This document shows, in pieces, positions 1 through 64,000 of a stretch of DNA of 64,000 nucleotides. A program made the position numbers and the translations under genes. The notes under the pieces are model-generated. The model was not told the DNA's origin. It ran no database searches and saw only the letters and a program-made list of their open reading frames with translations. This DNA comes from Lophium mytilinum (lineage: Eukaryota): positions 186,001 to 250,000 of the forward strand of contig MU004197.1 in the NCBI GenBank assembly GCA_010093605.1, in the 5' to 3' direction. Within the stretch, counting starts at the first letter, position 1. Every line of letters begins with the position of its first letter.

Positions 1-3000
1 GCCCGACCAGAAGAGCCTCTAAAAGCTCTTTTGATCAACAAGGTACCAGAGCCGGCATACATGAACCACGCGCTTAGTACTTTTCGACACCGTATCACAC
101 AGATCGTCAAGCACTATAACGACACGTATAGGGACTTCAAGGATTCGGAGGGGCTGGCCGTCAATCTTGACGATATCATCATGCAATTCGTGGATTCCTG
201 GCTCAAAGCAATTGCCTTGGAGGCCAACGGGCAGGACGAGCCTTTTAGGGTGATTGAGCACCGAGGCGCGCAAGTTCTGCATCATCTCTCGACAGCCACC
301 AAAAGCGAATGGGCTGTAATGGTTTTTGAATACACGTCGTCAGGCGGTGAAGTTATCTTGCCAGCTTTAGACACCCCTATAATGACACAAGGCGGCGGCG
401 TAAACACTGGTTCGGACCCTGGCGTGGCGACGGGCATTGGCCCTGTGGGTGGACAAAGAGGATTTGTTGCGACTGACGACGAAGTCAAAATGCATGGCGA
501 GGGAATGGAGCGTAATGGGATACACTATTCCAACTGGGTCCTCCAGGGAAATGACGCTCTTTTCCAACATGTCAGCAATAGATATTACGACGAACTCGAA
601 CGGCTTGTATTATCTAAGAATGACCAGCACCGAGAGCTGGTTGATCGCCAGGGTAGGCCGCTCAACTTGGACATGATGGGCTCGTCCTTTATGCTAAAAC
701 TTCTTGACGACATCGCCCACAGAGCAGTCAAAGGCAACGAGCTCCCCAGTATTAAAGCCGACGCAAACGCAATATGTCGGAGAATTGAGCGGATGGGCGC
801 TACTGAGTGGCAGGCAACGCTGCAGGACTTTGTTGATAGAACTGGCGCGAGGAAGCTTCCGGATATGCCTGATTCTGTTCAGGCGGAAAAGCAAGCGGAA
901 GTGCCTCAAACTCCCAAAACATCCTCAAAGAACACTTCCACGCCGAAGGCCAGACCGCCTCCGACTGGCACCTTGTTCAAGCATGAAGCCAAACCAGTTT
1001 ACCGCAGTCATGCCCACAAAAAAAGTGGCAACGCTCTCAAAAAGATCGCCAAGGAAAAGAACAAGCTGTTTCGAGTTCCTGGCTTAGGAGAAACGGGTGC
1101 TCTGAACCTAGATGGCATGGAAGATAGTTTTGTCGATTTCCTCTGTGACACGATTGCAATGCAAGCCAAGGGCAAGAACGTATTCGAAAATCAATTCGAG
1201 GAGGTTGAGGCAAGGGGCTACCAGATGGTAAGGGAATTAAAAGATTCTAGCGCCGAACAGTGGGCCGCGTGGGTGCAAAGATACCACGACCGCCTTCTCG
1301 TCGCTCCAGCATCTTCTGGTTTACGCCCTGTGCAAATTCAAGGATCATTCGCGAAGAATGAGACTGAGGAAAACATGCGAGCAGTGTACTTCCCCCGTCT
1401 CCTTGCCTTGGTGAAATCTAAGAACGAACAATACCAAGGGCAAGTCGATAGCTTCGGCAGACCACGAAGCATTCATGCCAAAGAGTTCAACCGTATGGCA
1501 AAGCTGATTCTCGACCGGATAACGACAAGGGTACAGCAAAATGGATCCGCAGACTATAAGAGCAATGCGGACAACGTCATCCAAGAGTACGAAGAAGACG
1601 AGGGCGGCCACAGCTGGGAAGGCTTGTTACGAGGTCTTCGCGCCCCACAAAATCAGCGTCCAAGCATCATATCACCGGCAACACCCACAGCACTTGCAAC
1701 CCCGTCTACGCCCCTATCTAATTCCAACAATCCATACCCCACTCACTCAGGAAACTGGCAGACGGAGGCCAGCCGCACGCACCAAGCCAACGCAATCGCT
1801 CAAAAGTACAAAGGCTATGTCGACACATCTGCGTCGGGTGACGACGCGCTTGTTGACTTCTGCAAAGTCGTCGAGGGACAGGCCTTCAAGCGCGCTAACG
1901 GCTCCTACGATGGCTACAAATTCGAAGTGAAGAAGGCACTGAACAGCGCTGCTGAAAAGGTGCGCAACATGTGGCAAAAGGAGCGTATTAAACAGACCGA
2001 TAGAGACTGGAAAAAGGTTGATGAGGGTCTCCGCGCAACTGTGGTGAATATGAACGTCCAACATGGGCATAGAACCAATCAGGAAGGTCGGTCGTTCATG
2101 CTGGATGATGATCAGGCGAACCTTTTCGTGAAATGGGCTATTTGGCAGATAAATCACGAAGTTACTAAAATAGGGGGCGTCGTGACTGTCCCGAGACTCA
2201 GCAGAGCTGGCCAGAACTTGATCAAGAAGCTACGGACTGGAGAGTATAATTGGGCGGACACGTTGGCGAACTTCTGGGCTCAGACCGGTGAAGCCAGTGA
2301 GACTGGTTTTAAGACACAGAGTCTTACTGCTGCCCCGCCAACTGCCGTTGCTCCTGGTCCTACGACTTCCCATCCCTATACTCCTACTCTTCCATCTGCG
2401 TTTGCTCCTACTCCTGTACCTGGCGTTCTCGTCGCTCCTCCAACTGCCTTTACTCCCGCTCCTCCAGCTGGCGTTTCTGTTGCTCCTCCACCTACCGTTG
2501 TTCCTGTTTCTTTCCCCGCAAATAACATCCAACTAACGCAGCAGCAACAGGACCCTACCCCTGCTCCCAATGATCAAACCAAGATGCCTCCACCTCCGAT
2601 TCGAGCCAGTGATCCGAATCCTCCTCACCTTCACGACTGGACCATGCCGATGAGGCGCAAATTCCAAGGCAGGACGATCCAGAAGGCCTTCAAGAACCAC
2701 CTCGACCAGTCCGAGTGGAATGAAATAGAACTTGAAAAGCTCGCTGAAGCAATCGAGAGACTCGCCTTCACGTGCGCCAAGGACGATTTCGCAATTTATG
2801 CCCGAAAAATGTACCTGGTCAAGTGCGCGCCTGCAGAACGGATCCGAACCATCTGGGCGAAGCACTGCGAGAACACAGCAGGAACCGCAGCGGCCGAGCT
2901 TGCGATTGAAGAGTATTGTCCGCAGTTCGAGGCGGATCTACGTACACTCATCGGCGTTATGAATGGTCGGCACGGGTATAAGACTAATCGGGAAGGATTC

Positions 3001-3615
3001 TCACTACGGCTTGATGAAACAGACGCGGCTGCGTTCCACAAGTGGACTATTCAACAGATCAACGAGCAGCTTAAGCGAGAAGGAGGCAGTTTCTCGGTCG
3101 CGGACTATCAGCGCCTTGGCGAGCAGGTAGTTCGTGAGCTGTGGGAAGAGCGACGCGATTGGGGATCGGTTTTGGAGGAATTCTGGACGTCTGCCGGCCC
3201 GAATGGGAGCGGGATGCAGATCGACATTACATCATCTGCTTTTCCAATACCCACTGCCGTTCAGCAGCCACAGGTGCAGCAGAACCCTAATCCTACTCCT
3301 CTAGCTACGAAGGCTGGTGAGCAGTTACGGCAGGACTCTACTACTTCTCCTCCACCAATGCATTTCAACCCCGACAAGGAGCGCGACGACCAGAGAAAGA
3401 TACTAAGGGAAAAACTAGAGAAAGTGGCAGGCGAACGACTAGAGTCTGCCGGGCCGTTGGCACTTCACCTCGAAATCAAGATGTACGAGGATTCCGGGCG
3501 CGATATCGTGAAGTACCGGAGGCTCATCAAGTATGAGAATGTCACAGAAAGGAACTTCGACAAGTGGCATGAAGAGTTTATGAACTCTGATAGTGACGAT
3601 ACTATGGCGGGCTGA
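1..3615 (+). CDS. Large hypothetical protein (5' end probably outside window) with six ~85-aa helical repeats, two or three KIX/TFIIS-M-like helical modules and Pro/Thr/Ala-rich linkers
   Basis: Frame is open from base 1 to TGA at 3613-3615 (1194 aa in ORF track; first ATG at 61). Internal repeats visible in the translation. Confidence 0.8.
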   Translation, partial: ARPEEPLKALLINKVPEPAYMNHALSTFRHRITQIVKHYNDTYRDFKDSEGLAVNLDDIIMQFVDSWLKAIALEANGQDEPFRVIEHRGAQVLHHLSTATKSEWAVMVFEYTSSGGEVILPALDTPIMTQGGGVNTGSDPGVATGIGPVGGQRGFVATDDEVKMHGEGMERNGIHYSNWVLQGNDALFQHVSNRYYDELERLVLSKNDQHRELVDRQGRPLNLDMMGSSFMLKLLDDIAHRAVKGNELPSIKADANAICRRIERMGATEWQATLQDFVDRTGARKLPDMPDSVQAEKQAEVPQTPKTSSKNTSTPKARPPPTGTLFKHEAKPVYRSHAHKKSGNALKKIAKEKNKLFRVPGLGETGALNLDGMEDSFVDFLCDTIAMQAKGKNVFENQFEEVEARGYQMVRELKDSSAEQWAAWVQRYHDRLLVAPASSGLRPVQIQGSFAKNETEENMRAVYFPRLLALVKSKNEQYQGQVDSFGRPRSIHAKEFNRMAKLILDRITTRVQQNGSADYKSNADNVIQEYEEDEGGHSWEGLLRGLRAPQNQRPSIISPATPTALATPSTPLSNSNNPYPTHSGNWQTEASRTHQANAIAQKYKGYVDTSASGDDALVDFCKVVEGQAFKRANGSYDGYKFEVKKALNSAAEKVRNMWQKERIKQTDRDWKKVDEGLRATVVNMNVQHGHRTNQEGRSFMLDDDQANLFVKWAIWQINHEVTKIGGVVTVPRLSRAGQNLIKKLRTGEYNWADTLANFWAQTGEASETGFKTQSLTAAPPTAVAPGPTTSHPYTPTLPSAFAPTPVPGVLVAPPTAFTPAPPAGVSVAPPPTVVPVSFPANNIQLTQQQQDPTPAPNDQTKMPPPPIRASDPNPPHLHDWTMPMRRKFQGRTIQKAFKNHLDQSEWNEIELEKLAEAIERLAFTCAKDDFAIYARKMYLVKCAPAERIRTIWAKHCENTAGTAAAELAIEEYCPQFEADLRTLIGVMNGRHGYKTNREGFSLRLDETDAAAFHKWTIQQINEQLKREGGSFSVADYQRLGEQVVRELWEERRDWGSVLEEFWTSAGPNGSGMQIDITSSAFPIPTAVQQPQVQQNPNPTPLATKAGEQLRQDSTTSPPPMHFNPDKERDDQRKILREKLEKVAGERLESAGPLALHLEIKMYEDSGRDIVKYRRLIKYENVTERNFDKWHEEFMNSDSDDTMAG

Positions 3616-4089
3616 ACTGGGTAGTAAGTGTTGAAGCGGTCGGTTTCGCTGAAGCGGTTGGAATTGGCGTCTACAGTAACAAATCATAAGCCTGTGCAGC
3701 CGTGATATTCGTGCGCCCAGCCTTATGGCCTACTGCTGTAGCGCCTCGAAGATTGAGAAGGCGAAGTGCGAGGTTTGGCATAGAGCATCGTTGTTGTCTT
3801 TTCTTTCTGTTTATTTTGCTTCTGCGTATTTACCGCGTTGTATTGATTTCTCAAATGCCCCTCGCGCTACTCATAAAGGTACTAGATGGCGTGATCGTTA
3901 TAGAGAGTAACGAAGATGTAGAATATTAGGTCCATTAGAATGGAGCCAATCAGAATCTAACATTGTCGAGATGACGAAAATTGCGCGGACCAATCAGAGG
4001 CACCCCATTGCGGACCTCATAGTCTTATAAATATTAATACTAACTAGAACAAACTATATATAAAAAGTACCCCGCGTAGCATTACTAGG

Positions 4090-4190
4090 GGGGGCTAGTA
4101 CTAGTACACCCCCTAATTAGTATAAGTATACCCCCTTTTTAGTATATATATACCCTCTATCTTATCTAGTCTTCTAGTTAGCCTAGAGGG
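4090..4190 (+). repeat. Left TIR of outer MULE (~100 bp, RIP-mutated)
   Basis: Reverse complement of 17222-17322, differing mainly by CA>TA / TG>TA changes. Confidence 0.9.
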
Positions 4191-4700
4191 CTTAGAATAC
4201 TTCTCTAGTGCTTTATAATAAGGCTATATAGCCTTTCTATTTTATTATATATTCTTACTATTTTAAATAGACTATACTTAGCTATATATAAAGCTATAGA
4301 TAAAACTATATATATAGGCTATATATAAGGCTATATATAAGGCTATAGTTATAGTAAGGCTATATAGTATATCTATTTTACTATATATACTTTCTATTTT
4401 CTATAGTATATATAGGCTATTATATTACTACTTATATATCTATATATCTATAAGTATACTAAAATAGTTAAATTCTTACCTTATTATAGCCTCTCTATAT
4501 TAAATCTAGCCCCTCTATATTACCTCTATATTTCTCTAGCTATTTTAATCTATTAATGCCTCTATATACTAATTATATAATACTATCTAATATTAGAGCT
4601 TCTTAATAGAAAGTAGTATAGGCGCTATCTAAGGCTAAAAAGTAGGCTAAGGCTAAGAAGTAGGCTAAGCGCTATTATAATACTATATAGCCTCTCTCTA

Positions 4701-4917
4701 TATTATATTATTTCTTAGTATTCTCTTAGTAGTTATTAAGGCTAGAAGTTATTATATGCACGGACGTTACGTAATCTCTAGGCTAAGAGTTCTTCCGGCG
4801 CCCGGGGTTCTACCGGCGCGCACTTATCTATATAGTAGGCTTATAGCTAGAGCCTCTCTTTTTTCTATATAACCTTATTAATAGAAATATAACTTCTTTC
4901 TAGCTATAAACCTAATA
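4701..4917 (+). repeat. 5' LTR
   Basis: Direct repeat of 14500-14716; TG...CA termini converted to TA...TA by RIP. Confidence 0.9.
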
Positions 4918-5080
4918 CTAGGTTGCATTATTCTTTAAAACCTAGAAATATAGAAATATAGAAACCTTAATTTCTTTTTATATAGCTATACTACTATACG
5001 CGCGCGCACCTATATAGATGCTACTAGCTTTAAAATTTAGCTATATAATTACTAACCTTAAAACTAATACGTTTTCTTTT

Positions 5081-5112
<32 letters not shown>

Positions 5113-8100
5113 AATACTCTCTTCTTATTTTCTATACTATATAAAGCCTAGGCCTTACTATAAATAACTAGGTATAACTAACTACCTTAATAATACGCCT
5201 AGTAGATAACTCTATAACTCTAATATTCTATAAGGTAAGGGGGGGGTTAGTTACTAGAATATTAAGAAGATATAGAATAATACTTAGGGCGATATCTTTA
5301 AAGAAGCGGATAAGGAAGTACTACTAGTAAATCTTAACTACTTAGCCTTATATATAAAGAATTAATAAAACCGTCTAACTAAGTAGCGTAAGTGCATTAG
5401 CAAGCTACTTAATATAGCTATAGTAGAGGCGCTTAATACCTAGAACTTCTATACTATTAGAGTAGACTTCTAGAATACTAAAAGCCCTATTACCTTTAAC
5501 CTCCTTCTAGATTTATATAATATTAAGAACCTAACTATAAAGCTAGAAGGTACTATATTCTAGAGCTTATTTAAGTTCTATTAATAGGTAAACTCTAAGC
5601 TACTTAAAGCCTTTAAACTACTATACGCGCTAGTTAAGAGTACTAATATCTATATTAATAACTACAGTACTAGCTTAGAGAAATAGAAATACACGTCTAT
5701 AAACCTTTATAAGAAGTTTAATAATATAGATAAGAAACTTAGAAACTTAAAGATTTAGCTTAATAACTCTAAGCTTAGCCTCTAGGCTATATAAGCCTAC
5801 GCATATAACCTCTAATAATAATAGTAATAGTCTAAATCTACTAAAATAATATCTAAAAAACCCGTTTATTTTAATAATAATAAGCGGCGCGATAATAACG
5901 TTAACTATTAGCGGATAAACGGCGGGGCTGGAGGATAACCCCTAGGTAGGCCTAATAACTTTAGTTATAATAGTAATAATAATAATACCTATACGGAGCC
6001 TATATATACTCCTCCTACTCTATATATAAACCTCTATAGTAGCGGTAACTAAGCCTACCGCTCCGCCTCTCTATATAATAAATAATTAGATAACTAATAT
6101 TATAATAATAGCTACTATAATAGCTGTACTCTACTATATACTTAGCTACTATTATTAATATTCTACTAGCGCACCTACTACTGGCCGGACCTAGTTATAT
6201 TTAATAGAGAGGACCTAGATGCATATCTAATCTAGTATAGTAAGGTTCTTGCTAAGATTTACTACGCCTTTTCTAATAAGATAGATAACTATAAGCTTAA
6301 TTATATTAAGAGCGTTCTCTTAGGCGGACTCTTTAAGTATATTTAGATATACTGCTATAATTAGGTTATCTATAATAAGATTAACGCCCTCTATTCTCTA
6401 GATAATAGATATAGTAAATATAATATTAAGGCTAAGGCCCTAATATAGCTAGAAACTTTTTATATAGGTAATAATTTATTTACTATATTCTATAACTATT
6501 TTCTAGATATTACTAGTAACCTTAACTAGAGGGCCGCTAAGCTTATCTATTAGTTTAAGATATATCTTATACTATACCTATAATCTAAGCTTATTAATAG
6601 AGTAATATATAATTACTTTAATAACTTTATATAATATATCTATACTATAGATATATAGAATATAGCCTTCTAGTAAGCTAAGAAGTATAATACCCTTATC
6701 TTTTAGCCCTATTAGGTTACGGCATTAACTACGCCTACTTAATTAACCCGCGGCCGTGGCCGCGGCCGTAGCGGCTACTTATCTACGCCTACTATAGGTG
6801 CTAATACTATAACTATAACTATAATAACTTCTTCTATAACTTTATTAACTACTCTGCGTATATCTACTATTATAGCTATAGCTAGTATAGAATAATACTT
6901 ACGCGCTATAAATCTAGCGGATAAACTAGTATATATTTAGAGTATTAGTAAGCTTACTAAAGCTAATAAGGAGAGGACGCGCGCAGCGGGCGCTTATAAC
7001 CGCTGCCGCTGCGTTAGTTATTACGCAGTAGATAATAACTGCCCTCTTTAAAACTTCTCTATCTAGATAACTAGCGGCCTTTCTCTCCGCGCCACTAATA
7101 CTATATTTTCTAGCTAGGAAAATAAGTAGTTCTTAAGTATAGTTGCGCCTAAGAACCTATTATAATTAATTATAAACTAGAATATACCCCGTTATTAACC
7201 CTATTATTAACCCCGTTATTAACCCTGTTATCTACCCCCTATTCTATACTAACTTTCTTTAAGTACGGCGACTCTATTTCTACTAATAACCTTCTAGAAC
7301 TATAAAAGAAGGCCTAGAAACTATATAAAAGCTATTATAGAGGCACTAAATATAGAATATCTAAAAAGTATAAAATAAAAGTAGTAGAACCTCTACTATA
7401 ATTTAACACGCTCTTCTAGCTATAGAAAGTGCTAGAGTATATTAAGAATAATAAGAACTAGCTAGAACTTTATATTTCTGCAATAGCTATTATATATACT
7501 TAGCACGACATTATAAAGCTCTAGCTAAAGAAAGGTAGTTAGTACTTACTTTCTTATTCTATAGCCTTAGATAGTAATTAAATTATTTATACTTACTCTC
7601 TCTCTAATAATAGTGTAATATTCTCTTTTATTAATTAATTATTTACGCGTAAATATAAAATTTATTAAATTCCTCTTAATTTACCTTACTATCTTACCTA
7701 TATTAATAACTCTAACTTCTCTTAGTCTATTATATACGCTGTAATTATTAATATTACTATAGGCTTATATATAGAATAGCTAGTCTACTATATTACTAAC
7801 CTAGAATATGTTTCTCTAGTTCTGGGTATAGATTAGTATAAAACCTATAACCTAGAAATTAACTTTATTAAGAAAAGCTTCTACTTTTATTAGTTATAAT
7901 GCTATAATCTATACTGCTATTATAATAGCATACTAGCTAAAATATACTATAAAGAAGCTCTATCTTATATAGCTAGACCTAATAAGCTTTAGTCTATATT
8001 CTTATTTATAATATCTATTAGTTTAATAGAATACTATATCTAACACGCTAAGCCTAAGGACCTTATTTAGATCTATAGACTAGAGTTTATCCCTAAGCTA

Positions 8101-10830
8101 GATAACTCTCTATTTAATACGCCCGCGATTAGACACGTTATTAGTGTTCCGGAGAACAATAGCACGCTTAAACTGCACGCTCTTAGCGTTAATAAATATA
8201 ATAAGTTTATAAAGAAATATAGGGCGTATTTATTAGATAAACTATAGAAATAATTAAATAAGCGTTTCCACCCTTAGGTTAATATATAGTTATAATAGGA
8301 AGCTAGAAATCTACCTCTATACTATAACTATAACTATGTAATTCTTCTATAGCTAGACGCTCTATTATCTAAATATAAGACCCGAGCTATATTAGAGAAG
8401 AAGAACTGCATTATCTATAATAAGCTTTAGAAGCTATTAGGTAATAGTTTTATTAAGAATAGTAATTCTTCTACGCATGCACCTATACTACTTATTAAGA
8501 AACTAGATAGAACTTATTAGTTCTATATTAACTACTATAGCCTTAACGCTATTACTATAAAAAACTAATACCTAATTTCTATTATCTAAGAGATACTTAA
8601 CCGCCTCTATAAAGCTAAGTAGTACACTAAGCTAGATATTATCTTAGCTTTTAACCGCGTCTACATTAAACCTAGTAATAAATAGAAAATAGCTTTTATT
8701 ACCCGCTATAGAATATTTTAATCTAAAGTCTTAGAATTTAGTATATATAATAGCCCCGGCACCTTCTAGATATTTATTAATAACATTCTCTATAAGTATT
8801 TAGATAACTTCTATTTAGCCTATATAGATAATATACTAGTATTTATAGATAGAATAGAAGAGAAATATATTACGCATATATAAAAGGTACTAGACTAACT
8901 ATATAAAGCAGGCCTATACCTTAATATTAATAAATATAAATTCCTTATTAAGTGTATTAAGTACCTCGGCCTTATTATTATAACTAAGGGCGTTGAAATA
9001 GACTAGAAGAAAGTTAAGGCTATTACTAAATAGGCTACCCCTACCTATCTTAAAAACGTCTAGGCCTTTCTAGGCCTAGCTAACTTCTATAGGTAATTTA
9101 TATAAGGCTTTTCGCAACTATATAAGCTACTTACTAACCTCTTATAAAAAGAACTAGACGGGCGCATTTATTTTAAATAGATATTAGGCTACTAGAAAGC
9201 TTTTAATAACCTTAAAATAGCGTTTACTACCGCCCTCTATCTTAAATACTTTAACCCCAACTAGAAATTATATATTAAGATAGACGCGTTTAATTATATA
9301 GCTATAGGAGTCTTTTCTTAGCTATATAATAATAGAATATAGCACCCGGTTACTTTCTACTCTTATAAGATAATACTAGCGGAGTGCAACTATAAGATCT
9401 ATAATAAGAAGTTGCTTGCTATTATTCTAGCTTTTAAGAAATAGAAACTATAGTATTAAGATAATAGATACTAGAACCCTATATAAGTACTAATAGATTA
9501 TTAAAACCTATTATACTTTATAATAATCTAATAACTAAACTAGTAGTAGATGCGCTAGCTCTAGATTCTCTTAGAAATTAACTACATTCTAATATACTAA
9601 CCTGGCCGTCTTAGAACTAAACTAGATAGTCTTACCTGTTATAGTTAGAACCTTCTATAATCTAATAATAATAAATAACTTCTATTCTAATAGTAAACTA
9701 TTATTAAGATAAAGAACCTCGCCTTAAAAGTATTAAAAGAGCTCTAGCTCCGCACTATAGGCGTTATAGAGGTAAATTATAACTAACCTCTATATAAGCT
9801 TATTAAGAAGGCCTATAATATAGATAAAAGCGCTTTCTAAGAAGATAGTAATAACCTAGATAATAAGTTAGATAACTACCTAGTCTACTATATTATAGCG
9901 CTTAAGTAATAAGGTAATTAAAAGCTTCCATATAATATCCTAAAAGATAAACGCGTCTAACTATTAATAAGTAAGTTAGAAGTTACTAATAATAAGCTAT
10001 AGGTCCTCTATAAGGACTCTTAATAACTATTTATACCCTAATTAGCCGCCCTCTAGTTAAGAATCTTATAGCTTAGTTATAACTACACTAGCGCAGAATA
10101 TAGAGAATATGCAGACTATCTATAATAAATTCGCCTAAGCTACTACTAGCCTAGGTTTACTAAATTAATTATAAAATATATTAACGCCTATTAGCGTTAC
10201 TATAATATTAAGCCTTCTAACTTTACTAAGTAAGGCTTCTTGCGCCTCTTACCTATTCCTCTCCACCGCTAGCGCGATATTATAATAGACTATATTATTA
10301 ACTTACCTATCTATAAGTATTACGGCTATAAATATTACTATATACTTATTATAATTAATAGGTTATCTAAAGAATACTATTTTATTACTATTATATTACT
10401 AGAAGTAGATAAGCTTACTAAGGTCTATTTCTAATAGATCTACTAACTCTATAGGCTACTAGCGTCTATTACTAGTAATCTAGAAATATAGTTTACCTTT
10501 AAGTTCTAGTAATACCTCTACTATTAGTTATAATTATTACTTAATATATCTATAGCGTTCCACCCGGAAATAGATAGTTAGATAGAAATTACTAATACTA
10601 ATATAAAGAAGTATCTATAAGCCTATATTAACTATATATAGAATAATTAGTATAACCTATTACCCTCTATAGAACTAGTAGCTAATACTTATATCTTAGT
10701 AATAATAGAACTATTACTATTCTTTACTAATTATAGGTATACTCTACGCTTAGAACTAGAGCTACCTATAGTTAAAGATAAGAAGATATCTAAGAATAAG
10801 AAAATTAAATGTAAGCTAGCTAATAATATA

Positions 10831-13646
10831 GCTAGTACTATATATATAACCCCTTTTTACTATCTATATAATATTGTATTGCTACATGCACTACCCCCCC
10901 CCCGGTAGACCTTTTACCGCGTTTTAATTAGCTTACTTATTAGGCTAACTACTCTAGAGTATAGATAGATTCTAAATGCGTATTAGAATTAAACTTAATT
11001 ACCTACTTCTATACCTACTCCTCCACCTCTATTACTATAGAGAAACTACTTACTAAGCTACGCCCGCCTCTAGATAGCTATTATAATACTATTAAGGCCG
11101 CCGAGCGCTCTCTCTACCTCTACATAATAAAGGAAGGCTATAGAATCGTCTAATAGCGCTTATATAATAATACCGCGGGAGAAATTTATTAAATTATAGT
11201 ATAATGCGATTATAGTAGTAAGCTTTTAGGCATAGAATTACGTGTACAAAACTATTCCTCTAAGTATACTAACTGCTAGTTCCTTAGTAATATACGTATA
11301 GTTAAAGGTAGGTACTACTATACTATAAAAGAAGGCTATAAAGAGTATAATTATAAGCTATTTCTAGATAATAGCCTACTAGCTATTTATTAGAAGCGTA
11401 CACCTTCTATAGTAGTAGAAATACATTATTAAATTAATTCTAAAGTAGCTCTAGATGCTATCCTTAACGGCCTCCTATTAAGTAGATAGAAACTTAATAT
11501 AAAAGACGTCTATAATAAGAAATATAAGTATAAAAAGAAGCGGCTTAGTAGCCTTACGCCTATATAGGCGCTACTCTAATAGCTAGAAATATATAGAGAA
11601 CTAAGCGGTAAGAAATATAAGTATAGCTTTCTCCTAGATAAGGTAAAACGGGTTACTTATCTCTTTTTTATTTACCCTAACAGCCTCTAAATATTTAAGA
11701 AGAATCTAGATATTCTACTGCTAGACTATATATATAAAATAAATTATTTCCTTATACTAATATTATATATTATTAGAGTAACATCCTCTAATAAGAACTT
11801 TAAGATAGGCTACGCGTTTCTAGCTAGTAAAATAGAAGGTAACTACCTTTTTATTATTACAGCTCTCTAGGAGCTCTATAAGTAGCTAGGTATTAGGCCT
11901 TATATATTTATTACTAATAAAGAGGAAGCTCTTAAGAACGCGCTTATATAGTACTTTTCTAGAGTTAAATAGGTTCTATATAAATAGCATGTTATAAAGA
12001 ATATTAAATTAAAAGCTATAAAGGTATAGAAGAAGGATAAATAGAGTTTACTTACTATACTAGAAATACGTAAGGGAGAAGAAGGCCCTACACTAGAGTA
12101 GCTTAAAGTAGTAGAGGCGGATTACGCTATATTTCTATATACCTAGAATAAGCTCCTACTTATTAAATTTATTAATAACTTTACGGCTAGCTAGAAGGAA
12201 CTAATTAATAAGTATACACTAATTAAACTAAGCCTAGCTAGCTACCTTATAGAGGAATAGGCACTATACTAGACTTAATTTCCTAACTATTAGATTAGAA
12301 AGTACCTTTACTACAGTAACGTAGTTACCTTACGCCTAGAGGGGTTATATAGCTACCTTAAAAAGAGCCTTTAGAACGCTAGAGGTAACCTATATAATAT
12401 AGTAAGCGTAATTAATAACCTTATTTAATAGTAATATAATAAGCTAGAAAATAAGCGCGTATAAAGCTTATAGAGTACACTAATTAATCTTAAGCTACCT
12501 AAATTTAAATACCTCCTAGGTAAGGTAACGTCTTAGGGGCTATAGCTACTATAGAAGTAGCTTTAACTAGCTAAGAAGAATAACTTTACCTTAGTATGCT
12601 CCGGCAACTTTAAGAGTACCTATAGCATGCCTTATTATTATAAACTATACTAAGAATTACACTATATAGCGACTAATATCTATAAAATTATACTAGAATT
12701 AGTTAATAGGTACTAGCTATTTATATAGCCTAGCGCTAAGCCTTAGCTAGCCTCTAAGCTACCCCCTATTAACTTTCTATTACTTATCTAACAGCCTCTA
12801 GTTGTATAATAACGTAAGGGCAGGCCAGCTAAAAAGGCTAATAGCTACTCTACTTAATAAGAGCCCTCCGGCTTTAAGATTATAGAGTAAAATAATCTAG
12901 TAAATAGAGCCCGTATAGCTCTTAGTAGAAGTAGGCGCAGTAGCTAACTAGCGGGCATGCAGCAAGAGCCTATAATAATACCTGCGTAGCTAAATATAGA
13001 GGGCTTAGGTTAATAGGTAACTATTAAGAGTACTACGGCGTTAATAGCTATATTAATAGCTACTTAGCAGCTTACGGCGTTAATAGCTGTGTTAATAGCT
13101 ACTTAGTAGCCTAGAAAGCGCGGCAGGCTACTAAAAAACTTAATACTAGGCCCTTCTATAAAGAAGCGACGTGCGAATATAAAGGTAGACCTTAAGTAGA
13201 AGATTACCCTACTAGAAGCATAGGTAAGGGGTTTACAGCCTGTTATAGAAAGTATAACGTAGTTAATAGCCCCGCCGCAGCCTTATAAGGCGGTTAATAA
13301 GGAATTTAATAAGTATGCAGAGGACCTTATTAATAAGGACTTTATATAGGTGCTTATAGGCTAGCGGCGATAGAGAGAGGGCCGCTATTAGATATAAAAT
13401 TAACAGTTTAGGTATACTTCTAGATAAGTAGGCATGTAGGTATATAGCTATATATAAAATAGTAAGGCTATATAGCCTATATATTAAACGGGAAGGCTAT
13501 ATATAAATTTAGTAAATAACTAGAGCTTCCTCTAAGCCCTCTAAGCTAATTAAAACGCGGTAAAAGGTCTACCGGGGGGAGGGTAGTGCGTGTAGTAATA
13601 TAATATTATATAGGTAGTAAAAAGGGGTTATATATATAGTACTAGC
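10831..13646 (+). mobile_element. Second Mutator/MULE DNA transposon inserted in the Gypsy integrase region, RIP-inactivated
   Basis: ~105-bp TIRs (10831-10935 / 13542-13646). Duplicated target TAATAATATA (or the 8-bp core AATAATAT) on both sides. Plus-strand relic NLDILLLDYIYKINYFL...IGYAFL (~11703-11822) and FITNKEEALKNAL...LYK*HVIKN (~11907-12003). Confidence 0.9.
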
Positions 13647-14499
13647 TAATAATATAGCCTAACGCCTTAAGAATATTAAAGTCTATCTACGGGACTATAT
13701 TATATAGGCTTAAGAGAAATAAGCCTACTAGGCTAACTACTACTATAATACTGCTGCTAATATACGTATTAATAATATAGTCTAGCTTAACGCTAAAAAT
13801 ATTAAGCTAGATTACGCTAAAAAGGCGCTTAATAATAAGTTTATAGGCCCTTTTTAAGTTAATAAGGTTATTAATTAAGGCGCGGCCTTCTAATTAGACC
13901 TGCTATTTAATATAAAGATCTATAACGTCTTTTACCTATTACTACTATATCTAGACACCTCTAAGCCTATTAAAGGCTAGGACCGGCCTAAATCTATGCT
14001 ACTACCTAAGCTTATTTAATAAGAGGATGATAATAAGCTAGTAGAGGAATTTACAGTTGCCTAAATTATTAACTTACGTGTTAAAAATAATAACATTTAA
14101 TATAAAGTCTACTATATTAGTAGTGCACGGCTATATAGATTCTAGTAACTATCTAGAAACCTTAAGGGCTGCCTCTATAAGGTCTTTAACTTTTACTATT
14201 ATAGTCTATAGAAACCTAAACTGCCTGCTTACTTTATTAAACTAAAGAACTAGACTCTATCTACTTAGAACCTCTAGAATATTACTATATTATTATAATA
14301 GTCTAATACACCCTAAGATTCTGCACCGCCGTTAGATAGTAGAATTAATTAAGAACGCCTACCTATACTAGTTTTATTAGCACGCTCTACCTATATATAG
14401 AGCTATACCTATATTAGCTATCTAATATATAAGTTTAAATAGTAAGTCTTTTTTCTATAAAGTTTTTATAGAAGCTTAGTTTTTTAAAGGGGGGGCACA

Positions 14500-14716
14500 T
14501 GTTATATTATTTCTTAGCATTCTCTTAGTAGTTATTAAGGCTAGGGGTTATTATATATATAGACATTACGTAATCTCTAGGCTAAGAGTTCTTCTAGCGC
14601 CTAGAGTTCTACCGGCGCGCACTTATCTATATAGTAGGCTTATAGCTAAAGCCTCTTTTCTCTCTATATAACCTTATTAATAGAAATATAACTTCTTTCT
14701 AGCTATAAATCTAATA
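14500..14716 (+). repeat. 3' LTR
   Basis: Starts with TG just after the PPT; matches 4701-4917. Confidence 0.9.
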
Positions 14717-14721
14717 CTCTA

Positions 14722-17050
14722 TAGTACTACTTTCTTTCTAAATACCTTATTCTTTATACTAGGCGGCCGGCTATACTTCTTAGATATAGTAGTAGGTATA
14801 GTAGTAGGTATAGTAGTAGGTATAGATATAGATATAGTAGTAGAGAGAGCTCTAGATATAACTATATATTTAAACTTAGATAGATTAGTAAGTAAATTAT
14901 TAAATTCTATAATAGCTAGTATAGTAGCTAACTAAGAAGTACTCTAAGTAATAGAAGCTAGATAGAGGGCTATAAAAATAGGCGGTTTTAGTAGCTAAGC
15001 TATTAGTATATATTCTAGAGGCATGCCTATAGGTCTACTATATATAGCTACTATATCTATACCTATAAAAAGCTTAAATTTTAAGGGCTCTCTCTATATA
15101 CTATTATTTATATAGTAGCCTTTTAGCTTCTTTTTTAGGCGGCCCTTATAAACTAAAACTACTTTAGAATCTTATATATTTTTAAAAGAAAGCTCTATAG
15201 CTAGTTATAGAATATTAGGCTAGTTAAACTACTAGTAATAATTAATCTCTTAAGATTATATATATAGAACTCTATCCTTAATAATACTAAGCGCATAGTA
15301 GAGGTAATTATAGAGAGTATATATATATAGAAGGCTATAGATTTTTTTAAATATATATATATAGCCTTATAGCTAGTAGTTAGCTAATTTTACCTTATAT
15401 ATTTAAGGCTTATAAAGGTATAGTATATATAGTATAATTTTAAACTTAAGATTATAGAATTTAGGTATATTAACCTTATAAAGCTACCTAGTATATACTA
15501 TAGCCTTCTTATTTTTATAGATAGACTTACTATTAAGTATAAGATTAAGTATATTAAGAAGAATATTATATAGGTAGCTAGTAAAGACTTAAAGATACTA
15601 CTTAAGTATACTATAGCCGCCCTTATTTTATAATATAATACTATAAGAAATTAAGTTAGTATTATATACTTCTACTACTTCTTTATTTCTTAGTTATTCT
15701 TTAACCTATACTTTTATTCTCTTTAGTACTACTTATTTAGCACGTATATAGACTCTATATAAAGTTTAGATATTAAATTTAGATATTTTAATATTAAGAA
15801 AAATTACTTATATAGTACTAAAGTACTAAGTACTTTTTATATAGTAGTATACCTATTAGAACCTAACTAGCTACTACTTCTTATCTATATATATAATTAA
15901 CTCTAGCCTCTTTTTATAGTTCTTTTAAAGCTTCTTCTATATTTTTATAAACTTCTTATTATTAAGCTCTTTAACTATAGCGCTCTAGTAGCTAAGAAAC
16001 TTACTCTTTTTCTTCTATTTCTTCTTCTAGATAGCTACTTTCTCTTTATCTAATATAGGTATAGATAGCGCGCTACCTATAGTATATATAGGTGCCTTCT
16101 TATATACCTTAACTAGCTTAGTAGTAAAGTTCTTATTAATATACTATATATATAGTAGTTATAGAACGCCTAGCTACTTTACTTTTAAAGCCTTCTTTAG
16201 CGCGGCTTTTTTATCTATATAGAAAATATATAGGTATAGTAAATATACTTTAAAGAGGTTATAAAGCTACTATACTACCTAGTTATAGTTTAGATTCTTC
16301 TCTCTTAAAATAAAATAGAAGCTAATATTAAAGTTATAATTTATATAAGTTACGCCTATAATATATAGTAAGGGTATTCTAAAGTAGTTAGTCTTATATA
16401 TATAGTTAAGTAGTATAATATTATAGTTTAACTAAAGAAGCTTAATAGATATAGAATATATAAAGAAGAGGTAATCTATATAGCTTATATTATCTAGTAA
16501 ATAGCTATAGAAGAACTTACCCGCCTTACTATTACTACTATATATTTCTAATATATAAAGTAGTACCTAGATAGAACTATAGCTATTAAGAAGTTTTTTT
16601 CTATATTTCTTCTACTTATTATATATATTATCTTTAGTAATAGCTATACCCTTTTTAAGTAGCTTTATATAAGTTATATTAGGTGCGCCGCTATAGAAAA
16701 GATTATTATAGATAAGCTTTCTAACTTTCTCTATATATTCTAGCTAGCGTAGTACTAGTAAAGCTATTAATTTAAGTATAGCTTTATAGCTATAATAAGC
16801 GGCTTCTTCTATCTACTATATTTAGATTTCTTTTAGCTAGCATATAAGAGTTTCTTCTATAGTATAACTAGTCTTTTTACTTAATATATTATATATATAG
16901 TTTTTAGGCTCTAGTAGGTCTATAAAGATATATCTATACTATATTTTATATAACTTTAGCTATAGTTTTATCTAGTTTACTATAGTACTTTACTAAGCTA
17001 TAGCTCTATATAGAGGCGTATACTTATATAGTAGTATGCGCTTTCTCTAC
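14722..17050 (-). pseudogene. RIP-degraded MULE transposase of the outer element (approximate limits; 3' remainder lies left of 4700)
   Basis: DDE-domain relic motifs at ~16350-16440 and ~16120-16240 on the minus strand; many TAA/TAG stops. Confidence 0.75.
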
Positions 17051-17221
17051 TATAGTATAGTAGCTAAGTAGTAGTAGTAGAAAAGCTATAGTAAGAGATA
17101 GAGGGTATATATTATAGAGAATAAGAATAAGAATATAATAGATTATAGGCACACCGCACTTAAAGAGAGTATTTAAAATTTATAAGTAAGTTAAGCAAGC
17201 AAATTAGAGGCCTTAGAGGAC

Positions 17222-17322
17222 CTCTCCAGGCTAATTAGAAGACTGGACAAGATGGGGGGTGTACGCGCACTAAAAAGGGGGTGTACTTGCACCAATTAGG
17301 GGGTGTACCAGTACTAGCCCCC
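17222..17322 (-). repeat. Right TIR of outer MULE (largely unmutated)
   Basis: Inverted match to 4090-4190; retains CA/TG dinucleotides. Confidence 0.9.
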
Positions 17323-17563
17323 TTGCTAGGTCCCATACTCATCCGTCAGTGAATTCCAGAATCAAACACTGCGACAGAGTGTTACAACTCTAGGTAGCCA
17401 TATCACATTCACCACCGTAAGGCTGCATTTTGGTGGATAGAAAAGCTGCGGTCGCTTTCGTGAAACCATATCTTCTCTCCACACACGTCCTCTCACCACC
17501 CACCTCTATCCGCTGAACACCGCAACCGCTCCACGTACCACTGACCACTGACCGACCCTCAAC

Positions 17564-18991
17564 ATGCCGCCGCTGGATATGGATATGGATGGCCTGTCGC
17601 TGTTGTTCAGCCAACTTGGTCTTCGTTCGAAGCCATCTTTTCCTCGTCCAGTCGTTCCCAAGGATCTAAACGACCTTCCCGCCGAACTTCTTCATCTTGT
17701 GTGCAACTATCTCGACATCGTGGACTTGAAGTCCTTCCGATTGGCACATAAAAGATTCCGCGACATCGGCGTCAGCCACCTCTTCTGCGAGGCACGTCTC
17801 TGTTCTGACCTTGAGAGCTTGAAGCGCCTCGAACACGTCGCCAGTCATCCCATTGCGAAGCATGTCAAGTCGCTTGACTGTGTCGCAAAGGTGCCAAAGG
17901 GTTACTTTGGAATGGAATTGGTCATGAGCACAGACTTCGAATACACTCGAGGCTTAATTCTTGCAGAAAATGCAGGCGGGGAAGCAGCGTATCAGGAATT
18001 CATACAGGCGTGGACGAAAGCTTGGGGACACTATCCAGGGGCTCTAGGCCAATCACCTTGCCTTTCGGTTCTCTTGAAGGGTTTAGTCTCCCTTGAGTCG
18101 ATCAAATTCTCCGCTGGCACTCCGATAGTGCCAAACACACCCACACACCGTACTTGCACCTATCTTCACCACGGTCGATTCTTTGTTGGTGTATTGAGAG
18201 CGTGCCAGCTAGCCGGTGTGGCATTGGAGAAGCTAGTTTTCTCAGACGTAAATGAGAGAATCCTGCATCTTGTCAACTATCGGGAACACTCACGTGAGCT
18301 TAACAAATTCCCGTGTCTCTGGAGGGTTCCGAACGGGTATGAGCTTCGGAACATCCTGACATCTCTCACGACCCTCAAGCTTCGTATAGGCAATATCTGG
18401 ACTCGCAGATGGCCACACGCGCCACATGTACGCGACAACTTTGCCACAGTCCTCAGCAATATGTCAAATCTCCAGGTTCTGGACATTGCCTTTCTCGACA
18501 TACCGGCCTTGCTCAGCAGTGTCCTTAGGGAGTCTCTCTGGCCGACTTTGGAGTCGTTGTCGCTTGGTTACGTCGGTATCCATGAACCGCACTTCATGTC
18601 GTTCCTCGAGAAGCACACATCCTCTCTGAAGGTTCTCGAGCTGAACAACATAATCCTTGTTGGCAGTTGCGGACAGAATATACTTCGACCGCTCCGGGAC
18701 TGGGTGATGCGCAGCAAACTGGAGTTTATCTCTGTTAAGGGTCCCCTACGTGAGATCCATCCTATCGAGCGTGCGCACGAAGATGAGGACGCCCTCAATT
18801 TACGATGCAAAGAAGCCGATTGGAAGCCGGACCGCAATGAGATCAACCTGCACGTATTGAAGTACCTTACATATGGACAAGGCTTGACGCACGATGCCGA
18901 AGTAACTCAAGCGGCTCTCACAGGAATCCATGAGGCTATCTACGAGGCACCTGCCTCCTGTGGAACGGTTACGCTTGCGAAGTCCGGATAA
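17564..18991 (+). CDS. F-box-like / LRR(RNI)-like protein, family A copy 1
   Basis: 475-aa ORF; LNDLPAELLHLVCNYLD..LKSFRL..HLF.E F-box-like motif; C-terminal LESLSL / LKVLEL leucine-rich repeats. Confidence 0.85.
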   Translation: MPPLDMDMDGLSLLFSQLGLRSKPSFPRPVVPKDLNDLPAELLHLVCNYLDIVDLKSFRLAHKRFRDIGVSHLFCEARLCSDLESLKRLEHVASHPIAKHVKSLDCVAKVPKGYFGMELVMSTDFEYTRGLILAENAGGEAAYQEFIQAWTKAWGHYPGALGQSPCLSVLLKGLVSLESIKFSAGTPIVPNTPTHRTCTYLHHGRFFVGVLRACQLAGVALEKLVFSDVNERILHLVNYREHSRELNKFPCLWRVPNGYELRNILTSLTTLKLRIGNIWTRRWPHAPHVRDNFATVLSNMSNLQVLDIAFLDIPALLSSVLRESLWPTLESLSLGYVGIHEPHFMSFLEKHTSSLKVLELNNIILVGSCGQNILRPLRDWVMRSKLEFISVKGPLREIHPIERAHEDEDALNLRCKEADWKPDRNEINLHVLKYLTYGQGLTHDAEVTQAALTGIHEAIYEAPASCGTVTLAKSG

Positions 18992-19840
18992 CGGGATTGG
19001 TTATTCGTGGAGCTACTATGGTGGTACTTAGTTCGGGTGTTGTTGTTTACCATCACCGAAATGGGAGGGCCGCAGGACACACGCGGCATTGCCCTGAGTG
19101 AATACTGAAGTTTCACATTGTCCTTTGGAGACGAATATTGGCCTCCACCAGAAATACACTACTATGACAGAAGTGTGGGCACCAGGAGATATCACTGATT
19201 TGGCTCCAGTCTCGCCCTATCAGCACTACTGCAGAAGAGACCACAGAATGGCGGGTATACTTTCAGTCAAACGGCAGCTTAATCTCCACTTCATCAGCCT
19301 ATACATCATTTCAGCCACAGAAAAGCCAAGGTACCCTAAGAGACCGTACGGAGTGCCCAAACTTATGTCTCGGTGCTGCATCCTTCTGCCATGCATTTTC
19401 GATACCCTTCATGGGTTAGTACTGAAACGGTATTTCATAGGTGTTCATATCCAGAAATACCGCACACATGGTTCGTAGCTGAAAATAGTAGATAGCCCGA
19501 ATTGGTCGAACATGTAATAAGTCTCTTCACAACCTTGAATTTGCATCATGATTTTAGTATTTGGGTGACTACGCTGCCTTACGCATTCCTGCGAAGGAAA
19601 AGGGGAAAATGAATGGAGTGAATTGAAACATCGCGTCCTATGTCCTCCCTTATATACTGATGTCTCACAGCTCGTGGAGTGGAGTACCGATATGGCGTTA
19701 GTCGTAATGCGAAGAACCCTATGATACGCTGAGAACTCAAGATAATTATAGGTAGGGTAACTATGGCGTGTAGTCGTCAGATTCCTCCTTCAGCAGAAAT
19801 TCAAATCCTCTTGTCCTAGCAGGGAGGAGCGATGTAGAGG

Positions 19841-19937
19841 TGGCAGGCATGTGTACATAGCCTCACCTTCCTCCCGACTTCTCCTTCACTTCTACATCAT
19901 CATCATTTTCATCGAATACACCACATGCAACGTCTGC
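19841..19937 (+). promoter_or_regulatory. Shared core-promoter/5'UTR element (CCTCACCTTCCTCC...CATCATCAT)
   Basis: Similar to 50790-50880 and 52635-52745, upstream of family B genes. Confidence 0.5.
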
Positions 19938-20085
19938 TTGAATGAATACAGCACGTACAGCATCGACTCTCTTTACCAGCGAGTATATCAATACAGCGCG
20001 CGTCATATTCGAGCCCATCCTTAACAAACATCGCGCCTTTAGGATCTTGGAACGGGCCATCAGACCACATACACCAACTATCAGC

Positions 20086-21713
20086 ATGATCGGGATAGGC
20101 GAGGCTATTGACGAGCAACGGCAGGGTCAAGTTTCAGTCGCCAAAGACGACGTTCCACCACCTGCCGGCACGTCTTTCGGGCAACCTAGCCTCGAAGTCC
20201 GGGGGCCTATTGGTATAAACCTCCCCGCCGAGGTGGTTCACCTAGTCTGTAATTACTTAGACGTCAAAACGTTGAAGTCTCTGCGCCTCGCTAGCAGGAA
20301 GTTCGACGACATTGGCATTTGCCACCTGTTTTCGGAGATATCCGTGGGTGCCACCAGGGCTAGTCTTCGCCGTCTCAGCCAGGTGGCTGGATATCCATGC
20401 TTTGCGAAGCGAGTGAAAACGCTCGAATGTTATGGAACTGCCGTAATGGAGAACAATCGCACTGCTTATACCGTGTGGCAATCTCATCTGCGAACAGTCA
20501 TCTACCAAGCCTTGATGTTGATCGCAAATGGGGCCGATTTACTGGAATATTCGAGGTCCGCAACCACCCCAGAAACCCGTCGGACGGCTCGAAAGAAAGC
20601 GATGGCATACCCGGAATTCAAATGGTTTAGGAAAGAAATGGCGGGAACACCAGAGGTACGTACGATATGAGGCGCTGTATCTTAAGTCATGTATACGAGA
20701 GCACTTTCAGACCGGTCGTCCTCCTCCTCTTTGTAGAAAAGCACTAACATGTCTTGGCATTGCCGTAGGACTTTGCAGCAAAAACCATGAGCATGGTCAC
20801 ATGGCTGAAAGCCATGCCAAACCTCAAAGCGATCAAGTATTCGGCTGCCCCTTCTGCTGGCCGAGGCCACGATCTGGACTGTGGCGCTACTGGACTCTTC
20901 ACACTTTTGACGGCTTGCCACACTGCTGGGGTGAAACTCGATACCCTAGACATTCGATTGATTGGTATCGAGTTTGTATATTACTGGCTCACCCGTCGGA
21001 TTCAAGGAACATGTGGTGTCGGCCGCGAGCTTGATTTCGCGAGCGAGACCATCGCGCTCATGCAAGGATCCTTGTTTAGCTTGAAAAGCCTCACGCTCCA
21101 CATGCTATTCGATGAAGGCATCAGGACATTTAGAGCTGCTCGGGTCATGTACCAAGGCCTCCTTCGGCGTACTTTACACGGTATGACAAACCTCAAAGTC
21201 CTCGATATTGCCTTCGATCCTTTGCCGAATGCTAGAGAGAAGGTCATGATTCTCCGGCTGGCCGAGATTCTACGGCCGGGACATTTGAAGCACTTAGAAT
21301 CGTTGTCCATAGCTGGTATGTACGTCGGAGCTCCGAGGTTCCTGAAATTGCTCGAGGGCTGGATATCTACACTGAAGGTCCTCCACATCAGGCGGATTGT
21401 ACTGAAGCACCGCTGGAAAAAACATCTTCCGTTACTCAAGGAATGGGTTTCCCGAAGTCAACTCCAGTCCTTCAACTTCCGGGGCCCATTGCTTGAATAC
21501 GACGCCATCACTTATAGAGTCTTCCAGATTGGGCCTTTCGGGGGGAGAGAGTGCCCTTCCGATATTGAGGATGATCTGATGAACTGGAGGGTGGTAAATT
21601 ACCTGATGCACGGAGGACCATTTCCATGGGGCTGGCAAGATTGTAAATCCACCGCCTGCTTGCAAATGGGCCATGAAGACGTGACGCCCCGGGCACCAGA
21701 ACAACAGGCTTGA
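20086..21713 (+). CDS. F-box-like / LRR-like protein, family A copy 2 (2 exons; intron 20656-20768; alternative in-frame ATG at 19942)
   Basis: LPAEVVHLVCNYLDVKTLKSLRL motif. A phase-0 GTACGT...CTAAC...TAG intron joins ORFs 19942-20670 and 20787-21713 in frame. Confidence 0.85.
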
Positions 21714-23116
21714 GCGAGGGAATGATATCTCTATAGCTCTAACATTCGCTCTTCGGATATGGATATTCAGAAGGGAAAAGGTCTGGGTGGATAAGCACTA
21801 TTGCATGGGGCTTCGATAAACTCGCAATCGTTTTCGTGTCCCCGGCAACTCTATGACAGCACTATGCCGGGAGGATTAGGAAATGATCCAGCCCTCGTAA
21901 ACAGACACAGGCATAGAAACAATGATACATGTACACCCTGTGATAACTTGATTAAGGGAAAGACATATTGTTCGATAAGAAAACCAGACCGCGAAGAGTG
22001 GGCTTTGTAAACAGTGCATGTGAATTGACGCGAGCTCTTCGCCTGTCCTGCGACCTCATTGCCGCAATCTACCCAGCTAATACTCTTTCAAAATGAATGA
22101 GATTCCTTCTTACTAGATATCCCTACACTGAATCATTCATGGACGGGGACTCTGATGGCTTTTTCGAACCCTAAGCAAGGAAGAAGTTCGGTAAGCTGCT
22201 AACTAGGAAACTCGCGTGTTGAACCAGTAGATATAAGAAAGGTCTATGCAAATCGGGTGTATATTCGGTATCCCTGGTAACTACTAGTACATCGGTGCTC
22301 CACAAACAGTGGCAGGCAGGTAGAGAATACTGGTATATCTTGGTTTGATTTGGGGGGAGTTGCATCCGGAGAGGGCTGGGAATGTAGTGTTTAGGTATTA
22401 GTTTTGGGGAGGGCTTGACGCCGTCTGAGGTGCCCTGACGAGCTTTTGGCTTTCCAAAACTGCCGATCTCCGAACTATGATGACCTGCCGAGCACCTCAG
22501 ACGGTAGCACGCAAGTGGAAAATCTTGGTATACCATGGCTTGATTTTGACACGATGGGTTGGTGTGAGCTAGATTGAACATGAAGTAGCAAATTGTTTGA
22601 CGCCGTCTGAGGTGGCCCAGTGAGCCTCACCACCAATGGTAGATAGCGGATGTAGGTGATCAAACGGTGCTTCCACAATACAATAGCAAGAATAGACACC
22701 GTTCCTGCCATGACAAGAGAATATGCATTAGTGTTGTTCCATAGTCTGTGACTTCTTGTATTGATATAGAGTGGCGTGAGGGGCGCAATATCGTACTAGT
22801 TGCAAATATAGTACGTTCCAAGGCATATTCAAGGTAAATAAACATGGCTGACATAGTCTGATGCTTGACCTGCGTGGTCACGTGGACTGTGAAAGCCTTG
22901 CTACCCACGTGACGCGACAATGTTCATTGTTAAATCACGGCGAAAGAAGATTCACCCGCATCGACTAACATCGCTCACGTCAAAGCCTCGTCGGCCCATC
23001 CACGTTCCCCTACTAAGAACCACGGACTGGTTCCAGGATCTACTTGTTCAACCACCTCATCACCACCACCCCCGGAACCCTCTTCAAGCCCACCACATTA
23101 CTCCCAGGCATTCAGC

Positions 23117-24721
23117 ATGCCACCAACCGACCCCCCACCCGAGGGCACAGACCATGGCGCCATGTCTCCTAAGCTAGAAAAGCGTCCGATTCTCACGCCG
23201 AAGACCAGACGCCGCCCCGAAGACCCGGTGGATACCCTAGTCGAGCTACTGGGCAAATTCAAGCTCCATCGAAGCCCTACAGCTGTCCCGCCGCAGGCCG
23301 AAAATACTCCTCTCGAGCTTAGTCCCAATGTCAACGTGTTTACTGCCGGTGGCGTAGTCAGGCAGCCCGTCGTGAACGGACCTACGACATCCCTCAACGG
23401 CCTGCCTCCGGAGCTGATACATCAAGTCTGCAATTATTTGGACGTCCCAGGGCTGAAAAATTTCCGGCTCACGGACTCGAGGTCCAACGAGATCGCCGTA
23501 TGCCATCTATTCTCCGAGGGGTCTTTCAGTGCCAGCGAGATTAGTCTTAGACGGCTGAAGGCACTGAGCTCACACACCCAGTACGCCAAGTACGTCAAGA
23601 AACTGGAATTCGTCGGCACTTCTGATCGTGGCTCTTTCGACTGGGCTAGCATGTTCCGCTTGGGAAGAAACGAGACGCCGGAGACCCTGACCGCCGAAGA
23701 TAGCTACCCTCTCGATGTCCGTGCAGACGAGCTGGGTACTCTCTCTGATCAATTGAGGTTAGCCATGGGGCCGAGATTCCTTCTTACCCTCCAGAAGATG
23801 CCTACTTTGCGTTCCATCAAACATTGCAATGGTCCTCTGACACTACCTTGGCACAGAAAATCGAACGATTCCATCATATCTCTGTTGTTCTCGTGCGCGT
23901 TCAGTCAAATCAAACTCGAGCATCTAGAGATTGAGATGAATAAGAGTGACGACATAAGAGGCTGGGGATGTCTCACCGATTTCAGGCTTCGGGGTAGTGA
24001 AGGGGTAATGAGGGTCTTTAGATCATTAAAACTGATGGCATTGGCTCATTTGACTCAATTCACTTACAAGTCCTTACGGGATGGCTGGAAGGGATTCGGT
24101 TTCGACGGCAAGATGTTGGGTAAGCTTCTTATCGAAATGGTGAGCCTGGAGGAGTTGGAGATCACATTCCTACCCAGTGGCCCCGAGGTCACAGAATGGA
24201 GTATGCGTTTTGCACTGCAGAACGTGCTGGGCTCGATTGGACGGTCAAATGTAACTGGTCTCAAGTCATTGACTTTGAGCGGGATGCGTATGGGAGTTGA
24301 ACATATGTTCTCTTTTATAAACAAGAATATCGGCACTCTCCAACACCTGCAGTTGGGAAAGATGGTTCTCGAGGGCGGGCAATGGAGGGAAGCGCTTCCA
24401 AGGCTTCGCGATTGGATTCACACAAGCAATATCGAGACACTCAGCATTAGAGGAAGGCGGCTCGAAGTTAACGACTACGAGCAGATCTGGCCGAAATTTG
24501 ATGGAAACATCGGCGTGGAGGCCGACATGTCGGTACAATCAGACATTGTCGACTACTTGCTAAATGATGGGCACGACCTACGGGGAGAGTTCTTGTCTTT
24601 GACTTTCCAAGTTCTCATGGATGACACGGGGCATTTCTCCACTGATTGGAATACGGAATTAGACCTTGGGATATCGCCATACTTCTCCGTATGGGACTTG
24701 CGTCACCCGAACCCTTGGTAG
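23117..24721 (+). CDS. F-box-like / LRR-like protein, family A copy 3
   Basis: 534-aa ORF; LNGLPPELIHQVCNYLD..LKNFRL..HLFSE; same C-terminal motifs as other A copies. Confidence 0.88.
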   Translation: MPPTDPPPEGTDHGAMSPKLEKRPILTPKTRRRPEDPVDTLVELLGKFKLHRSPTAVPPQAENTPLELSPNVNVFTAGGVVRQPVVNGPTTSLNGLPPELIHQVCNYLDVPGLKNFRLTDSRSNEIAVCHLFSEGSFSASEISLRRLKALSSHTQYAKYVKKLEFVGTSDRGSFDWASMFRLGRNETPETLTAEDSYPLDVRADELGTLSDQLRLAMGPRFLLTLQKMPTLRSIKHCNGPLTLPWHRKSNDSIISLLFSCAFSQIKLEHLEIEMNKSDDIRGWGCLTDFRLRGSEGVMRVFRSLKLMALAHLTQFTYKSLRDGWKGFGFDGKMLGKLLIEMVSLEELEITFLPSGPEVTEWSMRFALQNVLGSIGRSNVTGLKSLTLSGMRMGVEHMFSFINKNIGTLQHLQLGKMVLEGGQWREALPRLRDWIHTSNIETLSIRGRRLEVNDYEQIWPKFDGNIGVEADMSVQSDIVDYLLNDGHDLRGEFLSLTFQVLMDDTGHFSTDWNTELDLGISPYFSVWDLRHPNPW

Positions 24722-25931
24722 TAAGCCTTTGTTGCACTAGATTGCAATTAGTTTAGCTTGCATATACAGGTGGATTGCATGCTGGTCTTTGGCGAACATA
24801 GCTTGCACTATAATATTTGAATTGATATAACACCCTCCAACAATGAATTCACCCTGAGTTTCTTGAATATATGTATTCGTGGATTAATAGTTCAGCTGCA
24901 TCATCGCACGGCGCTCTGAGGTTGCTCTCATCTAATATTTCTCTATATACTTACTGAGATACGGTGATATCATATATTCAGGTTGTACGCCTGTGTTGGA
25001 GTGACCAGTCTTTCTCTTCCCCGTGAGAGCCACTGTCACGATTCCCACTGTCATGGAATCAAATTCACGGAACAAGGAGATATAGGCCGTGTACGTGATG
25101 TGTTAGACCAAGGATGATGATGGAGAGCAGAGGTTTGGAGGAACGTAGGTTTTATACAATAGGTAACAAGTGCCTGCCGTAGCCCTCACCGCTACTGCCT
25201 GACACCCAAACACAAGCGACAATAGATTGCATATCCAACCGCGCCCCCTGATCACGATCCGTTAGGATATAGAGATTGAAATGGACCACCTAAGCTGACA
25301 AGAAGACGGATACGAGTTTCTCAACGCTACCATGCTCGCTAAAGCTAAATGAATCGATACCTTCTAAACAGATTAATACACTTATGTAAATACAGTATAG
25401 GTGAAGTTTCTGAGTAATGTACACACCTATGACACATATGGGTAAGAATCGTGACATCCTACAGAACTCCGAAGGCGCCTCACCTCCAATCCGTGCCGAA
25501 ACTTTAAATCAAATTAGATAACAGGCACTGAGGACTGTAGTATAGTTTAGTTTGGTGTCTTTCCCGTCGGCTCCCATGTATAATCTAGCTATAATTGTGG
25601 ATATCATCGGTCCCGTTCGTGCGAAGTTCTTACACAATGCTCCTCCATGTCAGAATACTTCACGTGCCAAGGAGTGACTGCTACGTGCAACGGCCTTGGT
25701 GAAAGAGGGCACATAGAATGCGTACCCTGAGCCTACCTGCGATCATCACAGTGAAGGTGAACCAGGGAACCAGCTCTCCGCGCATAAAACCCTGATCATG
25801 TTTCAGTATTCCTTCCACATCACACTCGGAGCCCCAGACACCACCACACACCAACCCACCATCTTCTTCCAGCACACGAGGCTCCCCAAATATCTCACCG
25901 TAGCGTGTATACCAACTACTACCCCCTCGTC

Positions 25932-27473
25932 ATGTTTGCCCACGGGGGTGCCTCCGAGGAGAATACGGCTTCCGCTGCCCTCAACCCTTTATCAGCGCCA
26001 GCGCCTGTTCGCCGAAAGCGTGACCGCCAGGACTCCGACGATCTGGTATATAGTTCCAAACGGCCACGACGAAGTACTGAGCTCGAAGTACAGACTACAA
26101 ATGTCATGGTCGACGCGAGATCATTCCCTGAAGTCGAACTAGCCAGCTTCGAAGGCCTCCCCACAGAGCTACTACATATAGTCTTCAACTACGTCGATAT
26201 CAAGGGACTCAAATCTCTTCGCCGTATCAACAGCCGCATGAACGAGATTGCCATCAGCCATCTGTTCTCCGAAGTCTTTCTCCACGCCGTAGATCGTCCG
26301 CAGAACAGCTTAGACTTTCTTCACAAGCGGCCTGACATGGGCAGTTTGGTTCGAGGCCTGCACTACGGCAACTTTATCGTCCATTTGCCAGACGAGCACA
26401 TCCCCCTTTGGAGGTATCTGGGCGACGTCTACATATTTACCGTGTATCAAGCCCTGAAGAAGGCCGCCACCGGCGCACCATCGGCTATTACCCAAGATGC
26501 TCAAGAGCTGGCAAATACGTTAAAAGGCTGTACCGCGAACTGGGATATTCGCCGTCTCAATTCGACCACGACGGTCCAGCACATCGACAAGATGCCTAGG
26601 CTCAACTCGTTGAGGTTTACTGGATGCCCACCTGATCCCCGAGAATGCGATCAGTCCGCTCGCACCGTATGGCTCAGAGACAATCAATACTCATCCACGA
26701 TCTGCTTATTCTCCACTCTCCTAGCCTGCTACACGACGGGACGAGAACTGAAGAACCTAGAAATCAACTGGGATGGACTGGCTATGCTCCATGCTTGGGA
26801 TGAAATCTACAATCGTGGCTCAAATGGGAAATTTGGTCTATGGGGATCCATACAGCTAACGCTTCTTGAGTCTACTCTCAAGAATCTGACAAAATTCAGC
26901 TGGCAGATGCGGATCGGGGAGCTCGAGGAGCGTACAGATCCACTTGGCAACCCGGGCTTTTTCCACCGCTTTCTGCGCGGACTGCCAAAGCTCAAGGAGC
27001 TGGATATCAGCTTCCGCTGCAAGCCCATCCACCCGGGGATGCCAGGCGATCGGCCCAGGCAAATTTTGCTGGGAGAGATCTTCGGGTCTGTTAAGGCCGG
27101 CACGTCTGTGACTTTGGCTAACCTCGAGTCGCTGTCCTTGGCAGGGATGCACGCGGAGATTGAAGACCTATTCACGATTCTAGAGAACCATCGACCTACC
27201 CTCAAGGCCTTACAGCTGGAAGGAATAGTCATGCGGAACCGTGGGGATTGGGCGCTCGTGCTCTCGCGACTCCGCAGATGGGTGGAGCGAGCACAGCTTC
27301 ACTCTCTCAGCATTCGAGGTGCTCTGGGGGAAGGTGCCCCAGCCTGGGGCCCGGAAAAAAACTGCCGCTATACGCCTGGGGCTGATTTATGGGCGGAGAA
27401 TGAGAAGGTGGTGCAATACCTTCTGAGGGGCGGAGCATGCCCGCTGGTCGCCGAGGTAAACGATGCGGATTAA
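25932..27473 (+). CDS. F-box-like / LRR-like protein, family A copy 4
   Basis: First ATG at 25932; FEGLPTELLHIVFNYVD..LKSLRR..HLFSE; basic RRKR...KRPRR N-terminal patch. Confidence 0.86.
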   Translation: MFAHGGASEENTASAALNPLSAPAPVRRKRDRQDSDDLVYSSKRPRRSTELEVQTTNVMVDARSFPEVELASFEGLPTELLHIVFNYVDIKGLKSLRRINSRMNEIAISHLFSEVFLHAVDRPQNSLDFLHKRPDMGSLVRGLHYGNFIVHLPDEHIPLWRYLGDVYIFTVYQALKKAATGAPSAITQDAQELANTLKGCTANWDIRRLNSTTTVQHIDKMPRLNSLRFTGCPPDPRECDQSARTVWLRDNQYSSTICLFSTLLACYTTGRELKNLEINWDGLAMLHAWDEIYNRGSNGKFGLWGSIQLTLLESTLKNLTKFSWQMRIGELEERTDPLGNPGFFHRFLRGLPKLKELDISFRCKPIHPGMPGDRPRQILLGEIFGSVKAGTSVTLANLESLSLAGMHAEIEDLFTILENHRPTLKALQLEGIVMRNRGDWALVLSRLRRWVERAQLHSLSIRGALGEGAPAWGPEKNCRYTPGADLWAENEKVVQYLLRGGACPLVAEVNDAD

Positions 27474-27487
27474 GACTGGTTGGGATG

Positions 27488-27948
27488 AATGTTGCTCACG
27501 CGACACTACTCTAGGGGGGAGCCTGGCTGTCGAGTAGCTAATTAGTCAAGAGGTTGTCTAATCTATCCTGCTTGGAACACGACATTGCCTTTAGATCATG
27601 AAATCCTGTAACGCGTGGATCTGTTACTGCTAGTCTCCAATGTTGCTCACTCGATACCACCGTAGGGGGTCCCCTATCTATCGAGCAGCCATTTAGTCAG
27701 GAGGCAGTCTAATCTACACTGTTTGAAACTTGACATCACCTTTAGACCTTTGAGTTGCTGTGGGAGTACCCTAAGCAGTGGCGACAAGCTGTAAACTTCA
27801 AGGTTATTATCTCTATAGTACAAGACTAAAAGTCTAGGCACCCAGATTCATCACTGTCTGGCTCAAATCCTGCTCACTTGACGCTACCGTAAGGGGTAGC
27901 CTGGCTGCTAACCAGCGAATCGTTCAAGAGGCAGTCTGATCTGCACTG
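27488..27948 (+). repeat. Three degenerate ~80-110-bp direct repeats downstream of A4
   Basis: Copies at ~27488, ~27639 and ~27871 share TGCTCAC.CGA...AGGGG..GCCTGGCT..AG.AGC.A.T.GTCAAGAG..AGTCT.ATCT. Confidence 0.75.
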
Positions 27949-28826
27949 CACCCTTCGATGAATGGGTGATTCTGATGTGAGATCAAGATATAGCATTGCT
28001 TGTTGTAGGTGATCGTCATAATGTAACAAGTGCTACACATCCGTAGCGCATTCGGGTAAGCCTTATTCCCCTTATGAAAAGAGCTCAAGTGTTGCTTTTC
28101 CGCGGCGAGGTTTGCGTGTCGAGGAATCTGCTCGCTGTTCCGGACGGAAGGTTCGCCGTTGGAAACATTTGAAACAGAAATACTTCAAGCGCAAGATGAA
28201 AGAATTTCAATTCCGCAGGTGCATCACATGCATGAGACAAAGCTGACACGGTGCTATTGAGGGTAGCTCATAGGAAACCATCTAATCCGAACTACTCACT
28301 TCCATCTCATCACGCTTCAGGAAACATGTCGGAAACGGATACACCAGCGGCAGTGAAATGTTGTAGTACCAATAGCCATGTAGACTGGATGAAGTAAAAC
28401 CTTCACCCAAAGATGCCGAGTAATGGCGATTGCCGGAAAATTCGTTCATTTCGCTAATCTCCATTTTGTGCAAAGCTCCTTCTAGTCGAGGAATTCGAAA
28501 TGTAGACGCCAAACACCAATCTTCCCCTTAACGGAGAAGTGCAGAGACGCCAAGAGTCCTCCAGCCTTTTTAGTAATGAGTGCCATATGGTATAATCCAT
28601 GAACTCCAGTTCAAGGATCAAGGTTGCATCTTCACTCCACCCTTCTTAGGGCCTCGAGCCCAATCTCCTCAAATAGTCGGCCATGTTAGCTTTATTAGCT
28701 TCCTCCCAACCTGTCAAGTGACGGTATTTTGCGATCTTCTCATATCGGTTGACTTCGAGATGAATCCTCCTCGAAAAATCAGTTTCATAAGGATCTTTAG
28801 TAGAATTGTAGACACGAGGGGCTGAC

Positions 28827-29979
28827 TTACGGTTGGCTATTGTTCATCAGTCCTTCGATCGACCGCATGCGATGCTCCAACCATTGCTCCAAACCATTGC
28901 TGGTAGGCGCGATAATATCAACTTGAGGGACATGCCTGACGGAGGATAATTTCAAAAGCCCGCAGTGTGTCAGAAACCGACTTTTCTTCAGACGGTTGGC
29001 CCCCATGCCGCGGCGCTCCGGAACCTCGATTTGCAGGATTTCGAGATTTCTGCAGGACTTGAGCAAGCCGACAACGGAAACGGCATCTTTGACGTCAGCA
29101 TCATCCACACGTCTGTCTGAGTCAGCCCATATTTCGCTCCACCACTGAATACCTCGGATCTCCTTCACAGCGTCTCGCCCGCTGTCGTCGATATGTTCGA
29201 GCACTTCTCGCACACGGGCAAGTTCGCAGTAGTGGGCAAAGTTCAGATGCGTGGCGTAAACAACTCTTTCGTTCACTTCGGTTCGAATCTGCCGGTTGAG
29301 ATTGAGAAATGGTTGTGCTGAGCCGAGAAGGAGCCTGCGGGGGGAGCAAAGAGATTGCGGATCGCCTTTGCGATATCTCGGTAACCATCCGTCTTGGAAT
29401 GTGTCCAGTGCCAGATCGTAGATCATGATTCGGAGCTCCGCAGGTAGGCGTAAGAAGGGGAAAATGGTAGGTGATTGTCGGTGGCAGGAAGCTTGGACGA
29501 TGAAGCTGGTCTCGTCTCCGGACATCAGATTACCCTACGCCAATGTCAGCGATCAAGGAAACTTTCTTTTTGTATTGAAACGGGGGTAGATAGCTAACGC
29601 AAAGGACTGTATATTCATTGAAAACATGAAGCACCGACAAAGGATGGAGTACTCACTATATCTTTGAGATATGGCCTGACCAGAGAGGTGCTTTGAAGAC
29701 GAATCTGAACTTCGCCGTTTGCGTCGAAATGGACAGTGACCTCCATGCGATTGTGCAACGATGAGATCTTGACGCGTTTTGCGCGTGTCGTGATGGTCTC
29801 GTTCTCGTCTCGCTGAATCTTAAGCAGCGGCTTCCCACCCTGTACATCAGCGGGTTCCGAGCGCGGAATCTCCTCAACATCGCCGCCCTCATCGGGCTCT
29901 CTGCCACGCTGGAAATGACGTTAGAAGTGCTCTGACAAGGAACGTTCATAAGTACACGGCTCACCTTGTGGCGTTTTAT
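28827..29979 (-). CDS. F-box-like protein, family B copy 1 (exons 29979-29965, 29908-29657, 29534-28827; homologous start codon reads ATA)
   Basis: FPFLRLPAELRIMIY motif. Spliced upstream exons give DVEEIPR and VKISS...PYLKD motifs shared with paralogs. Confidence 0.75.
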
Positions 29980-31160
29980 AGTTGGTTGTTGAGGAACGGA
30001 AGATTGAGTTGAGTGTAAAGAGGAAGAAGCTGGAGGAAGGAAGACTTTATATAGAAGGCCTGGATAGTCTCACTTCTCACTTCGTCTAGCGACCTCACTT
30101 GTTAGCTAGGAGTTTCAACAAGATGTAGGGATATCGTCTGCACACTTTCAAGTGCCCTCACCCGTGGTGTTTCGAAGCCGTCGCTAAGATTCAGAGTAGA
30201 AAATTCTCCTAAATATTAGAGATTCTCTTACCTCTTCAAGCCATTTGAGATGGTGCGCCTTGCGAAACATCAAAATAGTCTCCACAGACGTTTGAAAATC
30301 ATGCAACGACTGTGTCTGACGTTCGAAGAGCGACTCCGCTGTCCCCAGATCCGTCATAGCTCGTAGTACCTCGACGTTCTTTGAGAGTCTGGACGGGATA
30401 TAGGATTGATAATTTCATAATAGTCAGATCCCTCAGATCCCCTCCAAACCGCGCAGTCTGGGATCAAATAAACACATGTTTCCAGCTTCAAGGGCAGTAT
30501 TCCATCTCATAATTGTCAAAGTCTTCCATAACATAGTCACGTGACAATTTTATCGCTTAGTTATCACCCGTAGCAGCATTGCAATATCTTGAATAGCATC
30601 TTTGACTACAGATTGTTAGCGCAACTTTATCTCCACGCCAGTGATCTTTACATCGTCCCCAAAATCTCAAAAGCGCATTGAGCCATCTCACATAATGACG
30701 AAGGCCGTTACGGAACCCTTTGATAAGTGCGTGCAAAGCAAGCGGACATGTTCACGATCAATTTTGTGGCTTTAAAACAGAGTTGAGGAGATCTTATGAA
30801 TGTTTAAATAGAGAGTTCTCCGAAATACTCCTAAAGTATGACAGTTCGGAAGTCAAATGTCGAATGCCTCATATGTCTCCGCCTCGTAACCGTGATAAAG
30901 TAGCAGTGCACCTGAATCATCGTTCCAGATGCCATGATCTCTCATGCCTACCCAATCTACCCCGTGTGATCACCAGTAGTAACATCAGCTGTCTGAATAT
31001 GTTCAGAGAGCCTCTTGAGGTGGAACGGGCTTCCATGTAGAATCGTGATTTGGTTTTGTTTGGGAACAAGAAGATCTTGGGATGTAGAGATGTCTCTAGA
31101 GAGCGGTAGTGTTAGATCCGGAGTTCCGAGCAGACGAACGTTTCAAGGATAGACTTACCA

Positions 31161-32320
31161 TCACCAAGATCGAATCCACCAACTCCACAGCTCGAAGTCG
31201 CTCTCCACCTTGGACCCTGTCATGCCCTCAAGAAGCCACTCCTTCAACGCATCGCCCGGGCTATGAATGCGGACATTGCTGACATTAGTAACCGCCCGGA
31301 GCTCGCCGAACGCACAGGTCTTGGAGAAGTGTCGTGGTTTCAGGCCCGTTTTGCCTAAAGCTTTCTGCTTAGGGATGACGACGTGTAGCTGCTCAAGTTT
31401 GCCACATTGCCTAAGCAGATCGGCGACCTCCATGGCAACATTGGCAAACGCTGGGTCCGACCTGTCCTGGACAGACTCCCAGCGAGCATCCCACCAACGG
31501 ATCCGTAGCTTCTTGATATTGGCCCGCCCCAGAGGACCGATCGCGTCCAGCACGTCGCGTGTGATAGAGAGGTCGCAGCGGCCCTTCTCGTCGAAGTACC
31601 GGTAATTGACATAGTCGAAGTTGAAGTCAAGCTGGAAAGTCCGAAACAGCATGACCGAGACTTCCGCTCGCATCTGCTTGTTCATGACCAGGAGCTTACG
31701 CATAGGGCCAAAGGATATGTCGGTTGGAAGACAAGTTCCATCAATAGTTGGCCTCAAAGTGCTACCATGGAACCACTCGTCCTTAGTGACGGTATTTGGA
31801 TACTGGTTAACGACGAGCTCGTATATCATCAAGCGGATCTCGGCCGGAAGCTTCATGAAAGGGAAGCAACGACGCTGGGTGGAGACCGGTCGAAGGACGA
31901 GTCTATTGAGAAAAGCAGCTTCCTATCAGACCGTGAGTAAAAGAACCAATATAGCACAAAGGGTGTTGGAGAACACTTACCTCACGCGTCTCGTCCTTGA
32001 TCCAACGCGTACTGGCAGAGTTTGACTTGAACCCGATCTCAACCGTGCCATTTGGCGCCAATCGGACCCCTAGTCGGACCTCATGGCCTTCAAAGCTGAT
32101 CAACACCTTCTTGAATGCTGTGTGTAGGACCTGCTACGACGTGAGCTAAAATTGAATGCTAGTACAAGATCTTTGGGCATAGACCTCGATTCCTGGAGCG
32201 CGTAAGCGTGGAATTTCCTCTACATTGTTGCCTTCGGGCTCTCTTGGGCGCTATACGAAGTCAGCATAAGTTGAAGATACGTGGATAGAAGGAGAAGGGA
32301 CATACTTTGCCGTGATTCAT
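31161..32320 (-). CDS. F-box-like protein, family B copy 2 (4 exons)
   Basis: FPFMKLPAEIRLMIY; ATG AAT CAC GGC AAA|gtatgt first exon; VEEIPR exon; intron 31923-31980 is in frame. Confidence 0.8.
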
Positions 32321-32676
32321 GTTTGACTGCAAGCGGTTGTGGAATGGAGGATGTTGGTGGTAGGAGGAAGGTAGGCGAACACGTAGCTATATATGCAGAT
32401 AGAAAACTTAGGGTGAAGGTTCCTAACCCATGTGGTCTCACACTTCACTTCTTGCGCCCTGGTTTGGTCCGAGCGGCGTGGATGGAGTGTGGGATTCTGG
32501 CGGGTGAACTAGCGGGTTTGACGCGGTCTGAGGTGGCTCAACGATGTTATCGATTGATCAGATTGATGCGTCTCGGGTTCTTGCAAGGTTGTTGAGGCCA
32601 GTCAGACGGCGGTAAACAGGTGTACACATATATTGACAGAGGAGAGAAATATGTATAGAGGTTCAGTAAGTCATCT

Positions 32677-33092
32677 TCAACAAGCTATCATTTGTTCCCA
32701 GATCATGGGTGGACGGATGTCATCAGCCGCGTGGTCGATGACTTCGTAGCGATAGTTGCAGAAGTGAAAATAGTAGACGCGCAGCTCAGATGGGTCGAGG
32801 ACCATGTCATAGATCATTAGGCGGATCTCGGCGGGGAGATTGAGGAAAGGAAAGGTCGATTTAGAGATGAGGTCCTGAATACGCGTTAGTCGTATACAAA
32901 CCAGATTCATGAGATGGACCAACTTTTAGACAGTCCGCGTGAGAGGCGCTGGTGTGCAAGTCTGCTTCTACAATCTCGTCCACCCTGTCTTCATCCTCAT
33001 TGTCATTGCTGCGTCCCCCAGAAAGCTGGAAAGTTATAAGTCTGCTCCACTACGAAAACGAGGATGTCTGAAACCTTCTTTAGCTGCGTCAT
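32677..33092 (-). pseudogene. Truncated family B F-box-like gene (copy 3), C-terminal domain missing
   Basis: Spliced MTQLKK|...RVDEIVE...|DLISKSTFPFLNLPAEIRLMIYDMVLD, then a stop ~40 codons later. Confidence 0.7.
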
Positions 33093-33110
33093 CGTCGCAA
33101 CTGGTTGAGT

Positions 33111-33206
33111 GATGTTGGCTGGGAAACAGAGAATTATGTTGGTTGGAGAACAAAGAGTTATGTCGATTGAGAAACAAAGTGTGAAGCTGGTTGAGAAACT
33201 GAGAGC
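33111..33206. repeat. Degenerate 24-bp minisatellite x4
   Basis: ATGTTGGCTGGGAAACAGAGAATT-like units, just upstream of the B3 start. Confidence 0.6.
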
Positions 33207-33788
33207 CCTGGTAAATCAGAGCAAAGTAGTGTCGCTGCCTGCGAGGTTCTCACCAGACGCTTTCACTTTTCATGCCGTCATGACGTCACGTATCTCAAGG
33301 CTAGGGATGGGTAAGTAGTGTCCTGATCGAACTTTGAGAAGGACTCGTACCTTTATTCCCGACATCGTTGACAAAGAAGCGCGCTTGACGGTGGGGTTGG
33401 AATGAGGAAGAAGGTTGGAAGTGGGGAGCAAGACGTTGTCCGATTAAGCGATAGACCTCACGTGACTAGCTTCCAAACATCATAATACCGCAGCTAAACA
33501 CCCCAGTACGTCGCATGGGGTAAGCGAGAGGGATATCAGTCTTGCAAGGAGCCTTGAAGTAGATAAATAAACAATCAAAACATACATCCAGGGACACAGG
33601 GCGGTAGACGGGTATACGTGGATTCAAAAAAAGCGAATGACTCTGACTACAGGACAAAACTCCAGACAGACATGCGAACCCGAAGAGCACCGTCTTACCA
33701 ACCTCCCTACTCTCATCTCCCTGTCTTCCTCTACGAGCAACCTCAATGCAGAACGACACCCATCGAAACCTCCCACGCCACCACTCTC

Positions 33789-34767
33789 CTAATGCCCCTC
33801 CGCCAGCGACCGAATCTGCTTCGCAATCGCCCTCATCTCATCATACCCACGCGGAAAATCATGATCATGATGATGGAAACACTGCCTCGCGACACTCTTT
33901 TCACAAAGCTCATACGCCTCGCGGCCAAACTGCTCCTTATCCTCCGGGCAGCGAATATGCAGCGTCGGGATCTTAATCAACTGCCCATCTAAGGCCGGAT
34001 CCGCCTTCGTCAGGCCCACCGTATTATCCGTCAACACCCTCCTCCCATTCGCCAGCCTCGCGGGGAACAGCGCCTGCGAGTCCAGTAGCGGGTTCGCTCG
34101 CGCCAACATCATGTACAACGCCGCGTCTGACTCTTCGGGTTTGGGGATGTCGGGCTCGACTTTCTCGTCCATTTCGAGGATGCGGATGGGGGTTGGGCAG
34201 TTTATGAAGATGGCGAAGCGGAAGGGGAATTGGTCGGCGGTGGCGGTGGGGTTCTCGACGGCGAAGCGGATGATGGCTTGGGCGGCGAGGGAGGCGCCTT
34301 GGGAGTAGCCGAGCACGCCGTCGTAGGGGCCGTCGTCTTCGACGAGTTGGAGGAGTTCTTGCTCGGTTTCGATGACGTTGTAGGGGTCTAGCAGGTCGTA
34401 GTATTCCCATAGGCCGGAGTTGGCGAAGGTGTCGGTGTGGATGGCCCAGCCCTCTGGTTTGTGTTAGATATGGAGGTTGAGAGGTAGGAATTAGAAAGAA
34501 GGAAAGATAGAAAGAGAAGAGGGAAATACCTTTGGCATGCTGGACGGTGCCTTGCACGAACTCAAATTCGAAGTCGTCGAGTTGGGAGCGGAAGCCCGCT
34601 GGGTCTCATCAGCTTGGGGAAACGAGGTGCGGAGAGGGTAGAAGTAGCTTTCACGAACCTGTTTGCATTTTGAAGATCTATGGAACCTTTAGTATGATGT
34701 CTTGTCAAGTGGTTGAGATACTCACGTCATTGTTAGAGCCGCGTCCATGAAGGCAAAGAATTCTCAT
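33789..34767 (-). CDS. FSH1/DUF341 serine hydrolase (LovG-like trans-acting thioesterase/esterase), 4 exons
   Basis: MRILCLHGRGSN N-terminus, GPYDGVLGYSQGA nucleophile motif, IKIPTLHI..PED, HDHDFP catalytic His region. Confidence 0.9.
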
Positions 34768-36024
34768 TTTGGATGTTTTCAGGTGTTTACTGGGTCTGAA
34801 ACTAGGAGCTTATCGGAATACCGTTGGGGGCGAGAACAAAAACTCCCAAATAAATAGCAAGAAGTGGACGGGGTACGAAAGAGAGCAGAAACGTGGGAGC
34901 ACGTTCGACTGCCGTTGGATGTGCCCCATGATCTACGCTAAATTGACACTATGAAACGGAGGGGCGTGACGTTGCAATGAGCCAGGATACCGTTTCTCCA
35001 CAGTCACGATGCCCCAGGGATTCCCCGTTCTACATGACTCGAAAGCCTGCTCCAAGAAGGGATATCAATCCGGGGATCTGCACCCCACGCTTTAGTCGCC
35101 CATGGGGTAGAGTCGAAAGCAGATGGATGAAAATGACGAGGAGAAGGTACATTCATAGCTCCTCCTCGGACGCTAAACCCGTGAGTAACCTGCCGATAAG
35201 GATCGGCGTATGCGGGGAGACAGGGCAAGCATAGGCTAGGGAGATCATATCTTGTCGGCCGGACTTGCGGGGCTCCACATTACTACACCATGTTCTCGAA
35301 GCATTGTGGAGGTTATAGAATAGCCGATTCGTGGCTTTCTCGGGGCAGCATATATGCTGCATAGAACATCTAGACGCTGTTCCCCAGCCAGGGATCAAGC
35401 TGGATGCTTATCAAAAGGTCTCGAGGTGAATGATATTCTGGGTTTGGGGCTACCAGGGTTCCAGGCTTGATGAACCAGGGTCTGCGTGAAAGCATAGACT
35501 AGGCTGCGCCTGCATTAGCAACCGTTAGGCGAGCGCTGATCACACACGTGGCAGGGGGAGATTCCAACGGCTATGGCGCTCTGGATCGGCGCTAGGGGGT
35601 TGGCACGCCGTGGGGTAACGTGGGGCAAAGCAGCCAATTTCGACCTCAACCGTGGTTTCTCGCGGTATTCTCGGTTTGACTCCACTTGAGTCCTAAATTA
35701 CAGCGCACCGTGTGTCTCTACAGTCATGCATCCGCATTTGGCACTATCTCCGGGGGCGATGGTAATATGTTGATGGAGGCTTTGTGGGTCGGGCTCGAAT
35801 TGATACCGGCTACTGAGATGGGCAGGGCCTATTATCTCATAATCATTGGTAGGTACATGGGTAAGGTATCTTACTAGGTGCGAAACATGTGAAGTTCTAT
35901 GCCTCGTCTTTGTCACTTTAAGTACACAGTCTGCGTCTGCTCGACCCTGGCCCCTGTCATGACTCCCCTGCTAAGCCCCAAACCCCTTTCCACAGGCATG
36001 TGAGGACAGGGCACCGTCTTCTAC

Positions 36025-38188
36025 TCACATTTTCTCTTCATCTTTTTCTCGTGATGGTTGTCGCTCAATGACTGGCATCTCGCTACCAACCGTGTTGCCT
36101 GTTTCCTCGCTAATGTTGCGAGTATGGCCTTCACCTTGCGGCATAGCAGCGATGAGCGGATTCCAAGGGATGCAGTAGAAAACAATCGCACAAGCAATTG
36201 CGGAGGCAAACCCGAACATAAAGGTCTTCTTGATGGTGGCCATCATCGCAACGAGCACTTGCGGCAAAAGATCCGGAGGCACATCCTTGTGCACACGAGA
36301 CGGGTTATGCAGGACGGCGGCGGCGAACTCAGCAGGTAATCCTAGCGCAATGATTTTCTTGGTCAGGACCTGGTTGAAAATCGTGCTCGAAACAGGCATC
36401 GAAACAGATCTGTGCGGGTCGATCAGTGGGTGCACGGTTCTCGGAATTGTGCGGTAGATTTCGGAAACTTACGAGCCGAGCATGGAGGATAGGAACGTCA
36501 ATCCATTCGCAATGGAATGGAATTCTTCTCTTAGCAGTGTTTGACCAGGCACGACGTTTGCGATTATACAAAACCCGACGCCGAGACCGAGAAGGACCTC
36601 GTACGGAAATACTTTCAACAGTGATGTGTCGATGGTGAAGGTGAAGGTTACGAGAGCCGAGGCCGCGATCAGACACATCCCTCCGACCATGAAAAAGGGA
36701 TTGTAGAAGCGGACTTTGAAGACGCCTACGGCGGCGATAGTAGAGCCAACGCAGGTGCCTAGCACGTAGGGTAGCAATCGAATGGCACTTGCTTGCGCTG
36801 AGCGACCTTGGACGGCCTGGACAAACACGGTTAGCCATGTAAAAACAGGACTAGGCCAGGGTTCTTGGAGCATAGCTTACCTGGAAGAAGTATGATAGAA
36901 AGAAGACGTAATTTATGAAACTGCAAAATAGAAGAAAGAGACCTAAGCACGATCCCCAAACCGTTCTATGTCGAAGAATCTCCCGGGGTAGGAGGGTGAT
37001 ATCGAAAGGTGTTTGTAGTTCGTGGAGAACGAACCCGACCTGGAGCACGGCAGCCACACAGAGCAGTGCGATAACCTCGCTCGAAGACCACTGCGACGTC
37101 GACGCTATCTGGAGCGCGCAGATGAAGCATGTCAACGCCGCGACGAGTAAAGCTCCTCCGATTGGATCCAGTCGCTTCAGCTTCTGGTAAAGAGGCAGCG
37201 TGAAAAGATTTGTTCTGGGGTTCTCATTGGGGAACACCAGAAAGGCGACGGCGATAGATGCACCTGCAATAGGCGCATTGATCCAGAAGGTCCAACGCCA
37301 CCCGATCGAATCAGCGATGACGCCGCCCAAAAGAGGTCCCATCATGGAGCAGACGCCTAAGGCCTTGTCAGAAAAGTCTTGAAATCAGGGGTAGTAACAC
37401 GTCTCACCCATGATGACGGCGCCCACTCCCTCCAGGAATGTCCGTTTGCTGCGTGGCACAGCGAGCATGATGATCCGGAATGCGCCCGTCAAGATCCCTG
37501 CCGCGCCAACCCCAGCTATGGCGCGACCAGCGATGAAAACGGACGAAGTCTTCGCTGCGGCAGAGCAGACTGAGCCTCCTGCAATTTATCAGCTTGTGAC
37601 AGCGGCCGTAAAGATGAGGGGATAGACTAACCGACTAGGATAATCAGCGCGAGGATAAAGACCGGTTTGAGTCTCCATAGCGTGTAGGCTTTGCCATAGA
37701 TGGGCATCATGACGGTCATTGGAAGGAAGTACGCCGATGCATACCATCCAATATCTCTTGGTACGCGGAACTCAGCTACCAGGATGGGAAGAATTGTCGC
37801 TGCAGATCCACACTATGTTAGCGTGTTGAACAAGGGGGTTGCGGGAGTTTCCACTTGCCGACTGCTGTGTCATCCAATGCCGTCTATTGACAAACGCGTC
37901 AGGGTGTTAGTTACGGTGCTCCGTGGTACATCTGACAGGAAGCCTACTTGCCACCATGTAGGGGATCATTCCACTCAAGATGATGAGCACCAGCCTCCAT
38001 CCGCGCGGGTACGAGACGATGAAGTCAACTTCCCCTTGCACGAATTCGATCTGAGATGTTTCGTTCTCGGAGACTCGGTATAAATCGCGAAGAGTCTCGA
38101 TCGAGGTGTGGATTGACCGGAGAACCTTTCTGCGATGCGGTACTCGTGGAGGCTCTCCGAAGGCGATCGGGAAAATAGTAGAGGCCAT
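36025..38188 (-). CDS. MFS drug/toxin efflux transporter (DHA2-like, multi-exon)
   Basis: YPRGWRL N-terminus, DIGWYASAY, FIAGRAIAGVGAAG, MGPLLGGVIADSIGWRWTFWINAPI, multiple hydrophobic segments. Confidence 0.9.
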
Positions 38189-39901
38189 CGTTACGGGTCG
38201 GCGAGAGGTGCTCGAAGTCTGGCGGGGGAATGTCGCCGATTAGTATCCTTATTTTTTGCCGGCTTATGGCGGATGCTGTGTGATGACATGCCGCAGTTGT
38301 AGCATAACGGCTTGGCTGCCGCGTGCTGTCTAGACTACCATCCTGAGAAATCATAGATAGAAGACTAGTGCGTGCATTGCCATGTGCTGGACGGGGTTAG
38401 AGTCTAGCGCACGAAAAGCGTTGTGGCCGGATCTGACATAACCCTTGCTCCTTTTAGCAAACGGCGACGCTGCTTCTTCTGGTTTAGTAAATTTTCTTGT
38501 TTCCTGGTCAAAAGTGGATACCATGGGAGCCCAGGCGTGACCAACCCTGGAACGCCACAAACCTGCATCTCTGATTGATCCTCTGTCTTGGTACGATTTT
38601 CGGACGTTCAGCTAAAGAAGATAGAACCAATGCACAGTTATTGCGCTGTACATGATAATCATCTCAGGTAATAAGATCACTAGCCAAACGATTGCTCAAG
38701 CTACTTACGCCGATAGTTGGGCCTTACGTTGTCAGTGTTTTCCTCCAAAGATACACATGTCCTCCAAGCGACGCTTGTAGTCGTAGTATATCTCGTAGTC
38801 GTTGAAGCTAAAGCTCAAAGCAGTGGCAACCCCCTGGTAATCCCGCGCCCCAGGAGGATAGATCACCGGCCATAAGGGGTTTGCCGTATGCGGTCCGCGG
38901 AGGCTTCCAACCAGGTAGTCCGCGTGGTATGTGATAGCTCAGTGCAATGGGAAGACGTCGAGTGCACCAGCAGGGGCTCTGCGCACGGACCATGTCACTC
39001 AGCTGGCTTCTTGGGCGACGCAACTTCGTTAAACGCGCAGCTTTTCATACGTGTCTGCCATTCATATAATCATTTTACTTATCGAGGAATAAATTCCGCT
39101 GAGCTGGATGCAACGTCAGTGGGTAGTAGAACAAGCTGGGTGCTGGCCACTAGAAGCCAGCGTCCAAAAAGATCTTCTCAGCAGCAGAGCTGGCATCTGA
39201 CAGTACCATCGCGAATACGATCAGCATCGTTGTGACCGTTCTATGGAGCACGGTTTCGGTTCTCGCCCGGGTCGAAACATCTCGCACATGCTAGTCTGAT
39301 GCAAGTCACTACGGTCCTGCAATCTCGAGTCTGTAGGCATGGTACGACTCCGTGCGATGCTCATACAAAGCTCTGGATAAAGCTAGGGTGTTAATGCGAT
39401 GTGACCAGATAATGGCTCGCGCTTGCTGTTGTCCGAACCCGAAAACTCGACCCCGTCCTAAGACCCTCCAATAAATCAAGACCAAAGGTCCTTTGGCCCG
39501 GATTGCGAATTCTCAGCAGTCTGGGCCAACATTGCATGAATATATCCGGCATGACTCGTCTGGACTAATCCAGACACGGCTGTGGGGTAGTACCCACTCG
39601 AAGCAACCTTGGTATCAGAACCTTATCTGCTTCGAGAACTCTATGGCGAATCTGGTCTGGGGTACATATCTCTGGGGTACAGATACGAGGATACCTTGTT
39701 TTGAGGGGAAAGCTCGGCCCAATTTATAGGTCTAAAGAAAGGAGACTAATACACCGAGCTATGAAGCTCTGAGGAACCATATATCTACCCCTTCGCCGTC
39801 CACGGATCTTCTTCACCTCCCAGAAATCTCAACATTTCTTCCTACTCTTTGATACCCAGCCGCAAGGTTCTTGTACGTTCGTAATTGGTCCCTGTTCTAT
39901 C

Positions 39902-42900
39902 ATGTCTCCTCACGCCAATGATACTCCCGCCTTCGAGGCCTTCGAGTCGAATGGTGCCAACGGAGGTGGTAATGCGGAGGCACTCAACGACTTCCCCATT
40001 GCCATCATTGGTATGGCATGCCGCTTCCCTCAAGATGCGGTAAACACGGAGAAGTTCTGGGATCTCCTTATCAACGGTCGCTCCGCAATGACTGAGTTTC
40101 CACCGGAGAAGATGACCACCGAAGCTCATTATCACCCTGATCCTGCTCATGCTGGCACCGTAAGTCCCATCGAACATGAGAATCCTATTCTTCTAATGCT
40201 GTGACTTCAGACGAGCTGCAGAGGTGGCTACTTCATGAAGCATAATGGAGCGGCTTTTGATGCGCCATTCTTCAACATCACCAAAAATGAAGCTTTGACC
40301 ATGGATACTCAGCAGCGTCTTTTGATGGAAAACGTGTACGAATCGCTAGAAAACGGTATTTCCCTCTTGCACTTGCCCTAAAACAAATTACCACTGACCC
40401 AAAATAGCTGGAATACCGTTAGATAAAGTTATTGGTTCTAACACGTCCGTTTATGTCGGCGCATTTTCCATCGATTGCAGCGACATCTTCACCGCAGATC
40501 ACGAAGCGATTATGAAGTACTCGGCGACCGGAAACTCCCTCGCCATCTTGTCCAATCGTATCAGCTACTTCTACGATCTAAAGGGTACTAGTATATCGGT
40601 TGATACTGCTTGTTCTAGTAGTATGGTAGCTTTCCATCTTGCATGTCAAGATCTTCGCAACGGAAACTCTGAAATGGTAAGTCTGTCCAATTACCACCTA
40701 CAAAAGCAGCTCTGACAGTATCTTCAACAGTCTATCGTCGGCGGCGCCAATATCCTCGAGAACCCTGACAAGATGTACCGTATGAGCAACAACGGCTTCC
40801 TCTCCCCAGACAGCAAATGTTACAGCTTCGACTCTCGCGCTAATGGCTACTCTCGAGGCGAGGGCATTGGCTCTCTTATCCTCAAGCCTCTACACACTGC
40901 CATTCGCGACGGAGATGTCATCCGCGCCGTAGTCCGCTCAACCGGACTCAATCAGGACGGCAGGACCCCCGGAATGACGCTCCCCAGCAAGAACGCCCAA
41001 GAAACTCTCATTCGGAAGGTTTATGCCAATGCTGGGCTCGACCTTCGAGACACCGAATTCATCGAAGCTCATGGCACCGGTACGGCTGCTGGCGACCCTA
41101 TCGAAGCAAGTGCTATTGCAGCTGCCTGGAGCGGGCGGAACGGCGAAAACCCGCTCTATATTGGCGCTGCGAAAGCTAACATCGGTCATTTGGAGGGATC
41201 TTCGGGTGTAGCAGGTTTGATCAAGACCGTCATGGTGCTTGAGAAGGCTATTATCCCGCCGAATATCAACTTTGAGAAGGTTAACCCGAAGATTCTTCCG
41301 GAGAAGTGGGGGATTGCAGTAAGTTCTTTCTTGAATTACACTCAGCATTCAAATCTTTGATTGACTAACGATTCTAGTTCCCTACCAAACCTATGCCTTG
41401 GCCAAGTGAAGGCCCCAGGAGGGCGTCTATCAACTCCTTCGGCTTTGGAGGAACGAATGCCCATGCTGTTCTTGACGACGCATACAACTACCTCAACAAC
41501 CGAGGCCTTCGCGGTTCTCACTGCTCGGTTTCCAAACCTCCAACTCTAGCAGAAATCATGGAAGGAGTGGCAAAGGAGGAAGCACCCGCCGAGGTTACCA
41601 ACGGAGACTCCAATGGGAACTCGAATGGCATATCCGACAGTATCTCTAACGGGATCACTAACGGTGATTCCAACGGTCTCTCTAACGGCCACGCCAACGG
41701 CCACTCCAACGGCCACTCCAACGGCGTATCAAACGGTGTATCCAACGATATTTCTAATGGCGTCTCCAAGTCCAATGGTGTCTCCAACGGCGCACCGACC
41801 CAGTCAGGTACAAGCAGAGTGTTTGTCCTTTCCGCGTCGGACGAAGCGGGAATCAAGCGAGCTGCGGAGGGACTCAGTACCTACCTGGCGTCGATTCCCC
41901 CTCCTAAGAACGAAGAGAGCTACCTCGACAGTCTGGCGTATACCTTGTCTGAGAAGCGCACCCTGTTCTCCTGGAAAACCTTTGTCGTCGCGAACTCTCT
42001 CGAAGACCTTATCCAACAACTCAATGAGGGACTCAAAGCACCCAAGCGCACGCGCGCTCGTGAAGTCCCTACTCTGGGCTTCGTGTTCACCGGTCAAGGA
42101 GCGCAATGGCATGCTATGGGCCGCGAGCTCTTGTCATACCCCATCTTTAGGAGAAGTGTTCAAGATGCTTCTGACTACCTCCGATCCCTAGGCAGCGTGT
42201 CGAACATGATGGGTAAGCCTCTCTAAGTTTATTGAAGTCAACCACAGCCACTGACCACGATTACAGATGAACTACTCAAAGACAAGGAGTCAAGCAACAT
42301 CGGCCATCCAGTTCTCAGCCAGACGCTTTGCACCGTTCTCCAAGTTGCATTGGTCGATCTCCTCAATGCCTGGAACATCGCACCGACTAGAGTCATTGGG
42401 CACTCGTCTGGTGAGATCGGTGCCGCTTACTGCGTCGGAGCGCTATCCCGAGAATCAGCATGGAGGATCGCATACTCCCGCGGCGTCGTCTCTGCTAGCC
42501 TAATGGGTGGCAAGGGTGCTATGATGGCCGTCGGAATGACCGAGGACGCCCTTGAGCCATTCTTAGAACAAGTTGACAGCGAGCTATCCGGCGAGCTTGT
42601 CAAGGCTTGCTACAACAGCCCAAGTAATATCACCGTGTCAGGTGACGAGGCCAAGATCGATCTTCTGAAGACCAAGTTGGATGCCGAGAACGTGTTCGCA
42701 AGGAAGCTCGCTGTTAAGAACGCCTATCACTCCGGCCACATGAAGGCCGTCGCGGATGAGTACCTCAGACTTATTGGAACTATCGAGAAGGGCTCCGCCG
42801 CCGTCGGCAAGAAGCCCCAAATGTTCTCCACGGTCATCGGTCAGCAGATTCCCGTCCTCAAACTCAGCAACCCTCAATACTGGGTCGACAATATGGTCTC

Positions 42901-45900
42901 TCCCGTGCGCTTCACTCAAACCTTAGAAGCCATGTGCTCGAACACCGGAGGGAAGTCGAAGCTTCGCGCCGAGCGTGGTGCTGATATCGCTATCCAGCAT
43001 TTGGTTGAGATTGGCCCTCACTCGGCAATGCAGAGCGCCATTCGGGACACCATGCTCTTGCAGACGATATTCTCCAGCATCGGATATTCAACTGTTCTCA
43101 CACGCAACGTCTCCGCGGTAACGACGAGTCTTCAAGCTGCTGGCAGCCTGCTCTGCTTGAACTACCCGGTCGACCTCAACGCTCTCAACTACGCATCTCG
43201 TATTCCTTTCACGAAGAATCATCTTCATCCCCAGATGCTGGTAGATCTGCCTCCGTACAAGTTCAACTACAGCCGTACGTACTGGCCTGAGACCCGCATC
43301 AGCAAGAACTTCCGCTTCCGCAAGCATCCTCGACACGATCTACTCGGCGCTCCTGTCACCGACTGGGACCAGGATGAGCCCAAATGGAGACAGCATATCC
43401 GCGTCAGCGAGATTCCGTGGGTCAAAGATCACAAGGTCACAAGCAGCAACGTCTACCCTGGAATGGGATACGTCGTCATGGCTATTGAAGCCATGAAGCA
43501 GCTTGCAGGACCTGATGCAAACATATCTGGATATCGGCTTCGCGACGTCAACATCAAGGCCGCCCTGCAGGTACCTGAGACTGAAGAAGGAGTAGAAGTT
43601 GCCTTCTCCATGCGACATGTCACCGAGTCCAGTCTCGCAGGATCGGTGGGATGGTGGGAGTTCAGAGTCTCATCGTACAATCCCAACACCGATGGCTGGA
43701 ATGAACATTGCCGGGGCATGGTGTCCGCTGAGCCTGCCACCGAGACTGGCCAGGTTGATGGAGGCCGAGAGGCTGCGCTTGAGGCCGAGAGCCAGAAGCA
43801 GATGCTCGCCGAGGCTATTGAGAGATGTAGCGCTCCATTCGACATGTCGCGCGCATACTCCGAACTCTTTGGCATCGGTCTTGCGTATGGTCCAACCTTC
43901 AGGAACCTTTCCAACGTATGGCGCGGGGGTGAAGCCAAAGAAGCAAGAGGTACCATTACCATCCCAGACGTCAAGGCCGTCATGCCCAAGCACTACCAGA
44001 TGCCCCATATCATCCATCCCGGCACCTTGGACAGTATGCTACATATCTTCCTTGCTGCTATCCAGGATGAGGGGGCCGGTCTTAGCGAGCCTATGGTTCC
44101 AGTGTTTGTACGAGAACTCTGGGTCAGCGCCGATCTCAGCAAAGAGCCCAATCAGACTTTCAACTGCCACGGCACCGTGAAGAAGACAGGCCACAGCAAG
44201 ATTGAGTCTACCGTTCGCGCTTGGGACGAGCATACCAACACAGTCAAGGTCCTGATCAAGGACATTCAAGCCACTCCTTTGCAAAACAACTCTACCGGAG
44301 GCGGCGATCGCGATCTTAGCTGGAACGTGGAAACAAAGCCGGATATCGACCTTCTCAGCAGCGAGCAGAGCTTGGCGTACTTCAAAAAGATTTCTAAGAA
44401 GCCGAGATTGGATGATGCTGCCATGACCAAGCTTTCCCACGATCTGAATCTAGCGTCAACTATTTACATTGTCGATGGCCTCAAAGAGGTATCGAAGACG
44501 ACATTAGAAGGCCTTCCGGATCACAACCAAAAGTATCTCGAATGGCTTCACCACATGGAGGAGCGCTACCAGAAGGGCACCATTTCTCACCAGACCCCAG
44601 AATGGGAATCCCTCATAAACGACCCGGTGCGCAAGGAACAGTTCCTCCAAGAACACTGCTTCCAGGAAGACTCAAGTGCCGAGTTCAAGCTCATCGCCCG
44701 TGTAGGTGCCGCTATTCCAGGCATCTTACGACAAGAGGCCGACGCATTGCAGCTCATGTTCGGAGATGACCTGCTTGATCACTACTATGGAGAGCTTGAT
44801 GGCAACGTCATCATCCAAGACACCCTCCGTGCATATCTCAGCACGCTGAGCCACAAGTACGTCAACCTTAAGGTCATTGAAATCGGATCCGGCACTGGAG
44901 GCACGACTCTGCCCGTGATTGAAGCACTCAGCCCTGTCGGCAAGGACGGTAACATGACCAAGAACTCCCGGCTTTCGCAGTTCACCTACACTGATATCTC
45001 AGCCGGATTCTTCGACAAGGCGAAGACCAAGTTCAAGGCGTGGAAGAACATCATGGAGTTCCGCCGGTTGGATATCGAGAAAGACCCCGTCGGCCAAGGA
45101 TTTGAGGCTGGCACATACGACATCGTCCTTGCGGCCAATGTGCTTCACGCCACTCAGGACCTGACCACCACTCTTACGAATGCCCGGAAGCTGCTCCGCC
45201 CTGGTGGAAAGCTACTTCTTCACGAGGGTATCGGCCTCGAGCTTCTTAGCGTACCGCTGGCATTTGGCGCCCTCTCCGGCTGGTGGCTCAGCGTTGAACC
45301 TTACCGAAGATGGGGTCCTCTCGTCGACGAGAAGCACTGGGACCAAGCTTTCAAAGCGGCAGACTTCACTGGTACTGATCTGATCCTTCCAGATTACCAA
45401 GACGACCTTATCCATTCGCAGAGCTTGATGATAGCCAGTGCCGTGGACCCTACTCCAGCAGAGCGTCAGTCCCCAGATACCATCGTGCTCACGACCGAGG
45501 CGCAAAGCAAATCCTCCCTCGTTTCGTCGGTCGTGGAGTCTTTGGAGAAATTTGGTCTTCCCAGTGTAAAGGTTGTCGACTGGAGACATCTCGCTGATAT
45601 CGAAGTGAAAGAGTCTACATTCGTCTCACTTTTAGATCTCGACCATCCCGTTCTTTTGGATGTTTCAGAGTCCGACTTCGCCAATCTTAAAAAGTTATTC
45701 CTAACGTCTCAGGGAGGCCTATGGGTTGGTAAGTCCGCGATAGCCCATCCCGACGCAGCCATCGCCACTGGCTTCATTCGCACCGCTCGCTGGGAGCGTG
45801 ACTTAGACACCTGCGACCTCGTCACCCTTGGTCTAGAAGACAGCGAACTCCATTCAGATGCGCAGACGGCCAAGCATATCAGTAAAATCTTCGATCATCA

Positions 45901-48398
45901 CTTCATCACCACGACAACCAATAAGAATGAAGAATACAGCACCTCTGAGGGTCTGCTCTCCGTCCCTCGCCTCATCCAAGCCGAATACATCAACAGCTTC
46001 CTTGCTTCGAAGGTCACCAAGGCCGAGCCCGAGGTTCAAGCCTTCGGCGCTGATCCCACGCGAGCGTTGAGGCTCAGCACTGATGCACCTGGTCTACTCA
46101 ATCGCCTCATGTTCATCGACGACCCTGTCTATCCCAAACCCCTCCAGGCCGAAGACGTGGAGGTCGAGATCAAAGCCACCGGTCTCAATTTCCGCGACAT
46201 CATGTCCGCAATGGGCGAAGTCAATGGTGAAGTCCTGGGTGCTGAGGGTGCTGGATTCATAACGCGTGTTGGCTCCAACGTCACGAAGGTCAAGAAGGGG
46301 GATCGTGTCATGATCATGGCGGATCAGACCGGTTGCTTCAACACCTACGCGCGCTGTGACCAGCGCTGCGTGTCCCAGATTCCTGACGACATGAGCTTTG
46401 AGACTGCCGCGAGTATTCCAGTAATTTACTGCACGGTATTGTACTGCTTGAATGATATCGGACGGCTGTTGAAGGGCGAGACAATCCTCATCCATGCTGC
46501 GGCAGGTGGTGTTGGACAGGCAGCTATCATGGTTGCACAAGACCGAGGTACGTCTCTATTCTTTCAGGCCGTCTATCATAATGCTGATTTATTTAATAGG
46601 TGCTGAGATATTCTGTACCGTCTCCACCCACGAGAAGAGGGATATTCTGATCAACACGTACGGGATCCCAGAAGATCACATCTTCTCCAGCCGTGACCTT
46701 TCCTTCGTAAAGGGCATCATGCGCATGACCAACGGCAAGGGTGTCAACGTTGTACTAAACTCACTTGCTGGAGAAGCCCTTCGTAGGACGTGGGATTGCA
46801 TCGCGTACTTTGGGCGCTTCCTTGGTATGTTCCCAGCCCCAGTTAAAAGAGGCATTGGCTGATCCAAAATCCAGAAATCGGAAAGAGGGACATCCTCTCC
46901 AACGGCCGCCTCGAGATGTTCCAATTCTCCAAGAGTGTTATGTTTGCCTCCTGCGATCTCGAGACCGTCATCAAGCTCGATAAGCCCTTGTCTGAGCGGC
47001 TACTTGAAGACACCGTTGCACTTTGGAACAAGAAAGTCATTGGAGTCACTACTCCCTTCACTACCTACAACTTTGGAGAGCTAGAGTCCTCATTCCGTCT
47101 TCTGCAGTCTGGAAAACATATCGGTAAAGTCGTTCTTACCTCCGATCCTTCACATAAGGTTCAAGCTCTTCCCAAGCAGAGAACGGCGCATAAATTCTGT
47201 CGGGAGAGCTCTTACGTTCTCGCCGGTGGTCTGGGTGGTCTAGGACGTAGTATGGCTTTGTGGATGGTGTCACAGGGTGCCCGCAACATCATCTTCCTCT
47301 CACGATCAGGAGCCGCAAGCGACGAGGCGAAGAAGACGGTGAAGGAGTTGGAAGAACTGGGATGCAAAGTCCGCGCCTTCGCTTGCGACATCAACAGCAA
47401 GACGGCCCTCGAATCGACCCTCGCGCAATGCGTCCGTGACATGCCCCCCATCGGCGGCTGCGTCCAGGGTGCTATGCAACTTCGAGTAAGATCCCCATGC
47501 CATGATCCCCTCACATGTACTAATGACCTGCTAGGACTCCTCCCTCGAGCTCATGACCGTCGACCAGTACAACCAAGCCGTCAACCCCAAGGTACACGGC
47601 TCTCGCAACCTCCACGAAGCCCTCCCCCACGACCTCACCTTCTTCATCATGCTCTCGTCTTGCTGCGGCATCATCGGCAACCGCGGCCAAGCCAATTACG
47701 CCGCTGGCAACACATACCAAGACGCGCTGGCGCACCATCGTCGCTCCAAGGGCCTCGCTGCCACTACGCTCGATCTCGGCGCCATGCTCGGCGTCGGATA
47801 CATCGCTGAGAACCAGGACAAGGCAGCGGGCAGCCAACTCGGCAACCTCGCTTTCGCCAGCGACGCGATCCGCGAAGACGAATTCCATGCGCTGCTCGAA
47901 TATCACATGGACGCCCGCAACTCGCTGAGAGAAGATCTCGAGAAGACCCAGGTTGCGATCGGTCTCGGATCGAGCGCGAGCTACAAGTGGAAGGGCATGC
48001 CGGAGCCGGGTTTCATGAAGTACCCTCTCTTCACCCAGCTGCACGTCATGTCCGAGTCGACGAGCAACGAGGGCGAGGAGGACTCGTCCCTCAACACCAA
48101 GGCCAACCTCCGGGCCGCGAAGAGCTTCGAAGAAGCAACGACGACGATCGTCGACGCGGTGGTGCGCAAGCTGTCGAGCGTTATGAGTTTGCCGGTGGAG
48201 GACTTCGACCCTTCCAAGCCGATTCATCACTATGGTGTTGACTCTTTGGTGGCGGTGGAGTTTAGGAATTGGTTCTCGAAGGATTTGGGCGCGGATATTC
48301 CGGTGTTGGATATTATGGGGAATGACTCGATTGCGCAGTTGGCGGTGAAGATCTCGAAGACGAGTAAATTGGTTAAGATTGCGGAAGAGACCGACTAG
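39902..48398 (+). CDS. Iterative highly reducing type I polyketide synthase KS-AT-DH-cMT-ER-KR-ACP (~8 introns)
   Basis: KS DTACSSS/HGTGT/IGHLEG; AT GHSSGE and AYHS; DH HDLLG, DHKV...[17 protein letters not shown] and [26 protein letters not shown] and YAAGN; ACP GVDSL; no C-terminal release domain. Confidence 0.97.
41599..41792 (+). repeat. Coding (NG-x-S)n low-complexity repeat in the KS-AT linker
   Basis: [12 protein letters not shown]...[20 protein letters not shown]; 12-bp period. Confidence 0.8.
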
Positions 48399-49358
48399 CG
48401 TTTTGATGTTAGTTTTTGTTGGTTTTGTACGGTATTTGTAGTTTCGCATTGCGTTTCGTCTTCATTGTGGTCTTCTACTTGTTTTTCATATTCCCCAAGA
48501 ACGTACATTAGCACTTCTGCCCGTAATACTGTAGCTATTTCGATAATTTCAATCAAGTTTTCAAAATTCATATTGGTCTTATGGCGTGACCCACTGACCG
48601 TCTTTCATGTCGGTCACGTGATATGCTGGTTGCTGGCATCGAAATGACACTATCAGCTAAGAAACGTACATTCACCCTGTAGCCTCGGAATACAATGGCT
48701 AAGAAAATTCATCGGCCATCGAAGTCCACTAGCACATACACGAAGCATCTAGTAGCGAGCCGTGAAGCAGTCCATTTCTAGCACCTCCAAAGATTCCGGT
48801 GGAGTAAAGGATTGAAACGAGCGTGTCGCAAAGGACGACCGCCAACGAAGGCTTGAAAGAATAATTGAATGCCTTCCGACTGCTTACACAGCCCGATCTT
48901 GTGGTCAAGATCCTGAGAACAGTGCATGGTAGATGGGAACGGGCGTGAAGTTTAATGAAATGCTGGAAGACGGTTGTCATAACTTTTCTTCTTGCTATGT
49001 GATGTTATGAAGCGCGAGAGGAGTAAAGATGTAGTGGAGGTTTGCGCTTGCAAACTTAACTCCTTTCCTAAGGCTCTTTGGCACTTCATTGAAAACTATA
49101 GGCTAGGAATTTTGACGAGCCTAATGGTTTGCGATGCCCCTTCAGACGAGATACAACTCTCGCTTAATGTTGAAATTGGCTAATGGTCAGAAGACCTGCA
49201 AACTGGCTTCCTTGCACGTGGAAATATGGCTGCCTTGGTAAAATTGTGGGTCCGGCGCGTTCAGCGCGTTTATATCTGCCTTTCGTACGTCTTCCTTCTT
49301 TGGCGCCTCCTGCGCCACGCTTTCGCATCTGCAAAGTCTTCAAGGCCGGAACGTAAAA

Positions 49359-50296
49359 ATGAAAATGGAGCTGGAGGGCGAGGAGACGGGCATTGAGGAG
49401 ATCTCCAGGAAGGTTTCAGATATCGGAGTCCTGACTACACAAGCTTCGATAGTATCGGAATCTATAGGCTTTCTTTTGCAGCACTGACTCCAGACCAGGA
49501 ACGCGCGAGTAAGGGAAATACCCAGACTACCATGAAGACCATGCCTATCCAACACCATGCCGCCACTTTTCCATTCTTCGACCTCCCGACAGAACTTCGA
49601 CTATTGGTATACCATTTCGTGCTAGAAGCCAACAATACTGGATGGATGAGGATGTATTACCCGGCCCTCCCTAAGGGCTCGCCGAATCAACCAGGGTCAG
49701 ACCTGCGGCCCCTGGGTATAGTTCAAAAGCTTCTATGGATCAACCAGCATATTCGAACGGAGGTGTCCAATGAGGTGTTCAGACACGTCGAGTGTATCTC
49801 TTTCTCTAATCTCGGTGGATATCGCAAGCAACATGACCTCGACATAGTCCGTGGAGTGCTCGAAGGCATCGGCGAGAGCGGTAGAGAGAACATCCGACAA
49901 GTTACCTTCCTTCCTTGGTGGATTCCGAGCTGGGATGATCAGTCTCAGAGGAACTCTGATCTCAGCGCCGCCATCGAAGTCGTGCGCCTCCTAAAGGCGT
50001 GCACAAATCTTGAAACATTGATGATTCGGATCCCGTTCGAAAAGGTGCTCACACGGTCCAATTTCAACAAGCCATCCGAGTTTGGCAAGCTCTTTGGGAC
50101 AGGTATCGACCTGATTCGCGGCATTGTCCACACTCCACGTGTATCATTCACTGGTTCGTACGGTCATCCGTACAACGACGACTTCGTCAGGCCTGTGCGC
50201 AACTGGTTGACGCTTCAGCGTATCAAAGACAAGATGAAGCACGCTAGGGAAACCAAGGCAGCGGATACTATCCTTCAAGAGACACGATCGGAATAA
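49359..50296 (+). CDS. F-box-like protein, family B copy 4 (intron 49452-49498)
   Basis: GIEEISRKVSDIG first exon spliced in frame to FPFFDLPTELRLLVY...QKLLWIN...IGESGRENI. Confidence 0.82.
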
Positions 50297-50789
50297 CCGG
50301 CCGGAGCGGTATCAGGCTGAGCGGGCTGCAGCTCTGTTCCGTGTACACCTTTACACCACCGCCTGAGGTGGCCTAGCTTGGTTTCAGGTCCGCAGAAGTG
50401 ATGGATCTGAACTCCGTGAGCTTACCAAAAACTCTTTCAAGCACCACAAACAGCAGTGAGCAACGGGGTAGCATTGGCGAAAGATTTCCTTTTGTATTTG
50501 GAGCATAGGTCTCTGATGCTTTGCGATTTTCTCTTCCGTAGCCGACACCAGGAACAGTCTATATACGAAATTGAAAACAAAGTGACACACCTCTTCAAAG
50601 TATATGCCATCGAGATTCAGGGGCCTTGCTACATTGCAGGCTCGGTAATGGCATCGCAGTGCCAGGCCTCAACTGAGGTACCCGACTGCACCAGTTGAAG
50701 TTGTTCAGTTCGTCATCAGCCTATTACTTCATGCTGTATCGCTACCTTTGTCAGGGAGTAGCGACGAGGGCCACGGCAGGCGCGTACTA

Positions 50790-50926
50790 CCTTGTATATT
50801 CCCTCACCTTCCTCCAGACCTGTTCTCTTCTACAACATCAATCATCATTCATCCAATACATCACATACACGGCCTGCAGCTCCTTGTTCCGTGACACTTT
50901 TGCCACTCGTTCAAAAGTCTTATTCC
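50790..50926 (+). promoter_or_regulatory. Shared promoter/5'UTR element upstream of B5
   Basis: Paralogous to 52635-52793 and 19841-19937. Confidence 0.55.
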
Positions 50927-50961
50927 TTGCTTCTACCATCTTCAAACCCCTCAACTTCACG

Positions 50962-52248
50962 ATGGATGCGAAGCCGAACAATCGCCAGGTGAGTCCACTG
51001 CTCCCGTCTTATCTTGCCACATATGCTAACATAGCTATGAGCACCCTCGAGAGCCTGACGACACAGGAGTTGTTGAGGAGATCATGAGAATAGAGTCACA
51101 GAACGATATAGAAGCTGCAGATTCAACGCGGGTATGGGAAGGTCTTGAAACACTCATGCCTTGTATCAGTAAACTAACCGAGCTCAGGTCGTCAATACCA
51201 AGGCCAAGGATATCAAGATCTCATTCGTAGACTCCTCCAACGACATTGAAATTCTCTATACACCAAACCACGGAGTGGAAGTTTCCTTAGCAAATCACCC
51301 TATCTATGTCGAGCTTCGTGCGAAGTCGGGAGGCGAGATGGAGATCAGCGTCGCTAGTCGCTCTACTGTGAAGCCAGAAGTATACGTGGAGGCATGAACT
51401 ATGAGCTGTTTATGTTGTCGGCATCACTGACATCACAGTAGGCAGTCAAGAATTCCGGCGATGACAAAGAAGTCTTCCGCATACACCCGAGGCATCGCCG
51501 ACCTCGCCGATCTACCGTCTTTCCCTTCCTGGATTTGCCACTAGAACTGCGGCTGCTAGTTTACAAGTTTGTGCTTGATGGCAATGAGACTGGGTGGGGA
51601 AAGAAACCCCATAAACGCAATGTCCATTTCGTAACAGACTTGCAACCTCTTGGGCAAGTTCAGAAACTACTGTGGATTAACCGGCAAGTGCGGGAAGAGG
51701 TATCCAACGAGGCTGGTCTATTCGACGTCAATACATTGCATATTGGTCATGCCAAATCCCGTACCCTCGACTTTTTACGCGGCCTACTTGAGATGATCGG
51801 CGAAACCGGCCGTGAGAACATCCGGGGGCTCGCATGGCTTCCTTGGTGGACTCCGGACTGGGGCGATGAATCTCTGAACACTCCACACCTTGCTCTGGCT
51901 ACCGAAGTTGTACGGCTTCTCAAGTCCTGTCGCAAACTCCAGTGGGTAATGATCTACATTCCACCTGAGATACCCGTCATGCGAAGTAGGCACGGCCTGT
52001 CGGTGTACGAGAGAGTTTATGGAGAAGGTTTCGGCCTGCTTCCTTCCATCAAACACGTTCGAAATGTGTCCTTTACGACCTGTCAGGACTACACCGACTT
52101 CCGAAACCCTGACGTCAGGGAAGTTACGAATTGGGTCAAAATGCGGCGTATAAAAAATGAAATGCGAATAGCGAAAGAGACTCAGTCAACGAAGGTCCAT
52201 CCTCCGAGACAGGAACTCGACGAAGACAGTAGACGGAGTTCAGGGTAG
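50962..52248 (+). CDS. F-box-like protein, family B copy 5 (4 exons; some splice sites non-canonical or uncertain)
   Basis: MDAKPNNRQ|gtgagt, VVEEIMR exon, beta-rich exon, then FPFLDLPLELRLLVY...QKLLWIN. Confidence 0.75.
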
Positions 52249-52677
52249 GATGAATCTGATTTTGTCTACGTTACTGGGCAGGGTTCTCAAGGCTCCACGT
52301 CGCTTACGACCTGTCTCTCGGCAGGCAGGCTTAGCTTAGTATCGGAAGTTTCTTTGCGCTTTCAGAATAAAGATTCTCATGAACACTACCGTGGGCGTTT
52401 AAGGTGTGGTTTTTTTCCTACGTGAAGGGAAATAAGAGCGGGCCCAACAGGGAACGATCTAAGTCGGGTTTTTGCTTTTCCTTGATCTTCTTTCAGCTAA
52501 AGCGGATAACACGGTCTCTTCCATGTTTGTTATGAGCTCCCTGGTTTGAGAAGAGCGATGAGATCCAGGACACTCTATGTTTGGGTTTGTTTGGGAGTAG
52601 CGGTAAGGACTACGGTAGGCAGGTGCACGTTACCTCTTGCATGTAGCCTCACCTTCCTCCAGTCCTCTTCTCTCCTA

Positions 52678-52719
<42 letters not shown>
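52678..52719 (+). repeat. (CAT)14 microsatellite within the shared upstream element of B6
   Basis: 14 perfect CAT units. Confidence 0.95.
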
Positions 52720-52722
<3 letters not shown>

Positions 52723-53042
52723 TCACATCACGTACAAGGCCTACAGCTCTTTGCTTTGTGACACTCTTTCCACACATTTCCTCCGGCTTTAGACAATTCG
52801 TACTATGAGCTCGTCTACACAACATCGAGAAGCACTGAAATTCCGCGAAAGCGTAAAAACAAATTAAACCTAACGCCAAGCGGTCATCAAGCTGCTTGAA
52901 AAGTGGAGTGGTGAGCAGCCAGGGTGAAATCCTCTCGCCAAATATTGCTCTCTGACCTATTTGGTCCGGTCGTTCCTCTCGAACGTCCACCTGCTCAACA
53001 CCTTCTTCAAAGTGAGGAAAGATAGCGGCGGAGCTAGAAATC

Positions 53043-54474
53043 ATGAAGGTAAATTTCACTCCTGATCTCGGTTACTTGCTAAAATACTAATCGCTCGACC
53101 AGCTCACCGGTATCGAAGCAATTACCGCTCATCATAAATCATCAATCCTTGCGCCATTACGACCGCACCAGAAGCGTACCCTAGACCACTCCCACAACTG
53201 GGAGTCGCCGCAAGCTCCTCGAGGATTCGGCGATGACAACCCACCTCCAGCGAAAAAGGCAAAACGAGGGTCACCACTCGATCATGATACAGAGGATGTA
53301 GACGAGATTCCAAGATTGGTTTCGGACATTGGTGCAATCACCGCACAGCCCCCCGTGGAGGTACTTGATCTATATGGCATCTCTTCTCAAGGCTTTCAGT
53401 TGCTAACTACCACTCTAGGTCGTCGACGCGCTAGCCACTGCGCAAACGAAACGAATGACGATATTATCTCTTGACCGCGCCTGGGATATCAATCTTGTCT
53501 TCCACCCGGATGGTGAGGTGAAAATCTCATCCTCTGGGCACCCAACAGAGGTTGAGTTTCAAGTGGATCCTCACGGCGAGCTGAATCTTAGCGTGAGAAG
53601 CAACTCCACAGTTACGCCGTATCTTAAGACCGAGGTATGTCCGCCGAACGATAAAAGCTGATGTTCCTGGTGATCTTGGGAGATTTTTAGCTTTCGGTGA
53701 CTGACATTGGAATAGCTATTCGATACTAACGGCGACGAGAGGCTTGTCATTCGCACACGCCCAAATGTATATCGACCCACAGTGTTTACATTTCTCAAGC
53801 TACCTGAAGAATTGAGACACATGATCTACGACATGGTACTCGAGGCGGATGGTACTTCCGGATGGCTGTCTCATTATCGCAGAAACTATCAGAACTGGTT
53901 GGTATCACATCGCCAAACGCGACCAGTACCTCGTTCGGAGGATGGGCCTGGCATAGACTTCCGCGGTCATCGGTGGTGCCTAGGAACGGCTCAAAAGTTA
54001 TTGTGGATCAATCGAAAAATCCGTGCTGAAGTATCGGCCAAGGTTTTCCGCATAGCGATACTGAAACTGCCGAGAGGCTACCCAGATGAGTTCCATGATC
54101 TTGACATGGTACGCAAGGTACTCCGGCAGATCAACGACTTCGGAAGAAAGAGCCTTCGGGAGCTATATCGGATCACGTGGTGGACGAACAGCTGGGATGG
54201 AGACAAGTCAAAGAAGACGCGCGAAATTGAGGTAGTATCTGATGTCGTGCAACTTCTCCAAGCATGTACCAATCTCCAACGACTGGAGATTGGAATTCCC
54301 GAGAGAAAAGGTTTGGCTCCTTCCATGCTGAAGCCTTCCAAGTTCGAAGGCGTTTGCGGGTTCGCTTTGCTTCGTACCATCAAGCATGTTCCGGCGGTTC
54401 AATTCTGGGGCCCCAATGATCCGCTAAAGAAGTGGCTCTACGATGGCATGAGACAATCGGTGCTCTCAGAGTGA
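53043..54474 (+). CDS. F-box-like protein, family B copy 6 (4 exons; start uncertain)
   Basis: ATG AAG|gtaaat; exon with PPAKKAKR and DVDEIPR; beta-rich exon; FTFLKLPEELRHMIY...QKLLWIN. Confidence 0.78.
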
Positions 54475-54800
54475 GTCACCGATTGTTGAATCACATGACC
54501 ATGCTCCATCTCATGGTATGGCAGGCAGACTACCACCATGGACAAGGAAACGCAGACAGGAACATCTTGGCCATGGATGGAGGACATCATGCTGTGGCGC
54601 CCCAATGATCAGCTAAAGAAGTGGCTCTACGATAGTATGGGACACTCGGTACTCTCAGAAACACTCTTTGAGTGAGTTACTCGTTGTTGAACCACATGGT
54701 CATGCTCCCTCTCATTGTACCACAGGGAGACTACCACCAAGAACAAGGAAACGCAGACAGGAACAACTTGGCCATGGCTAGAGGGCTTCATGTTGTGGGG
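54411..54800 (+). repeat. Tandem duplication (~190-200 bp) of the B6 C-terminus and 3'UTR
   Basis: CCCAATGATC.GCTAAAGAAGTGGCTCTACGAT...GGAAACGCAGACAGGAACA present at ~54412 and ~54601. Confidence 0.9.
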
Positions 54801-55204
54801 TACCGATCTAGACATTTGATACCTGGTGGCTTTCTCTGGACCGCTCCACGAAGGAGCATTCGAGAGACATGGGTGGAAGACCACGACTTGCATCCTCCAT
54901 AGTCTGGGGATGCTAGCACAGCGGTAGGCGTGTAATAGAGATTCTCGAAAAGGACCCACTAGCTAGATATTGGTGTCTGAAACTTGACTAACATAGGGAG
55001 AGGAGGGACGCTGAGTGAGTCTGGGAGCAGTACTTAGCGTCAAAAAGATACCTCTCAAAAGCTGCAGCGCACGGTCCCCCGAGTTAGGACCGGCGCGAGG
55101 TGAAGGTGGAAATAATTTATCCGGTTGCGTCTTCAGTCTATAATCCTACTCTTTTCATCCTCCATCATCCGATCATCACCCAGTCCTCAACTTTTCATCT
55201 CGCC

Positions 55205-56042
55205 ATGGCAGAAAGGCCAGAAGTCCAAAAGGTACGGAATGTCAAGGATCACAGATGCTTCATATCATGCTCTGCTAACGGTTTCATAGGCTCGCTACCG
55301 CGAACCCCATGAAGGAGACATCGAGGAGATTCCGAGAGTCGTCCACGAGACCGATATCGCTGTCGCGCAACCACAGCCCAGTCTACGAGACCCTACAATT
55401 TCCCTTTTCCAGAACTTGCCCGCCGAGCTGCGATTAAAAATCTATAATCATGTGCTCGACTTGGACGCCGAAGGATGGGCTTCCAGACCCCGTAAGTCTC
55501 GTGCCCAAGACAGATACTCGCGAGTGTGCCAGCCCAAGGTACCAAATGGTCTAGGCTTCACTCAGAAGCTCTTGTGGATCAACAAGCTGATCAGAGCGGA
55601 AGTATCTGCAGAGATATTTCAGTTCGAGGTGTTTGACTTCAGCGGCTCCGTGTCCTGGGATCTCACAATGGTGCGCGACGTTCTTACACAGATTGGAGAA
55701 GCCGGACGGAACAAGATCAAGGAACTTCGATCAATCAACTGGTGGGGCAGGGACTGGAATGCGGACTCTCCTTCGGACAATTCAAGATCTGAGAAGGATG
55801 CGCAATGCGCTGCCGCGGTCGTGAAGCTTATCGGCTCATGTAAGAACCTGGAGCGTTTGAGTGTTCGCTACTCTTGTTGGAGCAACGGATCGTTAAGAAT
55901 CATGAGGCCTTCGGAGGTTGAAAACCTTTTCGGAGTTGTTCTATTCGACTCCATTACACAGCGGGCTGCAGGACTAGCAACGACTACTACCCACTGGTTT
56001 AGGCGAAGCTCTTCTAGTTCTGTTCATTCGACATCAAATTGA
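55205..56042 (+). CDS. F-box-like protein, family B copy 7 (intron 55232-55289; divergent C-terminus)
   Basis: MAERPEVQK|, DIEEIPR, FQNLPAELRLKIY...QKLLWIN...IGEAGRNKI. Confidence 0.8.
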
Positions 56043-56261
56043 GGGGTGGCCCGGCTAGGTAGTAGCCAATGAGGCAAAGAGTAATCTGATTGGCATGGCC
56101 TGGAGCCTGGGTTTACAAGACTAGACGAACAGTATGGGTTCACGGATTCATTACTGCTCGGCTCCAACTCTGCTTGCTCAACAGCACTGGAAGGGGTGGC
56201 CCAGCTAGGTAGAAGCCAATGAGTCAAAGAATAGTCTGATATACACTTCCTTGAGCCTAGG
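56021..56261 (+). repeat. Two ~90-bp direct repeats (150-bp period), related to the 27.5-kb repeats
   Basis: AGGGGTGGCCC.GCTAGGTAG.AGCCAATGAG.CAAAGA.TA.TCTGAT at 56042 and 56192. Confidence 0.8.
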
Positions 56262-56268
56262 ATGCTAC

Positions 56269-57105
56269 TTATACCACATCCGTAACATCATACGAAATCC
56301 GACTAACCCCCTTCGACCGACTAATCTTCTTCACCACAATCCCACCCACATCCCCCGTACTCGGCAAATGCGTCCCCCCACACGGATACGACCCCACGCC
56401 CTCCACCTCGACCACCCTAAACACCCCCTCCTCCGGCACCGCCATCTCCTCCGGCACCGCCGTACACTTACTCCTCGTCGTCTCCTCATCCCACCACAGC
56501 ACGTTCACCGGAAGCCCCTGCTTCACCAACTCATTCGCCTGGTCCTGAATCGCCTTCTTATGCTCCCCAGCAATCGACCCGAAATACTCCACCGACGCAG
56601 CCCCCGGCGCATGATTCGCTTTACTCTCCGACACCTTCCCCAGCTCCGGGATCGACGACTCCGCGAGCTGCCGCACCGCGAGACCGAGCAAGTGGCCCGC
56701 GGTGTGGAGCCGGGAATGGAAGTTCCGCTTCTCGTCGTCGATGGCTTGCATGATAGTCTGGCCCTCCGCAAACACGCCGCCGCTGATCTCCGCGGGCGAG
56801 GTGAAGGTTCCTTGGTGCAGGATGCGGTCTTTGGGGAGCTTGCGGACCGATTTGACGTCGAATTGGATTTCGGATGATCCTGGGGAGGCGGATTTGATGG
56901 AGCCGGTGTCGCTGGGTTGTCCGCCGCCCTGTGGGTGGAAGATGGTCTCGCGCGTGGCGATGATGTAGTCGGTGTCGGCGGCGGTTTTGAAGAAGCTGCG
57001 GTCGTCGTCCGGGAGGGTGGTGATGGGGTGGCAGGATAGGACGGCGGTTGCGAGGTTGCGCAGGGCGCCGTCTTTTTGGTAGACTGCTAGGGTTCGAGAT
57101 GCCAT
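56269..57105 (-). CDS. Free-standing AlaX-type aminoacyl-tRNA editing protein (ThrRS/AlaRS editing/SAD domain)
   Basis: TIFHPQGGGQPSDTG, HxxxH (HTAGH) and CxxxH (CGGTH) zinc-binding motifs; 278 aa, intronless. Confidence 0.92.
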   Translation of the reverse strand: MASRTLAVYQKDGALRNLATAVLSCHPITTLPDDDRSFFKTAADTDYIIATRETIFHPQGGGQPSDTGSIKSASPGSSEIQFDVKSVRKLPKDRILHQGTFTSPAEISGGVFAEGQTIMQAIDDEKRNFHSRLHTAGHLLGLAVRQLAESSIPELGKVSESKANHAPGAASVEYFGSIAGEHKKAIQDQANELVKQGLPVNVLWWDEETTRSKCTAVPEEMAVPEEGVFRVVEVEGVGSYPCGGTHLPSTGDVGGIVVKKISRSKGVSRISYDVTDVV

Positions 57106-57458
57106 TGTTTGCGGGTTTGAGGGAGAGTGATGATGGAGATTGAGATGGGCTCGGGAGTCTGCAATGCCGCTAGGAATCTAAGAAACAGGTCTGAAGATGC
57201 TCTCTGACTAGCTCAATGAAACGAGAGAAGAGCACAAATGAGACGAGTATATATTCAAATTGGAGAATGACTGTGGTTGTTCAGATGTTTCGAGAAGGAT
57301 GCATGTCAAGCGTAGGGCGTCACATGCCAAGAGGTGTCGGGAAAAATAAGTGTTCCCGGTGGACCAATCGAAAATTGGTATCCGCTAAAATACCTGATTG
57401 GTCCGATGTTTTTCATTTCTGAATTCCTAATTCAACACCGCCATCTCTGCTTCACCTC

Positions 57459-58422
57459 TTACGTCGGTGAAGAGCCCATCTTTGAAGGATTTAGTGCTAG
57501 AGTCTCTGTCGCTGGAGCATCGACCGTCGCATCCTCCTCCTCCGGAGGATCCCACCTAAAACATTTCGCCTGCATCTCCGGCTTCGGTCCCCATTTCCAG
57601 TCTCCCACATACCTCATCCCCACCTTGCGATACAGCGCCTCTCCCGCCTTCGCAGCAGTCAGCGACACAGGAATCTTCTCCTCCCTCGCATGATCAAATC
57701 CCCACTTCAGAAGCAGCTGCCCGATGCCCCTCCGCTGAAAACTCTTATCAACTATGATATCGCAAACGCCCCAAAAGTCCTCCGGGTCCTTGTCTTTGGG
57801 ATCGAAATATCTTTCATCTCCATTGCCGTACGTCCAGTACCGGATGAGGCTCTCGGAGGGATTCATAATGACCTCCATGGATTGGGCTATCCAGGTGTTG
57901 CGCAGCCATAATGAGAATCCTGCATAGATAGATCAGCAGAGTGTTGATTGTGATCTATAATTAGATTCAAGATGTCGGGCGAAGCCTTCTTTACACAGCA
58001 AGTCTTTTAGGAAACACACGCGATCGTAGTCACGTGACCCTGGAGCGTCCAATTGGTTCCCTTCAACACGAAGCGAATCGAAAACATGTAAGAATATACA
58101 CACTTTGCCAAACAGTCTGCTTATTCCACCATTTCTTCTTCACCTCTTTACTCTCGCCATTTCGGCACCATATGCAGAACCCTGCGATCTTGGGTGCGCC
58201 GGTCCATCTATCGTCGGAGGGCTCGGTTACTGCGACTATGATGCGTATAGCGGGCCATTCCATCATCTTTATGTTTCGCTTTTCGTAGGCTTTCAGGTAG
58301 GCAGCTGGGTGCTTCTTGCGGCCCGGGTAGAGGTACTCGTCCATTTCGTCTTCGTCATTAGAGTTGATCGTGATTTCGGCGATGCGAGGGATGTCGCTTG
58401 CGGTGGCTGCTCGGACTTTCAT
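57459..58422 (-). CDS. GNAT family N-acetyltransferase (2 exons; intron ~57921-58103)
   Basis: MKVRAATASDIPRIAEI N-terminus, IAGFCIW, acetyl-CoA motif FQRRGIGQLL, GEALYRKVG. Confidence 0.88.
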
Positions 58423-59362
58423 GTTGGGATAAAGGGAGAGAAGTTGGAGCGGTCAGGTGTTGTATTTCAGCAGTTTTGAAGCACGCGGAGGCGTTGTAGG
58501 AATTTCGTTTCACGTTCAAGCTTGAGGAGTGGAACTATGATACCTTAAACCGTAAAATCAAAGTTGAAATATTCGAGGCTTTTAGAAGTTGATCGTCAAG
58601 CTGCAACATACGGGGTTAGTACATTTTACTGCTGACATGACGCGGCGCATCACGGTAAGGCTAGACCATTACCTCATGAAAACAAAATGAGTCAACTTTT
58701 GTACGGCGGTGCATGTTACCGGATGAGCACCCACGCATGTCGAAACACAGAGTACATAGTACTGCGCCTCGTAAGGCTGACTGCATTTCATACGATAATC
58801 TGGATGGTGAGATTGGACTGTTCGGGTATTGCGTTGACTCACATTTTTAGCGCATCGGTACTTCGTATTTGCGCCCTTAGGATCGACAATCCTAGTACAA
58901 CATCAGGTTAGATCAGCCCTTTGCTTCGATATTCGACACTTGTCATTCATGTAGGTGTGACTCCAGGAATACTACTATCCAAGATGTAGGGGAGGTGTAC
59001 GAAGTGTGCAGATGTGAAGCGGGGAACTCCGGACGAATAGGTTTGACCCTTGCTATGATTGGCCAGATAGTCTATCCCCTGGAATCAAACACCTACCTTT
59101 GTAAAAGAATGACATAGACCGTCGCGATCACGAAATGAGGACGAAACTATGATGAAGAAGGTTTGACTACCGAAATATCTAGTACGGCTTGCCTGATTTC
59201 TCATTCGCTATCGGCATTGGCAAATCGCAGCAAACAACAAGGAGATAGGCAGACCCCATTGCCCTCATCCGTAATGATCATCACACCATACTCGCCAACC
59301 TTGAGCGCCCGACAGAAATCCAAGCGCTTGATAGCAAAGGCGCATCATCGGAGACGGTATCC

Positions 59363-60853
59363 CTACGGTGACGAACTTCTTCCCCGTTTGCGCTTGCTCT
59401 TTTCTTCGGGATTTCGCAGCGGAAAGTCTCCTCCATGCATTAGATACTCCGTCACTGGAACATTCAAGCTATTGTCGTCGTCAACCGGGTTCTGACTACC
59501 CAATCTGTCCAGTTGGTAGAGATTTCTCCGTCCATAGAACTTGTCAATAGTAGAGTAAGGATATGAATCAGGGTTCACCAGAGCCTCTTCATGGGTGAAC
59601 CCCTCCAGCAGCTTCCCTTTGAAAGAAAGCCGACTGATAGCACTGGATGATAACAATTGATGGAGTTGAGGAAGAGTCCAACGCCAGGTACTACCCGTGA
59701 GCATAACATGCTCAAGCTCGAGGACTTTGAGGTCCTGGTGACCGTCAAGAAAACGTAGCATGAAGTCGGCGTCCATTCCCATCCACGTAAGGGAGAGGCG
59801 TTCCAGCTTTAACCATACGAATCGCTCCTCTTCGTTGCGCGGATGAATGAAACGCTCGAACTGAGTTGGCATGTTTCGGTACTCCGCTGCCGGGCGACAG
59901 CGTTTGAAGGAAAGCCTCAAGTCTCTGAGATTAGGCATTTTGATGAGAGCCTTTTGGATTGCACCTACTGGAGCAATGAACCTCCTATTGAAGTCTGCTA
60001 GCGTCATGATGATTTTGAAGTCAATGGTGGTCAACGTTGAGGTATTCAAGGGTGTCGGATTAATACTCCCATACCAGCATCGAATTGGCCTCTCCCATCG
60101 GTCGAAGAAGGATCCGGACTGGCTCTCAAAAACGGAAGTCGTCATAGAAGCCTCAAGCGTCTTGAACTCGACACTAGAGCAACGGCAGGCGATTTGTATG
60201 CCCTTGAAGAAATCCTGCGCACGCCACCCCATTGACCTGCAGGTGATCTCTGTCACTACCTCCGAGAACTTGACAGACTCGAGACCTGGCAATCCTTCTA
60301 TCAAGTCTATAAGGCAGGGACGATAAACTCCCTCGATCCACAGGCCTCGGGGGTCCTCGCAGGGTCTTTGGTGCTTTACATGTTCTATAGTGGCGTCTAT
60401 TACCTTGAAGAGGTCCGCTGCTTCCAGATGAATACTCGGATCCGAAACGAATTCTAGAGACTTGACATGCTGAGCAAACTGCGAGCCCTTGGTAACCAAC
60501 GTGAGCAGTCGGTCGAAACTAGCCATGTTGTCCTTCAGACACGCTTCCGAGAAGAGATGGGTGATAGCGATCGTGTTGTAAGCCGAAGATGCGCGCCGGA
60601 ATGCCTTGAGCGTGGGTACGTCGAGATAGTTGCATATCATGTGTAAGAGCTCCGGTAGGATGACAGGAATGTTCACAGGTCTGTACGCCGGCTTTGACTT
60701 TGACTTCGCCTCGTCACTGTCGCTGTCGCTGTCAATCCATCCACATTGTTCGTCCCGCTTCATGCTAGCGTCTTGAGCGCATTGCGCGAACTCCCAGTCC
60801 CCTTCGAGTCGCTGTTCTGTCAAACACGCTCGTAACAATGAGAGATCCTCCAT
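59363..60853 (-). CDS. F-box-like / LRR-like protein, family A copy 5
   Basis: First ATG at 60853 (ORF open further upstream); ILPELLHMICNYLDVPTLKAFRR..HLFSE; VTEYLMHGGDFP; basic C-terminal KSKRKRGR. Confidence 0.85.
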   Translation of the reverse strand: MEDLSLLRACLTEQRLEGDWEFAQCAQDASMKRDEQCGWIDSDSDSDEAKSKSKPAYRPVNIPVILPELLHMICNYLDVPTLKAFRRASSAYNTIAITHLFSEACLKDNMASFDRLLTLVTKGSQFAQHVKSLEFVSDPSIHLEAADLFKVIDATIEHVKHQRPCEDPRGLWIEGVYRPCLIDLIEGLPGLESVKFSEVVTEITCRSMGWRAQDFFKGIQIACRCSSVEFKTLEASMTTSVFESQSGSFFDRWERPIRCWYGSINPTPLNTSTLTTIDFKIIMTLADFNRRFIAPVGAIQKALIKMPNLRDLRLSFKRCRPAAEYRNMPTQFERFIHPRNEEERFVWLKLERLSLTWMGMDADFMLRFLDGHQDLKVLELEHVMLTGSTWRWTLPQLHQLLSSSAISRLSFKGKLLEGFTHEEALVNPDSYPYSTIDKFYGRRNLYQLDRLGSQNPVDDDNSLNVPVTEYLMHGGDFPLRNPEEKSKRKRGRSSSP

Positions 60854-61935
60854 CTTAGACGTTGAAGAGCTGTGTTGTAGAGTTGGTAGGAGCCGCTCGC
60901 AGACGATCTGCTTGTTGGTGCTGCTTCGGGGTTTGCAGATGGGGCCCGCACAGGGTCTGCCCGTTGGCGCTGATAGTGGGGTGTACCGAGCTTCAGGGTT
61001 TGGTATGTAGTGGGTGGTAGAGTGGTCGGCAAAGTGGCTTGTTCGCTGATTGAAGAGCGCCTGGTAGGCACGCGGGCCGGCTCGTAAGTGAGAGGAACAG
61101 CGATCCAGATCTTTCACCACAAGGATGACCGACAAGAGATTTGCAGTGAGTAGACGAGAATTCGGGTGTGGCTGCGAGGTATTCTGTCATGATTAGCAGG
61201 CAACTCAAACCAATGTACAGGCTGCGTTCCATCTCCACCCAATTTTAGAATCCAGACGAGTAATATCACGTGACCCTAATGCACGTGACATCTGAACCCT
61301 CATAGAAAGCCCGGGACTTTCCCGAACGCTTTTACGGGATTCAAAGAAGGAGGGTTTGGAATGAAAATGGAGATCCAGATCATGAAATATGTCACGAGCG
61401 TCACTAACAAAGTCATCGTATGCTTTTACTTCACCTGCCTTCCTTTTATTGATAGGTGACACTTCTATGTAATTGTTACTTCGTTGGTGGTTTCGAGGCA
61501 TATTAGTGGTTATATCTAAGGCATAGTCCTATGTCGCTTCGCTTGCTGGATCAATAGATAGCTCTTAGGCGTAGTTGAAACATTTCCTCATGAGCAAAGT
61601 TAATTATTAACCTCAACGTCAAATTTCCATCCTGTAATGCTATTGAGTTCACCAAATAATGAGATGTCCGGGTACCCTTCACGACTTGAAAAGCGCAGAC
61701 CTGGCTTGCTCTAGTCACAACTCCACCCTCATGAGGAAACGTCTCGTCGAAAAACATATATTCATCCACTCCTTTCTTTGTGTGTAGTGAAGGCCTCAGG
61801 AATCGATCGTTAATCCATCCAAGTCCCTTCCGACATTGCTCATTCGCGTGCGCCGAATGCCACACTCCTCTGAGAATCTGGATTCTCCGACCCATGGGAT
61901 GCTGACCCTGCTATAAATTGCATTGATAAGCGCAA

Positions 61936-63561
61936 CTAACCTTCATAAACCGAAAGATATGAGCCTTCTGCGCCAGAGCCACCATCGAGCTCTTCATAGT
62001 CGTCGCGCAACGGACATTCATAAGCCGAGAGATATGAGCCTTCTGCGCCAGAGCCGCCGTCTAGCTCTTCATAGTCGTCGAAATCTGGCTCGTCATAGTC
62101 GTCGATGAAACGAGAGCCGTTGAGGCTCAAGCCCTCGAGTCTTGGCAGTTCAAGTTCCGTCCTCAATGCTGATGACTTTTCGCGGAACGGGAATTCGCCT
62201 CCTTTCATCAGGTAGTCTATCACCGGAAGATTCAAGCCGGTCTTATGTTCCACTGGTTGAGCTTCGCCATATTGCCCTAGCTGAACAAATGGAAACCGCC
62301 AATCATACATATCGCCATGGATTTGACCCTCGTCCAGATCGACGGTATAAGCGATCAGCGTTCCACGGACGGTAACTCGCTGCAATTGGCTGGATGCGAT
62401 CCATTCGCGGAATTCCGGAAGCGCAGTGAGCCAAGAGCCCCCGTCGAGAGCCACTCTCTCGAGATCAAGGAATTTGAGGCTCGAGTCATGGTCCTTGAGG
62501 AATCCAAGAAGAGCATCAAATTTGATCGCAATCCAAGCGAGTGAGAGATGTTGTAATCTTGGCCAATTGATCGTCATTCCATCGTTACTTAGTTGCAGAT
62601 CTTCCAGGACCTGACCAAAGTCGCACATGAAACTGGCTTCATATGACGAAGTCGTCTGTTCTGATTTCCGAGCAAGCGTCAAGGATTGAAGATTGGGCAA
62701 TACTCTGAGAGTGTTGATCGTGCTGTTTTGGTCATCCCGATTCTCGGAGAGATCGAAGCGGATACTGGTGAAATTGTTGAGGGCCCACTGCCACATGAAG
62801 CGGCCCATATTCTCATTGCCAAACAACCAGCAGAATCCCCAAACGGAAAACCGGCGATAGGCGACGTCCGTCCACAGGGCCTCTACTTGCTTGAGCTTGA
62901 CGCCAGCAGCGAAACAAGCCATGTACACTGCGTTGAAGAAAGTTGAACCTTCCCCATAGCGATTAGGAGTCTCCGAAAACTTGATGGACTCGAGAGCCGC
63001 CATTCGCTTCATCAGGGAGACAAGATTTTCGAGTTGATCCACCTCCGGTGGGTAATTTTCCCGATCAGTTGCCGCCAAGTATTCATAATGTTGGTAGTAC
63101 GGGGAGGACGGATCGCCCTCAGCTCGTTCCAGCAGCATCTCTCGCTCCACTTGCCGTTCCGCACCCCGAATGAATGACGAATCCAATTCCTGCCGCATCT
63201 CCCGCTCATAGTATCGGTTCATGGAATGAATGAAACCCACAGGCGAGTGCAGCGCGGATTCCCAGTCGATATCATGGGCTGCTCCGGACGGACAAAGGTC
63301 ATGTTCGGCTACGCAATCGAGAGACTTGATGTATTTCGCACAGTGTGGACCTTTGGTGAGCAACGTATGCAACCGCGTATAGCTGGATATGGTAGGTCTC
63401 AGGTATGCTTCCGAGAAGAGGTGTGGAATCGCAATCTCGTTGTACGTTTTTGATGCAAGCCGGAACGACTTTAGCGTAGGGACATCAAGATAGTTGCAGA
63501 CAGTGTGAAGCAACTCTGGTGGTAGGCTTGGAATAGGCCCATTCTGCTGGATATCGTCCAT
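61936..63561 (-). CDS. F-box-like / LRR-like protein, family A copy 6
   Basis: 541-aa ORF; LPPELLHTVCNYLDVPTLKSFRL..HLFSE; VIDYLMKGGEFP. Confidence 0.88.
   Translation of the reverse strand: MDDIQQNGPIPSLPPELLHTVCNYLDVPTLKSFRLASKTYNEIAIPHLFSEAYLRPTISSYTRLHTLLTKGPHCAKYIKSLDCVAEHDLCPSGAAHDIDWESALHSPVGFIHSMNRYYEREMRQELDSSFIRGAERQVEREMLLERAEGDPSSPYYQHYEYLAATDRENYPPEVDQLENLVSLMKRMAALESIKFSETPNRYGEGSTFFNAVYMACFAAGVKLKQVEALWTDVAYRRFSVWGFCWLFGNENMGRFMWQWALNNFTSIRFDLSENRDDQNSTINTLRVLPNLQSLTLARKSEQTTSSYEASFMCDFGQVLEDLQLSNDGMTINWPRLQHLSLAWIAIKFDALLGFLKDHDSSLKFLDLERVALDGGSWLTALPEFREWIASSQLQRVTVRGTLIAYTVDLDEGQIHGDMYDWRFPFVQLGQYGEAQPVEHKTGLNLPVIDYLMKGGEFPFREKSSALRTELELPRLEGLSLNGSRFIDDYDEPDFDDYEELDGGSGAEGSYLSAYECPLRDDYEELDGGSGAEGSYLSVYEG
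61941..62080 (-). repeat. 75-bp coding tandem duplication in the A6 acidic tail
   Basis: DDYEELDGGSGAEGSYLS occurs twice, 25 codons apart. Confidence 0.9.
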
Positions 63562-64000
63562 GCCGGAGAACTGGAGGACTGGAGGACCGGAGGCGCGATT
63601 GAGGCGGGAGAGTGGGGCTCAAAGATAGGCTGCTTGTGTTGTGGCTTGGTTGAAGGTAGTGGTTGTGAGGTGATGTGGTGGGTGGTGTTGATGAGAGTGT
63701 GGTGGTGCGAAGCTAGAGGGACTTGACTGTCAAAGAGGCGCACTTTGATTAGAAGCTGAACGGAAAGTGGAAGCACTCATGGTATTCACCGACACGGGCG
63801 ACAAGGCCCGACCTTCTGAGCGAAGACGAAGATACTCAGCATCAGGAACGCCGTATATTCCTACTTGCTACTCGTTATCATGGCAGATTGAATATATATG
63901 TAGTGTAGAATTTAGAAGTCCTCAGCCCAACTTTCAGCTCCTGCACTACTCGCTCCCGTTTGCCGTTCGCTAGTGATATTCGCTCTCTGATTCTCAACTC

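What the first reader, a model, noticed from the sequence alone, without database searches (positions are those of the whole stretch)
17564..63561. Polyketide cluster at the axis of a mirror-symmetric array of 13 F-box-like genes
Seen: the order and orientation are A+ A+ A+ A+ B- B- B- [hydrolase- MFS- PKS+] B+ B+ B+ B+ (AlaX- GNAT-) A- A-. Each arm is a tail-to-tail B/A module, the arms are inverted relative to each other, and transcription of B and cluster genes diverges from the MFS/PKS intergenic region. Established: F-box proteins are SCF substrate adaptors, and fast-diverging F-box arrays act in non-self recognition elsewhere (e.g. SLF genes around S-RNase in plants). Inference: this is either an old inverted segmental duplication with a cluster inserted at its centre, or a functional unit coupling a small-molecule weapon to a diversified ubiquitin-ligase adaptor repertoire (defence, self-protection or allorecognition). 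I know of no described fungal locus with this layout, but cannot search for one.
Basis: partly seen in the sequence, partly recalled or inferred. Interest (0 to 1): 0.8.

Follow-up and report, generated by a model that had tools for sequence, protein, structure and literature searches.

The report
F-box arrays around a polyketide cluster
A wood-dwelling fungus carries thirteen very diverged F-box-type genes in two mirrored arms around a small polyketide gene cluster; the inner arms are old and kept gene for gene in a sister genus, but nothing yet shows that they work together with the polyketide genes.

Summary
The layout is real. Protein names returned by the searches place the window in Lophium mytilinum (Dothideomycetes). 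It holds six family-A genes (F-box plus LRR-like, about 500 aa) and seven family-B units (2EXR/DUF7730, F-box-like plus a short LRR-like domain). One B unit is a truncated remnant.

Paralogs share only 23-47% identity, and the arms share no DNA similarity apart from a dispersed 170-bp element. All seven B units have one-to-one counterparts in the same order in Mytilinidion resinicola. There they flank four genes I could not identify, so the B arms predate the split of the two genera. The trees do not pair genes across the arms, which argues against a whole-arm inverted duplication.

The close B family is small and concentrated at this locus. No M. resinicola PKS appeared among full-length PKS relatives; the best non-self hit was 52% identical.

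I found no shared promoter motif, no A or B genes beside four distant PKS loci, and no test of co-expression. My reading: an old, conserved, lineage-specific array of adaptor genes with a polyketide mini-cluster lodged in it. Functional coupling is unproven.

The parts
17564..18991 (+). A1, F-box + LRR-like protein, 475 aa, single exon
   Evidence: Pfam F-box 23.8 bits against a 20.5 cut-off. The ORF is letter for letter a protein on record, P0278. The Atlas look-alikes are Ascomycota F-box clusters.
19942..21713 (+). A2, 552 aa, one intron at 20656-20768
   Evidence: Two ORFs match the A profile. The intron has canonical GTACGT..CTAAC..TAG signals and restores a single frame. The F-box hit is below the cut-off.
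23117..24721 (+). A3, 534 aa
   Evidence: Family membership rests on the alignment and the A profile. The ORF is an exact protein on record, P0279. No Pfam hit at E<=0.01.
25932..27473 (+). A4, about 513 aa counted from the first ATG
   Evidence: Searches place it in family A. The first ATG was located. The F-box hits are below the cut-off.
28827..30357 (-). B1, 390 aa, 5 exons (annotated model P0004, KAF2490203)
   Evidence: Exons were mapped. It is the ortholog of M. resinicola KAF2802564 (support 100/100).
31161..32320 (-). B2, 330 aa (P0005, KAF2490204)
   Evidence: define the gene. It is the ortholog of M. resinicola KAF2802563 (99/98, 68% identity). Structure model m66a0b8698d95 has mean pLDDT 77.6.
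32680..32925 (-). B3, truncated remnant: only the N-terminal F-box-like part, 82 aa, followed by a stop
   Evidence: B profile E 1.9e-10. It is 52% identical over 82 aa to M. resinicola KAF2802562, E 1e-21. No C-terminal part was found.
33789..34767 (-). FSH1-family serine hydrolase (LovG-like by recall), with introns
   Evidence: Pfam FSH1 E 9.2e-13. The N-terminal exon starting MRILCLHG was located.
36025..38188 (-). MFS efflux transporter (MFS_1, TRI12-like); the ends are approximate
   Evidence: Pfam MFS_1 and TRI12 hits on its exons.
39902..48398 (+). Highly reducing PKS, 2667 aa, 10 exons (P0007, KAF2490207), domains KS-AT-DH-CMeT-ER-KR-ACP
   Evidence: Domains and exon map. The nearest non-self relatives are 52% identical.
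49365..50296 (+). B4, 294 aa, 2 exons (P0001, KAF2490208)
   Evidence: define the gene. It is the ortholog of M. resinicola KAF2802557 (100/99). Contigs of run X3 lie at 49345-49595 and 50085-50319.
50962..52248 (+). B5, 371 aa, 4 exons (P0003, KAF2490209)
   Evidence: Exons mapped. It is the ortholog of M. resinicola KAF2802556 (100/98).
53097..54819 (+). B6, 491 aa, 5 exons (P0128, KAF2490210), with a tandemly duplicated C-terminal tail
   Evidence: define the gene. It is the ortholog of the first unit of M. resinicola KAF2802555 (100/99). The tail duplication is 54406-54597 / 54595-54798.
55205..56042 (+). B7, about 259 aa, intron at 55232-55289
   Evidence: A spliced joint in an X3 contig, plus contigs at 55288-55867. 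The start codon was read. It is the ortholog of the third unit of KAF2802555 (100/99).
56269..57105 (-). AlaX-like tRNA-editing-domain protein. It interrupts the right arm and I do not count it as part of the arrays.
   Evidence: Pfam tRNA_SAD E 7e-10. An X3 contig covers 55889-57315 at depth 447.
57402..58796 (-). GNAT acetyltransferase, 3 exons. I do not count it as part of the arrays.
   Evidence: Pfam Acetyltransf_1. An X3 contig carries joints at 57918/58103 and 58600/58673.
59363..60853 (-). A5, about 496 aa counted from the first ATG
   Evidence: It is sister to A6 (81/84).
61936..63561 (-). A6, a 541-aa ORF; the annotated model differs from this ORF
   Evidence: F-box-like hit at 22.0 bits, below the cut-off. 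The exact ORF is not on record.
50724..50912 (+). About 170-bp non-coding element (TATA-like, CT-rich, (TCA)n). Other copies lie at 52562-52789+, 19807-19937+ and 25048-25229-.
   Evidence: Its core is multi-copy in DNA run X1 and lies inside other contigs of X3. It is the only DNA similarity between the arms.

Best explanation
This is an old, lineage-specific locus of Mytilinidiaceae. Two unrelated families of F-box-type proteins were built up by serial tandem duplication long before Lophium and Mytilinidion diverged, and they have been kept since as distinct genes.

Each protein most likely acts as a substrate receptor of an SCF ubiquitin ligase. On this reading, an N-terminal F-box-like helical motif docks on Skp1 and a C-terminal LRR-like solenoid selects a target. 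The solenoid is long in family A and has about four or five repeats in family B. This step is inferred from profiles and predicted fold, not shown.

A minimal polyketide cluster sits between B3 and B4. The HR-PKS builds a reduced, C-methylated chain, the FSH1/LovG-type hydrolase releases it, and the MFS pump exports it. This step is inferred from the domains present.

The mirror layout is a historical by-product. One inversion, or an inverted duplication of a single A/B progenitor pair, followed by tandem growth within each arm would produce it. It is not a copied whole arm, and it is not evidence of a joint function with the PKS.
For: - Divergence. Paralogs share 23-33% identity in family A and 31-47% to B4 in family B. 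The arms share no DNA similarity except one dispersed 170-bp element.
- No RIP in the arrays. Their RIP indices are normal (TpA/ApT 0.66-0.72), whereas the neighbouring AT-rich block scores 1.80. Diverged old copies would escape RIP.
- Collinearity. All 7 Lophium B units have a counterpart in M. resinicola. Six pairs have 99-100% bootstrap support, and B3 matches by BLASTP at E 1e-21. Identities are 49-68%.
- Same order in both genomes. In M. resinicola the GenBank accessions run 564, 563, 562, [561-558], 557, 556, 555. In Lophium the accessions follow the window order exactly: 203, 204, [205, 206], 207, 208, 209, 210.
- No mirrored pairs. B4+B5 are sisters (98/97) and the right-arm copies group together. 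A5+A6 are sisters (81/84).
- A small, concentrated B family. The search covered 1.84 billion representative proteins. Only 12 reach E<=1e-30, 35 reach 1e-10 and 438 reach 1e-3. Of the 12 strongest hits, 9 lie at the two syntenic loci, 1 lies about 41 accession numbers further along the M. resinicola contig, 1 is a Lophium copy on another contig and 1 is unnamed.
- PKS relatives. No M. resinicola protein is among the best 120 of 1294 full-length PKS relatives, and the best non-self hit is 52% identical, from other orders and classes.
- Fold of B2. Model pLDDT is 77.6. Matches include TIR1 (Z 7.3), D3 (5.4), FBXL5 (5.1), FBXL3 (5.0) and a Skp1-bound F-box (Z 4.6, rmsd 1.9 over 48 residues).
- Pfam on relatives. 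DUF7730 matches 46 of 59 and 2EXR matches 42 of 59 B relatives.
Against: - A non-B centre flanked by the same B genes is conserved in both genera. That would also be expected if the arrays and the centre formed a unit.
- I could not see what the four central M. resinicola genes are. A PKS split into two models shorter than 2483 aa would fit both the count of four and the miss.
- The literature offers some precedent. F-box-like domains are reported as enriched at some fungal type III PKS clusters (PMC6985275, passages read). An F-box/LRR gene inside a Zymoseptoria PKS cluster was associated with a metabolite level (bioRxiv 10.1101/2022.05.20.492824, passages read).
- Skp1 binding is untested. 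The fold matches have Z below 8, which the tool warns may reflect only a common arrangement.
- Window B copies score below Pfam's 2EXR cut-off (best 23.9 against 24.8).
- The A family's distribution in the rest of the genome and in M. resinicola was not examined.
Confidence: 0.6

Rival explanations
1. The locus is a functional unit. The A and B adaptors belong to the polyketide system, for example by controlling turnover of the cluster's enzymes or regulator, or by protecting the producer's own targets. The layout would be kept by selection for co-inheritance or co-regulation.
For: - B arms around a non-B centre are collinear in two genera.
- All 11 units from B1 to B7 diverge from the single MFS/PKS intergenic region.
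- Published reports describe F-box-like genes at fungal PKS clusters (PMC6985275 and 10.1101/2022.05.20.492824, passages read).
- The window holds no pathway-specific transcription factor, so another kind of control is conceivable.
Against: - No M. resinicola protein is among the best 120 full-length PKS relatives, while every B gene has a 49-68% identical ortholog there.
- No k-mer is shared by the 15 upstream regions beyond chance. The best p is 0.004 over 5518 words tested.
- Four metagenomic HR-PKS loci with 10-kb flanks contain no A or B ORF. Those PKSs are only 29-35% identical, so this is a weak control.
- More distant B relatives in Apiospora saccharicola and Arachnomyces sp. lie on contigs of a different length from those species' PKS relatives.
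Confidence: 0.15
2. A whole multi-gene arm (A...B) was copied once in inverted orientation, and the polyketide trio was later inserted at the axis.
For: - The two arms show mirror order and orientation.
- A1, the outermost left gene, groups with A5 and A6 from the right arm (95/94).
- The PKS has only 52% identical relatives with a patchy taxonomic spread. That is compatible with late arrival.
Against: - Whole-arm copying predicts sister pairs across the arms. None is seen among the B genes: B4+B5 are sisters (98/97), the right-arm copies group together, and B2 and B3 fall outside.
- A5+A6 are each other's sisters (81/84).
- No repeat, AT-rich scar or DNA similarity marks the borders of the trio.
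- A non-B centre already existed before the two genera split.
Confidence: 0.15
3. The arrays are a non-self or allorecognition locus, comparable to S-locus F-box arrays in plants (comparison recalled, not tested), with rapidly diversifying adaptors.
For: - Many linked, highly diverged F-box-type paralogs sit in one locus.
- Ortholog identity of 49-68% between sister genera looks low, but I have no baseline from other genes.
Against: - Strict one-to-one orthology and collinearity between genera indicate stable genes rather than birth-and-death turnover. The only differences are one extra copy in M. resinicola and one decayed copy in Lophium.
- No population data exist. Only one strain's DNA runs hold the stretch.
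Confidence: 0.03

Closest known systems
SCF substrate receptors of the F-box/LRR type (FBXL2/3/5, TIR1, D3/MAX2)
   Same: Both have an N-terminal F-box-like helical motif followed by an alpha/beta LRR-type solenoid. Family A gets Pfam F-box hits and its best PDB sequence hit is FBXL2, though not significant at E 1.1. The B2 model aligns to TIR1, D3, FBXL5, FBXL3 and a Skp1-bound F-box at Z 4.6-7.3.
   Different: The B solenoid is much shorter. B proteins also carry an extra N-terminal beta domain and a conserved 'EEIPR' motif. The B profile finds no solved structure by sequence (0 hits at E<=10). Skp1 binding is untested.
Pfam 2EXR (PF20150) and DUF7730 (PF24864), fungal families of unknown function
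   Same: B relatives match them: DUF7730 in 46 of 59 and 2EXR in 42 of 59. Window copies hit 2EXR just below the cut-off.
   Different: The close B subfamily is confined to Lophium, Mytilinidion and one unnamed record at E<=1e-30. I found no experimental literature on 2EXR: none of the 15 papers containing the word looked relevant from their listed titles and abstract openings.
F-box genes reported at fungal polyketide clusters (Navarro-Munoz & Collemare 2020, PMC6985275; Zymoseptoria tritici PKS cluster 18, bioRxiv 10.1101/2022.05.20.492824)
   Same: In both cases an F-box or F-box/LRR gene lies next to a PKS in a Dothideomycete or other ascomycete, and its role in the pathway is unknown (passages read).
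   Different: Those cases involve single genes. Here there are 13 units of two families in two mirrored arms, with the inner arms collinear between genera.
LovF/LovG-type pairing of an HR-PKS with an FSH1-family thiohydrolase (recalled from the lovastatin and brefeldin literature, not from a call)
   Same: The PKS has the KS-AT-DH-CMeT-ER-KR-ACP domain set without a release domain, and an FSH1 hydrolase lies beside it.
   Different: Identity to annotated LovF/MokB-like proteins is only 38-39%. The product is unknown and no tailoring enzymes are present.
S-locus SLF arrays around S-RNase in plants (recalled)
   Same: Both have many linked F-box paralogs around one non-F-box gene.
   Different: There is no polymorphism evidence here. 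The arrays are stable and orthologous between genera, and the central element is a metabolic cluster.

Membership tests
F-box proteins (family A) | F-box motif recognised by the curated profile at its gathering score | tested here: inconclusive
   A1 passes PF00646 (23.8 against 20.5). A2, A4 and A6 hit F-box or F-box-like below the cut-offs. A3 and A5 have no hit at E<=0.01. All six align over the motif LPxELLHxVCNYLD.
F-box proteins (family A) | C-terminal substrate-binding repeat domain (LRR, WD40 or Kelch) | tested here: inconclusive
   The only direct hit is a weak LRR_14 match on A2 (E 0.004). Atlas structural look-alikes include one cluster carrying LRR_15 plus F-box, at TM 0.47. I made no structure model of an A protein.
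F-box proteins (families A and B) | Binding to Skp1 | not testable with these tools
2EXR / DUF7730 (family B) | Match to PF20150 or PF24864 at the gathering score | tested here: inconclusive
   Window copies score 18.6-23.9 bits against a cut-off of 24.8. Of the 59 aligned relatives, 42 match 2EXR and 46 match DUF7730 at E<=0.01, with best E-values of 9e-9 and 1e-11.
F-box/LRR fold (family B) | Three-helix F-box followed by an LRR solenoid in a confident model | tested here: inconclusive
   B2 model pLDDT is 77.6. The best matches are TIR1 (Z 7.3, rmsd 3.2, 107 aligned), D3 (Z 5.4) and a Skp1-bound F-box (Z 4.6, rmsd 1.9, 48 aligned). Foldseek's best hit is the tropomodulin LRR at E 2e-3. All Z values are below 8.
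Highly reducing iterative type I PKS | KS, AT, DH, CMeT, ER, KR and ACP domains in one protein | tested here: met
   All seven domain types are found in P0007 above their cut-offs.
Fungal biosynthetic gene cluster that includes the F-box genes | Co-occurrence of the core gene with the F-box genes in related genomes | tested here: inconclusive
   The B arms are conserved in M. resinicola around 4 unidentified genes. No M. resinicola protein is among the best 120 PKS relatives of 2483-5000 aa, but shorter or split models were not searched.
Fungal biosynthetic gene cluster that includes the F-box genes | Co-regulation with the core gene | not testable with these tools
   Only assembled contigs of one RNA-like run were available, and these cannot rank expression. 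No shared upstream word was found.
Non-self recognition F-box arrays (S-locus type) | Haplotype polymorphism and rapid turnover of the array | tested here: not met
   Turnover is not seen: 7 of 7 B units have positional orthologs in the sister genus. Polymorphism within the species could not be tested, because only one sample holds the stretch.

The most novel reading that the evidence does not exclude
The B proteins, and perhaps the A proteins, are ligand-dependent SCF receptors in the manner of TIR1, COI1 and D3. Each paralog's short LRR pocket would sense the polyketide made by the central cluster, or variants of it, and trigger degradation of a different target. The locus would then encode a fungal small-molecule signal together with its panel of receptors. 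This would explain why the same B genes have stayed around a central block since before the genera split.
Probability: 0.04. Interest if true: 0.9.

Novelty: new variant of a known kind. Interest (0 to 1): 0.45.

Why it matters
Fungal genomes hold hundreds of F-box-type genes with unknown targets, and the 2EXR/DUF7730 families have no known function. In this locus seven such paralogs have been kept as separate genes, in order, across two genera, next to a defined metabolic cluster. That gives a compact system for asking what these adaptors do and whether F-box genes seen at biosynthetic clusters are passengers or parts. If they are only passengers, the locus is a warning that cluster-prediction tools will draw in neighbouring gene families.

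Tried and rejected
- Whole genome. None is held for this window, so I could not make a genome-wide census of A or B genes.
- Earlier notes of this scan. Three look-ups returned nothing.
- Supplement of PMC7530617 (Dothideomycete cluster catalogue). It was unreadable in three tries. It may list whether the Lophium PKS cluster has a counterpart in M. resinicola.
- Paper searches. A search for the inferred accession numbers and the PKS locus tag found 0 papers. A search for '2EXR' listed 15 papers, none of which looked relevant from the listed titles and abstract openings.
- RNA runs. No RNA holder was listed. X3 is labelled RNA only as a guess, but three of its contigs carry joints at intron-like ends that DNA run X1 lacks.
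- RNA coverage. No X3 contig was laid on the PKS, B5 or B6. The tool states this is not evidence of silence.
- Shared promoter words. The best 7-mers occur in 7 of 15 upstream regions, p 0.004 over 5518 words tested, so they are not significant. No 8-mer occurs in 7 or more regions.
- The 170-bp element as a family-specific promoter. I rejected this: there are only 4 copies, one of them inverted, and its core is multi-copy elsewhere in the genome.
- Common origin of A and B. hhalign gives a probability of 2.7%.
- Sequence search of solved structures. The B profile gave 0 hits at E<=10. The A profile gave 3 non-significant hits, the best being FBXL2 at E 1.1.
- Metagenome scan with B. Two alignments were too diverse for the tool. 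A narrower alignment matched 262 stretches, none of them a relative.
- Metagenome scan with the PKS. It returned 10 loci at 29-47% identity, so none is an ortholog. The four loci with long flanks hold no A or B ORF.
- First B4 structure model, built from 8 sequences. Its pLDDT of 60.9 was too low, so I did not use it for searching.
- Atlas search with the 1204-aa ORF at 1-3612 gave no usable hit.
- Complex prediction was not run because no Skp1 sequence was available.

Full report
**Source of the window**

Protein searches returned letter-perfect matches named as Lophium mytilinum proteins, all on one contig of 1,605,038 bp. The window is therefore from a Dothideomycete of the order Mytilinidiales. 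No whole genome is held for it.

**Checking the observation**

I searched the window with translations of the candidate genes and then with profiles built from each family. This finds exactly six family-A loci and seven family-B loci, and nothing else.

- The A genes lie at 17564-27473 on the plus strand (A1-A4) and at 59363-63561 on the minus strand (A5, A6).
- The B units lie at 28827-32925 on the minus strand (B1-B3) and at 49365-56042 on the plus strand (B4-B7).
- A2 looked broken into two ORFs. A 113-nt intron with canonical GTACGT, CTAAC and TAG signals joins them into one 552-aa frame.
- B3 is only an 82-residue N-terminal piece ending in a stop, with no C-terminal part anywhere nearby.
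- Mapping the annotated models shows that B genes have two to five exons. They also share an N-terminal extension with a conserved 'EEIPR' motif.

Between the arms lie three genes:

- an FSH1-family hydrolase;
- an MFS transporter;
- a 2667-aa PKS with KS, AT, DH, CMeT, ER, KR and ACP domains.

An AlaX-like gene and a GNAT gene interrupt the right arm. The qualifications are that one of the thirteen is a remnant and that 'F-box-like' rests on weak scores for most copies.

**What the two families are**

Family A:

- A1 passes Pfam's F-box cut-off. A2, A4 and A6 score just below it, and A3 and A5 have no hit.
- All six align over the same motif.
- Atlas look-alikes of A1 are Ascomycota clusters in which 15-36% of members carry F-box families.

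Family B:

- Window copies touch Pfam 2EXR just below its cut-off.
- Of 59 aligned relatives, 46 match DUF7730 and 42 match 2EXR.
- A model of B2 built on that alignment has mean pLDDT 77.6. It shows an N-terminal beta domain, a helical F-box-like segment and four or five helix-strand repeats.
- Foldseek's best match is the LRR domain of tropomodulin at E 2e-3.
- An exhaustive structural comparison puts TIR1 first (Z 7.3). D3, FBXL5, FBXL3 and a Skp1-bound F-box follow at Z 4.6-5.4, among other RNI-type LRR proteins. These Z values are middling and the tool warns against over-reading them. The theme is consistent, however.

A and B are not detectably related to each other (hhalign probability 2.7%).

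**Age and history**

- Paralogs share 23-33% identity in family A and 31-47% to B4 in family B.
- At the DNA level the arms share nothing except a 170-bp non-coding element present four times. Its core turned out to be multi-copy in the genome.
- The arrays show no RIP signature, while the AT-rich block at 4001-17200 beside them is heavily RIP-like. That fits copies too diverged to be recognised as repeats.

**Comparison with the sister genus**

An exhaustive profile search of 1.84 billion representative proteins found only 12 hits at E<=1e-30, 35 at 1e-10 and 438 at 1e-3. Naming the best hits showed the following:

- The close family is essentially Lophium plus Mytilinidion resinicola. In M. 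resinicola nearly all copies lie on one contig of 483,219 bp.
- Weaker hits are single proteins from scattered Pezizomycotina.

GenBank accessions follow gene order in Lophium. B1 is 203, B2 is 204, two numbers are left for the hydrolase and MFS, the PKS is 207, and B4-B6 are 208-210.

Applying the same logic to M. resinicola, and placing all units in one tree, gives a one-to-one, collinear map:

| Lophium unit | M. resinicola accession (KAF2802...) | Support |
|---|---|---|
| B1 | 564 | 100/100 |
| B2 | 563 | 99/98 |
| B3 remnant | 562 | 52% identity over 82 aa |
| centre | 561-558, four genes I could not see | - |
| B4 | 557 | 100/99 |
| B5 | 556 | 100/98 |
| B6 | first unit of the fused model 555 | 100/99 |
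| B7 | third unit of the fused model 555 | 100/99 |

M. resinicola has one extra unit between the B6 and B7 counterparts. Ortholog identities are 49-68%. The B arms and a non-B centre therefore predate the split of the two genera and have been stable since. A separate clade of off-locus copies also has orthologs in both species.

A whole-arm inverted duplication predicts sister pairs across the arms. The trees instead show the following:

- B4+B5 are sisters, and the right-arm Bs form a nested group, with B1 beside it and B2 and B3 outside.
- A5+A6 are sisters, with A1 next to them.

One inversion, or an inverted copy of a single progenitor, followed by tandem growth fits better.

For the functional-unit reading, the conserved centre is suggestive. 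Against it:

- The search for full-length PKS relatives (2483-5000 aa) listed 120 of 1294 hits. The best non-self hits were only 52% identical, from Acephala, Aulographum, Xylona and Scytalidium, and no M. resinicola protein was among them.
- A split or short M. resinicola model would have been missed, and it would even fit the count of four central genes. This point stays open.
- No upstream word is shared beyond chance.
- Four distant metagenomic HR-PKS loci have no A or B neighbours.

**Transcripts**

Contigs of run X3 match the window without mismatches and carry three joints at intron-like ends that DNA run X1 lacks. They cover the AlaX-like gene, the GNAT gene, B7 (confirming its intron) and parts of B4. 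Assembled contigs cannot rank expression.

**Literature**

F-box-like domains have been reported as frequent, and in some clades enriched, at fungal type III PKS clusters, with no known role (PMC6985275, passages read). An F-box/LRR gene in a Zymoseptoria tritici PKS cluster was a metabolite-GWAS hit whose expression runs opposite to the cluster's (bioRxiv 10.1101/2022.05.20.492824, passages read). One search on F-box genes and fungal polyketide clusters held 1,107 papers, of which the 20 best-ranked were listed. A second search on 2EXR listed all 15 of its hits. No listed title or abstract opening described a multi-gene, two-family array around a PKS. That is limited searching, not proof of absence.

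**Verdict**

The layout is real, old and conserved for its inner arms. The most economical account is a lineage-specific array of SCF-type adaptor genes with a minimal polyketide cluster lodged in it. The mirror symmetry is a relic of one inversion event. Functional coupling is possible but unsupported. The contents of the M. resinicola centre would settle much of this.

Noticed in passing
window 4001-17200: AT-rich block (GC 0.295) with strong RIP-like indices: TpA/ApT 1.80 and (CpA+TpG)/(ApC+GpT) 0.19. It has internal repeats: 4700-4919 ~ 14499-14718 (direct, 91%), 10829-10935 ~ 13542-13648 (inverted, 95%) and 4090-4188 ~ 17224-17322 (inverted, 83%). It is probably a decayed transposon nest directly bordering A1.
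   Followed up: partly
window 50724-50912, 52562-52789, 19807-19937 (+) and 25048-25229 (-): A non-coding element of about 170 bp with a TATA-like box, a CT-rich tract and a (TCA)n run. It lies upstream of B5, B6 and A2, and inverted between A3 and A4. Its core is multi-copy in DNA run X1 and sits inside contigs of other loci in the RNA-like run X3. It may be a dispersed promoter/leader or a small mobile element.
   Followed up: partly
window 54406-54798: B6 carries a tandem duplication of its C-terminal tail (80% identical at the DNA level), which the annotated model reads through. A6 has a 76-bp tandem at 61930-62080 that encodes a repeated acidic tail.
   Followed up: no
window 55889-56042: The contig of the strongly covered AlaX-like transcript (minus strand) runs into the 3' end of B7 (plus strand). 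The two convergent genes therefore overlap at their 3' ends.
   Followed up: no
window 1-3615: A 1204-aa ORF, open at the window's 5' end, on an A-rich coding strand. It has no Pfam hit and no usable Atlas hit.
   Followed up: partly
window 41500-41810: The PKS has a low-complexity SNG-rich insert in its KS-AT linker. The annotated model splices out part of it (41738-41809).
   Followed up: no
B proteins, N-terminal exons (e.g. window 29657-30357, 31981-32320): A conserved 'EEIPR' motif followed by a beta-rich domain of about 65 residues lies ahead of the F-box-like part. Both are also present in the M. resinicola orthologs. The only fold matches are weak ones to small beta-sheet proteins.
   Followed up: partly
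M. resinicola protein P0127 (KAF2802555): This annotated 1224-aa protein contains three complete B units. It is probably three neighbouring genes merged by the gene caller.
   Followed up: partly
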